The notes under the pieces were generated by a model. It was given only the letters and a program-made list of their open reading frames with translations. It searched no databases and was not told the DNA's origin. Source: Deinococcales bacterium (GTDB lineage Bacteria > Deinococcota > Deinococci > Deinococcales > JAAFIG01). From it: a stretch of 64,000 bases of DNA. The stretch spans positions 96,001 to 160,000 of the forward strand of contig JANNVX010000018.1 of the NCBI GenBank assembly GCA_031414595.1. Reading direction: 5' to 3'. This document shows, piece by piece, positions 1 to 64,000 of this stretch. A program made the translations under genes and the position numbers. Numbering within the stretch: position 1 is the stretch's first letter; each line of letters begins with the position of its first letter.

Positions 1-1
1 T

Positions 2-643
2 GTGTTACCGCTTGTCCCGAGCTACTTGGCGGTACTTGGCGGCGGTACAGGAAAAAAACCAATTGTTGGCGCACTGCTTTTTGTACTTGGTTTTACAATC
101 GTCTTTATTTCTTTTGGCGCAGGGGCGAGTGCTTTGGGCAGTTTAATGCGTCAGAACAAGGATTTACTCGGTCAGATTGGTGGGGCGCTGATTATGATTT
201 TTGGGGTAATTTTTTTAATCAAAGACCGTGTACCGTTTTTGAACCAAGAATATCGTGCTGACCTTGGCACAGCTTCTAAGTTTGGGCTGGTGGCATTGGG
301 GGCGGCGTTTGGTGCGGGTTGGACCCCGTGTATTGGACCGATTCTGGGCGTGATTCTAAGCATTGCTGGCTCGAGTGGAAACTTAGGAACTGGGGTTGGG
401 CTGCTTTTTATTTATTCGCTTGGTTTAGCTATTCCGTTTTTGCTGGCAGCATTGGCATGGGATAAAATTGGCTCGAGATTTAAGACTATCGGGCGGTATG
501 TGGGTGTGGTTGAAAAAATTAGTGGGGTATTGCTGATTGTGGCTGGCTTACTACTGGTGACTGGTAATTATGCCGAGCTTGGACGGCAACTCCAAGCCAT
601 CACTCCGACTTGGTTACTCGATTTTGAACGCAGCTTAAAGTAA
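2..643 (+). CDS. ccdA: Cytochrome c biogenesis protein CcdA (DsbD transmembrane domain), 5'-truncated by window edge
   Basis: Hydrophobic ORF with LPLVPSYL following the first (cut-off) Cys and the AFGAGWTPCIGPILG motif; YSLGLAIPFL. Confidence 0.9.
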   Translation: MLPLVPSYLAVLGGGTGKKPIVGALLFVLGFTIVFISFGAGASALGSLMRQNKDLLGQIGGALIMIFGVIFLIKDRVPFLNQEYRADLGTASKFGLVALGAAFGAGWTPCIGPILGVILSIAGSSGNLGTGVGLLFIYSLGLAIPFLLAALAWDKIGSRFKTIGRYVGVVEKISGVLLIVAGLLLVTGNYAELGRQLQAITPTWLLDFERSLK

Positions 644-786
644 TGATGTGGTTTTCAGATTAAAATCATTGATGAAAATTTCAAAAATATTTTTCAATCT
701 TTTATTCATGTTTTACATGATTGCCTGTGCTTTTCTGGTTAAACCGAGAATTCGCTCGGGATAAACTTAATTCAAACAGGAGCAAC

Positions 787-1506
787 ATGAATCTCAAAAG
801 AGCTTTTTTATTAACTGTCACCGCCCTAGGTCTCTCAAGCGCAGCTTTGGCAGATGGCTTTAGTGCCACCTTGGAAGTGCCAATAGTGCCTACTTTTTCG
901 GCTAAACTGGGCTTAAATTACAGCCTTGAAGTCAGCCCGAACCTGTTTATCGGTGGCAGTCTTAACTCAACAATTACGCCCGGTGCGACCAATGTTTTTG
1001 GTTTGACGGCTCGAGTTGGGGCGAAGTACGTGCTGTTGCTCTTAAAAAACAGCACCACTTCAGTCAATGCCTATCTTGGCGCAGGGGTCAATGCTTCGGT
1101 GATACCAGCCCCGTTTACGATTGGATTAGACCTGAATGCGGGTATCAATGCAATCACTGCCATTGGTGGCGGCTTTAAGTTCTATGGTGGGGTTGATGGA
1201 GTCGTTGCCTATGTTTTCACAGGAGGTGCATTTGTGTTTTCGCTTGCGGCTAACGCAGGTGTTTTTTTTGAACCTGTTACCAACCTCGAGTTTCGTTTGC
1301 AAGGCTTGGTCGCTTTGGTTGGTACGGCTGGACTTACGGGCTTTGGATGGGGTGTTGGCAGCAGTTTGTATTATACCATTGTCCCACAATTTAAGGTCGG
1401 TTTAACGGCTGCTTATGGCTCGAGTGGTGCGTTTGTCTTTGGTCTTGGCGCATTATTTGCCGAGAAGCCCGGTACACTTGGAATCGCTGGAAATTACCTC
1501 CCATAA
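787..1506 (+). CDS. Secreted, probable outer-membrane beta-barrel protein
   Basis: AGGAG RBS before ATG 787; signal peptide ending SAALA-D; alternating Gly/hydrophobic beta-strand pattern throughout. Confidence 0.6.
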   Translation: MNLKRAFLLTVTALGLSSAALADGFSATLEVPIVPTFSAKLGLNYSLEVSPNLFIGGSLNSTITPGATNVFGLTARVGAKYVLLLLKNSTTSVNAYLGAGVNASVIPAPFTIGLDLNAGINAITAIGGGFKFYGGVDGVVAYVFTGGAFVFSLAANAGVFFEPVTNLEFRLQGLVALVGTAGLTGFGWGVGSSLYYTIVPQFKVGLTAAYGSSGAFVFGLGALFAEKPGTLGIAGNYLP

Positions 1507-1519
1507 ATTTAAGCCCAAG

Positions 1520-1549
1520 AAAGCGGCGGCTTATGGCTGCTGCTTTTTT
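1520..1549 (+). terminator. Intrinsic terminator
   Basis: AAAGCGGCGGC-TTATG-GCTGCTGCTTTTTT hairpin with T-tract just after stop 1506. Confidence 0.8.
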
Positions 1550-1660
1550 ATGCAGCCAGTTTTGTGACTACAACCTTTTTAAGCTCGAGTGACCCAGCCA
1601 ATAACTTTGAACTTCATGGTTTGCTGGTTTTGAAACTTGGAAATCGGTAAACTAAATCGT

Positions 1661-3322
1661 ATGAACCCACACGATTGGAATTCTGTTGCATCACACTTTG
1701 CTGCTCTCGAGTCTGCCCCATTATCGGCGGCGACCGCCCAAACGTGGTTACAGTCTTGGAGTGATTTAAGCGCCGAGATGACCGAAGCCTATTCTCGAGC
1801 CTACCGTGCCAAAATGGAAAACACGACCGATGCTGCTGCCGAAGCAGTCTATTTGAACTTGGTCGAAAACGTTGTGCCAAATCTTAAAATTGCCGAGAAC
1901 ACCTTGGAAAAACGCTTTGTGGCACTGACCGATTATACCGATGCCCAGACCTTTGAATTTTATAAGCGCACCAAAGCCAGCTTAGCCATTTTTGCTCAAG
2001 CCAATATTGCCTTGTCAGTCGAAGAAAGCAAATACGAAGTTGAATACGATAAACTCATCGGTGACATCAATATCCAAATTCGCGGTCAGGAACTAACACT
2101 GTATGGTGCTTGGGCTAAGTTACTCGAGCCAGACCAAACTTTGCGCCAAGAAGTTTACACCGCACTGATGGCAGCATGGCAAAAAATCCGTCCTCAACTC
2201 GAGAAGATGTTCTTAGAATTGCTGTCTTTACGGCGGCAAATTGCTACAAATGCTGGTTTTGCCAATTACCGAGAATTTATTTGGCAAGCCAAAGCGCGGT
2301 TTGATTACACCCCCGCAGATTGCCTTGAGTTTCACCAAAGCATTAAAAAAATTGTTGTGCCAATCGCTGCCAAAGCCTTTGCCAAACGCCGTCAAACCAT
2401 GCAACTCGAGACACTGCGCCCGTGGGATACATCCGTTGACCCAAGCGGACTCGAGCCGTTGCGACCTTTTGCAAATGTCGGTCAACTGATTGACCAAAGT
2501 TCAAAAATTTTCTCGAGTTTATCCCCAGAATTTGGTGAAATGTTCGACACTATGCGTCAAAAGAACTTGGATTTAGACAGTCGCAAAGGAAAAGGACCCG
2601 GCGGATTCTGCGACTTTTTTAATCAAAGTGGAGAAGCCTATATTTTTATGAATGCAGTTGGTACTCAAGATGATATTCAGACGCTTTTTCACGAAGGCGG
2701 ACATGCTTTTCATGCCTTAGAAAGCCATAAACATCAAAAACTGATTTGGAATTACCACGGACCAATGGAATTTAACGAAGTTGCCAGTATGGGTATGGAA
2801 ATGCTGGCGATGCCATACTTAGAAGCGTCCAAAGGTGGGATGTACACCGCACCAGAAGCCAAACGCGCTCGAGCCGAACACCTTTTTGATGCGGCGGTGG
2901 TGTTCCTGCCATACATGGCGTGTGTGGATGCTTTCCAGCACTGGTTGTATGTGGATGCACCAGATGATGTCAGCATCAGCGCCATCAATGCAAAATGGGC
3001 AGAACTTTACTCGAGTTTCTTACCGCATTTAGATTTTAGTGGTATCGAAGATGGAATGGCATTTCGTTGGCAACGCCAAAGCCATATTTTCACAGCCCCG
3101 TTTTATTACATCGAATACGGCATTGCCCAAGTCGGTGCGTTACAAGTTTGGCAGAATGCCGTTGAAAACGAAGCAGAAGCTGTCCAGAAATACCGCCAAG
3201 CGTTGCAACTGGGCAATACAAAAGGCTTAAAAGAACTGTTTGAAACGGCTGGACTGACATTGCGGTTTGACTCGAGCCACTTAGCGAGTTTAATGCAATT
3301 GGTTGAAGCTGCCCTCGAGTGA
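1661..3322 (+). CDS. M3-family oligoendopeptidase F
   Basis: HEGGH zinc motif, [18 protein letters not shown]; probable leaderless start (TAAACT 7 nt upstream of ATG 1661). Confidence 0.9.
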
Positions 3323-4309
3323 TGCGGGTACTCGAGTGGGTTTCCTAAATTCAATATCCTCTGGTTCGCCACCATCTTCTCGCACAATCAAATTGGGGTT
3401 CTGAGCGCGTAGAAATTCCACAATGCCCCAAACCAAATCGTCTGGTGTGCTGGCGGCACTGGTAATCCCCACGGCTTTCACACCATCGAGCCATTCGCTT
3501 TTGATGTCACTGGCACTGTCCACGCGGTATGCCTCGGCGGTGATTTCTTCAGCTAGTTCGACCAAGCGCATTCCGTTACTTGAAGTCAGGCTCGAAACAA
3601 CCAAGAACAAATCCACTTGTGGGGCAATGATTTTCACGGCTGCCTGACGGTTTTTGGTGGCGTAACACAAGTCGCTTCTCGAGGGGATGGTTAGGTTCGG
3701 AAAGCGTTTTTTGAGAATCTCCACGGTTTTATCGGTGTCATCTACACTTAAAGTTGTTTGGGTTAACACAATGCACTTATTGGGGTCTGGGACTTCTACG
3801 GTCTGTGGGTCTTGCATTTTTTGGTCGGCTTTGCGGTTTCCCACGACGTTGACCAGAATTGTGTTGTCTGGGGCTTCGCCAAATGTTCCAATAATTTCTT
3901 GGTGCTGGCTCGAGTCGCCAATCAGTAAAATGCTGTAACCCATACCAGCATAGCGTTTAGATTCAGAATGCACCTTAGTGACCAATGGACAAGTTGCGTC
4001 CAGTGTGGTCAAACCGCGTTTATTTGCCTCCTCACGCACTTTAGGCGAAATGCCATGAGCGCTAAAGACCACGGTTGTCCCCTGACCGCTCATCCCCTCG
4101 AGTTCGGCTAAATCCTCTACAAAACGCACGTTATGCTCTGCCTCGAGACGATTTACCACTGTTTGATTATGGACAATCGCGTGATAGGCAATGATGTCGC
4201 CTTCGTTACTGGCTTTGTTTTCTAAGGCAGCATCTTTCAGGGCATCAATTGCCATGACCACCCCAGCACAGTAGCCACGCGGACGAGCCAGAATTACAGT
4301 CTCTATCAT
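3290..4309 (-). CDS. ispH: 4-hydroxy-3-methylbut-2-enyl diphosphate reductase
   Basis: [39 protein letters not shown] motifs; start set at MIETVILA. Confidence 0.95.
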
Positions 4310-4367
4310 GATTTTACAATAACGCTTGTGGTTAAGACAGGTGTCTCGAGTGAGCAAATCCAAGCTC

Positions 4368-4431
4368 TTGATTTTTCAAATAAATAGTGCTACATTCTGA
4401 GTTAGTTCACAATCTAAATTAACTAACTCAG
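4368..4431 (+). promoter_or_regulatory. Sigma-70-type promoter followed by ROK-repressor operator
   Basis: TTGATT(4368)-17-TACATT(4391) with TG extension; inverted repeat CTGAGTTAGTT-N13-AACTAACTCAG at 4397-4431, resembling XylR/ROK operators. Confidence 0.7.
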
Positions 4432-4440
4432 GAGACTGGC

Positions 4441-5637
4441 ATGATAGTCAAAGGCGATCCAAGCGCCCTCAGAACCATGAACCGCACTAGCATCTTGCGT
4501 ATTTTGCGGCGGGTTGGACCAATTAGCCGCACTCAACTTGCTGAGCTAACTGGTTTGAGTCCAGCCTCGGTCAGTGGGGTCACAGCCGAACTGATTGCCG
4601 AAAAACTTCTGGTTGAACAAAGTATTGGCGAAGCTGGCTCGAGTGGTGGAAGGCGACCCATTTTTATTAACATTGACTACTCGGCGCACTTTGCGATTGG
4701 CTTAAAACTCTCCGAGCATCGGCTTGAGGCTGTGCTAACCGATTTGTCCTTGAAAGTCCTGACGCATCTTACTGAAGACCTCACCGAACACGACCCAATT
4801 CGAGTCACAATGCAAATAGCCGCCCTTTGTAAAAAACTGTATAAACGGGCGAAGGTTTCACCCGACGACCTGATTGGCATTGGCATTGGGCTTTCGGGTG
4901 TCATAGATGCAGTGAATGGTATTGCTGTTCATGCGCCGTTGTTGGGTTGGAAGCAGATAAAAATAGCCGAGATGGTCAGTCAAAAAACCAATTTACCAAG
5001 CTGGATAGACAATGATGTCAATTCTTTTGCGGCGGCTGAACGGCTTTTTGGTCATGCTAAACACGCCAATAGTTTTATTGCTGTCGCCATCGGGCGTGGT
5101 CTTGGTGCAGCCATCATTTGCAACGGCGAAATTCACCGTGGGCGCGATGGTGGGGCTGGCGAATTTGGGCATAATAAAATTCTGCTTAACGGACGGACTT
5201 GTAGTTGTGGCAGACAAGGTTGTTTGGAAGCCTACACCACCGAACCAGCGCTTTTGGGACTTTTTCTTGAACGTTTCCCAGAACACCGAGGAATAAGCAT
5301 TCCAGATTTGGTACAACTGGCAAACGCACAACACCAAGGCGCAATTTCTGTACTCGAGACGGCGGGGGCTTTACTAGGGCAGCATATTTCTTATTTGGTC
5401 AATGCCTTTAACCCAGAACTGATTGTCTTTGGTGGCGAAGGTGCAGAACTCGGCGATGCCTTTTTTGAACCGATGCGCCAAAGTCTGCGTAGTCTAGCCT
5501 TCGATGGTCTAGCGACTGAATTACCCTTAATTGTTGTGCCGTGGGCAAATGATGACTTTACACCGTGGGCGCAAGGTGCTGCTAGTTTAGCAGTCCAACA
5601 CGCATTTGATACAGGAGTGCTACTCAAAAACGCCTAG
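4441..5637 (+). CDS. ROK family transcriptional repressor
   Basis: N-terminal HTH (ISRTQLAELTGLSPASVS), DNDVN, GEFGH, CSCGRQGCLE. Confidence 0.93.
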   Translation: MIVKGDPSALRTMNRTSILRILRRVGPISRTQLAELTGLSPASVSGVTAELIAEKLLVEQSIGEAGSSGGRRPIFINIDYSAHFAIGLKLSEHRLEAVLTDLSLKVLTHLTEDLTEHDPIRVTMQIAALCKKLYKRAKVSPDDLIGIGIGLSGVIDAVNGIAVHAPLLGWKQIKIAEMVSQKTNLPSWIDNDVNSFAAAERLFGHAKHANSFIAVAIGRGLGAAIICNGEIHRGRDGGAGEFGHNKILLNGRTCSCGRQGCLEAYTTEPALLGLFLERFPEHRGISIPDLVQLANAQHQGAISVLETAGALLGQHISYLVNAFNPELIVFGGEGAELGDAFFEPMRQSLRSLAFDGLATELPLIVVPWANDDFTPWAQGAASLAVQHAFDTGVLLKNA

Positions 5638-5741
5638 ACCTTAAGACTCAAAACCGATTCTCGAGTACGAACCGTATCGTAACTCGCTTTAGAAAATACG
5701 CCCCGAAACCCTTCGCCCTCATTCTATTAGGAGACTCAATC

Positions 5742-7007
5742 ATGAACAAAAAAATTCGTTATACCGCCCTAGCTGCTTTTGCTGTACTTGCGCCCATTGG
5801 TTTAATGGCAGAAGCCCAAAGTAAAAGAGTCGTGTTTTTATCGGTTCAAAACGCCACTGAAGGCTTTACTGGTGTGATTGGTAAACTGGCTGCCGAGTAC
5901 AGCAAACAAAACACCAATGTGGCATATGAATACCAAAATGCACCGCAAGCCGACCTTGCCCAAAAATTGCAATTATTGACTGCCAGTAACAGCCTACCGA
6001 CCATGTACAATGTGGCAGAACCAAGCCTGCTGATGCAGTTAGCCGAAAAAGGACAAGCTGCCGACATTGAAGAATTATTTAAGCAATACGGTATCTTTGA
6101 TAAACTGAACCCTGCGGCTGTGGCATTGCAAAAATCAATTACTGGTGGAAAATTACTTGGGCTGCCGCTCGAGTTAAATATTGAAGGAATCTGGTACAAC
6201 AAAAAACTCTTTGCTGACAATGGCATCAAAGAACCGACCACATGGGATGCGATGATGGCAGCCGCCGCCAAGTTCAAAACGGCTGGGATTCAACCCTTTG
6301 CGGCGAGCGGCGAACAAAAATGGCCCATCACCCGTTTAATCAATGGTTATGTCGCCCGTAAGTACGGTGCAGATGCAATGGCTCGAGTTGCCAAAGGCGA
6401 ATTAAAAGTCACCGATGCCGGATTTGTCGAAGCCGCTAGAGCCGTACAGGACATGGGTAAAAAAGGTTACTTTGGCGCGGGAGTCAACACCCTTGATTAC
6501 GGTAGCGCTCAGGATTTATTCCTCCAAGGCAAAGCCGCCATGTTCTACATGGGTTCTTGGGCATTGGGCAGCTTAAACGACCCGAAGCAAAATAAAATCG
6601 GTGCGGAAAACGTCGGCTTTTTTAACTTCCCAACAGTGCGCGGCGGCAAAGGTACACGCAACGAATGGTCGTTAAATACGGGTATTGCCACCGCAATTAA
6701 CCCAAAGCAAAACGATGCGGCACTCGGTGCATGGCTCAAGTATGTTTTTAGCAACTACGGTGAACGCGCCCTAACCGACAATGGACAGATTTCTGGTTTT
6801 AAGGTCGCTAAACTCCCCGCTAACTTGCCCGCTTTAACCAAAGCAACCTTGGCTAAACTTGGTGCAGCCAAGAATGCCTACTTGTGGTTTGAAGCGAAAT
6901 TTAGCAATAAGGCTTCCTCGGTGGCTGGTGACAATGTGCAATTGCTGGTGACAGGCGACATGACCCCAGAAAACTATCTGGCAGAATTACAAAAAGCCTT
7001 GAACTAA
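5742..7007 (+). CDS. Sugar ABC transporter substrate-binding protein
   Basis: Signal peptide; WYNKKLF, PTTWD, FLQGKAAM motifs; upstream of two CUT1 permeases. Confidence 0.9.
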   Translation: MNKKIRYTALAAFAVLAPIGLMAEAQSKRVVFLSVQNATEGFTGVIGKLAAEYSKQNTNVAYEYQNAPQADLAQKLQLLTASNSLPTMYNVAEPSLLMQLAEKGQAADIEELFKQYGIFDKLNPAAVALQKSITGGKLLGLPLELNIEGIWYNKKLFADNGIKEPTTWDAMMAAAAKFKTAGIQPFAASGEQKWPITRLINGYVARKYGADAMARVAKGELKVTDAGFVEAARAVQDMGKKGYFGAGVNTLDYGSAQDLFLQGKAAMFYMGSWALGSLNDPKQNKIGAENVGFFNFPTVRGGKGTRNEWSLNTGIATAINPKQNDAALGAWLKYVFSNYGERALTDNGQISGFKVAKLPANLPALTKATLAKLGAAKNAYLWFEAKFSNKASSVAGDNVQLLVTGDMTPENYLAELQKALN

Positions 7008-7017
7008 ACCGAACCTA

Positions 7018-7041
7018 GGGCGGTGTCAAAGCCGCCCATTT
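7018..7041 (+). terminator. Intercistronic stem-loop (mRNA stabiliser or partial terminator)
   Basis: GGGCGGT-GTCAAA-GCCGCCC-ATTT directly after the SBP stop. Confidence 0.5.
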
Positions 7042-7063
7042 ATGCTCGAGAACGGAGGTTGTC

Positions 7064-7948
7064 ATGCAGGGAACGTTGCGCGATTGGAAAGCCGTTCTGG
7101 TTTTTGTCGGTCCAGCTTTGCTGATTTACACCATCATTTTACTTGTTCCGATTGTCTGGTCGGTTGGTTATACTTTTTTTTCAGGTTCACCGTTGGCTGG
7201 CTTTAAGTTTGTGGGTTTGGATAATTATGGACAAATTTGGCAGGATCAAAAATTCAAGGAAGCCCTTTGGTTTGGTACAAAATATGCGGCGGTGGTCAGT
7301 CTTGGACAGGTAATTTTAGGTTTGTTACTGGCGATGCTGTATATGTTTTATTTGCGTAAATCCTCGGTTTTGATTCGCACCCTCGTTTTTTTGCCTGTGG
7401 TCTTACCAACTGTAGCAAGCGCCCAGATGTTCGCTAAACTTTTTGCGATAGCACCGCAGTACGGGCTGGTCAATAGCCTGCTACAAGGTCTTGGTCTCGA
7501 GTCTTGGGTGCAGGGCTTTCTTGGACAGGCAAACAGTGCTTTTTGGGTGATTGCCGCCATGGACATTTGGAAAGCCATGGGCTTTTATGCAGTGCTGCTG
7601 TTTGCTGGTTTGGTTGAAATCCCCGAAGAAGTCTTAGAGGCAGCCCGAATAGATGGAGCGCAGGGTTGGACGTTATCAAGGTTTGTGGTCATGCCGTTGC
7701 TGATGCCAATTATCATCTCGAGCCTGATTTTTAGCTTAAATGGCACACTCAAGGTTTTTGATTCCATTCTGGCTTTAACGGGTGGCGGACCGGGTACAAC
7801 CACCATGCCCTTAACGCTATACATGTATAAAGTCTCGTTTACCTATAACGATTATGGGTACGGCTCTACTGTGGCATTGACCTTGGCGGTACAGTGCGTA
7901 CTGGTGACGCTGTTGGTACTCTGGCGGTCAAGAAAAGGACAAAGCTAA
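7064..7948 (+). CDS. Sugar ABC transporter permease (MalF-like)
   Basis: FVGLDNY; EAARIDGA EAA loop. Confidence 0.92.
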   Translation: MQGTLRDWKAVLVFVGPALLIYTIILLVPIVWSVGYTFFSGSPLAGFKFVGLDNYGQIWQDQKFKEALWFGTKYAAVVSLGQVILGLLLAMLYMFYLRKSSVLIRTLVFLPVVLPTVASAQMFAKLFAIAPQYGLVNSLLQGLGLESWVQGFLGQANSAFWVIAAMDIWKAMGFYAVLLFAGLVEIPEEVLEAARIDGAQGWTLSRFVVMPLLMPIIISSLIFSLNGTLKVFDSILALTGGGPGTTTMPLTLYMYKVSFTYNDYGYGSTVALTLAVQCVLVTLLVLWRSRKGQS

Positions 7949-8802
7949 TGCGAAACTCGAGACAAAAAAGTATTTTACAACACCTGAGCAATATCCCCGT
8001 TCTTGCTTTGGTCTTGCTGGCGGTGTTGGTCAGTGTTTATCCTGTCTTTTGGATTTTTATCTCGAGCCTTAAAGGGGTCGAAGAATTTTCAGGAAGCCCG
8101 ATGTGGGCGTTACCCAAGGAATTGCACTGGGAAAACTATGCTAGAGCTTGGACAGAAGGGAAAATGAGTACCTATTTTTTGAATAGTATCCTCACGGTTG
8201 TGCCTTCCTTAACTTTGGTGGTGCTGCTTGGGGTCAGTGCAGCTTTTGGGATTGAAATTATGCAATGGCGTTTTGCCAACCTGACCACATTGGTTTTTTT
8301 GACCGCAATTATGGTCCCACTGCAAATTGTGATTCTGCCGCTTTTTACGATGTACTTTGCGACCCGTTTACTGAATACCCATCTGGCATTGATTATCACG
8401 TATGTAGCCTTTGGCTTGCCGCTGGTGGTGTTTTTTATGACTGGCTACTTTAAGACCTTCTCGAGAGAAGTGATTGAAGCGGCAATTATGGACGGCGCGA
8501 GTATTTACCAAGTCTTTTTTAAGATTGCCCTGCCAATGGTGATGAATGCTGTGGTGACGGTGGCATTGGTACAATTCTTTTTTATGTGGAATGACTTGTT
8601 GGTTTCCTTAACCTTTACCACCAGCCCAGATATGCGAACCGTTCAATCGGGCTTACTGAATTTTGTCGGGCAATACGGGCAGCGAGAATGGGGTCCAACC
8701 TTTGCTTCGGTGGCAATTACGGTTGCTCCAACTGTGTTGGTTTACTTATTCCTCAATCAATTGGTGATGAAAGGACTTGCTTCTGGCGCGGTGAAAGGAT
8801 GA
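7948..8802 (+). CDS. Sugar ABC transporter permease (MalG-like)
   Basis: EAAIMDGA loop, WND, C-terminal GAVKG; TAATG coupling at 7946-7950. Confidence 0.92.
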   Translation: MRNSRQKSILQHLSNIPVLALVLLAVLVSVYPVFWIFISSLKGVEEFSGSPMWALPKELHWENYARAWTEGKMSTYFLNSILTVVPSLTLVVLLGVSAAFGIEIMQWRFANLTTLVFLTAIMVPLQIVILPLFTMYFATRLLNTHLALIITYVAFGLPLVVFFMTGYFKTFSREVIEAAIMDGASIYQVFFKIALPMVMNAVVTVALVQFFFMWNDLLVSLTFTTSPDMRTVQSGLLNFVGQYGQREWGPTFASVAITVAPTVLVYLFLNQLVMKGLASGAVKG

Positions 8803-11342
8803 ATAGCGACTGGCAGAACTCGAGTTTAGTTGCTGAACAAGTCAAAATTTTACTCGAGCAGTTGAGTTTAGAAGATAAAATCCGTTTGGTCAGTGGGCAA
8901 TTTATCCGTGGTAGTACAGTAAAACCACTATCTGACTTACCACTGTTTAATATGGCAGATGGTCCTGCGGGTATTCGCACCTCACCCGATGCCACCACTG
9001 CCACGAGTAGCACTGCCTTACCCGCACCGATTGCTTTAGCTGCCACTTGGAGTACAGAGTTAGCCACCAAGTACGGTCATCTACTTGGACTCGAGGCGAA
9101 ACTGACTGGGCATAATGTGCTGCTTGGTCCTGCCATAGATTTGGCTCGAACGCCACTGGCTGGACGTACTTTTGAATCGTTTGGCGAAGACCCCTTGTTG
9201 CAGTCGCGCATGGTTGTCCCCGAGGTACAAGCCATTCAAGCCCATGGGGTTCAAGCCAGCTTAAAGCACTTTATTGTCAATAACCAAGAGCATGACCGCA
9301 ATTCTATAAACGTGATGGTAGACCAACGCAGCCTCTTTGAAATCTATTTACCGCCGTTTGAAGCCGCAATTCGCCTTGGTGGGGCTGCTTCGGTGATGGC
9401 AAGTTACAACCGTGTGAATGATCAATTTGCTTGTGATAACCAAGATATTCTCTCAAAGATTCTGCGTGACCAACTTGGTTTTCGTGGCTGGGTGATCAGT
9501 GACTTTCTGGCGAATCACAGCACTGCTAAATCCGCCAATGCTGGGCTGGATTGGGAATTGACCATGCCACATGCCAGTCAATGGCGCTCCCATTTACTCG
9601 AGGCAGTGAAAAACGCAGAAGTTTCACTCGAGACCTTAAATGAAATGGTTCGCAGAATTTTACGTCCAACCATTGGTTTGGGAATGCTCGAGTCTGGGTT
9701 TGAGCAATTGATTTTAACCCATGACCATGCGGCGGTGGCGCTCGAGATTGCTGAACAAAGCATGGTGTTACTTAAAAACGTCAATCACTTATTACCGCTT
9801 TCGACTGACAAAATTAAAAGTATTGCGGTGATTGGTGCAGATGCCGATACCGTTTCGGCGGCGGGTGGCGGCAGCGCTTTGGTGCAACCTCTGCGTGAAA
9901 TTTCAGTGCTTGATGGCATTAAAACTCGGGTTGGCTCGGGGGTAAAGGTTCTGTACGCGGCTGGCACAGATGCCATTGGTGCGGGGGTACTGCTGCATGG
10001 TGACAACTGCATTCCATCGTCAGTCCTCAAGCAAGCCGATGGAAGACAGGGTTTACTGGCACAATACTGGAATAACCTCGATTCTACGGGTGAACCCGTT
10101 ATCACTCGGATTGAACCGAATATCGAATTTATTCGTGGTTTTTTTGATTTTCCCGGTTTTCAAATCAGTGCCGCTTCGCATCACCTCGAGTTTTTTCCAA
10201 TGGCGGTTGAACCTATTTTTTCGGCTTGCTGGACTGGGTTTTTCATACCTCCTATGACTGGAGAGTATGCCCTGTCCATCACTTGTGCGGGTCGAGCAAA
10301 ATTATTTATTGACCAAGAGCGATTACTCGAGGTACAAAGTCAACTTAAACTTCATGCTGACGCATTGCACTGGGACGGCTCTGGAGCAGCTTTTCAGAGT
10401 CAAACCATGCAGCTTATTGCTGGGCAAAAATACGCAATTCGCCTCGAGTACGCTTCAGACTTCCCTGAACTTTGTATGCTTTACGGCGCTCAGTTACGGC
10501 TTGGTTGGCAGCCGCCGAAAGGCACACTCACACCAAAAATGCAGCAAGCTGTAGACTTGGCTCGAGTTTCGGATGTGGCAGTTGTGGTGGTGCGTACTTT
10601 TGAATCCGAAGGGCTGGACAGACCAAATTTGCGGCTACCATCAGGGCAGAATGAACTGATTGAGGCTGTCAGTCGTGTCAATCCAAAAACCATTGTGGTG
10701 CTGATGACTGGCTCGAGTGTAGATGTTAGTAATTGGGAAAGCACTGTCCCAGCTATTCTCGAGGCTTGGTATGCAGGGCAAGAACAGGGTAGCGCTGTGG
10801 CTCGGATTTTATTTGGTGATGTTGTCCCATCGGGTAAATTACCAATTACTTTTCCACGTTCCCAAGACCAAATGCCGCCGCTCGAGTATCCGGGAGTTGA
10901 TGGTCAAATAACCTACGCCGAAGGCTTAAACATTGGCTATCGAGGTTACGACCAACACAACATTGAACCGATGTACCCGTTTGGTTTTGGTTTGTCTTAC
11001 ACCAGTTTTTCGTACAGCAACCTAGAAGTTTTGCAAGACACACTTGTCACCATTCAGTTTGACCTCGAGAACACTGGAGCTTATACGGGTATCGAAATTG
11101 CCCAGCTTTACCTCGAGATGCCAGATAACCAAGCACCAAAGAAACTGGCTGGTTTAGCTCGAGTTTGCTTACAGCCACAAGAAAAGCAAACCGTTTGCAT
11201 TTGCCTAGATGCCGATTCGCTCGAGCGCCCATTTTCGATTTGGGATGATGGTTGGAAACGTGTTTTCGGGCAGTACCGCATTTTGGTCGGTGCGTCGTCA
11301 AGGGATATTCTTTTAGAAGGCATCTTAGTGGTGAGTCCATGA
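8799..11342 (+). CDS. GH3 beta-glucosidase with PA14 and Fn3-like domains
   Basis: ADGPAGIR, GRTFESFGEDP, KHF, VISDF nucleophile region, ESEGLDR, YPFGFGLSY; ATGA coupling at 8799. Confidence 0.92.
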   Translation: MNSDWQNSSLVAEQVKILLEQLSLEDKIRLVSGQFIRGSTVKPLSDLPLFNMADGPAGIRTSPDATTATSSTALPAPIALAATWSTELATKYGHLLGLEAKLTGHNVLLGPAIDLARTPLAGRTFESFGEDPLLQSRMVVPEVQAIQAHGVQASLKHFIVNNQEHDRNSINVMVDQRSLFEIYLPPFEAAIRLGGAASVMASYNRVNDQFACDNQDILSKILRDQLGFRGWVISDFLANHSTAKSANAGLDWELTMPHASQWRSHLLEAVKNAEVSLETLNEMVRRILRPTIGLGMLESGFEQLILTHDHAAVALEIAEQSMVLLKNVNHLLPLSTDKIKSIAVIGADADTVSAAGGGSALVQPLREISVLDGIKTRVGSGVKVLYAAGTDAIGAGVLLHGDNCIPSSVLKQADGRQGLLAQYWNNLDSTGEPVITRIEPNIEFIRGFFDFPGFQISAASHHLEFFPMAVEPIFSACWTGFFIPPMTGEYALSITCAGRAKLFIDQERLLEVQSQLKLHADALHWDGSGAAFQSQTMQLIAGQKYAIRLEYASDFPELCMLYGAQLRLGWQPPKGTLTPKMQQAVDLARVSDVAVVVVRTFESEGLDRPNLRLPSGQNELIEAVSRVNPKTIVVLMTGSSVDVSNWESTVPAILEAWYAGQEQGSAVARILFGDVVPSGKLPITFPRSQDQMPPLEYPGVDGQITYAEGLNIGYRGYDQHNIEPMYPFGFGLSYTSFSYSNLEVLQDTLVTIQFDLENTGAYTGIEIAQLYLEMPDNQAPKKLAGLARVCLQPQEKQTVCICLDADSLERPFSIWDDGWKRVFGQYRILVGASSRDILLEGILVVSP

Positions 11343-12160
11343 TTGAAATTCCGCTCTGGCACAATCTAGGCTCGAGTCAGAGCGAACAACTATCGTGGAG
11401 TTCAACCCAGCCACCGTTTCGTTTGGTACGCAATGTCAGTCAGCCCAGCTTAAGTGTTTTCCTACCAGACCCAAGCATCAACACACAAGCTGCTGTGCTG
11501 ATTTGTCCGGGTGGAGGGTTGCACGTCTTGGCAATTGACCATGAGGGTTTTGAAGTGGCTGAGTGGCTTACGGCTCGAGGTATTGCTGCAATGGTTCTCA
11601 AATACCGTCTGCTCGAGACTCCGCTTGATGATGCCGAATCTGAAGCGTACATTCAACACAACTTGGCTGACCCAAACATTATGCGCCACTTTTCGACTCT
11701 TCACCAAGCAACCATTCTTGCCGATGGACAGCAAGCCATGCGTTTGGTGCGCGAACACGCGTCCATTTGGAACATTCGCCCAGACCGAATTGGCATGATT
11801 GGATTCTCAGCCGGTGGTTTTCTAACCGCGTCTGTGGCACTTGTTCACGATGTCTCGAGCCGCCCAGATTTTGTTGCCCCAATATATGCTGCTCTGTGGG
11901 AAAAACCACAAGCACCACCCAACCCCATGCCGATGTTTTTGGCACTTGCCAGTAACGACAGCTTTGGACAAATCATGATTCAAAGCAGTTTGAACTTATA
12001 CAACGCATGGCAACAAGCGGGCGTGAGTGTCGAACTGCACGCCTATGCCCAAGGACAACATGGTTTTGGCATGAATAAACAAGGTTTACCAAGTGATTAC
12101 TGGATCGAACGTTTTCACGAATGGCTTGAGTCCCAAGGTTTGTTCGAGGTGTCCGTATGA
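11339..12160 (+). CDS. Alpha/beta-hydrolase (carbohydrate esterase-like)
   Basis: CPGGG oxyanion motif, GFSAGG nucleophile elbow, HGFG. Confidence 0.85.
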   Translation: MIEIPLWHNLGSSQSEQLSWSSTQPPFRLVRNVSQPSLSVFLPDPSINTQAAVLICPGGGLHVLAIDHEGFEVAEWLTARGIAAMVLKYRLLETPLDDAESEAYIQHNLADPNIMRHFSTLHQATILADGQQAMRLVREHASIWNIRPDRIGMIGFSAGGFLTASVALVHDVSSRPDFVAPIYAALWEKPQAPPNPMPMFLALASNDSFGQIMIQSSLNLYNAWQQAGVSVELHAYAQGQHGFGMNKQGLPSDYWIERFHEWLESQGLFEVSV

Positions 12161-15100
12161 CTCTAACCATCTCGAATTTGCGTTGTGAATCCTTAACCAA
12201 CCCATTGACGATTGTTGTGCCGTATCCGCGCCTAAGTTGGATTGTTGAATCTCTGGCGCGTAACCAAGTGCAGAGCGCTTATGAAATTTTGGCAGCAAGC
12301 TGCCCTGAATTGCTCGAGCCAGCCAAAGCAGATTTGTGGTCGAGCGGCAAAGTTCAAAGCGATGAGACACTGAACATTGAATACTGTGGGCAGAATCTCG
12401 AGCCAACCAAGTATTGTTATTGGAAAGTTCGGGTTTGGAATGGCGAAGGTATCGTCTCGAGTTGGAGCGAAACGGCTTATTTCGCGGCGGGTTTAACCCA
12501 CAACGATTGGACAGCCGATTGGATTGGTTTTGATGCTACCCGTGATATAGAACTGCCACTTGCTCCTTTTGAAAATGCCAAATGGATTGGCACTGACTCG
12601 AGTGCGGTTTTTCTGGGTGAATTAACCTTGCCAGAAGATGCCAAAATTGCCGATGCTCGAGTGATGATTGCCTCAAATGGACATTTTACTTTGTATTGGG
12701 CGGGTGAGTATTTTGCCCAGAGTCCTCGTGACCAGCATCCCTATATGCGGCGCATGACCGAACGCTTAGAAGCGGGCTTAAACCGCTTTATGATTCGGGT
12801 AGAAGCACCCGAATCGGTGGCGCTGATTTTTCGGTTGGTGGTGCTGCTCGCAGATGGACAAGAAATCAGTTTTTGCTCAAATGAATCTTGGAAAATCAGC
12901 CCGAACATCCTCAAAAATTGGTACGAAGCAGAAGCCCATTCGTGGGTAGAAGCCCGAGTTTTGGCAAATTATGGCGATGCCCCTTGGGGGTTTTTGTATG
13001 GTGATGACAATTTTTTACCACCACCAAGTTATTTGCGCGGCTCACTCGAGTTAGAAAAACCAATCAAGCAAGCCACATTATTTGTTACGGCACTTGGTCA
13101 TTTTGATTTTTTTATCAATGGTCAGCGAATCAACCACAGTTACTTTGACCCCGGCTGGACGGATTACCATCAGCGTTTGTACTACCGTGCTTTTGATGTC
13201 AGTCAGCACTTGCATTCTGGCAAAAATGTACTTGGTGCAGTCCTTGCCGATGGTTGGTTTAGTGGTTATATCGGTTGGTATCACGAGCGCGACATTTACG
13301 GCTTGAATCCGCGTTTGCGAGCGCAGTTACACCTCGAGTTTATGGATGGAACAAAAGAAATTGTGACCACCAACAGCACATGGCAAGCCAGCCTTGGGGG
13401 AATCAGGGAAGCCGATATGCTGATGGGCGAAGTTTTTGACTCGAGGGTCGAGAAAACGGATTGGAATACGCCTTTTTATGATGCTTCTGACTGGCAGGCT
13501 GTCAATACTGGTACAAACTTAAATCCAATCTTTGAGCCTCATCCCGCCCCGCCAGTCGTGGCACTCGAGGCAGCGTGTTTTGTGCCTCGAGTGATCACCG
13601 AGCCAAAGAAAGGTATTTATATTTTTGATTTAGGGCAGAATTTTGCTGGTGTGGTGCGCCTCAAAGTAAAGAACCCCAGTTCAGGGCAGCGAATTACCAT
13701 TCGTCATGCCGAACGCCTGAACAGCGATGGAACGCTTTATACCCGTAATCTTCGCACGGCTCGAGCCGTAGATGTTTATATTTGTTCTGGTCAACCCGAA
13801 GAAACTTGGTCGCCGCGTTTTACCTTTCATGGGTTTCAGTATGTCGAAGTAACAGGTTTAACTTCCGCGCCAGATTTTGAAACCATTATGGGAATTCCGC
13901 TCAGTTCTGATACGCCGTTAGCTGGTTCGTTTGAATGCTCCGATGAACTGGTCAATAAATTGGTGAGCAATACCTACTGGTCGCAGCGTTCAAACTTTCT
14001 TGAAGTGATTACCGATTGTCCGCAACGCGACGAACGGCTTGGTTGGGGCGATGGTGCTTGGACTTTTATTGGTGCAGCCGCAATGCGAAGTGATGTTCAG
14101 ACTTTTTATAACAAATGGACACAAGATTTTATTGATGCCCAACTTCCCGATGGACAATTCCCGTGGTTAGCCCCGTTGGTGGTGCTAAGTGCCAACAACA
14201 TCGGACCGCTTTGGTCTGGCTCGAGTCCGGCTTGGTCAGATGCGGGGATTATCTGCCCGTGGATGATTTACCAGCGTTATGGCGACCTGCGCCAACTCGA
14301 GCGCTCGTACCCAGCCATGGTTAGGCAAATTGAGTGGTATGTCAATACTAGTGGCGCTGATTTACTACCGCCCGAAGAATTTGTCAGTCTGGGGGATTGG
14401 TTAAACCATAATGCCCCAATTCCGCACGATCTTTTCCGCACGATGTTTTTTGCGTATAGCACAAATTTATTGGCGCAGTCGGCTCGAGTTTTGGGGTATC
14501 TTGAAGATGCACAGCGCTTTCTGAATTTGTATGAGCGGATTAAAACCGCTTTTCAAGCCGAGTATCTACTGCCTGACGGACGAATTTTCGGCGATGTCCA
14601 AGGTTGTTATGCCCTCGCTATTACTTTTGATTTACTCGAGCCAGACCAAGCCAAAAAAGCCTTAGAACACCTGATTAAAAGAATCGAAGCTGACCAGTTT
14701 AGACCCAGCACTGGACTCGAGGCAACGCTGCCCTTGATGCTGGCTTTAAGTAAAATGAAACGTTCCGATATAGCCTATAAATTGCTGCATAACCGCGAGT
14801 TTCCTGGTTGGAATTTTTCTATTCTGAATGGCGCAACCACGATTTGGGAGCGCTGGAATTCTTGGACTCCTGAAAACGGATTTGGTGACTCGAGTATGAA
14901 TTCGTTTAATCATTTTTCTTTGGGTGCGGTGTATCAATGGATAACCGAAACGATTGGCGGGATTCGACTGAGCGGGGTTGCGTTTAAGCACATCATGATT
15001 GCCCCACAACTCGGTGGAGTTGTTTCCTCGGCTCAAGCCGTTTTGAACAGCCCCCGAGGGCGAATTAAAACTGAATGGAAAATTGAAAACGATCACTTTT

Positions 15101-15285
15101 ACCTAGCTGTAGAAATACCAGCCAACACCACGGCTACCCTTGTTCTGCCAAACTCGAGTCATCAGAATGTGACCGAAAACGGTTTGCCACTCGAGTCAGC
15201 TTTCATTCATTCCCAAGAAGCCAAACAATTGACTTTAAGCCTTGGTTCAGGGTTGTATCAATTTTTGGTTAAACAGTTTGAGTAG
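12157..15285 (+). CDS. GH78 alpha-L-rhamnosidase
   Basis: DLGQNFAG, FTFHGFQY, TDCPQRDERLGWGD, GATTIWERW, SFNH. Confidence 0.93.
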   Translation: MTLTISNLRCESLTNPLTIVVPYPRLSWIVESLARNQVQSAYEILAASCPELLEPAKADLWSSGKVQSDETLNIEYCGQNLEPTKYCYWKVRVWNGEGIVSSWSETAYFAAGLTHNDWTADWIGFDATRDIELPLAPFENAKWIGTDSSAVFLGELTLPEDAKIADARVMIASNGHFTLYWAGEYFAQSPRDQHPYMRRMTERLEAGLNRFMIRVEAPESVALIFRLVVLLADGQEISFCSNESWKISPNILKNWYEAEAHSWVEARVLANYGDAPWGFLYGDDNFLPPPSYLRGSLELEKPIKQATLFVTALGHFDFFINGQRINHSYFDPGWTDYHQRLYYRAFDVSQHLHSGKNVLGAVLADGWFSGYIGWYHERDIYGLNPRLRAQLHLEFMDGTKEIVTTNSTWQASLGGIREADMLMGEVFDSRVEKTDWNTPFYDASDWQAVNTGTNLNPIFEPHPAPPVVALEAACFVPRVITEPKKGIYIFDLGQNFAGVVRLKVKNPSSGQRITIRHAERLNSDGTLYTRNLRTARAVDVYICSGQPEETWSPRFTFHGFQYVEVTGLTSAPDFETIMGIPLSSDTPLAGSFECSDELVNKLVSNTYWSQRSNFLEVITDCPQRDERLGWGDGAWTFIGAAAMRSDVQTFYNKWTQDFIDAQLPDGQFPWLAPLVVLSANNIGPLWSGSSPAWSDAGIICPWMIYQRYGDLRQLERSYPAMVRQIEWYVNTSGADLLPPEEFVSLGDWLNHNAPIPHDLFRTMFFAYSTNLLAQSARVLGYLEDAQRFLNLYERIKTAFQAEYLLPDGRIFGDVQGCYALAITFDLLEPDQAKKALEHLIKRIEADQFRPSTGLEATLPLMLALSKMKRSDIAYKLLHNREFPGWNFSILNGATTIWERWNSWTPENGFGDSSMNSFNHFSLGAVYQWITETIGGIRLSGVAFKHIMIAPQLGGVVSSAQAVLNSPRGRIKTEWKIENDHFYLAVEIPANTTATLVLPNSSHQNVTENGLPLESAFIHSQEAKQLTLSLGSGLYQFLVKQFE

Positions 15286-16387
15286 AAATTTCTGCCAAAA
15301 AAGCCTTGACCCGTTTTGTTAAACGCTCGGTCTCGAGCAAAAAAGCATCATGCCCATGTGGGCTGCTGAGTTCCCAATACTGCCCGTTTTGTACGGTTTC
15401 GGCAATTTCTCGAGCTTCGGCGGGTAAGTACAAAATATCTGATGAAATTCCGACGCTTAAAATCGGTACAGCAATCTGCTCGAGTTGAGCAGGGGAGAGG
15501 TCAAACCTGTCCATTGCCTTGGTAATGCAGATGTAACTATTGGCATCAAAGCGCTCGAGAAGCCGCTCACCTTGGTGTTCTAAGTACGTTTCCATCGCAA
15601 AGCGCTTTGCGTCGGTGGGGCTGGGACGACGACCTTGGGTTAGCCCAAAAGATTCTGGACTGCGAAAAAACAAGGTCGTGATGGCTCGAGCCAGTGCCAA
15701 ACCTTGGGGCTGAGCCGTGTATTTGCCGTTTTTATAGTCTGGGTCGTTTTGGATTGCCATTCGTGCCAGATGATTAAAAGTAATCCCCCATGCACTATGT
15801 CGGGCTGGAGCGCCAATAATTACCCCAGCACCAATTTCGGGGTATAAACGCAGCCACTCGAGGGCTTGCATTCCGCCCATGCTGCCGCCAACCACCGCTT
15901 TGATGCGTTGTACCCCCAGATGCTCGAGCAGGGCAGCTTGAACCCGTACCATGTCGGTGATGGTGATGTCTGGGAAATTGTTGCCGTAAGTACGGTTGGT
16001 GCTTGGGTCAAGGCTGGTAGCCCCTGTACTGCCATAACAACCGCCCAGTACATTGGCGCAAATAATAAAATCGGTTTCGGTGTCAAGCATTGCCCCCGCG
16101 CCAAGGCTTTCCGACCACCACGAAGCCACACTGCTCGAGCCAGTCAAGGCATGACAGACCACCACAGCATTGTCTTTGGCTTGGTTTAACTGCCCGTAAG
16201 TGCTGTATGCCACCCGAACCATTGGCAAAGTACCACCCATCTCGAGTTGCAGAGGCTCTTGGACAAACAAGGTGGTGTGACGGACATCCAATTCTGAGGG
16301 TTTGGGTTCAGGAAAAAGTACCCGAACCTCAAAATCCCCAAGGCGTTCAATTTCAAAGTTTTGTTCTGGCTTAAAAGATACGGTCAT
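15269..16387 (-). CDS. metX: Homoserine O-acetyltransferase
   Basis: CHALTG, GGSMGG, RFDANSY, HGHDAFL; downstream of metY. Confidence 0.93.
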   Translation of the reverse strand: MTVSFKPEQNFEIERLGDFEVRVLFPEPKPSELDVRHTTLFVQEPLQLEMGGTLPMVRVAYSTYGQLNQAKDNAVVVCHALTGSSSVASWWSESLGAGAMLDTETDFIICANVLGGCYGSTGATSLDPSTNRTYGNNFPDITITDMVRVQAALLEHLGVQRIKAVVGGSMGGMQALEWLRLYPEIGAGVIIGAPARHSAWGITFNHLARMAIQNDPDYKNGKYTAQPQGLALARAITTLFFRSPESFGLTQGRRPSPTDAKRFAMETYLEHQGERLLERFDANSYICITKAMDRFDLSPAQLEQIAVPILSVGISSDILYLPAEAREIAETVQNGQYWELSSPHGHDAFLLETERLTKRVKAFLAEISTQTV

Positions 16388-16632
16388 GCGACTTCCAGAC
16401 TATCCACCAAACAATACTCGAGAATGATGGCTTCTATCCCTTCCAGTAAAGTATTCTTGATGACTAGGCTACTTGTTAGGTCAAATTCTCGCTTTAGAAT
16501 CTCGAGTTGTAAATGCCAAGGTTGTAGGTCATGTTGGCAAACAAATTGCCCTCGAGGAAAACGTCGTTTTTGGATTCCAGTGGCATAATGCACCAATGTA
16601 CGATATGAACCACAAGTTGGACAGTCAAGCAT
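16384..16632 (-). CDS. Hypothetical 82-aa protein with N-terminal CxxC
   Basis: AAGGA RBS, fills the metY-metX gap, ATGA overlap with metX start. Confidence 0.6.
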   Translation of the reverse strand: MLDCPTCGSYRTLVHYATGIQKRRFPRGQFVCQHDLQPWHLQLEILKREFDLTSSLVIKNTLLEGIEAIILEYCLVDSLEVA

Positions 16633-16640
16633 TAAAATCC

Positions 16641-18040
<1,400 letters not shown>

Positions 18041-18064
18041 AGGACTGCATTGAATTAACCCATT

Positions 18065-18268
18065 CTCTTATCTCTGCCGCGTGGCGGCTGGAATTAGCAC
18101 CGAAAGGGTTAAATTTGACTTTTATTACAACACAAATTCACTCACCCTAATCGGTGATTAAACATTCGCATTGTAAAGAGTTGAGTCATTTGTTTCCTAG
18201 GTTGCTGCGACGCTCTTTCGTGTTTTGCACGGATTTCGAGCCAGTCTCTTGCGTCGCTCTGGATAAGT
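18065..18268 (-). ncRNA. SAM-I (S-box) riboswitch with insertions in P2 and P3
   Basis: Minus strand CTTATCCAGAG...GACTGGC...GCAACC...GGTGCTAATTCC...AGATAAG core; upstream of metY; TTGACA(18352-18347)-18-TACAGT promoter upstream. Confidence 0.9.
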
Positions 18269-18363
18269 GGTGTGGCACGCCGATGAAGCGCACAGGTTCG
18301 CAAAAAACTGAACTTAGTAAGAACTGTAAGGTACTTGGGCTAAATTTGTCAAGTGCAAAAAAA

Positions 18364-18726
18364 TTACTCGAGCGATTTGCGTTCGCGCCGAGCTTCGCGG
18401 CGCACTTTTGGGTCTAAACCAATCATCAAAAAGAAGTTCTCCAAAGCGTTTTCTTTACCTTTGATGTCTGGATGTGCGTCTTCGGCTGTACCATTGACGA
18501 ACGGTAGGGCGCGGTACAACTCGAGGGCTTTGACCACCACATCTTCAGCCGCGCCCGATTCGGCGAGTTCTGCCAGTGTGCCGTAAATTTCGCGCCGACT
18601 TTCGGCATGTTGCGTGAAAGTTTCAGGGCTTGGTGTTTCGGGCGCTCTGAGTAAATCCTGTTTGGCAATTCGGCGATAATGCTTTAAGCCACGTAGAATT
18701 TCCTCGCTCGAGTAGGTTACATTCAT
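18364..18726 (-). CDS. Hypothetical helical protein (120 aa)
   Basis: Strong AGGAGG RBS, own consensus promoter, charged protein-like composition. Confidence 0.8.
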   Translation of the reverse strand: MNVTYSSEEILRGLKHYRRIAKQDLLRAPETPSPETFTQHAESRREIYGTLAELAESGAAEDVVVKALELYRALPFVNGTAEDAHPDIKGKENALENFFLMIGLDPKVRREARRERKSLE

Positions 18727-18815
18727 GCCTTACCTCCTAGAATTGTGGACACAAATGCCGCCCGTGGGCGGCGAAGTTGAAGAAGCCAAGTAAGATTCTG
18801 ATTCACGATGCCTAG

Positions 18816-18844
18816 AGTATAAGTTTCTAGGGGAATGGTGTCAA
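18816..18844 (-). promoter_or_regulatory. Near-consensus sigma-70 promoter
   Basis: TTGACA(18844-18839)-17-TATACT(18821-18816). Confidence 0.75.
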
Positions 18845-18938
18845 CGCACCCAAAAATTAAATTTTTCACACTCGAGCCACAAAGTAGGTTAGATAGGTTG
18901 TTTTGCTTGGGTGTGCCTACCATGTTACCTTAGCAGCC

Positions 18939-19823
18939 ATGACCGAAGTCCAAAAAGGTTTTTTTGCGGCTCTGGCTGCCAGTGCAATTTGGGGTGGAAT
19001 GTATGTGGTCTCGAGAATCGTTCTCGAGGTGATTCCGCCGCTTCCATTGGTGGCATTGCGGATGTTGATTTCGACACTTTTTATTTTTGGATTGTATTTT
19101 TTACTGCGCCGTGAATTGCGTATCCCCAAAAGCGCATGGTCTCGAGTGGCGGTCATGGGGATTGTTGGCTATGTGGTCAGTATCTCGGCGCAATTTATTG
19201 GCACAAAACTGGCGGGTGCAGCCCTTGGGAGTTTAATCACCACTGCCTCACCGCTTTTTACAGTGGCAATCGCGGCTCTTTTTGGTTTTGAAAAAGTCGC
19301 ACCTCGGGCATGGCTTGGTTTAGGGCTGGGGATGGTGGCAGTTTACTTACTCAGTGGCGTAAGTGGCGGCGGTGATGCCACAGGTGCATTGTGGTTGGTT
19401 CTTGCTGCCCTCACATGGGGGGTACTTGGAGTGGTCGGCGGTCAAACCGTGGCTAAACTCGATGCTTTTGCGGTGACAGCATGGGCAAGTTTAATCGGAT
19501 GTATTGGCACATCTGCCCTGATTCCCCTCGAGACCAGCCCAATTCGTTTTGAAGCAATTAACCTTCCCGTTATTCTAGGAATACTTTACTTGGGGATTGT
19601 TTCAACTGCTGTTGCCTTTGCCTTGTGGGTGTATGGAGTCTCGAGGGCGGGCAGTGTTTTATCTGGAATCGCTTTTTTTGCCCAACCCGTGGTTGGGTCT
19701 TTACTTGGGGCGTTACTGCTGAATGAAAAACTGAACTCGAGTTTTATAATTGCCGCAGGGTTATTATTTTTTGGTGCTTGGCTGGCACGACCTACGCCAA
19801 GCAAGCAACCAGAATCCGCTTAA
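18939..19823 (+). CDS. DMT/EamA family transporter
   Basis: About 10 TM helices in two EamA repeats; IWG, YLGIVSTAVAF, LLNEKL. Confidence 0.9.
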   Translation: MTEVQKGFFAALAASAIWGGMYVVSRIVLEVIPPLPLVALRMLISTLFIFGLYFLLRRELRIPKSAWSRVAVMGIVGYVVSISAQFIGTKLAGAALGSLITTASPLFTVAIAALFGFEKVAPRAWLGLGLGMVAVYLLSGVSGGGDATGALWLVLAALTWGVLGVVGGQTVAKLDAFAVTAWASLIGCIGTSALIPLETSPIRFEAINLPVILGILYLGIVSTAVAFALWVYGVSRAGSVLSGIAFFAQPVVGSLLGALLLNEKLNSSFIIAAGLLFFGAWLARPTPSKQPESA

Positions 19824-21296
19824 GGACAGCAACAACAACAGCACTGCCAAGGCACTGGCTTCGCCAATCTGGTTAGGACGGGCAAGACGTTGGTAAATCA
19901 AAGTGGTTAGGGTTGCCCATTCTGGACGCGAGAGCATTAAAGTCGCAGCGAATTCCCCGACGACCACAGCAAATGCAAGGGCGATGCCACTGCGAATAGA
20001 AGGCTCAATTAACGGCAGCAGAATAAACCAAAATTCTTGCCACCTGTTTGCTCCATCTAAACTGGCAGCTTGGAGCATCTCTGGCTCGAGTTGCCGCAAT
20101 GCCGCAAGTGTGGCTCGAGTGATGAGTGGGTAGGCGGTTAGGGCATACACAGCAATCAGAAGCGGCAGACTGGCGCTTAGGCTTGGGTACGAGACCAGAT
20201 AAGCCACCCCAAGCAGGGTACTCGAGATGGCAAGTGGCAATAAAGACAGCGCATCTAAAAAATTGTTTTTGCTGCGCCAAACGGCGAGCGCGTAACTGAT
20301 GCCTAATGGTATGGCAACCGCTAAAGCCAAAGCTGCAAAGCGAAGATTGTTCCAAATGGCGGTGCTAAGACTGATTTGAAAAACACTGCTCGAGACAGCA
20401 AAAAGCTGTTGGTAATGGCGTAATGTCAGTCCTGTAGGACTCCAAACACTTTTTATTAACACAGTTAAAAGTGGTGCAAAAGTCAGAAGTACCAAAAATC
20501 CGATGCTCCCAATCAATGCCCCTCGAGTCCAACCAGTGGCTTTAGGGCGGTACGCATCAAAATTTTGGCTTTGGCTGTGGCGACCTTCAAAACTTGTCAC
20601 CAACCACGCCGCACCAAAAGTGATTAAAAATTGTAGCAAGGCTAAACCAGCCGCCACCTCGAGTTCAAGACGTTGGATGCTTAAGTACATCTCGACTTCT
20701 ACGGTGGCAAAAACAGAACCACCCAGTAAAAGTGGCACACCAAAACTGGCAAAGGTGTACAAAAATGTAAAACCCGCTCCGATAAATGCACTTGGCAGCG
20801 CCAAAGGCAGCGTCACAAAACGCCAAACTTGCCATGTCGTTGCTCCTTCAAGCCTTGCCACATCCTCGAGTTCAAGGCTACGTGAACCCAAAGCCGTCAT
20901 CACAAAGCGAATGGCTAAGCCAAGGTTATAAAAAATATTTGCCAGTAGCACCAGCCACAGCGTTCCCTCGAGATTATAAATCCAGCCTTTTGCGCCAAAT
21001 AAGCCCAGAAAACCAAGGCCTGCCACCAAAACTGGCACGACAAAAGGAATGCTGAGTATGGCTTCTAACCAAGGCTTACCACGAAACGAAAATCTCGAGA
21101 AGAAACTGCCAAACATCAAAGCCAGAACCAGAACCAGCAGACTCGAGAGGCTGGCTTGCAGTAAAGTCATGGCTAAGCGTTCAAGGATAAACGGGTTAGT
21201 AAAGACTTGTAAATTGATACCTCGAGCCAGCAAGGTCAGGGTTGGAATCACCAAACAAAATAGTAAGAACAGCAAAAGTGGTATTGAGAGCAGCAT
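19764..21296 (-). CDS. ThiP/FbpB-type ABC transporter permease (thiamine or Fe3+)
   Basis: Two permease repeats (EDVARLEGA, QAASLDGA), PFVVPVLV, GEFAAT; exact start uncertain. Confidence 0.82.
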   Translation of the reverse strand: MLLSIPLLLFLLFCLVIPTLTLLARGINLQVFTNPFILERLAMTLLQASLSSLLVLVLALMFGSFFSRFSFRGKPWLEAILSIPFVVPVLVAGLGFLGLFGAKGWIYNLEGTLWLVLLANIFYNLGLAIRFVMTALGSRSLELEDVARLEGATTWQVWRFVTLPLALPSAFIGAGFTFLYTFASFGVPLLLGGSVFATVEVEMYLSIQRLELEVAAGLALLQFLITFGAAWLVTSFEGRHSQSQNFDAYRPKATGWTRGALIGSIGFLVLLTFAPLLTVLIKSVWSPTGLTLRHYQQLFAVSSSVFQISLSTAIWNNLRFAALALAVAIPLGISYALAVWRSKNNFLDALSLLPLAISSTLLGVAYLVSYPSLSASLPLLIAVYALTAYPLITRATLAALRQLEPEMLQAASLDGANRWQEFWFILLPLIEPSIRSGIALAFAVVVGEFAATLMLSRPEWATLTTLIYQRLARPNQIGEASALAVLLLLLSLSGFWLLAWRRSCQPSTKK

Positions 21297-21409
21297 TGTT
21301 TTTATTGTCTTGCAATTCGAGTCAAAACACAATGGTTTTTGGGTAACGAGTACAATGGTTTGCTGCTAAACTAAGTGGCATGAAAATTCAGTCATTCAGG
21401 TAATGGATA

Positions 21410-22036
21410 ATGCGGCTTGATAAACTCCCTCCTGTTGGTCATTTTGAACGCTCACAAGATGAGATACTTTCGCAAAGCATCACGGCATACTTCTTGGGAC
21501 GTTGTGAATTCCCAAATAATCAAGCCGAAATCAGTATTCTTGGACATGAAACCATGCCGCCAACGGTTTATGACCTCGCTTGGAAACTCGAGCCGTCCGA
21601 AAACTGGTTCGCCCACCGCCTCGGCACGATTTACCATGATGTTAATGCCAAAGGTGAATTTGTCAGTGCTGGCGCAGCCGCGATTTTGGTCACGGACAGG
21701 CATGTTCGTCTAATGGTTGGGGCTGGTGTCTACAATAAATCCTTGGCGGTGCGTGGTTCGCGTTCCGAAGGCACGCATTTGGAAAAGTACGTTTTTAGGT
21801 TTATTGAATTAGCCAGTATTGCGGCTGGCGACGTTTTAATTTTAGAACACTGGAAACTCGGCAAGTTCTTTCTCAAAATCCCGTGGGCGAGGTCTTTGGC
21901 AGCACTTATTTCGGGGCTTCGTGTCAATGCCAAATCGCCTAAAATTCTCGAGAATAGTGTCATCACAAGCGCCCAAAAAAACCGTCTTGGTTCGGTTCGC
22001 ACCGTGCAGATTTTGGATGTTCAGGGTAAAGTGTAG
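21410..22036 (+). CDS. Hypothetical protein
   Basis: 208-aa ORF heading the + strand gene run; no recognised motif. Confidence 0.6.
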   Translation: MRLDKLPPVGHFERSQDEILSQSITAYFLGRCEFPNNQAEISILGHETMPPTVYDLAWKLEPSENWFAHRLGTIYHDVNAKGEFVSAGAAAILVTDRHVRLMVGAGVYNKSLAVRGSRSEGTHLEKYVFRFIELASIAAGDVLILEHWKLGKFFLKIPWARSLAALISGLRVNAKSPKILENSVITSAQKNRLGSVRTVQILDVQGKV

Positions 22037-22050
22037 TCAAAGAGGTCATT

Positions 22051-22773
22051 ATGAAAATAGGTTTACAACTGTACAGCATCCGTGATTCCCTTGGCTTAGA
22101 TTACTTGGCAACCTTGCAACAAGTTAGACAAATGGGGTACTCAGGGGTTGAATTGTTCGGAGAGCATCATTCGGGTGCTGACACCAAAGCCATGCTCGAG
22201 ACTTCTGGTTTAGTGTCAATAGCCCATCATTTTACTTTTGACCAACTGCGCTCTGATTTTGCAGCTTGTGCTGGACGCGCTAAAGAGATTGGCACGGACT
22301 TTTTGGTCTGTGCATGGAGTATGCCGTCTGAAACACTCGGTTGGCAAGAAATTCTAAACGGATTATCTGAAATTGCCCAAAAAGCTCAGCAAGCCAACTT
22401 GCGTTTTGCTTATCACAACCACGACCATGAAATCCGTCAAACCTTAAATAATACTTCAGTGATGGAGCAAATTTTATTGCTGACAAATGGCGAAATAGAT
22501 GTGGCTTGGGTTCATGCTGGCGGACAAAATCCAGCCGTTTTTCTCGAGCAACATGCTCAAAAAGCACACTTGCTGCACATTAAAGATGTTTTACTCGAGG
22601 GTGAGACTTGGCAAACTGTAGAACTCGGACATGGTACTGTGCCACTGAGCGAAGTTTTACAAGTTGCTCTAAAAACCCCGTCCGAATGGCTGATTGTCGA
22701 ACAAGACCACAGTCCAGACCCGTTAGGCAGCGCAGAACGCAATATACAGTGGTTAAAGGCTGCTCTGGGATAA
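22051..22773 (+). CDS. Sugar phosphate isomerase/epimerase (xylose-isomerase-like TIM barrel)
   Basis: IGLQLYSIR, YHNHDHE, HIKD, ELGHG, IVEQD. Confidence 0.9.
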   Translation: MKIGLQLYSIRDSLGLDYLATLQQVRQMGYSGVELFGEHHSGADTKAMLETSGLVSIAHHFTFDQLRSDFAACAGRAKEIGTDFLVCAWSMPSETLGWQEILNGLSEIAQKAQQANLRFAYHNHDHEIRQTLNNTSVMEQILLLTNGEIDVAWVHAGGQNPAVFLEQHAQKAHLLHIKDVLLEGETWQTVELGHGTVPLSEVLQVALKTPSEWLIVEQDHSPDPLGSAERNIQWLKAALG

Positions 22774-23645
22774 TGAAATACTTGGTGCTGCTGCTTGTCT
22801 TGTTGTTCTCGGATGCTTTGGCGCAGACTCGAGACGCTTGGGCAGCCCCTTGGGATGGTTATTTTCTGCCGCTCGGCACAGCCCCAATAGCGGGTGGTTG
22901 TGCCATAGACGCTGGGTTTCGGATTGCCAATTACCTCAGTTACAATTCGGGCGCATGGGGCAATATCAATACCGATGTTGAGGTCTGGACAGCCAAAATT
23001 GGAATTCGAGCCTCGAGTCCAATTGGTGAATTTAGTGCCGCCATTCCAATCTATTTGGCATGGGGCGGAATCCTAGACCCTGTGCTAAATGTGATTCATC
23101 GCTGGCTTGGGGTTGGGGTTAGCCCAGAGCCGCCGCTTTCCGAAATTCGCTACAGTTTAGCCACTGGCGAAAGCAAAATTGTCGGTGGTACACGCTTCGG
23201 CATTGGCGACGCGCTGCTTTCTTGGGCGTACAACCTCGAGCCGTTTTGGGTACGAACCACTCTAGGTATTCCAACGGGTGATGCAAACCAGTTTTTTGGT
23301 TCTGGCGGCTGGCGAATTCAACTGTCGGCAGGTCTCGAGCAGAAATTATTCGGGGTGCAAATCGGAGTTTTAATTCCGCTTGGGATACAAACTGCTATTG
23401 AGGTCTTCAAACCACAAGCCAGTCTGCAAATGCGATTTTGGTGGCAACTGCCGTATCAATTACCTCTGCTGCTCGAGCTTCATGCTACTACTAGCCCTGT
23501 GCAAATCGGTGGACAATTTGCGGCTACGGTCATTGCAATTCGGTTTGTTTGGCAGACCAATGCAGGGCAGTTTAGTTTTGTTGAAGATATTTCACCAACC
23601 CTCCCAGATGTGGTTTTGGCTTGGGATGGAAGATTTTTATGCTAG
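22773..23645 (+). CDS. Secreted probable beta-barrel protein (DUF3187-like)
   Basis: Signal peptide MKYLVLLLVLLFSDALA; GGILDPVLNVIHRWLG, GIGDA, IPTGD...GSG segments. Confidence 0.55.
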   Translation: MKYLVLLLVLLFSDALAQTRDAWAAPWDGYFLPLGTAPIAGGCAIDAGFRIANYLSYNSGAWGNINTDVEVWTAKIGIRASSPIGEFSAAIPIYLAWGGILDPVLNVIHRWLGVGVSPEPPLSEIRYSLATGESKIVGGTRFGIGDALLSWAYNLEPFWVRTTLGIPTGDANQFFGSGGWRIQLSAGLEQKLFGVQIGVLIPLGIQTAIEVFKPQASLQMRFWWQLPYQLPLLLELHATTSPVQIGGQFAATVIAIRFVWQTNAGQFSFVEDISPTLPDVVLAWDGRFLC

Positions 23646-23652
23646 ATAAAAC

Positions 23653-23690
23653 TTGACATGCTCTGACTTTGTGACTACATTGTAATTACA
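23653..23690 (+). promoter_or_regulatory. mazEF promoter with autoregulatory palindromes
   Basis: TTGACA-17-TACATT overlapped by TGTGACTACA-T-TGTAATTACA. Confidence 0.75.
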
Positions 23691-23704
23691 AAGGAAGTGT
23701 TTTT

Positions 23705-23965
23705 ATGCTAACTACTCATACGCAATTGGTGAAAATTGGTAATTCCCAAGGGATTCGGATTCCAAAAGTGATGCTCGAGCAACTGGATTTTGAGGGTGGC
23801 GTAGAACTCATTGTTTCAGCTAAACAACTGATTGTGCGTTCTAAACGAATACCGAGACAAGGCTGGGCAGAACAATTTAAGCAAATGCACAAGTTGGGCG
23901 AAGATCAATTGCTTGAACCAGAAATCATAGAAACCACTTGGGAAAAAGAAGAATGGCAGTGGTAA
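23705..23965 (+). CDS. mazE: AbrB/MazE family antitoxin
   Basis: VKIGNSQGIRIPK swapped-hairpin motif, acidic C-terminus (EEWQW). Confidence 0.9.
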   Translation: MLTTHTQLVKIGNSQGIRIPKVMLEQLDFEGGVELIVSAKQLIVRSKRIPRQGWAEQFKQMHKLGEDQLLEPEIIETTWEKEEWQW

Positions 23966-24276
23966 GTCGTTTTGAAGTTTATTTGGTCAATCTCGAGCCA
24001 ACTGTTGGTGCAGAAATTCAAAAGATTCGCCCATGTGTGATTGTCTCACCAGATGAAATGAACGACCATATTCAAACCGTGATTATTGCGCCAATGACCA
24101 CAAAAACTCGGCAATTCCCAAGTCGAGTAGCTTGTCAATTTGAGAACAAAGCCGCTTTTGTTGTGCTAGACCAGCTACGAACCCTTGATAAAATAAGACT
24201 GGGAAAATACTTGGGTAAACTCGAGCTTCAAACTCAAGCAGAAATTCTTGGTGTTTTACGCGAAATGTTTGAATAA
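23953..24276 (+). CDS. mazF: PemK/MazF family toxin
   Basis: PTVGAEIQKIRPCVIVS, APMTT, DQLRTLDKIRL. Confidence 0.92.
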   Translation: MAVVSRFEVYLVNLEPTVGAEIQKIRPCVIVSPDEMNDHIQTVIIAPMTTKTRQFPSRVACQFENKAAFVVLDQLRTLDKIRLGKYLGKLELQTQAEILGVLREMFE

Positions 24277-24278
24277 TA

Positions 24279-25595
24279 CTATCTGGTTAATTCCTTTCTT
24301 GCCGTACTGACTACATCGGTTAGACTCAAATCTGCCCAACCTTTGGATGTGCCAATAGCGCGTTTGTAAACCTCGAGAATCCGTTTGGTCATGGTGGTGT
24401 GCGACCCTTCAATAAAGGCAAAGGCTTTAGCGGCTGCCGCAAACTCGAGGCGTTTGGGTTCGTTTTGCAGTAGCTCCAAGGCTTTATCGGCAAAAGCCTG
24501 TGGGTCGGTAGGGTCTACTAAGAATCCTGTTTTTCCATCTAGTACACAAGTCGTGATGCCCATTTCGGCTCGTGCCACAACGGGGCAACTGCACACATTG
24601 GCTTCGAGGGCAACTAAGCCTTGGGTTTCGCTTACGCTGGCAAAAACAAATAAATGAGCGTGTTGATAATAGCCACTGACTTCGGTGTTTGCCACATAAC
24701 CCGTGAACGTCACGGCTTGCTCGAGTTTAAGTGTTTTGCAGTAGGCTTCTAAGGTTTTGCGCTCAGGACCGTCACCAACAATAATCAGGTGCGTTTTGGG
24801 CATGGCAGTGTGAATCAACTTAAAACGGTCAAGGAGTGCGTCTATGGATTTTTCCTTACCGATTCTCGAGACGGTCAGCAATCGCTTATGGTCTTTTGGA
24901 ATGTTGTGCTTTGGGAATGGGTCGGGTTTAGGTAAGGCTAATGCCTCGAGGTTGATACCGTTCGGCACAACTGAAATCGGACTTTGCACACCCATTTCCA
25001 CCAGTTCATCCGCCATTGGTGCGGCTGGACTAATAATCTCTAAGTTACGATTGCACAACCATTGGTCTATTCGGGCGGCTAAGGCTTGGGTGCGGTGTTC
25101 TAAACCATCACTCAGGCGCTGCGAAACTCTGGTGCGGCTTCTCGAGCCGCGCACATACCAGCGTTTATCGTTCATTAACCATGACATTGTGGCATAAAAC
25201 GGGGCGTAATGCACGTAATCCCTGAATCTTGTGTGGTAAGTCATGACCACAGGAACATTCAGTAAGCGCCCAATGCCTAAACCAATCACTGGCATGACCA
25301 CGCCGTGGGTGTGAATAATATCAAATTTCTTTTGCCTGAACTCGAGAATTTTGCGTAAACTAGGTGGAAACGCATACCGTTGCTCTGGTTGCGGGCGGTA
25401 CGTGGTTGAACGAACCCGAATCACATTGGCTTCTGGTATTTGCTGCGGGTGTTTTGGGGCAACAATCGTCACAACATGCCCCATTTCCTCGAGTCCACGT
25501 TTTAGATTGACCACACTGGTGACGACCCCGTTAATTTGAGGCGTATAAGTATCGGTAAAAAGAGCGACCCGTAAAGGGCGGTTTGTTTGAGCCAT
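24279..25595 (-). CDS. GT4 glycosyltransferase (glycolipid synthase-like)
   Basis: FTDTYTPQINGV, YHT, SRIGKEK, SETQGLVALEA. Confidence 0.88.
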   Translation of the reverse strand: MAQTNRPLRVALFTDTYTPQINGVVTSVVNLKRGLEEMGHVVTIVAPKHPQQIPEANVIRVRSTTYRPQPEQRYAFPPSLRKILEFRQKKFDIIHTHGVVMPVIGLGIGRLLNVPVVMTYHTRFRDYVHYAPFYATMSWLMNDKRWYVRGSRSRTRVSQRLSDGLEHRTQALAARIDQWLCNRNLEIISPAAPMADELVEMGVQSPISVVPNGINLEALALPKPDPFPKHNIPKDHKRLLTVSRIGKEKSIDALLDRFKLIHTAMPKTHLIIVGDGPERKTLEAYCKTLKLEQAVTFTGYVANTEVSGYYQHAHLFVFASVSETQGLVALEANVCSCPVVARAEMGITTCVLDGKTGFLVDPTDPQAFADKALELLQNEPKRLEFAAAAKAFAFIEGSHTTMTKRILEVYKRAIGTSKGWADLSLTDVVSTARKELTR

Positions 25596-25633
25596 AAAGT
25601 AGTTTACGCGATTTTGTGGCTCAAGCGCAGGGT

Positions 25634-26200
25634 TTAATTGAAGGCTGCTTTTGGCTGTATGTTTTGGCTTAAACCTTGGTGCAGTAATTCTTGACGCAGT
25701 TGCTTGGTGCTGCCCGACAAAACAATGATTTTTGCGTGGTCAAGCGCCATTATCGTGGTGTTTTGATGCTGATAATCGGTTTCGTAAACCGACCAAGCCA
25801 TAAACGGGGCGATACTTTTGGCACAAATCATGGCAGCACTGATGTCCGGCACAACGATTTCGCTGTAGGCTTGGCGTTTTTGTTCGTCTAAAAGCCGCAT
25901 TGCTTCGAGTAAAACTGCACTGGCATTCAAAAACATTGTGCGGCTGATAGCTTGTTTAACAAACTTAAAGTAACCAGTCTGGCGACCCACAATTTCTAAG
26001 GCGGCTTTCATACCGTGTAAGCGCAGATGCTCGAGATGGGTAATCACCCCACGCTCCAAATGCAGCGTTGCCCCATTGACTTGCAGCACACCAGTGGACT
26101 GACTTTCAATTAAGTAGGCAATTAGCGACCCCATGCCGTCTACGTGTTCAAGAATGCCTTCTAAGTAACCTGAGGTGATAACCGTCTGATTGCTGGACAT
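25634..26200 (-). CDS. DUF4388 (PatA-N-like) domain protein
   Basis: LEGILE...TGVLQV...G.I.H...GYFKF...LLEAMRLLDE pattern; AGGAG RBS before ATG 26200. Confidence 0.7.
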   Translation of the reverse strand: MSSNQTVITSGYLEGILEHVDGMGSLIAYLIESQSTGVLQVNGATLHLERGVITHLEHLRLHGMKAALEIVGRQTGYFKFVKQAISRTMFLNASAVLLEAMRLLDEQKRQAYSEIVVPDISAAMICAKSIAPFMAWSVYETDYQHQNTTIMALDHAKIIVLSGSTKQLRQELLHQGLSQNIQPKAAFN

Positions 26201-26394
26201 AAATTCTCCTAATCTATAGCTTCTAGGCAATGCCTTTGATGCTTAAAAGAATAGTTCTACAGCAGTTTTTTGTCGTCCACCCTTGAGTCTGGGATAAAGC
26301 CCAACTTTGGAATAGGAAGGGGATTTTGTGTTGTACGGTTTTCTCATTTCACGATGATGGGCAAAACCCAACTTGCTTGACGCTCAGGCTGTTT

Positions 26395-29300
26395 TTATGC
26401 CTCGAGCCTTAAGTGTTTTACTGGCTCGAGGCGGGTAAAGCGTTTGTTCTCGAGTAGGTAAAACAGGGCAGGTACAACATACAGCGTAAGAATTGTGGTG
26501 GTCAGTAAGCCCCCAAATATGATTGTGCCAAGTCCGCGCCGTAATTCTGCCCCTTCGCCACCACCAAGAATCAGGGGAATGCTAATCACCATCACGGTTA
26601 GCGTGGTCATGATGATTGGTCGTAAACGCAGTCCTCCCGAAGAAATCAGGGCTTCGGCTAGGGTCATGGTCTTGCTGCGCTCAACCACAAAATCCAGAAG
26701 TAAAATCGCATTTTTGGTACTTAAACCAATCAAGACAACCATGCCAAGTACACCAATCACATCAAAGCCAATCCCAGACAGTGCCAGCGCCCAGACTCCG
26801 CCAACGATGGCAAGTGGGACGGGGACAAGTAAGTAAATCGGGTAACGAAAACTATTAAATTGTGCGCCTAAGACTAAGTAATTAAGAATTAAAGCCAAAC
26901 CGATAGCAATCGGGGCAAAGCGTACCAAGTCGCCAGTTAAGGCAGCATCAGAACTCGAATCGCCACTGCCAAAACGCACTTGGTCATCAAGGACTTTTTG
27001 ACTTATTAAGCGCTGCTCGAGGTCGGTGGTAAAGGCACTGGCAGCATCGGTAGACTTAAAATTAACGTTGATTCTGGCAGAATAGGCTTTGTTGTTGCGG
27101 TTAATTGTGGTCGGGGCTTCGCGCAGTTCAAAATGTCCGAGTTCGCCAATCGGTAAGCTCACCCCAAGGCTGGGGGCTAGTATGGGTAAGCCGAGTAAGG
27201 CTTGGGTATCGGTGATGGTTTCGGGACGTAAGCCAACCATAATCGGGATGCTTTCGCCGTTCGGTGAGCGCATTTCGCCAGCTTTGCTCCCCTCGAGTGA
27301 TTCGCGTAAGACATTGGCTAGGTCAGCACTGCTCAGTCCTGTGCGCTCGAGTTGAATCAAATTTGGAATAAAAACCCGTTCTGGGGCGCTGATACCTAAG
27401 CTGCTGCGGCTGCTGGCAACCCTGGGGTCAGCACGAATGGCTTTTAGGACAGCCAAGTGCCGAGCCTCGAGCAATTCTTGGCTTTGGGCGTTGAGAATAA
27501 TCGTTGTACCTGTACCTGTGCTGCCTTCTTCACCAGCCAAAACCCGAACTTCGGCTTCTGGGTTTTTGGCAAATAAGGTTTTGACTTGGCTGCGCCATTT
27601 TTCTACCAGCACAAATACATTCTGGCGTTCTTTGGGTGGTATTAACTCGAGGTTGAGACTGGCACTGTCGCTGTTGACAGTGGTGGTGGTGCTTTTGACC
27701 TCAATCTGCGCGGCAGCAAATCGTTCTAATCGCCGCGTCAGGGCATCGGTGGTTTGGAGGTTTGTGCCTGATGGAAGGCTGAGTTGAATCGTGGCAATAC
27801 TGTTATCCGAAGCGGTTTGGAAGGTAAAAGGCACAAGCCCAAATGCCATGCCGCCAGAAAGTAAAAACAGAACGGCGGCAATCAGAACAATCGGTGACAA
27901 GCGCAAAACTACCCTTAAACTGCCTTCATAGCCACCCCGCAACCACTCGAGAAAACTGTTGGTCACAGTAAACATGGCATTACTTAAAGTTGTAAAAAGA
28001 GTAAACGCAAATACCACGGTGTGGCGTAAAACCCAGAGCAGCAAAGGATAGAGTAAAACACCCAGCACCGCCCACGGACTGACAAAATACAGTCCGAGTG
28101 CCAAACCAAGCCCACCAAGCCAGCCTAGCCAATTTTTGAGGATACCAATTGTCCAAATGGTACTGGCTCGAGCCTCGAGTAAACTGCTAAATGCCCCACG
28201 CCACGATTTAGGTTTTGGGTCTGGGGTATACGCCATGCGTACCGTTAAAAAGAAAATTGCCTCGAGCCACGAGAAAAAAATCGCGGCAGCTAAACCAAGT
28301 GCAAATTCCCTGAAGAACTGCCCAACGATACCAGGTAAGAAACTAATTGGCAGTAAGACCGCCAGCAACGACCAAGTTGCTGCACTGACGGCACTAAAAA
28401 TCTCGGATGTACCTTTAAGCACCGCCTCTATTCTCGAGTAACCCATATGGATGTAGCGCTCAACATTCTCGGCAACCACAATGCTGTCATCCACCACAAT
28501 ACCCATGGCGACAATTAGGGCAAGTAAGGTAATGATATTTAAGCTAAAACCCATCAGCGAAAAAAGTAAAGGGGCAGCCGCCAATGAAATCGGAATGGCT
28601 AGAATAACCGCAAAAGCGGTGTTGACTTTACCAAGTGCCATCAAGCAGATGATGGCAACCGCGATTGCCACCAAAATACCTTCTTTAAGGGTGTCATCAA
28701 CACTGTGCTGGATATAACTAGCGCCGTCGCCAACGGTTGTAATCGTAAAACCAGTCGGTATATTCACACCAGCCAAAGCCGCCCTCGAGTCGCGTACCAC
28801 ACTGACGGTATTGGAAATACTGGTTTTACGAAGGCTCAGTAACACCACAGCTTGCCCATTGACCCGAGAGTATGACTCGAGTTTAGATTCGCTGCTTCTG
28901 ACAAAAGCCACGTCCAGTACCCGTAAACCACGACTAGCATCTATTTGAATGGCTTCGATGTCCTCCACACTTTGCAAAATGTTGCGGGTGGTGATGCCAA
29001 CCCTACGTCCGTTAGCATCAAGCGTACCAGCTGGCAACTCGAGACTCTGATTTTGGATTGCCGCACTGACCTGAGCGGCGGTTAAGTTATAGCTGCTGAG
29101 TTTATCAGGCTCGAGCCTGACTTGAACTTCGCGTTTAGACGCACCGAGTAGCTGCACCGCACTAACCCCAGAAACACGCTCAAGCACAGGTTTAAGGTTC
29201 TTATCTGCCCATGTACGGGCAGCCTGTAAACCCTTGGGACTCGAGATGGCAATTTGCAGCACAGGTACAGCCGCCAAATCAAATTTTTCAACCACTGGTG

Positions 29301-29724
29301 CATTGGCGGCACTTGGTAATTCGGCACGGAGACTCGAGACTCGTCCTGCCAATTCATTGGCAGCACTGTCTATATTTGTGCCATTCTTAAAATTGATGAT
29401 CACTTGGCTAAAACCAGCCCCCGAGGTGCTGCTGATGTCGGTCACACCAGCAAGGGTCGAAATGTTGTCCTCAATAATTTTGGAAACACGCCTGTCCATG
29501 TCTAGCGGCGTACCACCGGGGTAGACTGTGGTGATGGACAAAACAGGGATACTCAGGGTTGGGTATAAGTTCACACCCAATCCGGGTATGGCAACCAGCC
29601 CAAACAACACCACAGCTAAGAACATCCCGATTGCCAGAACATAGCGTTTGATCATAAATGCAATCGCGGGATTGGTTTTGACGGTTTGGCTGTCAGAATC
29701 GGTCATGGTTTGGCGGTGGTTCAT
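26395..29724 (-). CDS. RND efflux permease (AcrB/AcrD/AcrF family)
   Basis: GIVVDDSIVVAEN, KNAILLLDF, RLRPIIMTT. Confidence 0.95.
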   Translation of the reverse strand: MNHRQTMTDSDSQTVKTNPAIAFMIKRYVLAIGMFLAVVLFGLVAIPGLGVNLYPTLSIPVLSITTVYPGGTPLDMDRRVSKIIEDNISTLAGVTDISSTSGAGFSQVIINFKNGTNIDSAANELAGRVSSLRAELPSAANAPVVEKFDLAAVPVLQIAISSPKGLQAARTWADKNLKPVLERVSGVSAVQLLGASKREVQVRLEPDKLSSYNLTAAQVSAAIQNQSLELPAGTLDANGRRVGITTRNILQSVEDIEAIQIDASRGLRVLDVAFVRSSESKLESYSRVNGQAVVLLSLRKTSISNTVSVVRDSRAALAGVNIPTGFTITTVGDGASYIQHSVDDTLKEGILVAIAVAIICLMALGKVNTAFAVILAIPISLAAAPLLFSLMGFSLNIITLLALIVAMGIVVDDSIVVAENVERYIHMGYSRIEAVLKGTSEIFSAVSAATWSLLAVLLPISFLPGIVGQFFREFALGLAAAIFFSWLEAIFFLTVRMAYTPDPKPKSWRGAFSSLLEARASTIWTIGILKNWLGWLGGLGLALGLYFVSPWAVLGVLLYPLLLWVLRHTVVFAFTLFTTLSNAMFTVTNSFLEWLRGGYEGSLRVVLRLSPIVLIAAVLFLLSGGMAFGLVPFTFQTASDNSIATIQLSLPSGTNLQTTDALTRRLERFAAAQIEVKSTTTTVNSDSASLNLELIPPKERQNVFVLVEKWRSQVKTLFAKNPEAEVRVLAGEEGSTGTGTTIILNAQSQELLEARHLAVLKAIRADPRVASSRSSLGISAPERVFIPNLIQLERTGLSSADLANVLRESLEGSKAGEMRSPNGESIPIMVGLRPETITDTQALLGLPILAPSLGVSLPIGELGHFELREAPTTINRNNKAYSARINVNFKSTDAASAFTTDLEQRLISQKVLDDQVRFGSGDSSSDAALTGDLVRFAPIAIGLALILNYLVLGAQFNSFRYPIYLLVPVPLAIVGGVWALALSGIGFDVIGVLGMVVLIGLSTKNAILLLDFVVERSKTMTLAEALISSGGLRLRPIIMTTLTVMVISIPLILGGGEGAELRRGLGTIIFGGLLTTTILTLYVVPALFYLLENKRFTRLEPVKHLRLEA

Positions 29725-31040
29725 GGTTTCACCACGCTGACTATTGCTCCTGGCTCGAGCGCGGCTGGAACAGGAAAAACCACCACTGCCCCGCTTGGAA
29801 TCCCCGAAACCGCAACTTGACCGGCACTTTCGGACAGCACCCGAACGGCTGCCCGTCCTGCAGTGTTATTTTTAACAAGGTAGACAAAGTAATTCTGCCC
29901 TTCGGCACGAAGCGCCGCCGATGGCAAAATCACCCCTTTAGCCAGTCGTAAATTGTACTCGAGGCGAATGGTCGTACCAAGTTTCAAACCCGTTAAATTT
30001 TGATTTGGTAAAATTCTGCCACGCAAGCGCACCAAACGATTCTCCGATGGCACTCGAGCCTCCTCCGAAACTTTTGCAGCAACTCGTTTGCCCTGCACGA
30101 CAACACTGAGCCGTGTTCCTGTTTTTAGTAAATCGGCATCAAAAGCTGGCACTTGAAAAACCAATTTCAGGCTACTCGGGTCAATCAAACGCAGCACTTT
30201 AGTACCTGCGGTGGCAAATTCACCTGTTTCTACAAAAACCTCGGCAATTTCACCCGTAAAAGGTGCTTTGACACTGGCTCGAGCCACATCTGCTTGCAAC
30301 TGCACCACCCGATTTTGTGCCTGCGCCACTGCAATACGTTGGCTTTCTAAGCCCTCAGAAGTTGCCCGACCAATCCGCCCCAAAGCCGCCCGTGCTGTCT
30401 CGAGTTCGGTCTGGGTATTTTTTAGTGCGGCTTGCGAATTTTGCAATTCGACTAAGGAAACTCCACCCAAGGCATAAATTTTTTGATTGGCTGTCACAAT
30501 TCGGGCTGCATTATCCACTGCCACCAGACTCGAGGACAAGCGCAAACGTGCCTGACTTGCATCCTCTGGATTCTGGCGTGTTGCCGAACGCCACGCCACT
30601 TGTGCCGAAGTGAGGGCTAAACGCGCATCTTCAAGGGCATTTTGGGTTTGCGCCGACTCGAGCAGCAAAATGGTCTCGCCAGCTTTGACCAAAGCACCAG
30701 CTCGTTTCAGGATTTTTAAGACCCGCCCAGAAGCCTCCGCAACCACGTTAGCATCAGTAACTGCAACCAAGTTCGCACTGACGCTTCTCGAAGTGCTAAG
30801 AACACCCTCAGTGCTTTTGATCACCTGAACAGCAGTCCGTTCAATAACAGGCTGAGAGGTAATAGGTTGAGCCGCTTTGGTTTCCTCGGCGCAGGACAAG
30901 AGGCTCGAGGACAGAAAAAGCGCGACTAGGAGTTTTGGCAAAAGCGCGGGTGTGGCAGGGCGATGACTACGGAAACTCATGTTATTCATGCGTAGGGGCG
31001 AACCTTGTGTTCGCCCCATAACAGATGATTCATCGGTCAT
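29721..31040 (-). CDS. RND periplasmic adaptor (membrane fusion protein)
   Basis: Lipobox-like LLSC, lipoyl halves (SGRV..., VKAPFTGEI), coiled coil; start could be 31040, 30989 or 30980. Confidence 0.88.
   Translation of the reverse strand: MTDESSVMGRTQGSPLRMNNMSFRSHRPATPALLPKLLVALFLSSSLLSCAEETKAAQPITSQPVIERTAVQVIKSTEGVLSTSRSVSANLVAVTDANVVAEASGRVLKILKRAGALVKAGETILLLESAQTQNALEDARLALTSAQVAWRSATRQNPEDASQARLRLSSSLVAVDNAARIVTANQKIYALGGVSLVELQNSQAALKNTQTELETARAALGRIGRATSEGLESQRIAVAQAQNRVVQLQADVARASVKAPFTGEIAEVFVETGEFATAGTKVLRLIDPSSLKLVFQVPAFDADLLKTGTRLSVVVQGKRVAAKVSEEARVPSENRLVRLRGRILPNQNLTGLKLGTTIRLEYNLRLAKGVILPSAALRAEGQNYFVYLVKNNTAGRAAVRVLSESAGQVAVSGIPSGAVVVFPVPAALEPGAIVSVVKP
30992..31017 (+). 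repeat. GTAG-type REP element
   Basis: GTAG-GGGCGAAC-CTTGT-GTTCGCCC; identical 25-mer inverted at 59547-59571. Confidence 0.85.
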
Positions 31041-32086
31041 GACCCTTTCACCAATCCTGTCACGTCAACCCCTGCGGCTAGGCTCAAGCCTGATATAGCC
31101 CGCAAGTACCCATTTTCGGCTCGAGCCACCGATTGTTTGGCTTGTAACTCGGTCAATTGGGTTGCCTCGAGTTGAACTTTTGAGATTAACCCTTGTTTCA
31201 GGCGCTCCTCGTCATTTTTGGTGTTACGGGTGGCGACGGTTAAGTTCTGCTTGGCGACCCCAATGCCTTCGGCAGCCGCATTGACCGTGCGAATGGTGTC
31301 TCGAAAGGTATTGACGGCGCGGCGTTTAGTGCTGGCAAGCGCACGGCGGGCATTCTCGAGTCCCGATGCAGCCTCGCGTTTTTGTTGTTCTGGGGTGTAA
31401 TCGTTGTCGGTAATTTTGACGTTTAGCTCGGCAAATTCTACCGCTTGGATGGCTTGAACCAGTTGTGGTGCGCGGTCTTCAAGGTTCTGCTCGAGTTCGG
31501 CAATGTTTAATTTTACCGCCCTATACGCTGGTGCTTCGGCGATATTGACTTCTGCCCCACGTGCTAAACCCAACACCCGCGCAAGGCGTGCCATGATCAC
31601 AGGACGGGAGGCTTTGGTGTCTGACAATTGTTGTTGCACACCTGCTACATCGGTTTCGGCGCGTTGGACATCTACAGGTGTGGCAGTTCGGGCTTGCAGT
31701 CGGGCTTTGGTGATTTCAAGGGTGCGGCTGACGAGTTTTAATTGTGCCTCGAGAACTTCTACTGCGTCTTTGGCTTCGGCTAAATTAAGAAATTCACTGA
31801 CAGTTTCGTTGCTTACGTCTAGTCGCACACTGGCGAGTTGGGCGGTACTTATTTCTGCGCTGTGCTTGGCTTGTAATAAATCGGTAATCAGGGCGGTTGG
31901 GTCGGCATTGCGAGCGGCGAATGTTCGATTGGCTAAAACCAAGGCATTCTCGGCATTTTTAATATCGCTATTGGCTTCCAGTGCCATAACCACCCCACGT
32001 TCAAGGGTCAGTAATGCTGGGGTCTGAGCGATGACAACAGAAGAAAGGGCAATAAAAGCAAGCGAGATTAAACTAGGGATTTTCAT
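31037..32086 (-). CDS. TolC-family outer-membrane efflux protein (short type)
   Basis: Signal peptide, LTLERGV..AL..N, helical OEP repeats; operon context. Confidence 0.8.
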   Translation of the reverse strand: MKIPSLISLAFIALSSVVIAQTPALLTLERGVVMALEANSDIKNAENALVLANRTFAARNADPTALITDLLQAKHSAEISTAQLASVRLDVSNETVSEFLNLAEAKDAVEVLEAQLKLVSRTLEITKARLQARTATPVDVQRAETDVAGVQQQLSDTKASRPVIMARLARVLGLARGAEVNIAEAPAYRAVKLNIAELEQNLEDRAPQLVQAIQAVEFAELNVKITDNDYTPEQQKREAASGLENARRALASTKRRAVNTFRDTIRTVNAAAEGIGVAKQNLTVATRNTKNDEERLKQGLISKVQLEATQLTELQAKQSVARAENGYLRAISGLSLAAGVDVTGLVKGS

Positions 32087-33465
32087 AATAGACTCCTAAA
32101 ATCGGTGTACTCGAGTGGCTTAAGGCTGGCAAAGAACTGATAGGTACTTAAAATGCTTTGCTGACTGGCATTTTGGACTTCTCGAGTGGCTTGGGCTTCG
32201 AGTAGTTTGCTTTGCTCGAGTTCCAGTGTGGTGCTGAGTCCTGCGGTCACTCGAGCTTCGGTATCGGTTCGGCGCTGCCGACTGGTTTCAAGGTTGGCTT
32301 TTGCCAATTCCACTTGGGCATTGGCAGCGAGGTATTGGAAAAATTTAGTTTGTACCTCGAGTTCGATGTTATTTTGGGTGTTCTCAAGAATAAGCTGCGT
32401 GGTTTGTAGCACAGCTTTAGCGGTGTCTATTCGAGCCTCATTGCTTGGGGCAAGAATCGGAATACTGATTTGCAAACTAATGCTGGTGGCACTGGCACTA
32501 CTGGCATTGGGGCTGTACGCACCGTTTAGGCTGAGTACGCCGGTGCCTAGATTCAGGCTTGTTCCGATTTGTGTACCTGTGGGTTTGCCATCGCTGCCGA
32601 TACCACTGACCGTGGCGTTAATACCAAAATTGGGTAGCCACCTATCTCGTGTGGCGATTGCCAAGTTATCTTCGGCTTCGCGTAAGTTAATCAAAGCCCG
32701 ACGAAGGTCTTGTCGGCTGATTTGGGCTTGTTTGATGTAAGCAGCTAAGTTACCTTCTTCGATTAAAATAGGTTTAAGGCTGCTGACTAAAATAAGCTCT
32801 TTAGGGGTTTGCCCGAGGTTAATCAAAAAACCACGAATGGTGTTGTTTTTGAGACTCCCAATGGCTTGTAGGTTAGCTTCAGCACTTTTTAGTGCAGCCT
32901 CGGCTGTCAGAACAGCTTCTCGAGTTGTGGTTTTGGCAACCAATTGCGCTTGGGTGATTTGCAAGCGCAACTTGGCAAAAGTCAGGTTTTGAGTTGCCAG
33001 TACCAGATCGGATTGTAAAAGTTGAATCGTCAAATACTGGTTAAGCAGTTGCAATTGTAAATTACTTCGGGTCTCGAGTAAATCGAGTTTAGCCCGTTCC
33101 AGATTGCGTTCGGCAACACGGACAGCATCAAAAGCTGGACTCCACGGCAGGACTATAAGACTGGCTTGGGCATTGACCGAACCCATAAAAGCCGTACCAT
33201 TCAAAGCTGGGTCAGTAGGACTCGAGACTTGATTGCGGCTGCCCTCTGCACCAATCGTGACGGTCAAACCAGCCGCACCTCTGGCAATAGCAAGGCTGCG
33301 TTCTGCCGTCAAGTACACTTGGTCAGATGTTCGCCAAGTGAGGCTCTGGGGTAATAATTTCCAAGCCTCCTCGAGCGTCAAAGCTGTTTGTGCCAAAGCA
33401 ACTGGTGTTAAACATAAAAGTAGGCTTAGGGTAACGAATGTTGCTGTTAATAAAAATCTCTGCAT
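32083..33465 (-). CDS. TolC-family outer-membrane efflux protein
   Basis: AGGAGG RBS, signal peptide, LTLEEA, RQDL, WLPNF, ISIPI OEP features. Confidence 0.82.
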   Translation of the reverse strand: MQRFLLTATFVTLSLLLCLTPVALAQTALTLEEAWKLLPQSLTWRTSDQVYLTAERSLAIARGAAGLTVTIGAEGSRNQVSSPTDPALNGTAFMGSVNAQASLIVLPWSPAFDAVRVAERNLERAKLDLLETRSNLQLQLLNQYLTIQLLQSDLVLATQNLTFAKLRLQITQAQLVAKTTTREAVLTAEAALKSAEANLQAIGSLKNNTIRGFLINLGQTPKELILVSSLKPILIEEGNLAAYIKQAQISRQDLRRALINLREAEDNLAIATRDRWLPNFGINATVSGIGSDGKPTGTQIGTSLNLGTGVLSLNGAYSPNASSASATSISLQISIPILAPSNEARIDTAKAVLQTTQLILENTQNNIELEVQTKFFQYLAANAQVELAKANLETSRQRRTDTEARVTAGLSTTLELEQSKLLEAQATREVQNASQQSILSTYQFFASLKPLEYTDFRSLL

Positions 33466-33500
33466 CTTTACCTCCTGATGCAGAGTTTCTACGATTACTT

Positions 33501-33561
33501 TCAAGGTTTACTCGAGGGTTTGACAAGATTTGGTCAAGTTTCACGAGGTTGTACTTAAAGG
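33501..33561 (-). promoter_or_regulatory. 11-bp-periodic CTTGA-like array (putative response-regulator sites)
   Basis: + strand TCAAG 33501, TCGAG 33512, ACAAG 33523, TCAAG 33534, TAAAG 33556. Confidence 0.55.
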
Positions 33562-33567
33562 TCAATT

Positions 33568-34044
33568 TCAATTGCCAATGACCACACTAAAGGCAATCGA
33601 ACCTTGTTGTTTGGTCAACGGATTAACCAAGTTCATGGTCATCGGGTATGTGCCACGTTTCAAGCCAGAATCGAGTTTAATCTCGAGCCGGATGACATCG
33701 TAATTGGCTTGGAACTCGGCACGTTTGAATTTGACATTGATTCCAGTCACCACACCAATCGTTTGGGTTTCAAGAGCTTTTTCTAACCGACTGGTTTCAA
33801 TTGCACCAATCGCAAATTTGGGGATTCGTACCGCCAATTCCACGTTTCTTGAGCGCAATAATTCGCCAAAGTTACGTTCTGGTAATTCCCTAGCAATCCC
33901 ATTGGCATGACTCTCAAGGTTAATGTAGATTCGGGCTGGGTCTATGCCGTTTAAGTCACGGGCTTCGAGTGGTGCAAAACCTTGGGCAAACGCAGCAATT
34001 CCTAGGGCGAGGCTAATTGCACAAGCAGCAATTATTTTTTTCAT
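33568..34044 (-). CDS. Secreted hypothetical protein
   Basis: AGGAG RBS; signal peptide MKKIIAACAISLALGIAAFA; beta-rich C-terminus. Confidence 0.75.
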   Translation of the reverse strand: MKKIIAACAISLALGIAAFAQGFAPLEARDLNGIDPARIYINLESHANGIARELPERNFGELLRSRNVELAVRIPKFAIGAIETSRLEKALETQTIGVVTGINVKFKRAEFQANYDVIRLEIKLDSGLKRGTYPMTMNLVNPLTKQQGSIAFSVVIGN

Positions 34045-34098
34045 GTTCAACTCCTATGTTCGAGGTTATCTCGACTTGGCTATTCTGGGCTGCCTTTG

Positions 34099-34249
34099 CC
34101 AAGTTCGATTCGAGCTTCTGTCAAGGTCTTGGCGACTTTTCGGGCTTCATAAAAATCCTTTGATAGACAGCATTTTCGATGTTTTTATGGCTAGTCTTGT
34201 GCAAATCTTGATAAATTCTTTGAGTAATCTTGGTAAAACCACTTAAACT
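34099..34249. promoter_or_regulatory. Divergent promoters with 11-bp-periodic CTTG repeats
   Basis: CCAAG/TCGAG/TCAAG at 34099/34110/34121; TCTT at 34195/34206/34217/34228, then TAAACT at 34244. Confidence 0.6.
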
Positions 34250-34256
34250 GCTGCTT

Positions 34257-34937
34257 ATGAATCCCAATCCTTTAATTTTGATTGTTGAGGATGAACCCGA
34301 TATTGCTGGGTTACTCGAGGCATACTTGCGCCGCGATGGTTTTAGGACTGAACGAGCAGCCGACGGCTCGAGTGCCATGCGTTTGTACAAAACCGCCAAA
34401 CCAGATTTGATTTTACTGGACGTAAATATCCCAGACATAGATGGTTTTGAGGTGTTGCAAAAAATTCGCAGTACCAGCCAAACCCCAGTGATTATGGTCA
34501 CGGCGATGGCAGAGGATTTGGATAAATTACTGGGCTTAAAACTTGGTGCAGACGATTACGTGGTTAAACCATTTTCACCGCTCGAGGTCGTGGCTCGGGT
34601 CAAAGCTGTGCTGCGCCGAGTTGGAACACAAACCGCAACACAACCCTTGCGTTTTGCCAACCTTGAACTCGACCCTGTGGCAGTCCGTGTGCGCGTGGCA
34701 GGGCAAAGACTCGAGACCACCTTGACCGAATACCGTATCTTGGAGCATTTGCTGCGCCACCCAAACCGCACCTTTACGCGAGGTGAACTCCTCGAAATCG
34801 CCTTACCCGAATCTGATGCTTTAGAGCGGGTGATAGACACCCATCTGGGCAATTTACGCAAAAAACTAGAACGGGCTGGAATACCCGAAATGATTGAAAC
34901 TGTGCGTGGCATGGGTTTTAGACTATGCCTCGAGTGA
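34257..34937 (+). CDS. OmpR-family response regulator (BaeR-like)
   Basis: VEDE, LLD, GADDYVVKPF, winged-helix ETVRGMGFR; leaderless start. Confidence 0.95.
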   Translation: MNPNPLILIVEDEPDIAGLLEAYLRRDGFRTERAADGSSAMRLYKTAKPDLILLDVNIPDIDGFEVLQKIRSTSQTPVIMVTAMAEDLDKLLGLKLGADDYVVKPFSPLEVVARVKAVLRRVGTQTATQPLRFANLELDPVAVRVRVAGQRLETTLTEYRILEHLLRHPNRTFTRGELLEIALPESDALERVIDTHLGNLRKKLERAGIPEMIETVRGMGFRLCLE

Positions 34938-36178
34938 AGGCTTTATGGTTGTATTGGCGCAGAAAAATGCGTTCAATCGGTTCAGATTTAGGTTGGACAA
35001 TGTTTGGCTTAGTGACCTTTACAGTGATTGCTGTTTTTGTTGTGATTACTTATATTTATCTTCTTTACTGGGATAATTTTAGTAAGTTTAGTGCTGAAAT
35101 TTTAGCCAAGCGCTACAAAATTTCGGAAACTGCACTCGATAAATTGGTAGATGAAGCCAGTTTGCGGGTTGAACAAAAATTTGACTCAAGTTTTCTTGAC
35201 CCTTCGGAACAAATTTTTCTATTTGTACTATTTTTAACCATGGTCTTGTTGCCAAGTTTATTGGCTTGGTGGTTGTCACGCCGCTTTGCCAACCCACTGA
35301 CTGAATTATCCAAAGCAGCCCACCAAATTACCAATGGTGATTTCTCGGCACGGATCAAATTAACCAAGAATCTCGAGAAACGCGAGGATGAAACCGCCTT
35401 GTTACTTAAAGATTTTAATGTCATGGCACAATTTTTAGATAACTTTGAGCAGGAACGCAAATACAGTTTAGCGGCAGTAGCCCACGAACTTCGTACCCCA
35501 GTAACAGTCCTGCGCGGACGGCTCGAGGGTGTACGTGACGGTGTGTTGATGGCTGATACGGCTGAGCTTGAGAAATTACTGGGTCATGCGGATTTACTTT
35601 CAAAACTGATTGATGATTTACAACTGCTTTCCCTTGCCGAAGCTGGCGAACTACGCCTCGAGAAACGAGTTTTTATAGTTCAGGATTTACTTTCACGAAT
35701 TCATGCCGATTTTCTGCCTAAAGCCGAGCAGCAACAAATCACCCTACGATTGCAGCAGCCACCAGAAATGGTGCAAATCAATGGCGACCAGCAACGTTTG
35801 TATCAAGTCTTGAGTAATATTCTTAATAATGCCCTACGCCACACACCGGCTGACGGACAAATTAGATTGCAATTGTGGGTACTTGAAAAAACCGTGCAAC
35901 TCGAGATTCAAGACTCTGGTGCGGGGTTCTCTGAAGAAACCATGCGTCGGGCTTTTGAACGTTTTTACCGCAGTGCAGACCGCGCCCGAAAACATGGTGG
36001 CAGTGGACTTGGTTTAAGCATCTCAAAATCGTTAATCGAAGCCCACAATGGTCAAATTCAATTGATGCCAAGCCAGCAAGGGGCATGTATACGACTTACT
36101 TTGAAAAAAATTGACACCAAAATGCCAACACCAAAAAACTATTCTCGAGCCACTAACAAGGGTATAAAACCAAAGTAA
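34925..36178 (+). CDS. Sensor histidine kinase (BaeS-like)
   Basis: 2 TM, HAMP, AHELRTP H-box, NILNNALRH, DSGAG, FERFYR, GSGLGL. Confidence 0.95.
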   Translation: MPRVKALWLYWRRKMRSIGSDLGWTMFGLVTFTVIAVFVVITYIYLLYWDNFSKFSAEILAKRYKISETALDKLVDEASLRVEQKFDSSFLDPSEQIFLFVLFLTMVLLPSLLAWWLSRRFANPLTELSKAAHQITNGDFSARIKLTKNLEKREDETALLLKDFNVMAQFLDNFEQERKYSLAAVAHELRTPVTVLRGRLEGVRDGVLMADTAELEKLLGHADLLSKLIDDLQLLSLAEAGELRLEKRVFIVQDLLSRIHADFLPKAEQQQITLRLQQPPEMVQINGDQQRLYQVLSNILNNALRHTPADGQIRLQLWVLEKTVQLEIQDSGAGFSEETMRRAFERFYRSADRARKHGGSGLGLSISKSLIEAHNGQIQLMPSQQGACIRLTLKKIDTKMPTPKNYSRATNKGIKPK

Positions 36179-36196
36179 AACCCAGAAGGTGGTGGA

Positions 36197-38488
36197 TCAT
36201 TCAAGTAAATCGGTTAATTGCCGAGGGTTGACATCAATCCGTACCCGCACACCACCTTCACGGTAGCTTCTAGCAGGTTCTAGCAGTTGGGTTAGGCGTT
36301 CTCGAGTATCAGCCCGTACAAGTAACTGATAAACAAAAAGCCCTTTGACTCGAGCAATTCCAGCCGGCGCAGGACCAAGCAGTTCTAAACTAACTGCGCC
36401 TCGGTCACGGATTAAGCCACCCAGTTTACTCGAGGCAATTTCGGCATCCCCAACCCGACGGGCAGAAACTTGAATCTGTGCCATTTGTGCAAAAGGCGGG
36501 TACAAAAAGGCTTGGCGGCTCTCGAGTTCACTCTTTGCAAAACTGCTGGAATCTTCAGAATTTTGAATTTGTTGAATAGCTTTATGTTGCCCATCAAAGG
36601 TTTGAATCAACAGTAACGGCGCTCGAGTCGGATGCCATTCTAAGAGTTGCCGCAAGAGCAAATGGAAGCGTTCACCCGCCCTAAAATCGGGACTCGAGTG
36701 CATTGTATCGGCAAAGGAAATAGCGATTAAAGCTAAGTTTGGCGGTGGCGGCAAGCCCAACACAGCCGTTGTACCAACAACAATTCCACTTTCGCCAGCG
36801 TAAATAGGAGTTAAGTCATCTTTGAATTCGCGGTCAAAACGAAACAGGTTGGTTTGCGGTAAAAAACCACGTAACTCACGGACAATCCATTCACTGCCAG
36901 GTCCTTTTGGGGACAGCACTGTCCCTTCACAATTGGGACAACGGGTTGGCGGAACGGTGCTGTAGCCACACTGATGACACTCGAGGGTTCGAGCCGCCGC
37001 ATGGAATTTAAGGGCGACATCACAATGCGGGCAGTACGGAATCCAAGCGCAGTCTTTGCAACGCAGCATCGCGCTGTAGCCACGGCGCGGCGCAATGATC
37101 ACAGCTTGACGACCTCGTTCAGCAATTTGGCGCAGCACCCGTTTTAAGTCAGTGGAAATCGGAAATGAATCCCGAGCAATTGGCATATTCGACATTGGTC
37201 CGGTCTCTGGGGCTTTTGGGGCGGCATTAAAATCCACGACATGGATTCGAGCCGTGGGTGGCGGTAAAACTACCCCGTCTAAGTCAAGGCTTTCGGTGGC
37301 GGGTACACTGCCAACAAATAAAACTCGAGCCTTGGCATGTTTGGCGCGGGTTAAAACTGCATCTGGGATAAAAACCCGAGAGCCACCATGAAGTTTCCAA
37401 GCATCGGATAATTCATCCTCGAGAATAATTAAAGCCAAATCTGGGAGTGGCGCAAACAACGCCATTGGCGTTCCAAACAAAATCGGGATTGTTCCAGTGG
37501 CGCAAAAGCGCCAAACCGCTTCGCGTTCCAGTGGACGCAAAGCCCCGTGCAGCATGGCACTTTTTGCCAGTTCGCCAAGTGCCTTGTATGCCCGCTCGAG
37601 TCGTACATGGTCTGGTGCGAGATACAGCACACAATGCCCATTTTTGACGGCTTTGAGGATTAAGGATTGTAAGACCGCGAAACGCTCACGGGGTTTTGCT
37701 CCATGTAAACGCGCAGTAGCCAATCCCTCGAGTTTTTGTGCTGCCGCCAGATGCACCGCTTTGACAATTGGTCGCTCAAAAGATTGCCCAAAATTCGGCA
37801 TGGTCAGAGGTAACGGCTCGAGTTCGCGCCTTGCCGCACCCTTCTCGAGTAACTTCGAGACCATGCTCGGGCTGACCCCAGCCTCCAGTCCCCAAGCCTT
37901 CAAGGTGTAAAAACCACCCGCTTCGCGCAGTACCTCGAGGGCTGCCGTTTGTTTATCGGTCAGGGGCAGGTCTGCGTTGGTGGCTTGAATAATTTCACGG
38001 CTTGGCAATTCTAAGCGCACATCCTCGAGTAACAAACCCTGTCCACGTAAAAAATCTAAGATACTTGGGTCAAGGGCTGTTGCATTTTGGCGCTGCTCGA
38101 GTAGTCGTGCTTGTTCTGGCAGGGTTTCTAAGTTTATTCCAGCCACCAATTGTACACGGTGACTAAAATTTGGCTCGAGACCAAAGGGCATAAAATCTTG
38201 ATAGACCAAACCATCAAAACTTAGGCTTTGTTGTGCCACAGCTAGAAGGGCAGCGCAAGCATCGGGCGTAAAAATTGGTTCAGTGTCCAGAACTGCAATC
38301 GTGTCTTTGATGCTTGTGGCACGGTCTAACGTGCCGTCTAAGACTGCTAGTACCACCCCGACCCTCGAGCCACCCTGCCACGGCACAAGCACCCGCTTAC
38401 CAAGACCAAGGTGCGGTTTGCCAATGGGTTGGAAATCATAGGCTGGAAGTGGCAATGCCACAGCCACGCGCCAACGAGGGTACTTCAT
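36197..38488 (-). CDS. priA: Primosomal protein N' with degenerate helicase motifs
   Basis: RVLVPW 3'-binding domain, RRGYS + four CxxC, PDFRAGER, YPPF, LGPAPA, IDVNP. Confidence 0.92.
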   Translation of the reverse strand: MKYPRWRVAVALPLPAYDFQPIGKPHLGLGKRVLVPWQGGSRVGVVLAVLDGTLDRATSIKDTIAVLDTEPIFTPDACAALLAVAQQSLSFDGLVYQDFMPFGLEPNFSHRVQLVAGINLETLPEQARLLEQRQNATALDPSILDFLRGQGLLLEDVRLELPSREIIQATNADLPLTDKQTAALEVLREAGGFYTLKAWGLEAGVSPSMVSKLLEKGAARRELEPLPLTMPNFGQSFERPIVKAVHLAAAQKLEGLATARLHGAKPRERFAVLQSLILKAVKNGHCVLYLAPDHVRLERAYKALGELAKSAMLHGALRPLEREAVWRFCATGTIPILFGTPMALFAPLPDLALIILEDELSDAWKLHGGSRVFIPDAVLTRAKHAKARVLFVGSVPATESLDLDGVVLPPPTARIHVVDFNAAPKAPETGPMSNMPIARDSFPISTDLKRVLRQIAERGRQAVIIAPRRGYSAMLRCKDCAWIPYCPHCDVALKFHAAARTLECHQCGYSTVPPTRCPNCEGTVLSPKGPGSEWIVRELRGFLPQTNLFRFDREFKDDLTPIYAGESGIVVGTTAVLGLPPPPNLALIAISFADTMHSSPDFRAGERFHLLLRQLLEWHPTRAPLLLIQTFDGQHKAIQQIQNSEDSSSFAKSELESRQAFLYPPFAQMAQIQVSARRVGDAEIASSKLGGLIRDRGAVSLELLGPAPAGIARVKGLFVYQLLVRADTRERLTQLLEPARSYREGGVRVRIDVNPRQLTDLLE

Positions 38489-38754
38489 CTTTTTCGATAC
38501 GTGCGTTTGCTTCGACGCTCAATACCAATAATCCACATTTTATGACTTTCCACGCCAATATAAAAAATAATTCGATCTGGAGGAACTTTTAATCGCAAAT
38601 ACCCAGAATTTTGAACTGTTTCAATATCCCCAGCTTGATGGCTAACGTACATCAGAATTTTCTCGAGTAAACGTGATTGTTGTTTTTTAGTAAAGGTTTT
38701 CTCGAATAACAGTTGAACCTCATCTGAATCCCAGTCCCATCCTGTTACAATCAC
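38485..38754 (-). CDS. RelE/ParE-like toxin
   Basis: GDI...YLRLKVPPDRIIF...IIGIERR..Y pattern; basic; coupled to upstream small gene and to priA. Confidence 0.65.
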   Translation of the reverse strand: MIVTGWDWDSDEVQLLFEKTFTKKQQSRLLEKILMYVSHQAGDIETVQNSGYLRLKVPPDRIIFYIGVESHKMWIIGIERRSKRTYRKR

Positions 38755-39014
38755 AATCGTTTACCTCGTTGTTCAACAACATCAATCAACGATTGCTCAT
38801 AAGATGAGGCTGCTTCACCTTTTGGAATTTGAAGCATATAATCTTGCAATTTCACCTTGGCGCTCATCTTTTCTGAGACTGGAATTTCAGGGATTTCAAT
38901 TTCAGAAATGATTTTCTCGAGCGCTTGTTTACGACTTCTTAAACCATGTATTTTACGAAAAGCATCCAAGCGAACCATAGCCTTTTTGGAAACCACTTGT
39001 TCAAGCATTGTCAT
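38751..39014 (-). CDS. Putative antitoxin of the RelE-like toxin
   Basis: 87 aa, 4-nt overlap with toxin, leaderless promoter TAGAAT-6-ATG. Confidence 0.55.
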   Translation of the reverse strand: MTMLEQVVSKKAMVRLDAFRKIHGLRSRKQALEKIISEIEIPEIPVSEKMSAKVKLQDYMLQIPKGEAASSYEQSLIDVVEQRGKRL

Positions 39015-39074
39015 AACACTATTCTACTCTGTCTCAGCCGTAAAACCAAGTTTGTCTCGAGGACATACCATAAC

Positions 39075-40682
39075 TTAGGGTGTGCGAATTGCAAAGTTCT
39101 GGGTTTTTGCTTCGCCTTTGCTCAGACTTAAACTGATGTTAGGAGGGCTGGTTCTGGTCAAATGCCCAACCAACCAAGCATCGTATTGGGTTAAACGCAC
39201 ATAAACTCCAGGCTTATTAGGTAAGGCACAACCGATACCAAAACTAACTACACCAACTTGACGTAAACCTGTTTGATTTGCCACATAAAGTGGTCCACCA
39301 CTGTCACCTTGGCAAGTGTCAATAAAACCAGCCGCAAAACCAGCGCAAAGCATGTTAGTGGTAATGGATAAACCAGACAATTGAGCAGCACAGGCAGCAT
39401 TTGAAATAATTGGCACACTGGATTCTTGAAGGTCACTTGGAAATACTTGTGGGTCATTGCCGTTAAGTGCGCCCCAACCGACAATTAAACCATTGACCCC
39501 TGCGGCGGCTAAGGCTGTTTCACTAGGCAAAATAGCGCGAATGGTGTCTTTGTTGCTTGGAAGCGATAATTTAAGCAAAGCAATATCATTATCATTCCCA
39601 AGGCTGTTGTAACTGGGGTGAACAATAATTTGTGCCACACTTAAGCGAGTTAATGGATTCTCGAGTTTAGTGAAACCGATGGCGACGTTAATACTTGATG
39701 CAGAACTCACAACATTGTTTTCTACGACGCAATGAGCGGCGGTTAGAACCCATTCGGGAGCAATCAGGCTGCCACCACAAAATTGTGCATTGAATGGATT
39801 CCCCACGCTCGATTGTAAAAGCGCCACGATTGAGTTCCACTTGCCAATTGGCGCAACTGTGCCACCAACAATTTGCGTGGTTAAACGACCAGAATTCACG
39901 CCTAGACTCGAGCCGTAGCCAACTGGCATTTCGTGACGCACACGGTAAGAACCAGCCTTAAGGCGGTTAAAACTATAATTGCCATTGGCATCGCTTAGGG
40001 TTTGGGCTTCGAGAGTATCCGGTGAACCATTGTTATTATCATCTAACCAAACAGTCCAACCACTTCGGGCGGTATCTAGCCCATCTTGACTAGAATTTTT
40101 GTTCTGGTCAAAGAACAATTTTCCACTGACCAGCGCACTTTTTGTAATTGCAATCAATGCAGTTTGGCTCTTACTTGGGTTTGCAAGACTGGTGGCAGTG
40201 ATTGTGACATTGGTGCTGCTGTCTGGCGGAGTGAACAAACCAACACTGGTAATTGTTCCAGCCGTGGCACTCCAAGTCACACCCGTATTACTCGAGCCTG
40301 TCACCAATGCACTTAAAGTCACGATTTCTGCTGACTCGAGACTTGCAGGTGCGGTGAAACTAATACTCACTTCGGGGGCGGCGGTCACATTAACGGTTGC
40401 CGAGCCAGATTTTGTGGCATCTTGTTTACTGGTCGCAGTAATGGTGACACTACCAAGTGTATTTGGGGCAGTGAACAAACCACTTTGCGAAATCGTGCCA
40501 GCACTGGCTGACCATTGCACCGAAAGGTCGCCTGTACCAACAACGGCTGCATTGAATTGCTGCGTTACAAATGCTTGTACACTGACAGTTAAAGGCGCAA
40601 TACTGATGCTTTGAATACTGTTAGGGGTAGGACAAGCCGTTAAAGCACAAGCCAACAAGACTATTAAAATTTTATTCGACAT
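39075..40682 (-). CDS. Lipoprotein: two Ig-like domains + SdrD-B-like domain + trypsin (S1) protease
   Basis: Lipobox LTAC; repeated V.WSA.AGTI...GLFT.P; IVGG, LTAAHC, DIALLKL, DTCQGDSGGP. Confidence 0.9.
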   Translation of the reverse strand: MSNKILIVLLACALTACPTPNSIQSISIAPLTVSVQAFVTQQFNAAVVGTGDLSVQWSASAGTISQSGLFTAPNTLGSVTITATSKQDATKSGSATVNVTAAPEVSISFTAPASLESAEIVTLSALVTGSSNTGVTWSATAGTITSVGLFTPPDSSTNVTITATSLANPSKSQTALIAITKSALVSGKLFFDQNKNSSQDGLDTARSGWTVWLDDNNNGSPDTLEAQTLSDANGNYSFNRLKAGSYRVRHEMPVGYGSSLGVNSGRLTTQIVGGTVAPIGKWNSIVALLQSSVGNPFNAQFCGGSLIAPEWVLTAAHCVVENNVVSSASSINVAIGFTKLENPLTRLSVAQIIVHPSYNSLGNDNDIALLKLSLPSNKDTIRAILPSETALAAAGVNGLIVGWGALNGNDPQVFPSDLQESSVPIISNAACAAQLSGLSITTNMLCAGFAAGFIDTCQGDSGGPLYVANQTGLRQVGVVSFGIGCALPNKPGVYVRLTQYDAWLVGHLTRTSPPNISLSLSKGEAKTQNFAIRTP

Positions 40683-40758
40683 AAGACAGCTTATCAAGTA
40701 AATTCAAAAATAGCCTGAAATCAAAAAAAATGCGGTTTCTAACGCAAAATACTCGAGC

Positions 40759-43700
40759 CTAATAAAATTCTTTGATTAAACTTCGCCAAGGTAATTCAGG
40801 CTCTAAAGGCATATCGTGACCAATAAAGGCTTTGGCTAATTTCTGAACATAAAAACCAGAACGTTTATCTTGCAATAAACTTATAGCAAGGCGCTTTGCA
40901 AACATCGGGTTTAGGTGTGCTAAAGGCTCGAGCAGGTTGGATACACATTCGTAGGCGTTTAGAGCAGAGACAATTTGAATACTTTCAAAAACAGTTTTTA
41001 AGTGCTGGGTGGGAATTGTTTTACCTATTTTTTGATCGATATTAACCTTAAGTACAGCAGCCCAAGCAATAAAGGCTCGAGCTTTGAAAGTGGTATTTTC
41101 AAGTAAGGCTTGGACTTTTTGGATTTGCTGTTCTTGCAAGTAGACTCGAGCCATGCTTGTAATTGTTTCTTCTTTGATTTCATTTAGGGCTAAGTCCATT
41201 GCTGTTTGGTATTGCTTTAAGGCTTTTGGCAATTCTCCAAGCTCAAAATAGACATGCCCAATTCGTAAAATGCAATGAGCAGCCCGTAGGGTATTGCCTG
41301 TGTGCTGACAAAGTGCAAGGTTATCCTGTCCTAGTTGTAAGGCTTCTTGGTATTGTCCAAGGGCGCGTAAAGTCTCTAGTTGACCGTTGCCAAGGGCTGT
41401 TAGCATTCGCTGGTCGCCCAAGTTACGGACTTCTTTGGTGCTTGTTTTGAGAATAGCCAGCGATTCTTGGTATTTACCTTGGAATTGTAAAGCTGTAGCG
41501 AGGTTATTTTGAACCGATTGTAAATTGCGTTGGTCACGAAGTTGAATTAGTAATTCCTCAGCTTCGAGCAATTCTTGTTCGGCGCGTGCGTACTCACCGT
41601 TTCGTCCTGCCAGTATTGCCGCATGAATTGGGATTAACGACATGACCCGAATATTAGCGCCGCTTCGAGCCGCTTCTAAGGCGCTTTGGGCTTCTTCAAG
41701 TTTCCCAAGGATAGCAAGCACATCACAAAGTTGTAAGTAACTTATGGATTGTTCAAATTCATCGGCGGTTTTGCTTAATTGCACGGCTTTTTCGGCAAAC
41801 TCAAGACCTTCTAAGGCTCGAGAAGTACGAGAAAAGAGCATTGCCAATTGACGTAAACGAATCAGGTTTTGTTCATTTGATAATAATTCTGGTTGTGCCA
41901 AAGCAAATTCGGATTCGGATTCTTTGAATAGCCCTAGATTGGCTTTGGCATGACCTCGTTGCAAAGCAAATTGTGCAGCTAATTCAGGTGGTAAATCTGA
42001 ATGAGGGAGTAAAGCCGATAATTCATTAAAACGATTGCACAGTACATGCAGTATTGTTAAGCCTTGAAGGGCAGAACTCAGCCTCTCAAATTGCTGGTTC
42101 TCGAGTGTCCAAGTCCAAGCAGCACGGGCATTGTGGTAAATCAAATCCACATGGCGTTTGGTCTCCAAGTAGGCTTCGAGGTCTTGAGTACGGTAACGTA
42201 TGGGCAGTGCTTGTAGCAACTCAAAGTAGTGTGTGGCATGAGCCTGACGGGTTTGCCCTAAGCGCTCAGGATTTTGTGCAGCTTGCTCGAGTACAAATTG
42301 CCGCAGTAGCGGATGTAACTCAAGTCGTGTCTCAGTTAAACGCAATAAAGAGCGGTCTGTCAGAGCAACAATCGCAGCGCGGCTTGCCCCACTGACGGCT
42401 CGTGCCGAAGCCAAAGTAAATTCGCCCACAAAAACCGCCAAGGAAACCAGAGTTTGTTGTTCTGCACCCCCAAGTAAACGCCATGAAGAATCAAAAACCG
42501 CTCGAACGCTATGATGTCGTGGATTGCGGTCTTTAACGGGTCGCTCGAGAAAATCTAAATCCAATTGAACTTCAGCAGCAATTTCTTCTAAGCTCATGTG
42601 CCGAATCCAAGAAGCTGCTAATTCTATGGCGAGTGGCGAACCTGCTAAGTGTTCGGTCAGAACCCCGATTTGCTGTTCAATTTTGGTATCTGGGTCAAAA
42701 CTGGCTTTGACCCTTATGGCACTTTGAATAAATAAAGTTTTAGCAGCTTCAAAACTCAAACCAGATAACTCGAGAATTTGTTCGCCTTGCAGTTGTAGCA
42801 CACTGCGCGAAGTCGCCAGCAGCTTAATTTTTGCGGCGGCGCTCAGCAAACGCTGCACCCAATGTCCAATCTCGGGCAGATGCTCTAAGTTATCAAGTAC
42901 CAACAAACAATGTTTATCGCGTAAATAATCAAATAAAACCGTTTCGGCTTGACTGTTTGGTGGGGTTAAACCCAGTGCCAACAAAACACTTTGGCTTGGG
43001 TCGTCGGTGCTGCTGATGTTTTCAAAAGAAACCCAATACGCACCATCCACAAAATTATTCTGCCAAGTCCAAGCCGCCTCGAGTGCCAAACGGGTTTTGC
43101 CATTGCCACCAATGCCCAGAATCGTCAGTAAACGCCAATCGGTATCTGCAAAAAAATCGTGTAGCACAGTCAGTTCGGCTTCGCGCCCGACCAGTGGCAC
43201 AGTTGGGGCTGGCAAGGGTGGGCGAATGGTTTTGACTGGGCTTGGTTTGGCTAAGTTGGCAATGATTTCTTTGGCTTCTGGGCTTGGTTCGGCTGCCAGT
43301 TCCTCGGCTAGAATTTGGCGGTAACGTTCAAACTGCTCTAAAGCCAAATGGTTTGCGCCTTGGGCGGCGTAATAGCCAATCAGACCAAGCTGGGCAATTT
43401 CGGAAGTTGGCTCGAGTTGTAAGTATTTTTTCCAAGCCAGTTCTGCGTGAGTCACATCCAAATTTGCCAGAGTTGCCAGAACTTGGGTTTGTAAACCAAG
43501 CAATTCTTGGCGATACGTCTCTGCCCAGTCCTCGTATAAATCTTCAGACATTGGCTGACCATCTATAAAATTGGCGGCTTCTAGGAGTTTGGCTGCGTCT
43601 TTATTGGCAATACCTTCTCGAGCCAATGCCATAAAATCGCTCACATCAACACTTAGTCCGCCGATTGGCTCGAGTCGCACCACCCCAGAGACCAGTTTTG

Positions 43701-43956
43701 GCGCAACCAAATCGCCCAAGGCTTTGCGTAAATTATATAGCGCGTTGTACAACTGCGCGGCGGCGGCTGTTGGGTCGAGGTCTGACCAAAGGTGTTCAAT
43801 TAAGCTATCTCGGGTTAGTGCATGGCTAGGCTCGAGGGCTAAGAGTTTTAATAAACTACGCACTTTACGGCGAGGCAGGCTTTTGATGGCTTGCGGTTCG
43901 CCATGTAAGCGAATGGCAAACTGACCCATCACAGTAATCGAAAGCGCCTCGCGCAT
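40759..43956 (-). CDS. AfsR/SARP-type regulator: wHTH-BTAD-NB-ARC-TPR
   Basis: LLKLLAL..LTRD.L...LW, LYNLRKAL, BTAD EPSPE, VGRE, Walker A GIGGNGKT, LVLDNLEH, ATSR, GSPLAIELAA, LHPLLRQF, TPRs. Confidence 0.9.
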   Translation of the reverse strand: MREALSITVMGQFAIRLHGEPQAIKSLPRRKVRSLLKLLALEPSHALTRDSLIEHLWSDLDPTAAAAQLYNALYNLRKALGDLVAPKLVSGVVRLEPIGGLSVDVSDFMALAREGIANKDAAKLLEAANFIDGQPMSEDLYEDWAETYRQELLGLQTQVLATLANLDVTHAELAWKKYLQLEPTSEIAQLGLIGYYAAQGANHLALEQFERYRQILAEELAAEPSPEAKEIIANLAKPSPVKTIRPPLPAPTVPLVGREAELTVLHDFFADTDWRLLTILGIGGNGKTRLALEAAWTWQNNFVDGAYWVSFENISSTDDPSQSVLLALGLTPPNSQAETVLFDYLRDKHCLLVLDNLEHLPEIGHWVQRLLSAAAKIKLLATSRSVLQLQGEQILELSGLSFEAAKTLFIQSAIRVKASFDPDTKIEQQIGVLTEHLAGSPLAIELAASWIRHMSLEEIAAEVQLDLDFLERPVKDRNPRHHSVRAVFDSSWRLLGGAEQQTLVSLAVFVGEFTLASARAVSGASRAAIVALTDRSLLRLTETRLELHPLLRQFVLEQAAQNPERLGQTRQAHATHYFELLQALPIRYRTQDLEAYLETKRHVDLIYHNARAAWTWTLENQQFERLSSALQGLTILHVLCNRFNELSALLPHSDLPPELAAQFALQRGHAKANLGLFKESESEFALAQPELLSNEQNLIRLRQLAMLFSRTSRALEGLEFAEKAVQLSKTADEFEQSISYLQLCDVLAILGKLEEAQSALEAARSGANIRVMSLIPIHAAILAGRNGEYARAEQELLEAEELLIQLRDQRNLQSVQNNLATALQFQGKYQESLAILKTSTKEVRNLGDQRMLTALGNGQLETLRALGQYQEALQLGQDNLALCQHTGNTLRAAHCILRIGHVYFELGELPKALKQYQTAMDLALNEIKEETITSMARVYLQEQQIQKVQALLENTTFKARAFIAWAAVLKVNIDQKIGKTIPTQHLKTVFESIQIVSALNAYECVSNLLEPLAHLNPMFAKRLAISLLQDKRSGFYVQKLAKAFIGHDMPLEPELPWRSLIKEFY

Positions 43957-43992
43957 TGTGTTTACTCTAGCAAATTTTGGTGTGCTGGGTTG

Positions 43993-44033
43993 CAAAAGCC
44001 AAACCCACAGGAAAAATCTTTGTGGGTTTGGCT
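43993..44033 (-). terminator. Intrinsic terminator after the globin gene
   Basis: 13-bp inverted repeat AGCCAAACCCACA/TGTGGGTTTGGCT ending in a short T-run on the minus strand. Confidence 0.7.
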
Positions 44034-44045
44034 CGAGCGGTGTGT

Positions 44046-44456
44046 CTAAGCTGGCTTCATGGTTTGCGCCAAAAGCCTATAAGCGGCTATCCATGCCTCA
44101 CGCAGTTCTGGGGTGAAATCCTCGCCCATTGTGGCTTCAAGTGTCCAAATCAGGGCTTCGCCAACCGCGTTGTAATCTGTGTTTTTGACTTTGTATTCGG
44201 TTTTGTGCTTTGCCCCAAGTTCTTCTATTCCTTGCACATCTGGGCGCTCGAGATTCTGGACAATTGAACGCAGCATATCCAGTAGTTTCTGGCTTTGCTT
44301 GACCATATCGCCTTGGAACATCTGCTTAAAATGCGGTTGAAGGTCAAACAACCTCTGATAAAAAATCTCACCAAAGAACGTTTCAAAACTGGCTTCGCCG
44401 CTTGGGATGAGTTGGGCAAAACTGTTTTGCACCAATTGGATTTGAGTTGCGTTCAT
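44046..44456 (-). CDS. Single-domain globin (flavohaemoglobin-like globin domain)
   Basis: IQLVQNSF, FYQRLF (TyrB10), MF (CD1), Q (E7), LGAKH (proximal His), VGEALIWTL, AW..AY. Confidence 0.9.
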   Translation of the reverse strand: MNATQIQLVQNSFAQLIPSGEASFETFFGEIFYQRLFDLQPHFKQMFQGDMVKQSQKLLDMLRSIVQNLERPDVQGIEELGAKHKTEYKVKNTDYNAVGEALIWTLEATMGEDFTPELREAWIAAYRLLAQTMKPA

Positions 44457-44506
44457 CAGCTTACCTTCTTGCCAACATAATGGTTGCCTACCGACCGAGG
44501 TGGAGT

Positions 44507-46501
44507 TCAAAGGGCGAAATTGGTGTTATCCACCGCCGATGGTGCGGTTGCGCCTGTTGTGGTTGCCCCGTCACCAAGTTGCCCACTGGCATCTGCCCCC
44601 CAACAATACGCCATTCCAGCCGTAGTCACACCGCAGCTATGCAAACTCCCGGCTGTCAGACTCGAGTATGTGTATCCATTCGCCACCGCCGATGGTGCGG
44701 TTGCGCCTGTGGTGGTTGAAGCATCGCCAAGTTGCCCATCGGCATCTGCCCCCCAGCAATAGGCTTGTCCATTGGTGGTCAGAGCGCAGTTGTGGTCAGC
44801 GCCAGCCTCAATGCTCGAGAATGTAAGCCCACCATCCACCGCCGATGGCGCAACAAAAATTCCAGTCAGCGCACCATTGCCAAGTTGTCCACTGAAATCA
44901 TTTCCCCAGCAATACGCCGTTCCAGCCGTGGTCACACCGCAACTATGCGTACCGCCTGCTGAAATACTCGAAAAGCTGTAGCCACCATCCACAGGCGAAG
45001 GTGTGGTGCTGGTAGAACCCGTGGCTGTAAGCGCATTATCGCCAAGTTGCCCAGCATTGTCACGTCCCCAACAATAGGCTTTTCCAACAAAGTTCAGACC
45101 GCAAGTATGGGATAGACCAGCCGAAATACCCGAGAATGTATGTCCGCCAGACACAAGTGAAGGCGTGGTGCTGGTAGAACCCGTGGCTGTGAGTGTATCA
45201 TCGCCAAGTTGCCCAAATTCATCAAACCCCCAGCAATACGCCGCTCCAGCCGTGGTCACAGCGCAAGTATGCTCTCTTGCAGCCGAAATACTCGAGAATG
45301 TAAGTCCGCCAGACACAGGCGAAGGTGTGGTGGTGCTGTTGATTGCGCCATTGCCAAGTTGTCCTCTGAAATCATCTCCCCAGCAATACGCCGTTCCAGC
45401 CGTGGTCAGAGCGCAGGTATGGCGTAAACCAGCTGAAATACTCGAGAATGTATGTCCGCCAGACACAGGCGAAGGTGTGGTGGTGCTGATGATTGTGCCA
45501 TCGCCAAGTTGCCCAAAAGTACCTTCTCCCCAGCAATACGCCTGTCCAGTGCTACCGATACCACAGCTATGCGAATTTCCAGCGCTGATTCGTCCTATTC
45601 CCAAGGCATGAATACTGGTGTTCAGCGTCGAGGTAAAGACATCATTTACGACATCAGAAGCCAAACTGGTTGTGCCACGATTCAGACCAAACTGCATCAA
45701 ACGGCTGGCGCTCACACCTGTGCCACGGGTTTCGGCAGCCGTGATGCTCTCGCTGGGAAAAACACTGCGGGTTACTCGAGACACCGATTCATCAAATACC
45801 AAAAAGTTCATCACAAAGCCATACGCCGAAGCAGATTTGGGAACACGCATCGCCACTTTTAAGACACCTGCTCCATTCACTGCAATCTGTCTGGAGTTAG
45901 CGACACATGCAGTTGTACAACGGGCATTAAATCCATAATTAAGGAGTGTATCTCCTGCCGTCATCGCACCGGCTGTGGTGGCAGCACTGGTTGCAGCCGC
46001 AACCTCGGCACTGGTGAAGGCTTGGAAACCACCAAACGTATCTATTGCCAGATTGCTCAAAACAGGTGATACCGGTATGGCTAACTTGGCTTGGCGGGTT
46101 TGCTCGGCTTGATTGCTGATTCCACCCCAATTGGCGATGCTTTTGATAGCGGTGCCGCCCAAATTTCCACTTTTGGCAAGGGCATAAAGGGTGAGGTTTT
46201 GAAACACTTGACTGCTCGAGGTGTTGGTTATTGCAAAAGAAGCAACCAAATAGGTGTACGCCGAATTGGTGGGCGTAATCACTTGGGTGATACCAGTACC
46301 AAGGGTTAAATCGGTTTCTCGAAAGGTCACGGCTTGGGTTCTCAGTGGCTGTTCGAGTTTGGCGCTGGCATAACCATCTTGAGAGAAACGTACCTCGAGT
46401 ACCCCCAAAACTTCAGACGCATTGTTTGGGATTGAGGTTTGCTGACAAGCGGCTGCCCCAAGGCATAATGCACTTAGAAATAGAACCTGACGGTAATTCA
46501 T
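44507..46501 (-). CDS. Lipoprotein with uncharacterised N-terminal domain and 7 RCC1 repeats
   Basis: Lipobox AAAC; seven ISAG..H.C..T..G.AYCWG....GQLG repeats. Confidence 0.9.
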   Translation of the reverse strand: MNYRQVLFLSALCLGAAACQQTSIPNNASEVLGVLEVRFSQDGYASAKLEQPLRTQAVTFRETDLTLGTGITQVITPTNSAYTYLVASFAITNTSSSQVFQNLTLYALAKSGNLGGTAIKSIANWGGISNQAEQTRQAKLAIPVSPVLSNLAIDTFGGFQAFTSAEVAAATSAATTAGAMTAGDTLLNYGFNARCTTACVANSRQIAVNGAGVLKVAMRVPKSASAYGFVMNFLVFDESVSRVTRSVFPSESITAAETRGTGVSASRLMQFGLNRGTTSLASDVVNDVFTSTLNTSIHALGIGRISAGNSHSCGIGSTGQAYCWGEGTFGQLGDGTIISTTTPSPVSGGHTFSSISAGLRHTCALTTAGTAYCWGDDFRGQLGNGAINSTTTPSPVSGGLTFSSISAAREHTCAVTTAGAAYCWGFDEFGQLGDDTLTATGSTSTTPSLVSGGHTFSGISAGLSHTCGLNFVGKAYCWGRDNAGQLGDNALTATGSTSTTPSPVDGGYSFSSISAGGTHSCGVTTAGTAYCWGNDFSGQLGNGALTGIFVAPSAVDGGLTFSSIEAGADHNCALTTNGQAYCWGADADGQLGDASTTTGATAPSAVANGYTYSSLTAGSLHSCGVTTAGMAYCWGADASGQLGDGATTTGATAPSAVDNTNFAL
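44530..45600 (-). repeat. Intragenic ~150-160 bp tandem repeats (RCC1 blades)
   Basis: For example CCAGACACAGGCGAAGGTGTGGTGGTGCTG at 45309 and 45459. Confidence 0.85.
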
Positions 46502-46644
46502 TTGTTGCTACCTCCTTGTTCGATGATGGGGTCATCAAACAAACCATTGATTGGAATTGAAAGCCCAGTCAGCAAGGTGTAACTGGCGTGCTGCTCGAGA
46601 CAAGGGGCTTGGTAGGGCTTGCGTTTAATATCTATCGGTTTCAT
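46498..46644 (-). CDS. 48-aa peptide with lasso/RiPP-leader-like YxxPxL...TG motif
   Basis: AAGGA RBS; MKPIDIKRKPYQAPCLEQHASYTLLTGLSIPI...; ATGA overlap with the RCC1 lipoprotein. Confidence 0.7.
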   Translation of the reverse strand: MKPIDIKRKPYQAPCLEQHASYTLLTGLSIPINGLFDDPIIEQGGSNK

Positions 46645-46686
46645 CGGTTTTTCCTTTTTATAACTGAATGAGGTCTTCAAGTTTGC

Positions 46687-47073
46687 TTATTCAAACCAAT
46701 TGGTAACAATGAACTGGCTTAAAAGCGGGTTTGCACTCAGCCAAGCCTCCTTGAGTTCTGTCTTAAAATCTTCCCCGAGCGTCATCTCGAGCGTCCAAAG
46801 CAGTGCCGAAGCAACGGCGGTTTTTTTGAGGTCATTCGGCGGGATGTGATGCAGTAAAAACGCGGCGGGTAGCTCGAGATACCCAATGATTAAACGAAGT
46901 AAGTTTAGTAATTGCTGGGCTTGAAGGCTTATATCTGTACCAACAACTTCGGGTTGAAGATTCCGTAAACGCTGATAAAAAATTTCGCCAAACAGCACCT
47001 CGAGTGCTTCGTCTCCAATTGGCACAAGTTGCACAAAACTTTCTTGAACCAATTGGATTTGAGCCTGTGTCAT
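46687..47073 (-). CDS. Divergent or degenerate globin paralogue
   Basis: QIQLVQESF, FGEIFYQRL and ALLWTLEMTLGEDF are shared with 44046-44456; CD and F regions shortened. Confidence 0.75.
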   Translation of the reverse strand: MTQAQIQLVQESFVQLVPIGDEALEVLFGEIFYQRLRNLQPEVVGTDISLQAQQLLNLLRLIIGYLELPAAFLLHHIPPNDLKKTAVASALLWTLEMTLGEDFKTELKEAWLSANPLLSQFIVTNWFE

Positions 47074-47123
47074 ACAATCCTTCGATAACCAAGGGGCAGA
47101 GAATTCTGCGCCGCTTAGAATTT

Positions 47124-47777
47124 TTAGTCGGGGATGTTAAACCGTGTCTTGATTTGTTCATAAGGCATGGATTTCCAATCAATTTTTGCCCCTGCTCCTG
47201 CCAAAGCCACAACCCCAGGAATAATCACATACCGATACTCGAGACCTTGCGGAAAAGTAACCATCAGAGGTTGACCCGGGTAGGCTTCGGCAACACCACT
47301 ATCAAAGCGGCAAGTTTTGAAAGTATGTCGAAAAACTTTGAGTTTACCTACTGTGTCAAGGGTGTAATGGATTTGGTTGGTTGCGCCACCTGCATCTGAG
47401 ATATAAGGTAAGGCGAATGGTCCAATACCGCCAACTCGGAAATATACGACAATCATGGATTTGTTAATCACATCGGCAGTAAGGTCTGGTCTGGTTATTG
47501 ATCGTAAACGTATACAAGTTCCGTCGGAAGTAATATTTGAAGCCGATGCGGTTGGGTCAGAAAACCAAGGGCTGTAACGAACATCACTTGGACCCGCAGG
47601 ACCTGTTGGACCCGTTGGACCTGTTGGACCCGTTGGACCTGTTTCGCCCGTTGGACCTTGTGGACCTGTTACACCAATCGGACCCGTGTCACCTTTTGGA
47701 CCCGGAGTGCTATTACAAGAAACCATACCGCCAATTAAACTTGCCGAAATGAGTGCTAACGCAAAGAACTTTTTCAT
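47124..47777 (-). CDS. Collagen-like lipoprotein
   Basis: AAGGAG RBS, lipobox MVSC, about 13 Gly-X-Y triplets (GPTGPT), then YSPW...YRYVIIPG domain. Confidence 0.85.
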
Positions 47778-47960
47778 ATTTTACTCCTTGGTGTTGAGCT
47801 TTAGGGCATCAACTGAAAATAGACTTAGACTTCTACCGAAACTGAAATTCCTAACCAGTGGTTATGCACTACATTGGGCGCGGGGCTTTGTTCATAACCA
47901 CTCCTTAAGTTCGTTATTGCTGTGTACTCGAGCCTTGGGTCTTGCTTGCTCTTGAGAGAC

Positions 47961-48020
47961 AGTATGCAAAACAACCCCTCTACAAAATCTCTACACGGTT
48001 TTTGGGCGTGTAGAGATTTT
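47961..48020 (-). promoter_or_regulatory. Putative SARP-activated promoter/operator
   Basis: Minus strand TGTAGAG-N4-TGTAGAG-N11-CATACT; plus perfect 14-bp inverted repeat 47984-47997/48007-48020. Confidence 0.6.
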
Positions 48021-48230
48021 TATTGAAAGCTGTTCAGGACGGCGCTAATTGTTGTTACGGCTCGAGACTGATTGAGAAAGCACAAGATTTTTCTTGGTGT
48101 TTCGCGGCAGCTTTAGCTGGGGACTCGATAAATTGCAGTGCATTGGTCAGTGTCTCGAGCCTAAAACTTCTAAACTCTGGTCGTCTGGCACTTGACAGGC
48201 TTGGTATACCACTGATACTCTCTAACCAAG

Positions 48231-48290
48231 ATGCAAAATGCCTTGATTATTGTAGTGGTCGTAGCCCTAACCTCGGGGGTCGCGGCGTAG
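48231..48290 (+). CDS. ilvB leader peptide MQNALIIVVVVALTSGVAA
   Basis: Run of Leu/Ile/Val codons just downstream of TTGACA(48192)...TGaTACTCT promoter; not in the ORF track. Confidence 0.85.
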   Translation: MQNALIIVVVVALTSGVAA

Positions 48291-48338
48291 TATCAGTTTG
48301 AAGCCAAGCGACCCCCGCCAAAAGCGGGGGTTTTTTTT
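48275..48338 (+). terminator. Attenuator: antiterminator/terminator pair
   Basis: GGGGGTCGC(48275-83) pairs with GCGACCCCC(48308-16), competing with ACCCCCGC-CAAAA-GCGGGGG-T8. Confidence 0.88.
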
Positions 48339-48395
48339 CACTCGAGAGAATAGTAAAAGTTAAAAGAAATTTTAAAAGTTCCACAGGAGAAAATC

Positions 48396-50093
48396 ATGAC
48401 TGGTTCAGAAGCCCTCTTAAAAACCCTCGAAGCGCACGGTGTGCGGCATATCTTCGGGCATCCCGGCGGGGCAATCATGCCCGTCTACGATGCGCTCTAC
48501 GACAGCCCAATCCAGCATATCTTGGTGCGGCACGAACAAGGCGGAGGTCACGCTGCCGAAGGCTATGCAAGGGCGACAGGTGGACTAGGTGTTTGCATGG
48601 CAACTTCTGGACCTGGCGCGACCAACCTTGTGACTGCTCTAGCCGACGCAATGCTGGATAGCCTGCCAATTCTAGCGATTACAGGAAATGTTCCAAGCCC
48701 ACTTCTTGGCACAGATGCGTTTCAAGAAGCCGATATTACGGGTATCACCATGCCGATTACCAAACACAATTTCTTGGTTCGTAATGCCGATGATGTCTCG
48801 AGAACTGTGGCAAAAGCCATTGCAATTGCGCTTGAGGGTCGCCCAGGTCCAGTGCTGGTGGATATTCCCAAAGATGTGCAACAAGCCCAAACCAATGCCG
48901 AAATTGTCCAGCCCCACGCCAAACCGCCACGTCTCGAGCCAAACCCAGAAATCATTGCCAAAGCGGTTGCCCTGATTAAAAGTGCCAAGCAACCGCTTTT
49001 AATTGTCGGCGGTGGTTCATGTGATGCCGCCCCGCAAATTCTCGAGTTTGCTAAAAAAACTGGAATGCCCGTGATTACCACTCTGATGGGACTTGGGAAT
49101 TTTCCAGCCTCAGACCCACAGTGGCTTGGAATGCCCGGAATGCACGGTAGTGTTGCTAGTAACCGCGCCATTTCGCAGTGCGATGTGCTGATTGGACTTG
49201 GAATGCGTTTTGACGACCGTGTAACTGGTAAAACCAGCCGCTTTGCCAAGAACGCCCAAATTATTCATATAGATATAGATACTGCTGAACACAACAAACT
49301 GATTCCAGCCTTTATCCCGATTCACTCCGACAGTGCTGCCGCGCTCGAAGCCCTGACCCACCAAGTCACGCACCTCGAGACCCCAGAATGGTGGGAAAAA
49401 CTACGCGACTGGCAAGCCCGTCAGCCCAAACGTCCAATATGGGGCGCAGCCGAAGCCATAAAAATGATTTCGAGCCAGTTAAACGGTAACGATATTGTGG
49501 TTTCAGATGTCGGGCAACACCAAATGCTGACCGCCCAACTTCATCCCTTCGAGCTTCCCCGCAAATGGAGCAATAGCGGTGGGGCTGGCACAATGGGATT
49601 CTGCCTTCCAGCCGCCATGGGTGCAGCCGTAGCCATTAACGCCCACGATGGTGGAGATGCCAAAGGTGTGCGGGTCATCGGCATTGCTGGCGACGGCTCG
49701 AGCCAAATGACGATTCAAGAACTGGCAACGCTTCGTAAATACGATATTCCCGTGAAATTCGCCGTGATTAACAACGGTTACTTAGGTATGGTCAGACAAT
49801 GGCAAGAAATGTTCCACAGCAAGCGTTACTCCGAAGTGTATCTCGAGGACAGCAACCCAGATTTTCCGATTTTAGCCAGTGCTTACCGAATTCCCGGATT
49901 TGCCGCCGATAACGCCGCCGATTTAGAAAAAGCCATTCGTTCATGGCTCGAGGTAGACGGACCCGCCGTTCTGGAGGTGCGAGTCCCACAAGAAGCCAAT
50001 GTTTTCCCAATGGTTCCTGCCGGCAAGGGCTTGGATGAAATGTTAGACGATGACCCGAAATTTAATGAACCCAAGGCACTTGTCCCAGCCTAA
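48396..50093 (+). CDS. ilvB: Acetolactate synthase large subunit
   Basis: FGHPGG, RHEQG, TSGPGATN, RFDDRVTG, DVGQHQM, GDGS...NN, GMVRQWQ. Confidence 0.96.
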   Translation: MTGSEALLKTLEAHGVRHIFGHPGGAIMPVYDALYDSPIQHILVRHEQGGGHAAEGYARATGGLGVCMATSGPGATNLVTALADAMLDSLPILAITGNVPSPLLGTDAFQEADITGITMPITKHNFLVRNADDVSRTVAKAIAIALEGRPGPVLVDIPKDVQQAQTNAEIVQPHAKPPRLEPNPEIIAKAVALIKSAKQPLLIVGGGSCDAAPQILEFAKKTGMPVITTLMGLGNFPASDPQWLGMPGMHGSVASNRAISQCDVLIGLGMRFDDRVTGKTSRFAKNAQIIHIDIDTAEHNKLIPAFIPIHSDSAAALEALTHQVTHLETPEWWEKLRDWQARQPKRPIWGAAEAIKMISSQLNGNDIVVSDVGQHQMLTAQLHPFELPRKWSNSGGAGTMGFCLPAAMGAAVAINAHDGGDAKGVRVIGIAGDGSSQMTIQELATLRKYDIPVKFAVINNGYLGMVRQWQEMFHSKRYSEVYLEDSNPDFPILASAYRIPGFAADNAADLEKAIRSWLEVDGPAVLEVRVPQEANVFPMVPAGKGLDEMLDDDPKFNEPKALVPA

Positions 50094-50116
50094 AAACCAA
50101 AGAACGATGTGTGGCA

Positions 50117-50142
50117 GGGCGAACACAGAGGTTCGCCCCTAC
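50117..50142 (-). repeat. GTAG-type REP element
   Basis: Reverse complement GTAGGGGCGAACCTCTGTGTTCGCCC; 1-nt insertion relative to the other copies. Confidence 0.85.
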
Positions 50143-50171
50143 GAAAATTGACAATGTACAGGAGAGACCAA

Positions 50172-50723
50172 ATGAAACATATTTTTAGTGCCTTCCTTAA
50201 AGACGAACCCCGTGTTCTGACTCGAGTCACCAGCTTGTTTGCACGGCGTGGCTACAACATAGATTCACTTTCGGTCGGTGCAACTGAAGAACGCGGTATC
50301 TCGAGAATGACCTTTATTGCCGAAGCCCCAGAGATTATGGCAGACCAAATTCAACGCCAGTTAGAAAAACTCGAGGATGTGCTTAAAGTCATTAACCACG
50401 CCCATGAAAAATTTGTTGACCGTGAATTGGTGCTGTTAAAAGTAAAAGTCTTACCAGAAACACGGCTCGAGATTCGGATGATTGCCGAGGACTTCCGTGC
50501 GCGAAATGTGGATGTTGGTTCTAAATCCTATGTTTTTGAAGTGACTGGCGATGAAGGCAAAATCACGGCGTTTATACAGCAAATGCGTCCGTTTGGCATT
50601 ATCGAAACCATGCGAACAGGTCGTGTGGCACTGTCTCGAGGCAGCAATGCCGATATTTCCAGTCAGGTTTACGAAGGCATCAGCAACGCCTTAGAGCATC
50701 CACTTCATTCAGCTAAAGCCTAA
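50172..50723 (+). CDS. ilvN: Acetolactate synthase small subunit
   Basis: VLTRVTSLFARRGYNIDSLSVG ACT domain, RELVLLKV, RTG. Confidence 0.95.
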   Translation: MKHIFSAFLKDEPRVLTRVTSLFARRGYNIDSLSVGATEERGISRMTFIAEAPEIMADQIQRQLEKLEDVLKVINHAHEKFVDRELVLLKVKVLPETRLEIRMIAEDFRARNVDVGSKSYVFEVTGDEGKITAFIQQMRPFGIIETMRTGRVALSRGSNADISSQVYEGISNALEHPLHSAKA

Positions 50724-50752
50724 GCCCTCATTCAATTCCCGCAGGAGGTTTT

Positions 50753-50938
50753 ATGAATCAAGAATCGCTTCTCGAGCAAATCCAAGGCAGTGCCAGCAGT
50801 CTCCTCGAGATAATTGCCGACTTAAAAGCAGGGGAGATGACTGCCCTGCAACGTCTGCAAACCCAAGTGCTGACTTTGAATGCAGAGACGCACCGCTTAG
50901 AGGCGGTTTTTGAAAGCCCGATTTACCTTGGTGGTTAA
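50753..50938 (+). CDS. Small hypothetical helical protein (61 aa)
   Basis: Strong AGGAGG RBS; TAATG coupling to next gene. Confidence 0.65.
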   Translation: MNQESLLEQIQGSASSLLEIIADLKAGEMTALQRLQTQVLTLNAETHRLEAVFESPIYLGG

Positions 50939-51348
50939 TGGATGTTAAACAACGCACATTAAAACTCAACCAACATCAGAGAGCCGAACTTGTCTCGAGA
51001 TTACTTGAACTTGGAACTGTCGAGATGGTAGATGTTCTGCAAGAAGTTTTTGAAACTAGAGTGCCAGACCTTGAATCTCGAACGGAGCAAAAGTTTTGTC
51101 TTGGAATTGCAACTATAAAGCCAAAATTCGCATCACAGCATTTGCAAGATTTGAGGTCAAAAGATGGAGTTTGGCTAAAAGTTGTGCCATACACTGATTG
51201 GAAAAATTACCAAGCTACTCATGAAGATTTTGTAATTCCTGAAGGTTTTTATGAATCTGGGCGTTGCCCATCTTGTCTCATTGATTTAATTTCGAGCCAA
51301 AGACGGGCAATTTGTCCAATTTGTGGTCAAAGTATTTGGTTGACTTAA
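50938..51348 (+). CDS. Hypothetical protein with C-terminal zinc ribbon
   Basis: CPSC-X12-CPIC at the C-terminus. Confidence 0.65.
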   Translation: MDVKQRTLKLNQHQRAELVSRLLELGTVEMVDVLQEVFETRVPDLESRTEQKFCLGIATIKPKFASQHLQDLRSKDGVWLKVVPYTDWKNYQATHEDFVIPEGFYESGRCPSCLIDLISSQRRAICPICGQSIWLT

Positions 51349-51358
51349 GAAGAGATTT

Positions 51359-52483
51359 TTAAATGGTTGGCGCGACATCTACATCAAATAATTTTCTGTT
51401 CCCACTCGAGAAACTTGCGCCCTTCACCAGTGGCATGACCAATTCTCCAAAGCGGCGGCATTCGTCCACGTGCGGGTAGCCACTGAAAATAAAGTTTTGG
51501 ATGCCCATGTCCACATAGCCCTGAATTTTGGCGGCGACTTGTTGAGGACTTCCAACAATTGCTACACCCACACCACTTCGAGCCATGCCCACACCCGCCC
51601 AAAGGTTGTCTTCGATAAAGAAGTCGTTTTTCTCGAGGGCGGCTTGCAGAATTTTAATTTGATTACCTTGCCCAGTGCTGTCAACTTTGGCGTAACTCTT
51701 CTCAAAATTAGCTCGGACTTGCGGGTCTATCTTAGAAATCATGCGTTCGGCTGCTGCAATGGCTTCGCTTTCTGTTTCACGTACCACCACATGGGTTCGT
51801 AGCCCGTAACTGACTTTGCGCCCATACTCGAGACTCAGTTCGTTCATGCGGTCAATTCGGGTTTGAATCATGGCTTTGGGTTCGCCCCAGAGCAGGTACA
51901 CATCGGAAAGTTCGGCAGCGATTCGCATGGCGGCTTCGGATGCCCCACCAAAGTACAACGGGATTCGGTACGGCGGCTTAGGCTCGAGAACACTGCCAGA
52001 GTATTTGTAGTGCGCCCCTTCGTAGTTAATTGCCCCTTCAGAATCCCAGAAAAGCCGTAGTAATTTCATAAATTCATGGGTGCGTTCGTAACGTGTTTCA
52101 TGTGGGCTGTAATCGCCATACATCGCATTTTCGGCGAGACTCGAGCCAGTCACAATGTTGATTCGCACCCGATTTGGAAAGAGATTGGCAAGGGTCGCCA
52201 CCATTTTGGCGTACATCGCGGGGTCAAACATGCCCGTGCGAACCGCTACCAGCAACCCAGCGTTTCGGCTACGCGCCAAAGCTGCGGTTGCCACGGTGAA
52301 ATTCTCGTGGTAGCTGTGGTAATTGGTAGCAGTCAGCAGACTCGAGAAACCCATTTCACCAGCCGTGTCTATCAAGTTCGAGATATGCTCGAGGGTCGGT
52401 TGGCGCGGTGGGAGTTCACGAGTCCCAAGGTACTCACCGTCGTGTTGGAGAACGCAAAACCATAAGAAATCAAGTTCATTCAT
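51359..52483 (-). CDS. LLM-class flavin-dependent monooxygenase (SsuD-like)
   Basis: LVAVRTG, INIVTG, YFGGAS, LLWGEP, NLWAG, FIFSGYPH. Confidence 0.9.
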   Translation of the reverse strand: MNELDFLWFCVLQHDGEYLGTRELPPRQPTLEHISNLIDTAGEMGFSSLLTATNYHSYHENFTVATAALARSRNAGLLVAVRTGMFDPAMYAKMVATLANLFPNRVRINIVTGSSLAENAMYGDYSPHETRYERTHEFMKLLRLFWDSEGAINYEGAHYKYSGSVLEPKPPYRIPLYFGGASEAAMRIAAELSDVYLLWGEPKAMIQTRIDRMNELSLEYGRKVSYGLRTHVVVRETESEAIAAAERMISKIDPQVRANFEKSYAKVDSTGQGNQIKILQAALEKNDFFIEDNLWAGVGMARSGVGVAIVGSPQQVAAKIQGYVDMGIQNFIFSGYPHVDECRRFGELVMPLVKGASFSSGNRKLFDVDVAPTI

Positions 52484-53129
52484 AAAAGTCTTTCCTTTCA
52501 AAACTCGAGGCTGAAGTATTCCACTGCGAAGCAGCAGTAAGCCGTGTTTCCTCGAGATACTTTTTCACGATTTCGTAACCAAGAGTATACCCTGTCCATC
52601 TCGGAATTCCACGTTCTTGAGAACCGAAAAACCAGTCATTGTGTGCATAAGTTTGGCTGTGAAATTCTTCTTGTGCCTGCGAGAGTAATGCTGAAATTTG
52701 ACTTAACTCGAGTGCATTGGCATAAATTGAAATTTGTCCCTGACGAAAATCCATTTCAAAAGCACAAGCTAAACCTTCTGTCACTAACGCCTCGAGCAGT
52801 GTTTGACCATATCCCACGCTTGTGTACCTAGCGCAATGATGCAATTCGTGGGCAATTGTGGCTGCAAGTTCTGTTTCGATGTTTGAATCAAAATTTGGAT
52901 TTGATGGGTCAATATGAATAAAAGCATAGGCTGCATTTGGCGAAAAACCACTAAAACCAATTTCAGGAATTGTCCAAGATGGTTTAACGTGAATAATCAC
53001 ATCGGTTTGTTTGGTTGGAATCAAGTCGGCTATCTGAGCGCAAGTATGGTCGGAAATAATTTTAATACGCTCAATTTGACTCGAGCTTAACCCTTTTGTA
53101 TTGGCAAAAAAAACAGATTCCAAAGTCAT
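52476..53129 (-). CDS. DUF2268-like predicted Zn-dependent protease
   Basis: AHELHH..R, LVTEGLA, PRWTGYTLGY. Confidence 0.8.
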   Translation of the reverse strand: MTLESVFFANTKGLSSSQIERIKIISDHTCAQIADLIPTKQTDVIIHVKPSWTIPEIGFSGFSPNAAYAFIHIDPSNPNFDSNIETELAATIAHELHHCARYTSVGYGQTLLEALVTEGLACAFEMDFRQGQISIYANALELSQISALLSQAQEEFHSQTYAHNDWFFGSQERGIPRWTGYTLGYEIVKKYLEETRLTAASQWNTSASSFERKDFYE

Positions 53130-53155
53130 AATTTATTCTACTTGAAAAGCCAATT

Positions 53156-53608
53156 TTAGCTTTGCGGTACAACTAAACTCGAGAGTGTAACAATTTCGAG
53201 GTCAGGATTTTTTATTCGACTATCATTGGTTAAAAATACTTCACAGCCAGTCTCGAGAGCAGTCGCTAAATGTATAGCATCAGGGGTTTTTAGGTTTGGT
53301 TGCAAAGCCCGAAGTTCGGCAGCCCGAACTAGAATCTGACGTTCTATTGGAACGACAAGCAAACCGCCTGCGCTCTGGATGGCTTCTTCAAAAAGCTCTT
53401 GTAAGGCAGTGTTGTTTTTTCTTATTGGCATAACAAGCGCTTCAGATAGTGCTAATTCGCTGGTAACTGCAAAAATTTCATATTGAGTCGCGGCATTGAT
53501 AATAGCATCAGATAGCTCTTGAAAATCTGGATACTGTTCGATGCTGTAAATGAAAATACTGGTGTCTAAGTAAAGCTGTTTTGCTAAAAACTGGTCTATT
53601 ATTCCCAC
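53156..53608 (-). CDS. vapC: PIN-domain (VapC) toxin
   Basis: YLDTSIFIY, SELALSE, PDAIHLATA, LTND. Confidence 0.9.
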   Translation of the reverse strand: MGIIDQFLAKQLYLDTSIFIYSIEQYPDFQELSDAIINAATQYEIFAVTSELALSEALVMPIRKNNTALQELFEEAIQSAGGLLVVPIERQILVRAAELRALQPNLKTPDAIHLATALETGCEVFLTNDSRIKNPDLEIVTLSSLVVPQS

Positions 53609-53856
53609 GAATCACGTTCTCCTCGTAGGTACGCATCAGCATCGGCTGGCGTTGCTCCGTAAACCCCTTTACCTGCTCCAAGAAGTTCAGAAAGTCTACT
53701 TTTAGGGTTTTTTAAGCGTATTTTCTCGAGTTCCTGCATTTTAAGTAGGAACTGATTACGGCGTTTCAAACGCAGAATCTCGAGGTTCTTCTCGAGCAAA
53801 AGCTGTTGCCAGTCTATTTTTTCTGCTTCTATTGGTTCGGGTCGCTCGGCAATCAT
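53599..53856 (-). CDS. VapB-like antitoxin
   Basis: LSELLGAGKGVY...DAYLRGERDSWE C-terminus; overlaps vapC. Confidence 0.8.
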   Translation of the reverse strand: MIAERPEPIEAEKIDWQQLLLEKNLEILRLKRRNQFLLKMQELEKIRLKNPKSRLSELLGAGKGVYGATPADADAYLRGERDSWE

Positions 53857-53872
53857 GATTCACCTCTAAAAA

Positions 53873-54351
53873 CTATCTTACTCCAAGAATTGGTTGCTGC
53901 TCGAGAAACTTTTTGTTGGCTTGTTCATCCCAAGGGAAACGATGCAGCCTGTCTGGGTAAATCATTTGCAGTACCGTAAAATCATCAGATTCATAAAACC
54001 ACTGGGCAGCCCCTAAAAACTCCGAGTAATGGTGTTTTGGAACATCCACAAACATCACTTCATAACCCTCGAGTATGTCTGTTACCACTTGCCCATGCAC
54101 AAATCTCGAGCCAGATTTTATTTTGTCACCAACAAATTAATTAAGCTGTGCATCGTCTCGAGCCGCAGTCCAAAAAGAATAATTTCTGGATGCCCTAAAG
54201 CTGCCGTAAAACCCACCGAGAATGCAAAAGCACTGCCTTCGTCATCCTCGGGAATCATCGTCACTTGCCAGCCGTAATCGCGTACTGTCTCGAGCAATTC
54301 GCGCTCAAAGTCGTCTAGGTCTGGGTTTTGTAGTCGGGTCTCGAGATTCAC
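53873..54351 (-). pseudogene. DUF4262 family gene split by a single frameshift
   Basis: 5' part YGW...FAFSVG...GHPEIILFGL; 3' part LQMIYPD...FPWD..QP; frames join near 54135. Confidence 0.75.
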
Positions 54352-54354
54352 AAC

Positions 54355-55185
54355 TTAGCCCTTGACGCTTCCAGCCGTTAAACCAGAAATAATCTTTTGC
54401 TGGAAAATCAAAATAATCGTGATGATGGGGATAATCGCAATGGTAATAGCCGCACTAATAATGCCCCACGGGAAACTAAACTCGCCTTGGTAGAGCGCCA
54501 CGGCGGGCGGCACAGTGCGGGTAGCTTGGTTACTGGCAAAGGTCACAGCCAGCAAAAATTCGTTCCAAGAGTTGACAAATGCCAGAATACTGGCAGTAGC
54601 AACGCCTGGTGCTGCCAGTGGCACGATAATTCGCCACAGTGCGCCAAATCTCGAGCAACCATCCACCATTGCAGCATCCTCGAGGTCTTTAGGGATGCCT
54701 TGAAAAAATGCAGTTAAGGTTAAAATGCTGATTGGCAGGCTAAAGGCGGCGTATGGCACGATTAAACTTAAGTACGTGCCTAACCAGCCAAAAGAACGCA
54801 TCATTTGGTAAAGCGGCACAATTAAACTGACCACCGGAAAGATACTGGCTGCCACTATCAGGGTTTGAATGATGCCGCGCTGCGGTAAGTTGACTCGAGC
54901 TATCGCGTATCCAGCCAGCGCCGCGATGGTCACACAAACCAAGGTGCTGATGCTCGAGACAAAAATGGAGTTAAAGAAGTATTTGAGGAACGGCTGTTGT
55001 ACAAAAACCTGTTCGTAATTGGTGAATGCCCAGCTTTGCGGTAAATAGGAAATCGGGCTGGTTTGCAGTTCGATGTCATTTTTGAAACTGGTCAGTACCA
55101 CCCAGACCATTGGGTAGACTCCATTGACCACCAGCAGTACCAAGGCAAAAACAACAAAGGCACGGTTGAGAATTAGATTTTTCAT
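54355..55185 (-). CDS. Sugar ABC permease (MalG-like)
   Basis: EDAAMVDG, WNEFL, GLTAGSVKG. Confidence 0.92.
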   Translation of the reverse strand: MKNLILNRAFVVFALVLLVVNGVYPMVWVVLTSFKNDIELQTSPISYLPQSWAFTNYEQVFVQQPFLKYFFNSIFVSSISTLVCVTIAALAGYAIARVNLPQRGIIQTLIVAASIFPVVSLIVPLYQMMRSFGWLGTYLSLIVPYAAFSLPISILTLTAFFQGIPKDLEDAAMVDGCSRFGALWRIIVPLAAPGVATASILAFVNSWNEFLLAVTFASNQATRTVPPAVALYQGEFSFPWGIISAAITIAIIPIITIILIFQQKIISGLTAGSVKG

Positions 55186-56120
55186 GTCTCTGTCCTGACA
55201 AAGCGCACGTAAATAGCGGTGATTACCAGTGCCAAAACAAAAAGCCCGAGCGAGACTGTTGCGCCGTAGCCAAAATCGGTGAATTCGACCGTGGTTTTTT
55301 GAATGTACATCCCCAGTGTCTCGAGATTTAACGCCCCAGCTTGCTTAAAAGCGTAAGGAATATCAAAGACTTGCAGTGCCGAAAGGGTACGAAAAATCAG
55401 GGCAACAGCAATCGCGGGGCGTAGAAGCGGTAAGGTGATGCGCCAAAAAATTTGCCAACTGCTCGCGCCGTCTACTGTGGCGGCTTCCTCGAGTTCTATT
55501 GGAATACTTTGTAAGCCTCCAAGCAGAATCAGTGCTACAAAACTTGAGGTTTTCCAGATGGTCGTGACCACAAAAGCAATCACTTGGGTATCTGGTTGCA
55601 GCAACCAACGAATCGGTTGTTCGATCAGGTTAAAGCGCAGCAAAAGGTCATTAAAAAGCCCAAATTGCGAATTGAACATCCAAGCAAACATTGTGCCAGC
55701 AATCACTTGAGGCATTGCCCACGGGAGAAGTAGCGCAATTCGTACTACCCAGCGCCAACCAGTTTTGACATTAGCAAGCAGCGCCAAAGGTAAACCGACC
55801 AGAAACGAACCAACCACGGTTAAAATTCCAAACCAAAGGGTGCGCCAGAACGCATCTATAAAGGCTTGGTCTTTAAATAGCCTCGAGTAATTTTCTAAGC
55901 TGGTGCTGACTTGACTTGGGTCGGCGATTTCTTGCACCCGAAAAGTCAGTAATAATACGTTAATCATCGGGTATAAAAAAATGCCAATCAGCAAAATAAA
56001 GGCTGGTGCGAGCAACATCCAGCCAAATTCTCGTTCGGCTAATTGCCCAGTCATAAAACGTTGCCAAAAACCAGAAAAGCCCCGATTAACTCGGGGCATG
56101 AGCGGTGAAGGTGAAGCCAC
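55182..56120 (-). CDS. Sugar ABC permease (MalF-like)
   Basis: LLPWAMP, WKTSSF, EEAATVDGA; start uncertain. Confidence 0.9.
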   Translation of the reverse strand: MASPSPLMPRVNRGFSGFWQRFMTGQLAEREFGWMLLAPAFILLIGIFLYPMINVLLLTFRVQEIADPSQVSTSLENYSRLFKDQAFIDAFWRTLWFGILTVVGSFLVGLPLALLANVKTGWRWVVRIALLLPWAMPQVIAGTMFAWMFNSQFGLFNDLLLRFNLIEQPIRWLLQPDTQVIAFVVTTIWKTSSFVALILLGGLQSIPIELEEAATVDGASSWQIFWRITLPLLRPAIAVALIFRTLSALQVFDIPYAFKQAGALNLETLGMYIQKTTVEFTDFGYGATVSLGLFVLALVITAIYVRFVRTET

Positions 56121-56125
56121 AAACC

Positions 56126-57421
56126 CTACTTAATCAATGGCTCGAGGGCGGACTGCATATCGGTCAGTGCTTTATCTACGGTTTTAGAACCAGCCACGAC
56201 CGCATTGACATTGGTGCGGATAATTTCAGAAACCTTCGGATAATTGGCGGTCACGGGGCGTGGACGGGCTTTTAAGATAACAGGGTAGAGGTCATCGTAG
56301 TGTGGATTGGCTCTCAGGACATTGTTGTTGTTGTACAGCGCTTTACGCACCGGTAAGAAACCACCTTTGATGCTGAATTCTTCTTGGGCTTTGGTGTCAG
56401 ACATATAACGCAGCAATTCAAAGGCTTTTTGCTTGTTCTTGCTAAAATTCGAGATACCCCATGAAGCCCCACCTTGGCAGGTGCTGCTGCCGACTTTTGA
56501 ACCCGCAAAGGCGGGCAAACGAGCCACACCAATGTTGCCTTTGACGGCTGTTGGTCCGGAAGTTGGTCCGCCGTTGCCTTGGAAATGCGCCCAAGCATAT
56601 GCCCAGTTCAAACCGAACAAGACATTGCCTTGCTGCATCATGCGACGGCTGTCATCGGTGCGAACTTCTGCCATTAGGGCTGGCGAAATCTTGGTTTTGT
56701 TGATTGAATCTACCCAGAGGTTCAGGGCTTTTTTGCCAAAGTCATTATTGACATTGACCTTACCACCCTGCAAGAAATCGCCGCCAGCTGCCCAGAATGG
56801 TTGCAAGAACATACAAACCGCGCCTTCAATCGGTGCGCCTTGGAAATTCAAGCCTTGGAGGTTTGGATTACCTTCGGCTGCCAAAATCTTTTGTGCAGTT
56901 GCGGTAACTTCTTCCCAAGTTTTAGGCACAGCCACTTTGTACTTCTCGAGTAGGTCTTTACGGTAATACAAGAACTGTACATCGGTGGTGGCAGGCAATG
57001 CCCAGAGTTCAGTGCCAATGGTCGTGGCTTTGACCGGACCCGGAACGTAACCGTCAATAAATTCTTGGCGGTCTTTATCGCCACCAAAGTATTTATCGAG
57101 TGGCTCGAGCCAACCTTGGGCTTGGAATTGGGCTGGACGAATCACATCAATCAGCATCACATCCAAACTTGGGTCTTTTGCGCCTAGCACGGTAGATAAA
57201 TACGCGCCTTGTAACTCTGAGGTTGCACCACCAAGCTCGAGAACCACTTTAGTACCGGTCTTCTTTTCAAAGCGGTCAAAAATCGGTTGTAGCAAATCTG
57301 GACGAAAGGTTGAACCCGCAAAAACCCGTAAGGTACTACTCTGAGCGCCAACTTGTGAGAGTGCCAATGCACCAACTGCCAAGCCAATACCACCAAACAT
57401 AACCAATGTTTTTAACTTCAT
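56126..57421 (-). CDS. Sugar ABC substrate-binding protein (trehalose/maltose-like)
   Basis: AGGAG RBS before ATG 57421, signal peptide, LYYRKDLL, PKTWEE, NWAYAW, RPRP...Y. Confidence 0.88.
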   Translation of the reverse strand: MKLKTLVMFGGIGLAVGALALSQVGAQSSTLRVFAGSTFRPDLLQPIFDRFEKKTGTKVVLELGGATSELQGAYLSTVLGAKDPSLDVMLIDVIRPAQFQAQGWLEPLDKYFGGDKDRQEFIDGYVPGPVKATTIGTELWALPATTDVQFLYYRKDLLEKYKVAVPKTWEEVTATAQKILAAEGNPNLQGLNFQGAPIEGAVCMFLQPFWAAGGDFLQGGKVNVNNDFGKKALNLWVDSINKTKISPALMAEVRTDDSRRMMQQGNVLFGLNWAYAWAHFQGNGGPTSGPTAVKGNIGVARLPAFAGSKVGSSTCQGGASWGISNFSKNKQKAFELLRYMSDTKAQEEFSIKGGFLPVRKALYNNNNVLRANPHYDDLYPVILKARPRPVTANYPKVSEIIRTNVNAVVAGSKTVDKALTDMQSALEPLIK

Positions 57422-57485
57422 GAGACTCCTCCTAAACTTTTTGAACTCAGTCAATATACAGCACCGAACCCAACTTGAGAAGCAC

Positions 57486-58052
57486 CTATCCCAATTCGGA
57501 TTCTTCAAAAGGCACATAGTAAGGAAATAAATCCTCGACGGGCATAGACCAATTGGGAACAGCATCACCAGCGTGGGCAAGTTCACCTCGAGTAAAAACT
57601 CGCACAGACTCCCCCACGATATGCAGCCGTACCACCTCCAAAGCAAGTAAATCCACATCCCAAACGGCTAATGTACCAGCCAGAAAGTAATCGTTGATTT
57701 TAGCAGCAATCTCTCGGTCAGCCGTTTTTCCATAATCATGTTCAGAACGCACTTCTATGGCAAAAGTCGGAGCGCGGTCTAAGAATTTCATACCCGAGTG
57801 CGCTCCACGAATAAAGGCTGCATCTGGACTAAAGGATTTTCGATTTGGTAAATCTACCAAGAATCCCTTGCCGTCTGCCACGGCATAGCCAAGTTTGGAA
57901 GCTCGAGCAAAAGCCCGTAAACTTGAATAAATCTCATCGGCGGCAAAGCCCGGTAAAAATCCAGTTGGCGACAATGTAATCAACCTCCCATGCGCTAATT
58001 CTGCCTTGCCAGAAGTGGCGTATAAATCTGCGATAGAAGCAGTTGTAACCAT
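57486..58052 (-). CDS. Uma2 (DUF820) PD-(D/E)XK-like protein
   Basis: SPDAAF, APTFAIEVRS, KINDYFLAGT..VWDVD. Confidence 0.85.
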   Translation of the reverse strand: MVTTASIADLYATSGKAELAHGRLITLSPTGFLPGFAADEIYSSLRAFARASKLGYAVADGKGFLVDLPNRKSFSPDAAFIRGAHSGMKFLDRAPTFAIEVRSEHDYGKTADREIAAKINDYFLAGTLAVWDVDLLALEVVRLHIVGESVRVFTRGELAHAGDAVPNWSMPVEDLFPYYVPFEESELG

Positions 58053-58067
58053 AGCCTCGAGTATAGG

Positions 58068-59504
58068 CTATGGGAGGGTGATACTGATGTATTTCAGTTC
58101 AAGAAACGCCTCGAGACCCCAACGCCCACCTTCGCGTCCGACCCCCGAGTTTTTCATACCACCAAATGGGGCTTGAGGTGCCATCGCACTTGGCACACCA
58201 TCATTAACGCCAACAATGCCGTACTCGAGGGCTTCGGCGACACGGTACGCCCTGCCAATGTCTCGAGTCCAAATGTATGCCGCTAAGCCGTACTCGGTGT
58301 TGTTTGCCCAAGCTACTGCATCGGTTTCGCTTGAGAAATTTACAAGCGGAGCAACCGGACCAAAGGTTTCTTCGGTCAGAATCCGCATTGATGGCGTGAC
58401 ACCAGACAAAATTGTTGGTTCAAAGAAAAGCCCGCCAGTCGCATGACCACCCGTGACGATTTTAGCGCCTTTCGCTACAGCATCCTGAACGTGTGCCTGT
58501 ACCTTCTCGAGTGTCGCCTTATCCACCAGTGGACCAATGGTTGTGTCGGCATCAAGCGGATTACCCAGCTTAAAACTCTTGGCTTGGGCTGCAAAAGCCT
58601 CTTCAAAACTCGAGGAGAGTGTTTCGTGGACATAGACTCGATTGGAGGCTACGCATTGCTGCCCAGCGTTCCTAAACTTAGAATTAGAAACGGTGAGCGC
58701 GGCTGCCACGACATCGGCATCTTCAAAAACAATAAATGGTGCATGACCGCCCAACTCGAGCGACAAGCGTTTAAGGGTCGGTGCAGCTTGGGCGTAAAGC
58801 AACTTGCCGACTTCGGTACTACCCGTAAACGTAATCTTGCGAACTCGAGCGTCCGACATAAAAACTCGAGAAACTTCTATCGGGTCTTGGCAGGGCAGTA
58901 CCTGAAAAGTATCTTTTGGCGCACCAGCTTCGAGCCAGAGCTTGGCGAGTAACAAGGCGGTCAGGGGCGATTGTTCGGCGGGTTTTAAGACCACCACACA
59001 TCCAGCCGCCAGTGCAGGCGCGACTTTACGGGCAATCATTGCCGCAGGAAAATTCCACGGAGTCACGGCGTACACAACTCCAACAGGTTCGGGTCTCGAG
59101 AAGGCGCGTTTTTGGGCAAAACGACTTGGAATAATTTCCCCAGCGATGCGTTCAGCTTCGGCGGCGTACCACTCGATGGCGGTGGCGCTGTAAATACTCT
59201 CGCCCCTCGACTCGAGCATTGGCTTACCCATCTCCAAGGTCATGGCAGTGGCAATTTCTTCGGCATTGGCACGAATTAATGCTGCCCATTTTTGCATGAT
59301 GATACTGCGCTCGAATCCAGAAGTGTGCTTAAAACTCGAGAAAGCCGTGACTGCTGCCTCGAGTGCTTCTTTGGCTTCGGGGATGCCACAATCGGCAATT
59401 TCGGCGACGGTGCTGCCGTCAAAAGGATTGATGACCGAGAAAGTTTTGTCTAGGGTTTGCCAACCACCAGCGAGAAGGGCTTGACGGGCAACAGTTTGAT
59501 ACAT
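58068..59504 (-). CDS. gabD: NAD(P)-dependent succinate-semialdehyde dehydrogenase
   Basis: TPWNFP, ITFTGS, LELGGHAP, KFRNAGQQC, EETFGP, APFGG. Confidence 0.92.
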   Translation of the reverse strand: MYQTVARQALLAGGWQTLDKTFSVINPFDGSTVAEIADCGIPEAKEALEAAVTAFSSFKHTSGFERSIIMQKWAALIRANAEEIATAMTLEMGKPMLESRGESIYSATAIEWYAAEAERIAGEIIPSRFAQKRAFSRPEPVGVVYAVTPWNFPAAMIARKVAPALAAGCVVVLKPAEQSPLTALLLAKLWLEAGAPKDTFQVLPCQDPIEVSRVFMSDARVRKITFTGSTEVGKLLYAQAAPTLKRLSLELGGHAPFIVFEDADVVAAALTVSNSKFRNAGQQCVASNRVYVHETLSSSFEEAFAAQAKSFKLGNPLDADTTIGPLVDKATLEKVQAHVQDAVAKGAKIVTGGHATGGLFFEPTILSGVTPSMRILTEETFGPVAPLVNFSSETDAVAWANNTEYGLAAYIWTRDIGRAYRVAEALEYGIVGVNDGVPSAMAPQAPFGGMKNSGVGREGGRWGLEAFLELKYISITLP

Positions 59505-59546
59505 AGAAAACTCCTTGGAAGAAATTTGGGATTATGTTATCTCACA

Positions 59547-59571
59547 GGGCGAACACAAGGTTCGCCCCTAC
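59547..59571 (-). repeat. GTAG-type REP element
   Basis: Reverse complement GTAGGGGCGAACCTTGTGTTCGCCC; its TAG is the stop codon of ORF 59568-59882. Confidence 0.85.
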
Positions 59572-59882
59572 GGATTTAGGGGTGGATTTGCGTTTAAGTA
59601 TTTTGTGATGATTGGTTCAGATTCTTTCCAGACAAATTCGAGAGGCTTAAGTGCTTCTTTGAGTGCATGAGCCTGTTGTTGCAAAATCAATTTATCTTGT
59701 TCCCAATAAATACCCAATTTGACATTGGAAAAATTACGAATTAAATCTGGAAGGTTATGGGCATGGTTGGCAGTCAATTGTGCAACTTTGAGATTGTCGC
59801 AGTAACGAATAAAAATCGTAGTTGCATACAAGATTTCTAACACTATGTTCTCAATTTCTCGAGGGCAAGTTTTTGTCTGCAT
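59568..59882 (-). CDS. Hypothetical protein (104 aa)
   Basis: AGGA RBS; AT-rich; contains HAHNLP. Confidence 0.6.
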   Translation of the reverse strand: MQTKTCPREIENIVLEILYATTIFIRYCDNLKVAQLTANHAHNLPDLIRNFSNVKLGIYWEQDKLILQQQAHALKEALKPLEFVWKESEPIITKYLNANPPLNP

Positions 59883-59905
59883 ACCAGTTCCTAAACTTAA
59901 ACAAA

Positions 59906-60079
59906 TTAGTTCAGTCCAAAGCGCTCACGCAATTGCTCAAGCGTCAATGTAACACTCAAACCAGCTTTAGATTGAGCGATTGACTGCTCTAAACGCTTTA
60001 GATTAGCCTCGCCAAAGTTACCGACAAAATCATGAGCAGGCTTGATGCTTTTTTTTCGTTTAGGACTTACTTTCGGCAT
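59906..60079 (-). CDS. 57-aa protein resembling the C-terminal part of YefM/Phd antitoxins
   Basis: GAGG RBS; ...EANLKRLEQSIAQSKAG...TLEQLRERFGLN; below the ORF-track cutoff. Confidence 0.55.
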   Translation of the reverse strand: MPKVSPKRKKSIKPAHDFVGNFGEANLKRLEQSIAQSKAGLSVTLTLEQLRERFGLN

Positions 60080-60087
60080 TGAATCCT

Positions 60088-60471
60088 CTACTCGTCTCGA
60101 GACTTGTCGGGTAATTTGCCACCAAAAGATATAACCTGCCGAATCTTTCCGAACTTATCAAACTCCACCACATCCATGCCTTCGGATTCCATGCGGTTCT
60201 GGTCTTGTAACCATAATCCCCAACCGTAACGCACCCAAAGCCCATGTTCGTGTTTTTGAAAACCACTGGTAAACTCGAGGCGGTCAAAAGCCACGCTGCT
60301 GTGGACTTTGGCAATAAATTTGGCAATCACGACTGCGCCACTCATATGGGCAAGTGGGTCAAAGAGTTGTATCCCCGGATGAACGACACTGGCAAGTTTC
60401 TCGAGGCGAATGCTTGAATCGCGGGCGTTCCAGGCTTCTAAATAGGTTTGTAAACTGGCTTCAAAACTCAT
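60088..60471 (-). CDS. SnoaL/NTF2-like protein
   Basis: YLEAWN, FDP, G.DVVEFD..GKI..V..F; ATGA coupling. Confidence 0.8.
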   Translation of the reverse strand: MSFEASLQTYLEAWNARDSSIRLEKLASVVHPGIQLFDPLAHMSGAVVIAKFIAKVHSSVAFDRLEFTSGFQKHEHGLWVRYGWGLWLQDQNRMESEGMDVVEFDKFGKIRQVISFGGKLPDKSRDE

Positions 60472-61967
60472 AATTGTATCCCTCCAACCCAAGTGCTTTC
60501 GAGATTCCACTCGAGAACGGGGGTGTTGCTGTTGGCGTAAATGTTAAAATCGGCGTACTGACCAACTTCTAGTGTACCACGATTGTTTTGGTCATTACTC
60601 GAAATTGCGCCATTCAAAGTGAAGGCTTCGATACTTTCTTCAAGTGTGACTTGATTGCCAGTTCTAAAAGGCTCGAGGGTGGCGGCGTGAATGCCCACCA
60701 AAGGACTGACTTCTTTGACTACAGGCGCATCACTCGAGAAGACCGTGGTTAGTCCAGCCTCCATCATGGCACGAAGGTTATAACAATGCGTTGCAAAGGC
60801 TTTTGGTAGGTATTTGGCAAAGTTTCCAGCCAGTTCATGCAGAAAAATTGGTTGTGGTACAACAATCACATCAAGTGCCTTGGCTCTAGCCAAATGGGTT
60901 GGGTTTGCCAATCCAAAGTGTTCGATTCTATGTCGAATGCTTGGATGAGGGGATTTTGCCAGTCGTTCGTACACCGTTAAAATCTGGTCAAGCGCAACAT
61001 CACCAATTGCGTGCGTGCCAATCCGAAAACCGTTTTGGTGTGCCTCGAGTGCCAGTTGGTACAATTCCTCGGTCTCAAAACGCAGTACCCCATGACTTGG
61101 AGTATCGGTGTTTTGGTAGGGGAGACTGACCGCAGCCGTCGCACCACTTAAGCCACCATCGGCAAAGAATTTAACACTGTCCACCCGCAGGAAACCCGAG
61201 ACGAATTTCTCGGGTAGCGGATAGGTCTGGTTTCCGCCATCTGGACGACGAATAAACAGCAGATTGACCCGAATTGGTAGCGCATTTTCTGATTCGAGTT
61301 GACGGTATGCCTCGAGCAGCGTTGGGTCAACCGCAGGGTCGGTGCAACTGGTGATGCCGTGCTGAGCAAGCCAATCTAAACCCGCCAGAATAAATTTTTT
61401 GCAATCCTGTACGCTAAAAGCGGGCATGGCTTTTAAGACTAAGCCGTGGGCGGTTTCAAAAAGCATTCCATTCTCGAAATGAATTTCACCGCCGTGTGGC
61501 ACGGGCGTAGCAGCATCAATCCCTGCCAAATTCATTGCCCTCGAGTTGACGGCGTGAATATGAGCGCAAGTTCGGGTCAGCACTACAGGATTATGCGGCG
61601 CAACCGTATCCAGTACAGTTTTATTGGGGCTACCACTCAGCTTGGCTTCGTTCCAACCACGCCCGAGTAACCACTGCCCAGCCTCAAGGGTACTAACTCG
61701 AGAACGCACCAAGTCGTACACTTCCTCGAGTGTGCTTGCATCACGTAAATCCAGCATTGAGGTGCGAAGATGCCCAACTTTCCAAACGTGGACATGGGCA
61801 TCGTTCCAACCGGGATAGATTGCCAAACCGCCTAAATCTATGGTTTCTCGAGCTTCGAGGTTTGGATTATCCAGCGCCACAATTTTCCCGTCTTGAATGC
61901 CTAGGCTGGTAGCAGTTTGCCCTCGAGTTACCCAAATTTTTGCATTGATGAACATTAAGTCAATCAT
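60468..61967 (-). CDS. Amidohydrolase family 3 (YtcJ-like)
   Basis: PGWNDAHVH, GRGW, KFFADG, THAIGD, RIEH, SSDAP; AAGGAGG RBS. Confidence 0.92.
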   Translation of the reverse strand: MIDLMFINAKIWVTRGQTATSLGIQDGKIVALDNPNLEARETIDLGGLAIYPGWNDAHVHVWKVGHLRTSMLDLRDASTLEEVYDLVRSRVSTLEAGQWLLGRGWNEAKLSGSPNKTVLDTVAPHNPVVLTRTCAHIHAVNSRAMNLAGIDAATPVPHGGEIHFENGMLFETAHGLVLKAMPAFSVQDCKKFILAGLDWLAQHGITSCTDPAVDPTLLEAYRQLESENALPIRVNLLFIRRPDGGNQTYPLPEKFVSGFLRVDSVKFFADGGLSGATAAVSLPYQNTDTPSHGVLRFETEELYQLALEAHQNGFRIGTHAIGDVALDQILTVYERLAKSPHPSIRHRIEHFGLANPTHLARAKALDVIVVPQPIFLHELAGNFAKYLPKAFATHCYNLRAMMEAGLTTVFSSDAPVVKEVSPLVGIHAATLEPFRTGNQVTLEESIEAFTLNGAISSNDQNNRGTLEVGQYADFNIYANSNTPVLEWNLESTWVGGIQL

Positions 61968-61994
61968 TGACAACCTCCTTAAAAGTGCTATAGT
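61967..61994 (+). promoter_or_regulatory. Promoter for the DUF3800-associated small RNA
   Basis: TTGACA(61967)-16-TATAGT(61989) with TGn extension. Confidence 0.7.
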
Positions 61995-62000
61995 GATTTT

Positions 62001-62097
62001 TAGAAATGGCTCGCAGCCTGAAAAGTGACCGGATGGTCGCCTGCCGAAAGGATAGGAACGAGTCGCAAAAGAACCTCATAATAGGGGTTCTTTTTTT
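62001..62097 (+). ncRNA. Structured small RNA convergent on the DUF3800 gene (DUF3800-RNA-motif-like)
   Basis: Nested stems, GAAA tetraloop and terminator GAACCTC-ATAATA-GGGGTTC-T7; G-U pairs favour the + strand. Confidence 0.75.
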
Positions 62098-62690
62098 AAT
62101 TCTTTGAGCGTAATTTTTGACCGAAGAATTTCTAAGAGTTTTTCAGAATCTTCTCCTCGTTTTTGGCGATGGACAGCACCTGCAATAAAGTCTGCGAGTT
62201 GTAGTAATTCTGTCCTTGTTGAATCTACAAAAGTAAGGTCGGCAATTTCAGCGGCTAGTGTTTGACGAATATAAGACTTAAATAACCTCTTAAATTGACG
62301 ATTATGCGTTCCATCTAAGCGAAAACGAGCTTTGGAAAAATCATTCTGAAAAACCAAGAGTGCTTGAGCAATCATCCACTGATAAGCATCAATACCATTT
62401 TGAGAGAAAAAACTTAATTCGAGGCTCGTTTTATCAATAGTGAATACTCGAGCTTCAAAATCAAGTGTTGAAATAAACTGAGCCAGATTCAAACGGCGAG
62501 AATTGTTCATTTTGCTAAACTTAAATTCATCACGTTGACCTAGAGATTTTTGAAAATCTGCCAGCGCAATTGCGACAGATGTGGCTCGTTCATCATTGGC
62601 AAAAATCACCATTGCAACGACAAAATACCGACTCGAGTTCTGCTCGAACTTAAAACCCGCATCACCACTTTCGTCTACAAAAACCAGCAT
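62076..62690 (-). CDS. DUF3800 domain protein (acidic motifs, RNase H-like fold predicted)
   Basis: VFVDESGD, EFKFS, DS...LLQLADFIAG. Confidence 0.88.
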   Translation of the reverse strand: MLVFVDESGDAGFKFEQNSSRYFVVAMVIFANDERATSVAIALADFQKSLGQRDEFKFSKMNNSRRLNLAQFISTLDFEARVFTIDKTSLELSFFSQNGIDAYQWMIAQALLVFQNDFSKARFRLDGTHNRQFKRLFKSYIRQTLAAEIADLTFVDSTRTELLQLADFIAGAVHRQKRGEDSEKLLEILRSKITLKELKKEPLL

Positions 62691-62692
62691 AC

Positions 62693-63358
62693 TTACCACA
62701 TCACCGCTTTATTGCGCCAAACAATCAGAATGCCGTAATTGGCACAACTGGCATCCTCGAGATAGTCTGGAATCACCCCATGAATTCTGTAACCGCGTTT
62801 AAGTTGAATACTCAGCACAGGGTCAAAGCGCTCACCACGAATGACTTGATGGAGGTATTCCTCTATCGGCATCTCGAGTTTCACCGCGCCGTAACCCTTT
62901 GGCATTGCCCCAGCGTAATGCCCATGCAGTCCAAGCCGTACCACAAGGTCTTGACGGGCTTTATAGAGCAAACTCGAGAGTCCTTGACTGCGATACTCGG
63001 GCAGCACCCCAATGTCTGCCCCGTACAACCAATGGGCGGTGCTGTCATGGGTGGTAAAAAATCCTTCACCCACGGCTGGAAAGAACTTATGCTGATAATG
63101 ATTAAAGTCCAACTCGAGCATGATGTCACTCGAGCTTGCCACCACTTTATTGTCGAGCGTGTCCAGCACCACATGCTGCCCATCTGGAAAAATTTTGATG
63201 TGCGAAGCAAAATGATGTGCCGACATGATGTCTGCTTCGGCAAGCTCAGGAAAAGAAACCCGTTGAATGTTCTCGAGGGCGTGGGTCATGTCTATAGTGC
63301 TATTGACGACGACATAACGCCCGTCAGAACTCGAGACCAGCGCTGGAAGATTGGTCAT
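62693..63358 (-). CDS. GNAT-family acetyltransferase
   Basis: IGVLPEYRSQGLS..LY acetyl-CoA motif, FDPVLSIQL..G. Confidence 0.85.
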   Translation of the reverse strand: MTNLPALVSSSDGRYVVVNSTIDMTHALENIQRVSFPELAEADIMSAHHFASHIKIFPDGQHVVLDTLDNKVVASSSDIMLELDFNHYQHKFFPAVGEGFFTTHDSTAHWLYGADIGVLPEYRSQGLSSLLYKARQDLVVRLGLHGHYAGAMPKGYGAVKLEMPIEEYLHQVIRGERFDPVLSIQLKRGYRIHGVIPDYLEDASCANYGILIVWRNKAVMW

Positions 63359-63373
63359 AAATTACCCCAAATT

Positions 63374-63444
63374 AACCGTAGGGGCAAGGCATGCCTTGCC
63401 CTTATTGTGATGTGGTGGGTTAGGTAAGCCCAACCCCTACGGTT
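63374..63444. repeat. Inverted pair of GTAG-type REPs (REPIN-like)
   Basis: AACCGTAGGGGCAAGGCATGCCTTGCCC ... GGGTTAGGTAAGCCCAACCCCTACGGTT. Confidence 0.8.
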
Positions 63445-64000
63445 TACGCATTTACAAGTTCTTTGGCTTTATGAACCGCATAAGCCGCACGAATTGCCCC
63501 TTGCACCACGCTTAGGGCTTCGTGCAGCATGGCAGGGTCAATATCAAGTTGAGGCAAGAACCGAATGCAGTTGCTGTACAAACCGGCTCTGAGCAGTATC
63601 ACACCACCCTCGAGACAACGCTTGGCAACATCGGGGACAAGTTCGAGCCAAGGTTCTTTACTTACTTGGTCTTTGACAAATTCCACCACCATCATCCCGC
63701 CGATACCACGCACATCGCCAACACAGGGTAACTCGAGCATCATCGGTTCAAACATCTGGCGCACGGTCTTTTCGATATGGGCTGCGCCAGCTTGTAAATC
63801 AGAGCTTTGGAGTAATTCCAGTGCCTCGAGCGCCGCGACACAGGCTAACGGGTTACCGCCGTAAGTGCTGCCGACCCCACCAATATGAGCGCTGTCCATG
63901 ATTTCGGCTCGAGCCGTGATTGCACTTAAGGGCAGTCCAGCCGCAAGGCTTTTGGCACTGATAATTATGTCTGGAATGACATTGCTATGTTCAATTGCCC
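63444..64000 (-). CDS. gabT: Class III aminotransferase, 4-aminobutyrate transaminase-like (5' part outside window)
   Basis: SAKSLAAGLPLSA PLP lysine, STYGGNPLAC, DVRGIG, AGLYSNCIRFLP; gabD downstream. Confidence 0.8.
   Translation of the reverse strand, partial: AIEHSNVIPDIIISAKSLAAGLPLSAITARAEIMDSAHIGGVGSTYGGNPLACVAALEALELLQSSDLQAGAAHIEKTVRQMFEPMMLELPCVGDVRGIGGMMVVEFVKDQVSKEPWLELVPDVAKRCLEGGVILLRAGLYSNCIRFLPQLDIDPAMLHEALSVVQGAIRAAYAVHKAKELVNA

Follow-up and report, generated by a model that had tools for sequence, protein, structure and literature searches.

The USS of Pasteurellaceae and the DUS of Neisseriaceae are asymmetric words of 9-12 bp which occur at ~1/kb, are often paired in terminators and have an uptake bias that was demonstrated experimentally. 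In Escherichia coli, Vsr together with Dcm (CCWGG) produces a repair bias which raises the methylated palindrome and lowers its deamination product, with an effect of less than two-fold. Restriction normally depletes its own recognition site. HIP1 (GCGATCGC) and the alternate palindromes of cyanobacteria are the subject of Elhai 2015 (PMC4390886), Xu, Lawrence and Durand 2018 (PMC5861425) and Rodriguez-Cruz et al. 2026 (PMC13756078), all three available in part. In the portions available, HIP1 reaches 300-2,700 copies per Mb (PMC4390886), is periodic at 10-90 kb (Xu et al. 2018, PMC5861425) and is now proposed as an uptake recognition sequence that raises transformation (PMC13756078). No published account of a hyper-abundance of CTCGAG in Deinococcota was found.

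The window, that is the whole 64-kb stretch of DNA that was analysed (1..64000), comes from an uncultured relative of Deinococcus whose lineage is not cyanobacterial, the closest records being titled Deinococcales or Deinococcota. A position list gives 337 copies of CTCGAG (5.3/kb, window-wide, no strand assigned). It is the commonest hexamer of the window by about 3x, the next five all overlap it, and the longest stretch free of it measures ~800 bp (56141 to 56945). The whole genome has the same density, with 23,235 copies in 4.49 Mb (5.18/kb, ~1 per 190 bases), where base composition predicts 972 (a 23.9x excess) and a first-order Markov model 534. The maximal-order Markov model gives only 1.16x, but this value carries no information, since the pentamers CTCGA and TCGAG are hardly ever met outside CTCGAG. 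The O/E remains at 20-25x over the local GC range 0.38-0.54, and most other palindromes are depleted in the genome. TCGA is not equally enriched whatever its flanks: 23,235 of the 33,474 genomic copies sit inside CTCGAG, ATCGAT occurs 89x, GTCGAC 26x and TTCGAA 29x, the remaining 12 NTCGAN words 59-1,421x each, and outside CTCGAG the O/E of TCGA is about 0.6 (arithmetic from genome counts). The assembly consists of 120 contigs, in which spacing was examined to 1.2 kb and bin counts to 5 kb; as metagenome bins are partly k-mer-based, contigs without CTCGAG may be missing from the bin, and the apparent homogeneity of density would then be inflated. A sequence-only reading had described CTCGAG as HIP-like across the window. 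This description is supported by the presence of the word in all frames and in spacers, by its orthologous retention and by its lineage-wide occurrence. The hand counts of that reading (18 starts in 1-3340 and 18 in priA) are exact.

The M3 peptidase gene (1637..3322, + strand; an ORF matching PF01432, E 1.8e-50) carries CTCGAG in all three frames, at 1706 (frame 0), 1794 (frame 1) and 2512 (frame 2); the frames had been read correctly, and the third start had been placed at 2513. The priA gene (36197..38488, - strand; PriA_C, PriA_3primeBD, Zn_ribbon_PriA) contains 18 copies (7.9/kb), and its orthologues in related genomes, taken from several differently named records, contain 4-8/kb. Intergenic copies, to which no strand is assigned, are found at 1584..1589 (an isolated hexamer without extended palindrome), 5660..5665, 18026..18031 (by direct reading, flanked by the two G+C-rich arms of an inverted repeat that resembles a terminator), 18871..18876, 48061..48066 and 48341..48346 (directly after a G-rich run and then a T run, terminator-like). 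These six sites had been listed as intergenic and do lie between ORF calls. A seventh of that list, 4345, falls within the lytB ORF when this is called at its longest (3290-4363, from a TTG), and whether the site is intergenic turns on where lytB really starts.

Genome-wide, CTCGAG occurs 12,213 times in frame 0, 4,021 times in frame 1 and 4,302 times in frame 2, with a density of 5.13/kb in coding DNA, which by ORF calls makes up 89% of the genome, and of 5.37/kb between genes. The pressure on this word is independent of coding, and it overrides codon choice and amino-acid sequence. A within-gene synonymous-codon shuffle, which keeps the protein sequence and the codon usage of each gene, gave 1,973-2,040 copies in five replicates versus 20,601 observed in ORF calls, a difference of ~10x. 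A strict codon-pair-preserving shuffle was not used because it keeps the frame-0 sites by construction, and contexts were compared directly instead. Leu-Glu is written CTCGAG in 12,245 of 20,432 dipeptides (60%), where the rates at which CTC and GAG serve away from Leu-Glu predict 1.6%. This corresponds to odds of ~93:1 against the context expectation or to a scaled advantage of ~4.5 per site (arithmetic from dipeptide counts). Moreover, Leu-Glu is the most over-represented dipeptide (O/E 2.23; Glu-Leu 0.98), as it is in three other genera (O/E 2.15-2.56). Protein-neutral positions that can carry the word are filled in 60% of cases for Leu-Glu, 47% for [SPTA]-Arg-[VADEG] and 37% for x-Ser-[SR]. 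As had been argued from the window, codon or dipeptide bias does not account for the abundance, which the 10x excess over the synonymous shuffle and the Leu-Glu comparison both bear out. The two refuting checks proposed with that reading, a codon shuffle and the flanks of TCGA, left the HIP-like description standing.

The trait is family-wide, with 4.3-6.8 CTCGAG/kb in 19 of 19 genomes. Over 201 genomes of Deinococcota its frequency extends from strong avoidance up to about 3.6/kb. One genus is neutral to it, and in another the 83 species sampled all avoid it strongly; families outside show a 2-8x excess, which comes partly from preferred CTC and GAG codons in high-GC relatives.

The pressure also protects existing sites. 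In three congeners of 77-80% identity CTCGAG was kept at 119/154, 102/143 and 87/126 places, and frame-matched control hexamers at 28%, 25% and 22%. Intergenic copies were kept at 16/20, 8/10 and 7/9 (controls 28%, 35%, 22%), so that retention at orthologous places is ~3x that of control hexamers, spacers included. Over seven congeners the figures are 59-89% versus 17-71% for frame-matched controls. Four short branches have lost 34 of their 362 ancestral sites, where context-matched rates predict 97.2. Conserved Leu-Glu positions without CTCGAG in this genome carry it in 49-67% of cases in distant congeners, and this filling of empty positions in relatives indicates a pressure that is global and not bound to particular sites. 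The changes themselves are ordinary point substitutions, 24 of 36 differences from the closest genome being single-base changes. Flanks of apparent gains are 1.41x more divergent than average (n=16; P=0.006 versus kept sites), which is weakly consistent with import by recombination; the divergence of gains versus losses is not significant (P=0.13). At eleven of these 16 a distant congener has the same sequence, a share not above that of ordinary SNPs (54-66%). Gains from one-off precursors showed no excess (2/90 versus 2.02 expected) in a small sample with conservative ascertainment.

CTCGAG stands alone as a word of 6 bp and does not belong to any repeat element. Genome-wide the flanking bases are near background without any consensus, and the word is not the centre of a longer palindrome. 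Beyond a local interference its placement is random. The pair correlation climbs with distance, from 0.36 (7-12 bp) through 0.56 (13-18 bp) and ~0.85 (19-60 bp) to 1.0, a level reached at ~67 bp and kept as far as 1.2 kb, with a variance/mean of counts of 1.01 in 1-kb bins; the interference ends near 65 bp, with a weak tail to ~150 bp. The pressure is weaker where another site lies within ~65 bp. Of the accessible Leu-Glu positions 27% are filled when the nearest site is 7-12 bp away and 69% when it is 100-290 bp away, with the same trend in the other two frames, and generic inverted hexamer pairs have no comparable hole beyond 12 bp. Past 67 bp the placement is Poisson-like, and there is no regular spacing and no 10-11 bp phasing; the sole spacing peak, near 9 bp, is marginal, one jitter-null run in 100 having a maximum as high. 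Pairs spaced 10-14 and 20-26 bp lie between genes somewhat more frequently than other copies (up to 36% versus 11.6% overall).

Only 15 gaps of at least 1.8 kb exist, all of GC 0.32-0.44. Four of them were annotated and have sharp edges: one holds a cassette for polysaccharide synthesis, one a clostripain gene, one a transposase next to a giant gene, and one toxin-immunity cassettes. This CTCGAG-free DNA consists of low-GC imported cassettes, and the pressure is absent from recently imported DNA. Sporadically distributed restriction-modification genes hold 4-9 CTCGAG/kb, which suggests an accessory gene pool circulating among CTCGAG-using genomes.

We tentatively favour, at somewhat under an even chance, the explanation that CTCGAG is a genuine highly iterated palindrome subject to a word-specific drive that acts on DNA through a protein reader, an uptake or recombination tag being the first guess. 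The directional pressure is about equal at every position able to carry the word, and would most likely take the form of a molecular drive in which CTCGAG-bearing alleles are transmitted preferentially. A putative protein would read the duplex, for which a palindrome suits a homodimer. The drive may act when DNA is taken up or when kin exchange homologous DNA by recombination, the word then being a "self" tag of the USS/DUS kind; a second guess would be heteroduplex correction directed by CTCGAG. A reader working at the level of the fragment or of its footprint fits the local hole, and an independent per-site mutation bias does not. We infer the protein reader, drive rather than selection, and uptake or recombination as the step concerned. 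Of the 19 family genomes 18 have the competence channel ComEC (PF03772), and so do 12 of 12 further Deinococcales that were searched, among them lineages in which CTCGAG is avoided or neutral, so competence does not track the trait; ComEC is necessary for a reading at uptake but does not discriminate. Against this explanation it must be said that known uptake words have 9-12 bp, are asymmetric and occur at ~1/kb, and CTCGAG has 6 bp, is symmetric and occurs at 5/kb. Moreover, kilobase fragments as the unit should give kilobase interference, which is seen only to ~65 bp, and foreign CTCGAG-free cassettes did enter the genome. It is conceivable, if improbable, that the word is a methylation-independent kin tag whose reader is conserved over several Deinococcota lineages and biases uptake, recombination or retention of DNA as a phylum-wide code. 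CTCGAG would then be the densest self-recognition word known, and abundant, neutral and avoided lineages would reflect kin versus non-kin across the phylum and not strain-level restriction.

A methylation-linked biased repair, after Elhai's model for HIP1, would have a CTCGAG or TCGA methylase mark the word, and a mismatch or very-short-patch activity correct near-cognate heteroduplexes, thereby creating and protecting sites. We regard it as doubtful. Its precedent is the statement, in the available part of Elhai 2015 (PMC4390886), that a cognate methylase is present wherever a HIP is abundant. The loss of sites at about one third of background is what a restoring repair would give, and this genome has many methylase genes (5, 9, 10, 9 and 1 matches to the five main Pfam DNA-methyltransferase families, two of which overlap) and six paralogues of DUF559, which has a Vsr-like fold. 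Nevertheless, the pressure does not go with a conserved methylase of a canonical family, with a nuclease of the XhoI type or with Vsr. A search for the same five families in six genomes spanning the five genera of the family gave no orthologue group (at least 40% identity) covering more than three of the six; G010 (91% complete) has no C5 methylase, PF00145 being unmatched, and in G013 (a single contig) PF01555 was not found. The two TaqI-like gamma methylases, a class to which the known TCGA enzyme belongs, were found in only 3/18 and 2/18 other family genomes. The XhoI nuclease family (PF04555) was found in none of the 19 family genomes, and the same model matches G021, a relative outside the family, with E 9e-45. 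There the nuclease gene is convergent with a PF01555 methylase gene, which has no close homologue in this genome or in the methylase-bearing loci that were retrieved for five further members of the family. A search of the 19 family genomes gave no Vsr, the deamination neighbours CTTGAG and CTCAAG are not depleted (O/E 1.07; all transition neighbours 1.1-1.2), and per-site repair predicts no interference below 65 bp. The HIP1-like link to methyltransferases that had been brought up for this window is not supported by these searches, but unrelated methylases of the same specificity could serve in different genomes of the family.

The sites could instead be bound by an abundant chromosome-organising or DNA-processing protein, selection keeping their density for nucleoid structure, segregation, repair access or the like. 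Conservation and the amino-acid effects fit plain selection for such a function as well as they fit drive, coding and non-coding densities are equal, a dimer suits a palindrome, and the strong hole below ~20 bp resembles a protein footprint. Retention in genes and spacers is also the argument of Xu et al. 2018 for HIP1 (PMC5861425), in the part of that paper available. Nonetheless we think this unlikely. Placement beyond 67 bp is Poisson-like without regular spacing or phasing, a uniform advantage at 23,000 copies with thousands of amino-acid changes clashes with diminishing returns, and the filling in relatives of positions empty here makes particular sites unimportant.

A function in RNA is very improbable. 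CTCGAG is palindromic, so CUCGAG is present in transcripts of either strand and might be a site for an RNase, an RNA-binding protein, an RNA modification or pairing with other copies. Most copies are transcribed, the genome being 89% coding, and the slight intergenic leaning of pairs spaced 10-14 and 20-26 bp would agree with a role of some copies in hairpins; however, spacers are equally dense and their sites equally conserved, CTCGAG sites avoid each other at hairpin-forming distances, and no RNA or peptide role was found for HIP1 in the available part of Xu et al. (PMC5861425). Ordinary causes have next to no chance, be it a preference for codons or dipeptides, a dispersed repeat, a mobile element, a self-protected restriction site or an assembly artefact, and for this genome frame and spacer counts, the synonymous shuffle and the flank analysis refute them; preferred CTC and GAG explain part of the excess in other families, but 19 of 19 family assemblies and priA relatives from differently named records carry the word, no XhoI nuclease was found in the family although the model matches G021, and restriction normally depletes its site, as is seen for most other palindromes here.

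Compared with restriction-modification of the XhoI/PaeR7I type, the recognition word is the same and G021 has both genes, but restriction predicts avoidance, and here the word is enriched in a family where the nuclease is found in 0 of 19 genomes. With Vsr/Dcm it shares a word-specific bias raising a palindrome, proposed in the case of CTCGAG; the effect is 24-fold here, Vsr was not found in the 19 genomes, the deamination neighbour is undepleted and G010 has no C5 methylase. HIPs being palindromes at least about 15-fold over expectation, CTCGAG counts as one. It resembles HIP1 as a short G+C-rich palindrome tens of times over expectation, in all frames and spacers, outside longer repeats, kept at orthologous places and spread over a large clade with exceptions inside the phylum. 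It differs in having six letters and not eight, in its ~5,200 copies per Mb (300-2,700 for HIP1 in the portion of the source available), in belonging to another phylum, in a nested core that is not enriched alone, in that no conserved cognate methylase was found among six family genomes and in its avoidance by sister lineages of the same phylum. What is new here is the patchiness of the methylases, the failure to find XhoI nuclease or Vsr in 19 of 19 family genomes, the interference below ~65 bp and the imported site-free DNA. Unlike USS and DUS, CTCGAG is a 6-bp palindrome without flank consensus, at 5.2/kb, whose role in uptake is inferred. Like them, it is hyper-abundant family-wide in genes and spacers, shapes peptides and is sparse in recently imported DNA, and its copies could build up through drive even if the cell gains nothing.

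The palindromic hexamer CTCGAG occurs 337 times in the window, or 5.3 per kb, which is about 24 times what base composition predicts. The hand counts of the sequence-only reading were exact (18 sites in positions 1-3340 and 18 in priA) and Pfam agrees with the genes that it named (M3 peptidase, 1637-3322, and PriA, 36197-38488). Its claim that the word falls in all three frames of the peptidase gene stands for the frames, one coordinate being 2512 and not 2513. Over the whole genome of this organism (G000, 4.49 Mb in 120 contigs, of which the window is C18:96001-160000) the count is 23,235, or 5.18 per kb, where 972 copies would be expected; no hexamer is commoner, and the words ranking second to seventh all overlap CTCGAG. 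The possibility that TCGA is enriched whatever its flanks came out negative genome-wide: 23,235 of the 33,474 TCGA lie inside CTCGAG, the other palindromic NTCGAN contexts have 89, 26 and 29 copies, and the remaining NTCGAN words have at most 1,421 each. It follows that the enrichment belongs to the hexamer as a whole. Its flanks are near background composition over 10 bases on each side in G000, and no longer palindrome is centred on it. A maximal-order Markov null (observed/expected, O/E, of 1.16) is uninformative, since the pentamers hardly occur outside the word.

With crude gene calls (3,885 ORFs of 100 codons or more, the longest being taken and overlaps excluded), CTCGAG occurs at 5.13 per kb inside ORFs and at 5.37 per kb outside them, and the sites within ORFs fall 12,213 times in frame 0, 4,021 times in frame 1 and 4,302 times in frame 2. 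The enrichment survives comparison with a within-gene synonymous-codon shuffle, which leaves 1,973-2,040 sites (five replicates) against 20,601 observed, and shuffling codon order leaves 882-932. Leu-Glu dipeptides are spelt CTCGAG in 12,245 of 20,432 cases, where 1.6% is predicted from the use of CTC and GAG elsewhere. Moreover Leu-Glu is the most over-represented dipeptide in G000 (O/E 2.23; Glu-Leu 0.98). By our own arithmetic the odds at Leu-Glu are about 93 to 1, which a mutation-selection-drift reading turns into a scaled per-site advantage of about 4.5. The shuffles and the Leu-Glu excess together show that the pressure acts on DNA and has altered protein sequences.

Sites in G000 are spaced 191 bp apart on average (median 138 bp), and the variance/mean ratio of their counts in 1-kb bins is 1.01. 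At 7-12 bp their pair correlation is as low as 0.36; it recovers to 0.56 at 13-18 bp and about 0.85 at 19-60 bp, and from about 67 bp up to 1.2 kb it is level at 1.0. Two words are never spaced by 6 bp, an arrangement that would create GAGCTC, of which G000 has 6 copies; this inside-out word has 0-25 copies in 16 of the 19 genomes of the family, the exceptions being 114, 161 and 568, the last in the one genome without any C5 methylase match. Occupancy of Leu-Glu positions rises from 27% at 7-12 bp from the nearest other site to 69% at 100-290 bp. At synonymous positions it likewise climbs with distance, from 27% to about 60% in frame 1 and from 17% to about 52% in frame 2, so protein constraints do not account for the short-range hole. 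Any regional heterogeneity would have pushed this test in the opposite direction, and occupancy drops again only past about 385-577 bp, within site-poor islands. General hairpin avoidance does not explain the hole either, because generic inverted hexamer pairs matched in G+C show depletion (0.62) at 7-12 bp alone, and from 13 bp onwards they do not fall below baseline. Helical phasing of the sites at 10-11 bp was looked for and not found; a marginal peak near 9 bp, reached by the maximum of a jitter null once in 100 runs, probably reflects a codon harmonic.

The evolution of the sites was followed in seven congeners, each of which contributed 14-32 kb of orthologous sequence aligned to the window. 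In the congeners of 93%, 91% and 89% identity 142 of 164, 154 of 173 and 108 of 135 sites are kept, and in those of 80-75% identity 119/154, 102/143, 87/126 and 48/82, while retention of frame-matched control hexamers in the same seven is 71%, 62%, 54%, 28%, 25%, 22% and 17%. Intergenic sites behave similarly in three congeners (16/20, 8/10 and 7/9 kept versus 28%, 35% and 22% of controls). Of 362 ancestral sites inferred for four short branches, 34 have disappeared, where rates matched for base change and codon position predict 97.2 losses. Gains from stable precursors one base away, a small sample with conservative ascertainment, were 2 of 90 against 2.02 expected. In the closest genome 24 of 36 site differences are single-base, as predicted for independent point substitutions at 7% divergence, and a multi-base "writing" of sites is rejected for this reason. 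Where G000 spells a conserved Leu-Glu as CTCGAG, the distant congeners do so too in 81-89% of cases, and where G000 does not they do so in 49-67%; as so many of the positions empty in G000 are filled elsewhere, the pressure is global and favours no particular positions. For 11 of 16 apparent gains a distant congener carries CTCGAG at that position, which raised the possibility of recurrent gain at fixed places; ordinary private SNPs find such a match in 54-66% of cases, however, and nothing was read into it. Divergence in the flanks of the apparent gains is 1.41 times the average (n=16, P=0.006 versus kept sites) and in those of losses 1.13 times (n=26, not significant; gains versus losses P=0.13), which is at most a hint of import by recombination.

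Stretches poor in sites are few. Only 15 gaps of at least 1.8 kb exist in G000, all at GC 0.32-0.44, and 5-kb windows at a density of 1.2 sites per kb or lower amount to 25 kb (0.56% of the genome), a figure to be read knowing that bins rest partly on k-mer composition and that contigs without the word may be missing from the assembly. Over local GC of 0.38-0.54 the O/E is 20-25. A polysaccharide island of four genes (a flippase, a family-2 glycosyltransferase, an acetyltransferase and an unknown gene; locus L347, 9959-14294, contig C46) has no site in 4.9 kb and is flanked by genes of normal density. The other annotated islands are a clostripain-family peptidase gene with its neighbour (L348, 1383-3703, contig C30), four small genes, of which the first encodes a SUKH immunity domain, behind a PT-HINT toxin gene (L350, 2328-4256, contig C14), and a DDE transposase beside the gene for a sacsin/NOV_C protein of 1,499 residues (L349, 2439-6938; C18:74439-78938). 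All four are typical cassettes of horizontal exchange and have sharp edges; imported DNA thus starts without the word and acquires it slowly.

Records of PriA relatives titled Deinococcales or Deinococcota belong to loci with 4-8 CTCGAG per kb. All 19 genomes of the family, in five genera with GC from 0.45 to 0.62, have 4.3-6.8 per kb. Three other genera of the family were sampled over 20-40 kb: the O/E of the word is 12.7-22.4 there, that of Leu-Glu is 2.15-2.56, and CTCGAG spells Leu-Glu 4.5-13.8 times as often as context predicts. Across 201 Deinococcota genomes of 90% completeness or more, one genus (g7, 83 species) avoids the word, at 0.01-0.25 per kb; a second genus (30 species) carries it at about 0.7-1.2 per kb, much as it does the reversed word; three genera from the family of this second genus have 1.4-3.5; one genome in the family of g7 has 3.6; and several in another family have 2-2.6. 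The 83 genomes of g7 hold 26-1,010 copies at sizes of 1.9-6.1 Mb, and avoidance kept over so many species is unusual for strain-level restriction. Outside the family a context-specific excess of 2.3-4.6-fold was present in five genomes and absent in four (small samples). From these densities and excesses the trait is graded over the phylum and peaks in the family. In one 20-kb sample (L334, G022:C1:1-20000) all 20 TCGA lie inside CTCGAG, itself mildly above expectation. Among the 131 viral loci listed, no contig of 45-52% GC had a family-like density. One complete virus from IMG/VR (L229/G033; 46,320 bp with direct terminal repeats, GC about 49% in a sampled 4 kb) has 78 CTCGAG (1.7 per kb) and no GAGCTC, and no protein link to G000 was found by tblastn. 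The DNA of the window itself recurs in four sequencing runs of a single study, there as contigs and perhaps as its source.

What remains is a word-specific pressure at the DNA level, uniform over the genome, which protects existing sites and is blind to the position filled; another site within about 65 bp weakens it, and imported cassettes do not yet show its effect. The explanation that we tentatively favour, at somewhat short of even probability, is drive by a putative reader: a protein acting on a stretch of DNA would read CTCGAG and bias transmission. A uniform strength per site at 23,000 copies favours such a transmission bias over a function with diminishing returns, and the local interference favours a reader acting on a DNA stretch over an independent mutation bias at each site. 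As a first guess at its form we place a "self" tag for uptake or recombination, by analogy with the highly iterated palindrome of cyanobacteria (HIP1), for which a role in uptake recognition, together with a methylation-dependent increase in transformation, is currently proposed (PMC13756078). Nevertheless ComEC is found throughout the order, CTCGAG is short and symmetric, the interference stops far below fragment size and the reader is only putative.

Repair linked to methylation seems to us improbable. All three transition neighbours of the word have O/E of 1.07-1.23 and the transversion neighbours 0.17-0.69, so that its mutational neighbourhood in G000 carries no methyl-cytosine footprint. 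Vsr has no match in any of the 19 family genomes, G000 included, and its model does match in G029 and in control genomes; the XhoI nuclease family is likewise without match in all 19, and its model matches in the outside relative G021. G000 has methylase matches to PF00145 (5), PF01555 (9), PF02384 (10), PF07669 (9, overlapping PF02384) and PF02086 (1). When matches to these five Pfam families from six genomes (G000, a distant congener and one genome per other genus) were grouped by all-against-all BLAST at 40% identity or more, no orthologue group occurred in more than three of the six. Moreover G010 (91% complete) has no C5 methylase (PF00145) match and G013 (one contig, seven methylase matches in all) no PF01555 match. 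Unrelated enzymes of shared specificity, or methylase folds beyond the five families, may exist. Two TaqI-like gamma methylases of G000 are too sporadic to be the cognate enzyme (3 and 2 of the 18 other family genomes). In G021 an XhoI-family nuclease gene (L345, G021:C1:73699-77256; ORF 1198-2136, forward) converges with a PF01555 methylase gene (2073-3095, reverse); the word, at 3,937 copies (1.7 per kb, about 5 times composition), is not avoided there despite this nuclease gene. Used as a probe, the linked methylase gave motif-level similarity only, against G000 and the methylase-bearing loci fetched from five other family genomes. The density of CTCGAG in methylase genes, nearly always 2-9 per kb, does not discriminate as a clock of residence.

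Several methylase genes of G000 adjoin nucleases (TdeIII, NgoPII, NgoBV, ScaI and a split BglI/SfiI-like one), which fits the extreme avoidance of most other palindromes. Of the 64 palindromic hexamers 26 are absent from the window; in the whole genome GGGCCC is missing altogether, TGCGCA has 2 copies and CGATCG 3, and GGCC has 152 in 4.49 Mb (O/E 0.009). Five family genomes sampled share this general avoidance (O/E 0.34-0.55 for the other 63), with different sets fully absent. A D12-class adenine methylase gene overlaps a MutH-family gene (L041, 1297-2268 and 2253-2876, contig C1); with GATC at O/E 0.14 the pair looks like GATC restriction and not methyl-directed mismatch repair. The BglI/SfiI-like nuclease is split in two ORFs (L020, 559-1005 and 1022-1462, contig C5) beside a methylase fragment with a stop codon (C5:7847-8050) and thus belongs to a decayed restriction system. 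Six paralogues of DUF559, of Vsr-like fold, occur in G000 (C41:9739-10092 and five other places), and in G016 (L073) a related copy lies within a long open frame holding a TaqI-like methylase. The putative nuclease Uma2 (PF05685; window 57486-58052, reverse strand) has 24 matches in G000 and 6-40 in each of the 19 family genomes; in one other family there are 3-16 and in two others 0-1, and among 14 control genomes it matched in a cyanobacterium, Thermus and Deinococcus only. Its expansion was rejected as a partner, with 33 matches in G019, outside the family, and 10-16 in two genomes without context-specific excess, and none in three with a 5-8-fold excess.

The reading of the sites as binding sites kept by selection seems as improbable as methylation-linked repair; for HIP1, a case for selection and for a role in the nucleoid was made by Xu et al. 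(PMC5861425), and a periodicity at 10-90 kb is reported. A role at the level of RNA is very unlikely, and a modest share of the probability is given to none of these readings. Codon bias, repeats, artefact and restriction are ruled out as causes of the abundance.

HIP1 has stood for three decades without explanation and to our knowledge has been reported from cyanobacteria only. In the literature searched, no publication on CTCGAG abundance in Deinococcota and none linking this word to the term "highly iterated palindrome" was found, nor was a report of its over-representation in Thermus or Meiothermus evident. The gradient within the phylum (avoided, neutral, 2-3.6 and 4-7 per kb) permits a comparative test of which genes track density, a comparison that is hard within cyanobacteria. 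Several complete or near-complete genomes of other genera have 2-3.6 sites per kb, and if some of these are cultured the question becomes experimentally testable. As the pressure is strong enough to rewrite proteins, giving about twice the expected Leu-Glu pairs, it matters for codon models, for metagenome binning and taxonomic assignment, and as a marker of gene residence. CTCGAG differs from HIP1 in having no nested core and no conserved methylase found, and the case appears to separate the phenomenon of iterated palindromes from a conserved methyltransferase; if this separation holds, it speaks against methylation as their general cause. CTCGAG is moreover a different word in a different phylum and at a higher density, and is a second, independent and denser iterated palindrome, outside the cyanobacteria.

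Follow-up and report, generated by a model that had tools for sequence, protein, structure and literature searches.

What is regulated, and by what signal, in a cluster where an AfsR-like STAND regulator adjoins two globins, a small peptide and three surface lipoproteins? The cluster is located in a window of DNA (the whole 64,000-nt stretch that was analysed, to which all coordinates refer), and the bacterium's own genome is denoted G000 here. The features are as follows.

47984..48020, strand not assigned: perfect 14-nt inverted repeat, hairpin fold (-21.9 kcal/mol, z -5.4)
47124..47777, minus strand: collagen-repeat lipoprotein, 217 aa (Pfam Collagen, 5e-7)
46687..47073, minus strand: globin B, 128 aa (47% identical to globin A, BLASTP 9e-30)
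46498..46644, minus strand: YxxPxLE peptide, 48 aa from ATG, divergent member of a 16-copy family
44507..46501, minus strand: RCC1 lipoprotein, 664 aa (RCC1_2, 2e-56)
44046..44456, minus strand: globin A, 136 aa from ATG (Pfam Globin PF00042, 1e-14, 55.2 bits against a cut-off of 22)
43993..44032, minus strand: hairpin at 43998-44032, 14-bp stem, with CUUUUG (-27.9 kcal/mol, z -6.6)
40759..43956, minus strand: AfsR-like STAND regulator, 1065 aa from ATG (putative wHTH, BTAD, NB-ARC, TPR)
39075..40697, minus strand: Big_2/SdrD_B/Trypsin lipoprotein (Pfam domains)

The seven open reading frames are all co-oriented on the minus strand, in the order given by the first-pass annotation, and its domain calls are confirmed by Pfam and NCBIfam matches. 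The first five genes are separated by 50 nt (collagen lipoprotein to globin B), 42 nt (globin B to the peptide), -4 nt (peptide to the RCC1 lipoprotein) and 50 nt (RCC1 lipoprotein to globin A). The stop of the peptide gene overlaps the start of the RCC1 lipoprotein by 4 nt, and the two genes are translationally coupled. These five genes would form one transcription unit (unit 1), closed by the strong hairpin, and the regulator and the trypsin-type lipoprotein would form a second (unit 2). We infer the operon structure, the direction of regulation and the signal throughout.

The hairpin between globin A and the regulator is, judging from its sequence, a probable intrinsic terminator or attenuator. 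It had been called a terminator earlier, and its folding energy agrees with that; a simple terminator scan did not pick it up. The inverted repeat at 47984..48020 had been called an operator. The perfect repeat does exist, but its hairpin has U-runs on both strands and so resembles a bidirectional terminator as much as an operator. It is kept in G005, the second genome of the genus, where its conservation says little because the entire spacer is 98% identical. The promoters of the locus yielded no direct-repeat box of the SARP type.

The lipoproteins carry putative lipoboxes, read by eye as GMVS-C (VSC), GAAA-C (AAC) and LTA-C (TAC). The collagen lipoprotein, present as a single copy in the genome, has 13 G-x-y triplets followed by a 150-aa C-terminal domain without a Pfam family; 'Collagen family protein' in the ESM Atlas (score 0.91) is a lead only. 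In the RCC1 lipoprotein, a family N-domain (residues about 20-290; pLDDT 80 and pTM 0.83 in the AF2 model) precedes a seven-blade RCC1 propeller. The serine protease domain of the trypsin-type lipoprotein has all three of the TAAHC, DIALL and GDSGGP motifs, and G001 keeps the regulator and the protease as a pair (94.5% identity for the protease).

The regulator has the domains of Streptomyces AfsR and the 'large' SARPs in the same order: a putative OmpR-type wHTH, then BTAD, NB-ARC (with its Walker A and B motifs) and TPR. At 25.9 bits (E 1.1e-5), its N-terminal match to Pfam Trans_reg_C is just short of the cut-off, which is 26.2. The BTAD (PF03704) scores 30.1 bits against 22.1, and the NB-ARC (PF00931) 35.8 bits against 23.5. 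The Walker A (GIGGNGKT) and Walker B (LLVLDN) motifs were read from the translation, and the C-terminal TPR_12 match covers three stretches (49.5 bits). The best NCBIfam match is the AfsR model (NF053617, 2e-19). Orthology to AfsR itself is rejected, as the match reaches 69 bits against an equivalog cut-off of 1430. In contrast to AfsR and the large SARPs, the neighbours here are surface lipoproteins and globins rather than antibiotic pathways, and the regulator belongs to a Deinococcales family with about 22-34 paralogues per genome (~34 STAND loci in its own genome). As with cluster-situated SARPs, its gene lies within the cluster presumably under its control. The sensor region is private to this protein, residues 561-1078 having no paralogue match at E<1e-8. 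In the G001 counterpart the NB-ARC has hardly changed, and the TPR is 59% identical.

A study of AfsR (PMC11301090) describes its architecture and the direct repeats, lying over the -35 element, to which it binds. By analogy, a signal of unspecified kind would bind the private TPR domain, the NB-ARC ATPase would then switch on, and the wHTH/BTAD head would recruit RNA polymerase to the adjoining promoters. Globin A would most probably be cargo, encoded by the final gene of the operon under control, a target and not a sensor. This activation of the neighbouring operon by the STAND, with the globin as co-regulated cargo, would be the best reading of the locus, and we give it about an even chance of being correct.

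Globin A is a single-domain protein. Tyr33 (B10), Phe47 (CD1), Gln54 (E7) and His84 (F8) are present, with helix labels that we take from convention, and these haem-pocket residues are in columns of a 72-row alignment that are invariant or at least 90% conserved. Relative to G005 the gene has a dN/dS of 0.086 and a dS of 0.82, indicating strong purifying selection. The neighbouring genes have a dS one tenth as high, a contrast that suggests mosaic recombination. The closest solved sequences are PDB 3wfw (E 3e-21), which is the globin domain of a globin-Roadblock/LC7 fusion, and the 'hemoglobin-like flavoprotein' 3s1i/3ubc (1e-14); globin A is akin to them in sequence and length class. It is best read as a putative haem protein, functional and cytoplasmic, from a subfamily associated with NO and nitrite.

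Globin B has no Pfam match at E<=0.01. Its Phe at CD1 is replaced, there is an eight-residue gap across the F helix, and its His-His pair in G000 is Gln-Arg in the G005 orthologue. The dN/dS is 0.51. The earlier description of this gene as a degenerate globin is therefore upheld, and the protein would be what remains, without haem, of a duplication at this site. In comparison with the 3wfw fusion protein, globin A is free-standing, without a fused signalling domain, and neither the F helix nor the Phe at CD1 is present in globin B. A globin-coupled sensor is ruled out for both, as they are single-domain reading frames (136 and 128 aa) with stop codons and no fused transmitter.

The first-pass annotation had proposed a haem/gas-linked signalling circuit, to be refuted if the globin and the regulator were not linked in other genomes. 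Of 80 globin loci from many phyla, those with a BTAD or NB-ARC STAND no more than 10 kb away are confined to Deinococcales (G005, G011, Deinococcus oregonensis and D. alpinitundrae) and to two Anaerolineales contigs. The two genes form divergons in G003, G009, G011 and D. oregonensis, and the D. alpinitundrae pair is in tandem. Adjacency thus recurs, in three genera of the bacterium's family, two Deinococcus species and an Anaerolineales contig, with three STAND types, and the circuit is not refuted on this ground. However, the conserved globin-linked regulators belong to an orthologous BTAD-AAA_16-TPR clade and not to the NB-ARC type of the window, and the window regulator aligns with them only in its SARP part. 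As it is not their orthologue, the conserved linkage is an analogy, with no direct bearing on the window pair.

Such linkage could reflect a sensor, with globin A (perhaps together with globin B) as a free-standing haem O2/NO sensor that is read by the TPR of the STAND, turning on the lipoprotein and protease genes. The recurrent adjacency is consistent with this, as is the strong purifying selection on globin A. Moreover, the globin-linked regulator orthologue tracks the clade globin across G001, G003, G011, G017 and (at 41% identity) G009, and the fusion represented by 3wfw indicates that this globin lineage has been used in signalling at least once. On the other hand, a regulator-target relationship explains the adjacency equally well, and other phyla place the globin beside reductases, cytochromes and unrelated types of regulator. 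The neighbours at the 80 loci include NirB-like oxidoreductases (18), multihaem cytochromes (11), sigma-54 PAS activators (7) and PAS kinases (4). The nitrite reductases and cytochromes among them point to a probable role in nitrogen-oxide chemistry, and regulator types that vary by lineage are expected for a regulated target. A FAD oxidoreductase adjoins the globin in G003 and G009, suggesting an enzymatic redox partner. In addition, nearly all paralogous STAND/module contexts (31-32/32) are globin-free. The sensor is therefore quite unlikely. Of the circuit proposed earlier, the recurrence of the linkage stands, but the linked regulators are of another clade, a regulator-target relationship fits equally, and the modules to which the lipoproteins belong (see below) normally have no globin.

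Known regulator-globin pairs include NsrR-hmp, NorR-norVW/hmp and NssR-cgb. As in these, a globin of the flavohaemoglobin/single-domain lineage adjoins its would-be transcription factor, often divergently. Those factors are NO sensors of the Rrf2, sigma-54 and Crp types, whereas here a STAND ATPase, NLR-like and equipped with a TPR sensor, takes that place. A limited literature search gave no clear report of a STAND-globin gene pair.

Together, the genes of the peptide and the RCC1 lipoprotein represent one instance of a module of two genes, which is restricted to the bacterium's family. The window copy matches the peptide HMM at 6.8e-16 and the N-domain HMM at 8e-84. The genome has 16 such peptides, all but one of them (15/16) directly upstream of one of 21 lipoproteins that have a common 270-aa N-domain and varied C-terminal domains (RCC1, FG-GAP, S8 subtilase, two kinds of nuclease, PKD and other propellers). 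The canonical peptide-lipoprotein order is found in 28/32 peptide loci of four relatives.

The N-terminal Y-x-x-P-x-L motif of the peptides has Y11, P14 and L16 invariant in all 13 aligned copies. Popov et al. 2026 (PMC13381572) describe YxxPxL as the RRE-binding leader motif of lasso and linear polyphosphorylated peptide (LPP) precursors, in support of the earlier view of a leader-like peptide. The likeness extends to an RRE (PqqD, 9e-16) and a weakly HprK/ScmC-like 310-aa protein on another contig of the genome (C75), where a STAND gene runs divergently from the pair and a module lies at a distance of 1.7 kb. In contrast to lasso and LPP precursors, each precursor-like gene here is coupled to a lipoprotein gene, and maturation genes are missing from the locus: no RRE, cyclase, B2 protease, SipW-type peptidase or kinase was found among the seven genes or their flanks. 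Core positions 7-9 hold no acidic residue and thus lend no support to a lasso ring, and no signal peptide or other export signal was seen on the peptides by eye. The window peptide departs from the family consensus and has a dN/dS of 0.47 relative to G005. This value, together with that of globin B, represents relaxed constraint, and parts of unit 1 may be decaying.

A fifth to a third of the modules adjoin a STAND of the same NB-ARC type. In the bacterium's own genome a STAND is within 1 kb of 4/21 modules (null 1.11, P=0.022) and within 5 kb of 7/21 (null 2.18, P=0.0034), statistics that overstate the significance since kin genomes are not independent. In the relatives, a STAND is within 7 kb at 7/32 loci, and in five of these the genes are divergent and less than 1 kb apart. 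The peptide and STAND genes are also divergent neighbours at C49 and C88 of the own genome; at C39, a STAND is 309 nt from the module. No STAND is nearby at 14/21 modules of the own genome and 25/32 of the relatives. A globin is found at 0-1/32 modules in the relatives and at 1/16 copies in the own genome, and is not a general part of the module. The window regulator is downstream of its module and co-oriented with it, and the paralogous cases are divergent instead.

TPR domains often bind peptides, and the RRNPP receptors are TPR regulators with an adjacent small peptide gene. The arrangement here is similar in that a TPR-bearing transcription factor adjoins, often divergently, a small conserved peptide gene in a putative pairing. 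It differs in that the receptor would be a STAND ATPase with a SARP head and the peptide lacks an export signal by inspection. A matured YxxPxLE peptide (RRE-recognised and modified), or its complex with the lipoprotein, could thus be what the STAND TPR senses, with the globins as passengers. The divergent gene pairs (5/32 loci in the relatives, C49 and C88), the hypervariability seen in the peptide C-termini and likewise in the STAND sensor domains, and the position of the C75 pair are consistent with such a signal. It is nonetheless distinctly improbable, as most modules have no STAND nearby, the peptides have no visible signal peptide, and the window copy is off-consensus and under relaxed constraint.

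The entire locus is syntenic in G005. It is missing beside ilvB in all four other congeners examined (G003, G006, G007 and G002). The genes could also have come together by chance in a variable stretch next to ilvB, forming no functional unit, while globin B and the peptide decay. The absence from the four congeners, the relaxed dN/dS of these two genes and the mosaic recombination at globin A, with its tenfold dS, are in keeping with this, and some adjacency is expected with ~34 STAND loci and many lipoproteins in the genome. The tight gene spacing with its 4-nt overlap, the complete synteny in G005 and the excess of STAND-module adjacency over the null argue against chance. Moreover, the globin-STAND and lipoprotein-peptide-globin orders recur independently in G003 and G001. 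Chance juxtaposition is therefore unlikely. The preferred reading sees in the cluster a surface-protein island that varies between strains and has an AfsR-like STAND activator at its centre; it is about as likely to be right as wrong.

A bolder proposal is a split 'globin + NLR' gas sensor in Deinococcales (perhaps also in some Chloroflexota), in which the TPR of an NLR-like STAND factor would monitor a free-standing single-domain globin for its ligation or its redox state, rewired here to lipoprotein/RiPP-like peptide modules. In a variant, the hypervariable YxxPxLE peptides would be the cognate ligands of the hypervariable STAND sensors. We regard this proposal as very unlikely.

The leader-like peptide is a member of a large family-specific gene family and not a singleton, and its fixed coupling to a surface lipoprotein has no described counterpart. 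Bacterial STAND/NLR-like proteins are now studied mainly as phage sensors, and the signals perceived by transcription-factor STANDs such as AfsR are a largely open field. The conserved STAND-globin pairing and the separate, recurrent STAND-module pairing point to two concrete candidate inputs or regulons that can be put to the test beyond Streptomyces. If the plainer reading is true, with the globin as cargo, the locus would represent a lineage-specific regulon and a new type of regulator among regulator-globin pairs.

The locus is made up of seven minus-strand genes, arranged head to tail between priA and ilvB, in a genome (G000) of 4.49 Mb in 120 contigs:

47124-47777, minus strand: collagen-repeat lipoprotein (Pfam/NCBIfam)
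46687-47073, minus strand: globin B, a 128-aa globin paralogue (no Pfam/NCBIfam family match)
46498-46644, minus strand: 48-aa peptide (no Pfam/NCBIfam family match)
44507-46501, minus strand: RCC1-propeller lipoprotein (Pfam/NCBIfam)
44046-44456, minus strand: globin A, 136 aa (Pfam/NCBIfam)
40759-43956, minus strand: AfsR-like STAND regulator, 1065 aa, with wHTH, BTAD, NB-ARC and TPR parts (Pfam/NCBIfam)
39075-40697, minus strand: Big_2/SdrD_B/trypsin lipoprotein (Pfam/NCBIfam)

The domain calls of the first-pass annotation are backed by both databases, except for globin B and the peptide. The intergenic gaps, in gene order, are 50, 42, -4, 50, 89 and 61 nt. In the 89-nt gap, 3' of globin A, lies a strong hairpin (43998-44032; -27.9 kcal/mol, z -6.6) with CUUUUG after it. 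The genes form a real and tightly packed locus that varies between strains.

The element proposed to be an operator is confirmed as a perfect inverted repeat of 14 nt. Given its U-runs on both strands and folding energy of -21.9 kcal/mol, it might just as well act as a bidirectional terminator. Rfam gives no match at the gathering threshold for the locus or for the 618-nt spacer between ilvB and the collagen gene, and simple promoter and terminator scans give counts not above those in shuffles. Intergenic identity between G000 and G005, a second genome of the genus, is 98%, too high for conservation to be informative. The palindrome CTCGAG was rejected as a SARP box, as the 64-kb window has 337 copies compared to 7.6 expected from shuffles. 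It occurs about once per 190 bp across window positions 1-64000, in both genes and spacers, and behaves like a highly iterated palindrome found throughout the genome.

Three other elements are seen in the window. On the plus strand, 60 nt ahead of the ilvB start, a GC-rich hairpin (GACCCCCGC...GCGGGGGTT, 48274-48395) is followed by eight T and is a possible leader or attenuator. Two small minus-strand ORFs of 87 and 89 aa (38485-39014), which overlap by 4 nt, lie between the protease and priA genes, with 100% identity to G005 as compared to 93–97% in the flanks; they look like a toxin-antitoxin pair and have no Pfam or NCBIfam match. At 62008-62068 on the plus strand, the Rfam model of DUF3800-IX RNA matches with 39 bits (gathering score 36.8).

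Among solved structures, globin A is nearest to a globin domain from a fusion with Roadblock/LC7 (3wfw, 3e-21) and to chains named 'hemoglobin-like flavoprotein'. Its Tyr33, Phe47, Gln54 and His84 occupy columns that are invariant or at least 90% conserved in a 72-row alignment. Globin B is 47% identical to globin A, and no further globin matches are found in G000. Globin B had been described as degenerate, which holds: Phe CD1 is absent, a gap of eight residues spans the F helix, and the His-His is replaced by Gln-Arg in the G005 orthologue. In a quick globin tree, one Deinococcales clade is supported (99), and globins A and B lie on a long branch outside it, which may reflect either fast evolution or transfer.

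Between G000 and G005, the flanking genes have dS of 0.07–0.12 (about 0.08 on either side of globin A) and dN/dS of 0.09–0.18. For globin A itself (44046-44456 against L022:9750-10166), dS is 0.82 and dN/dS is 0.086. By these rates, globin A is an old allele under purifying selection, and the contrast in dS with its neighbors on either side points to an allelic replacement or a recombination limited to this gene. The dN/dS values of globin B (0.51) and the peptide (0.47) are raised. These values, and the finding that the locus is missing beside ilvB in all four other congeners examined, count in favor of a chance juxtaposition of genes with decay, a reading that we consider unlikely.

The peptide and the RCC1 lipoprotein have many counterparts. 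The first 290 residues of the lipoprotein (to be referred to as the N-domain) match about 19 further places in the genome, and nearly all of these copies are preceded by a small ORF with a 4-nt overlap with the lipoprotein start. By HMMs built from the copies, G000 has 16 peptides and 21 N-domain lipoproteins, with 15 of the peptides directly upstream of a lipoprotein. Judged from these matches, the two window genes are a single copy of a multi-copy module. The C-terminal domains of the lipoproteins differ (RCC1, FG-GAP, subtilase, EEP and NS nucleases, PKD, and SBBP/DUF5122 propellers). Of 18 other genomes in the family, 15 contain these peptides; among 22 genomes from four other families of the order, none does. 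The canonical peptide-then-lipoprotein order is seen in 28 of the 32 peptide loci, which are all such loci in four better-assembled relatives.

The AF2 model of the N-domain is a β-sandwich (pLDDT 80, pTM 0.83), with no Foldseek match in the PDB at E<=0.001. The VIA wide search picked out WSSV VP37 (Z 8.4, 118 aligned) as well as the lipoprotein SadB (Z 5.4), but no family was assigned because both Z scores fall in the common β-sandwich range.

The peptides, which have no match in Pfam or NCBIfam, follow the pattern Y-x-x-P-x-L-E, eight or nine residues, T-G-[IV]-S-L-P-I-G-T and an acidic tail; the window peptide departs from it after the Gly. A shorter variant (K-P-Y-x-K-P-S-L-E ... ending G-S-F) is found in two relatives, G003 (L025:10192-10374) and G001 (L026:1025-1282), between an FG-GAP N-domain lipoprotein and the globin, downstream of the lipoprotein gene rather than upstream.

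The Y-x-x-P-x-L of the family agrees with the RRE-binding motif of lasso and LPP leaders, as given in PMC13381572. The window peptide was rejected as a lasso peptide, with no acidic residue at core positions 7–9 and no cyclase. A PqqD-type RRE (9e-16) is located on another contig of G000, C75, next to a gene for a 310-aa protein with weak ScmC/HprK-like matches only (1.7e-4; 0.04). The two genes diverge from a STAND gene and lie 1.7 kb away from a module; the order there (L037, G000:C75:62000-79000, positions 3066-10777) is NB-ARC STAND, RRE and 310-aa gene, AAA-ATPase/PD-(D/E)XK gene and module. The window locus has no RRE or HprK/ScmC-like genes. A circuit with the peptide as ligand is considered improbable for this locus.

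STAND-like loci in G000 number about 22 if close ones are counted and about 34 in a broader set. Four of the 21 N-domain lipoproteins are within 1 kb of a STAND (null 1.11, P=0.022) and seven within 5 kb (null 2.18, P=0.0034), although these P values are generous because tandem modules are not independent. Among the relatives, a STAND lies within 7 kb of 7 of the 32 peptide loci, and five of these seven are divergent and less than 1 kb apart. The sensor part of the window regulator (residues 561–1078) has no paralogue match at E<1e-8. Compared to the window gene (40759-43956), the orthologue in G001 (L005, G001:C458) is a mosaic, with a near-invariant NB-ARC and 59% identity in the TPR; the protease gene (94.5% identity) comes after it.

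GTDB species genomes were scanned with a globin alignment, giving 80 loci in many phyla. In six of them (G005, G011, which is another genome of the family, D. oregonensis, D. alpinitundrae and two Anaerolineales contigs), a BTAD or NB-ARC STAND lies at most 10 kb from the globin; the other 74 have none.

Arrangements of STAND and globin genes
G011: STAND divergent from a 142-aa gene, globin next
D. oregonensis: STAND divergent from two small ORFs, globin next
D. alpinitundrae: STAND then globin, 278 nt between
G003: STAND divergent from FG-GAP N-domain lipoprotein, peptide-like ORF, FAD oxidoreductase, globin
G009: STAND divergent from FAD oxidoreductase, globin next
Anaerolineales contig L060: HTH-NB-ARC-TPR protein divergent from globin

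The FAD-dependent oxidoreductase of G003 (L025:8090-9924) and G009 (L179:8639-10707), two genera, belongs to a geranylgeranyl-reductase/halogenase-like superfamily; it is directly upstream of the clade globin and may be its reductase partner.

The linkage of globin and BTAD/NB-ARC genes, which the first-pass annotation named as a check, recurs in Deinococcales and in two Anaerolineales contigs. The globin-linked Deinococcales regulators are mutual orthologues of a BTAD-AAA_16-TPR type (32–54% identity along most of the sequence or all of it), and the window regulator aligns with them in the SARP part only. High-identity orthologues accompany a globin in the same genome in G001, G003, G011 and G017. 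G009 has a globin and a 41% regulator match. In G007, G008 and G016 the orthologue is on very short contigs, cut at the contig end, and no globin was found. The other 11 family genomes, including G000 and G005, have no such orthologue (best matches <=42%). With 12–25 BTAD genes per genome, chance adjacency within 2 kb is expected in a few per cent of genomes. In the top-ranked literature matches, a pairing of a globin with a regulator of the BTAD/NB-ARC/AfsR type is not clearly reported.

Complex predictions for TPR residues 590–1065 of the regulator (3-row alignment) with globin A (72-row) gave an ipSAE of 0.00 in two uncontrolled runs, which speaks neither for nor against binding. The originally proposed gas-linked circuit, with the globin as sensor, is considered improbable, on a par with the peptide-ligand circuit.

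Across the 80 loci, the neighbor families most often seen at up to 3 kb from the globin are NirB-like or pyridine-nucleotide oxidoreductases (18 loci), multihaem cytochromes c (11), Tll0287-like proteins (9), sigma-54 PAS activators (7), cytochrome c (7) and PAS histidine kinases (4); STANDs are found in 4. This gene company points to nitrogen-oxide or redox chemistry for the globin subfamily, with the local regulator type varying with lineage. Because divergent STAND-module pairs recur, the conserved globin pairs take the form of divergons and the regulator types vary elsewhere, we put at about an even chance that the STAND is a local activator of the adjoining lipoprotein and globin genes, for which globin A would be co-regulated cargo.
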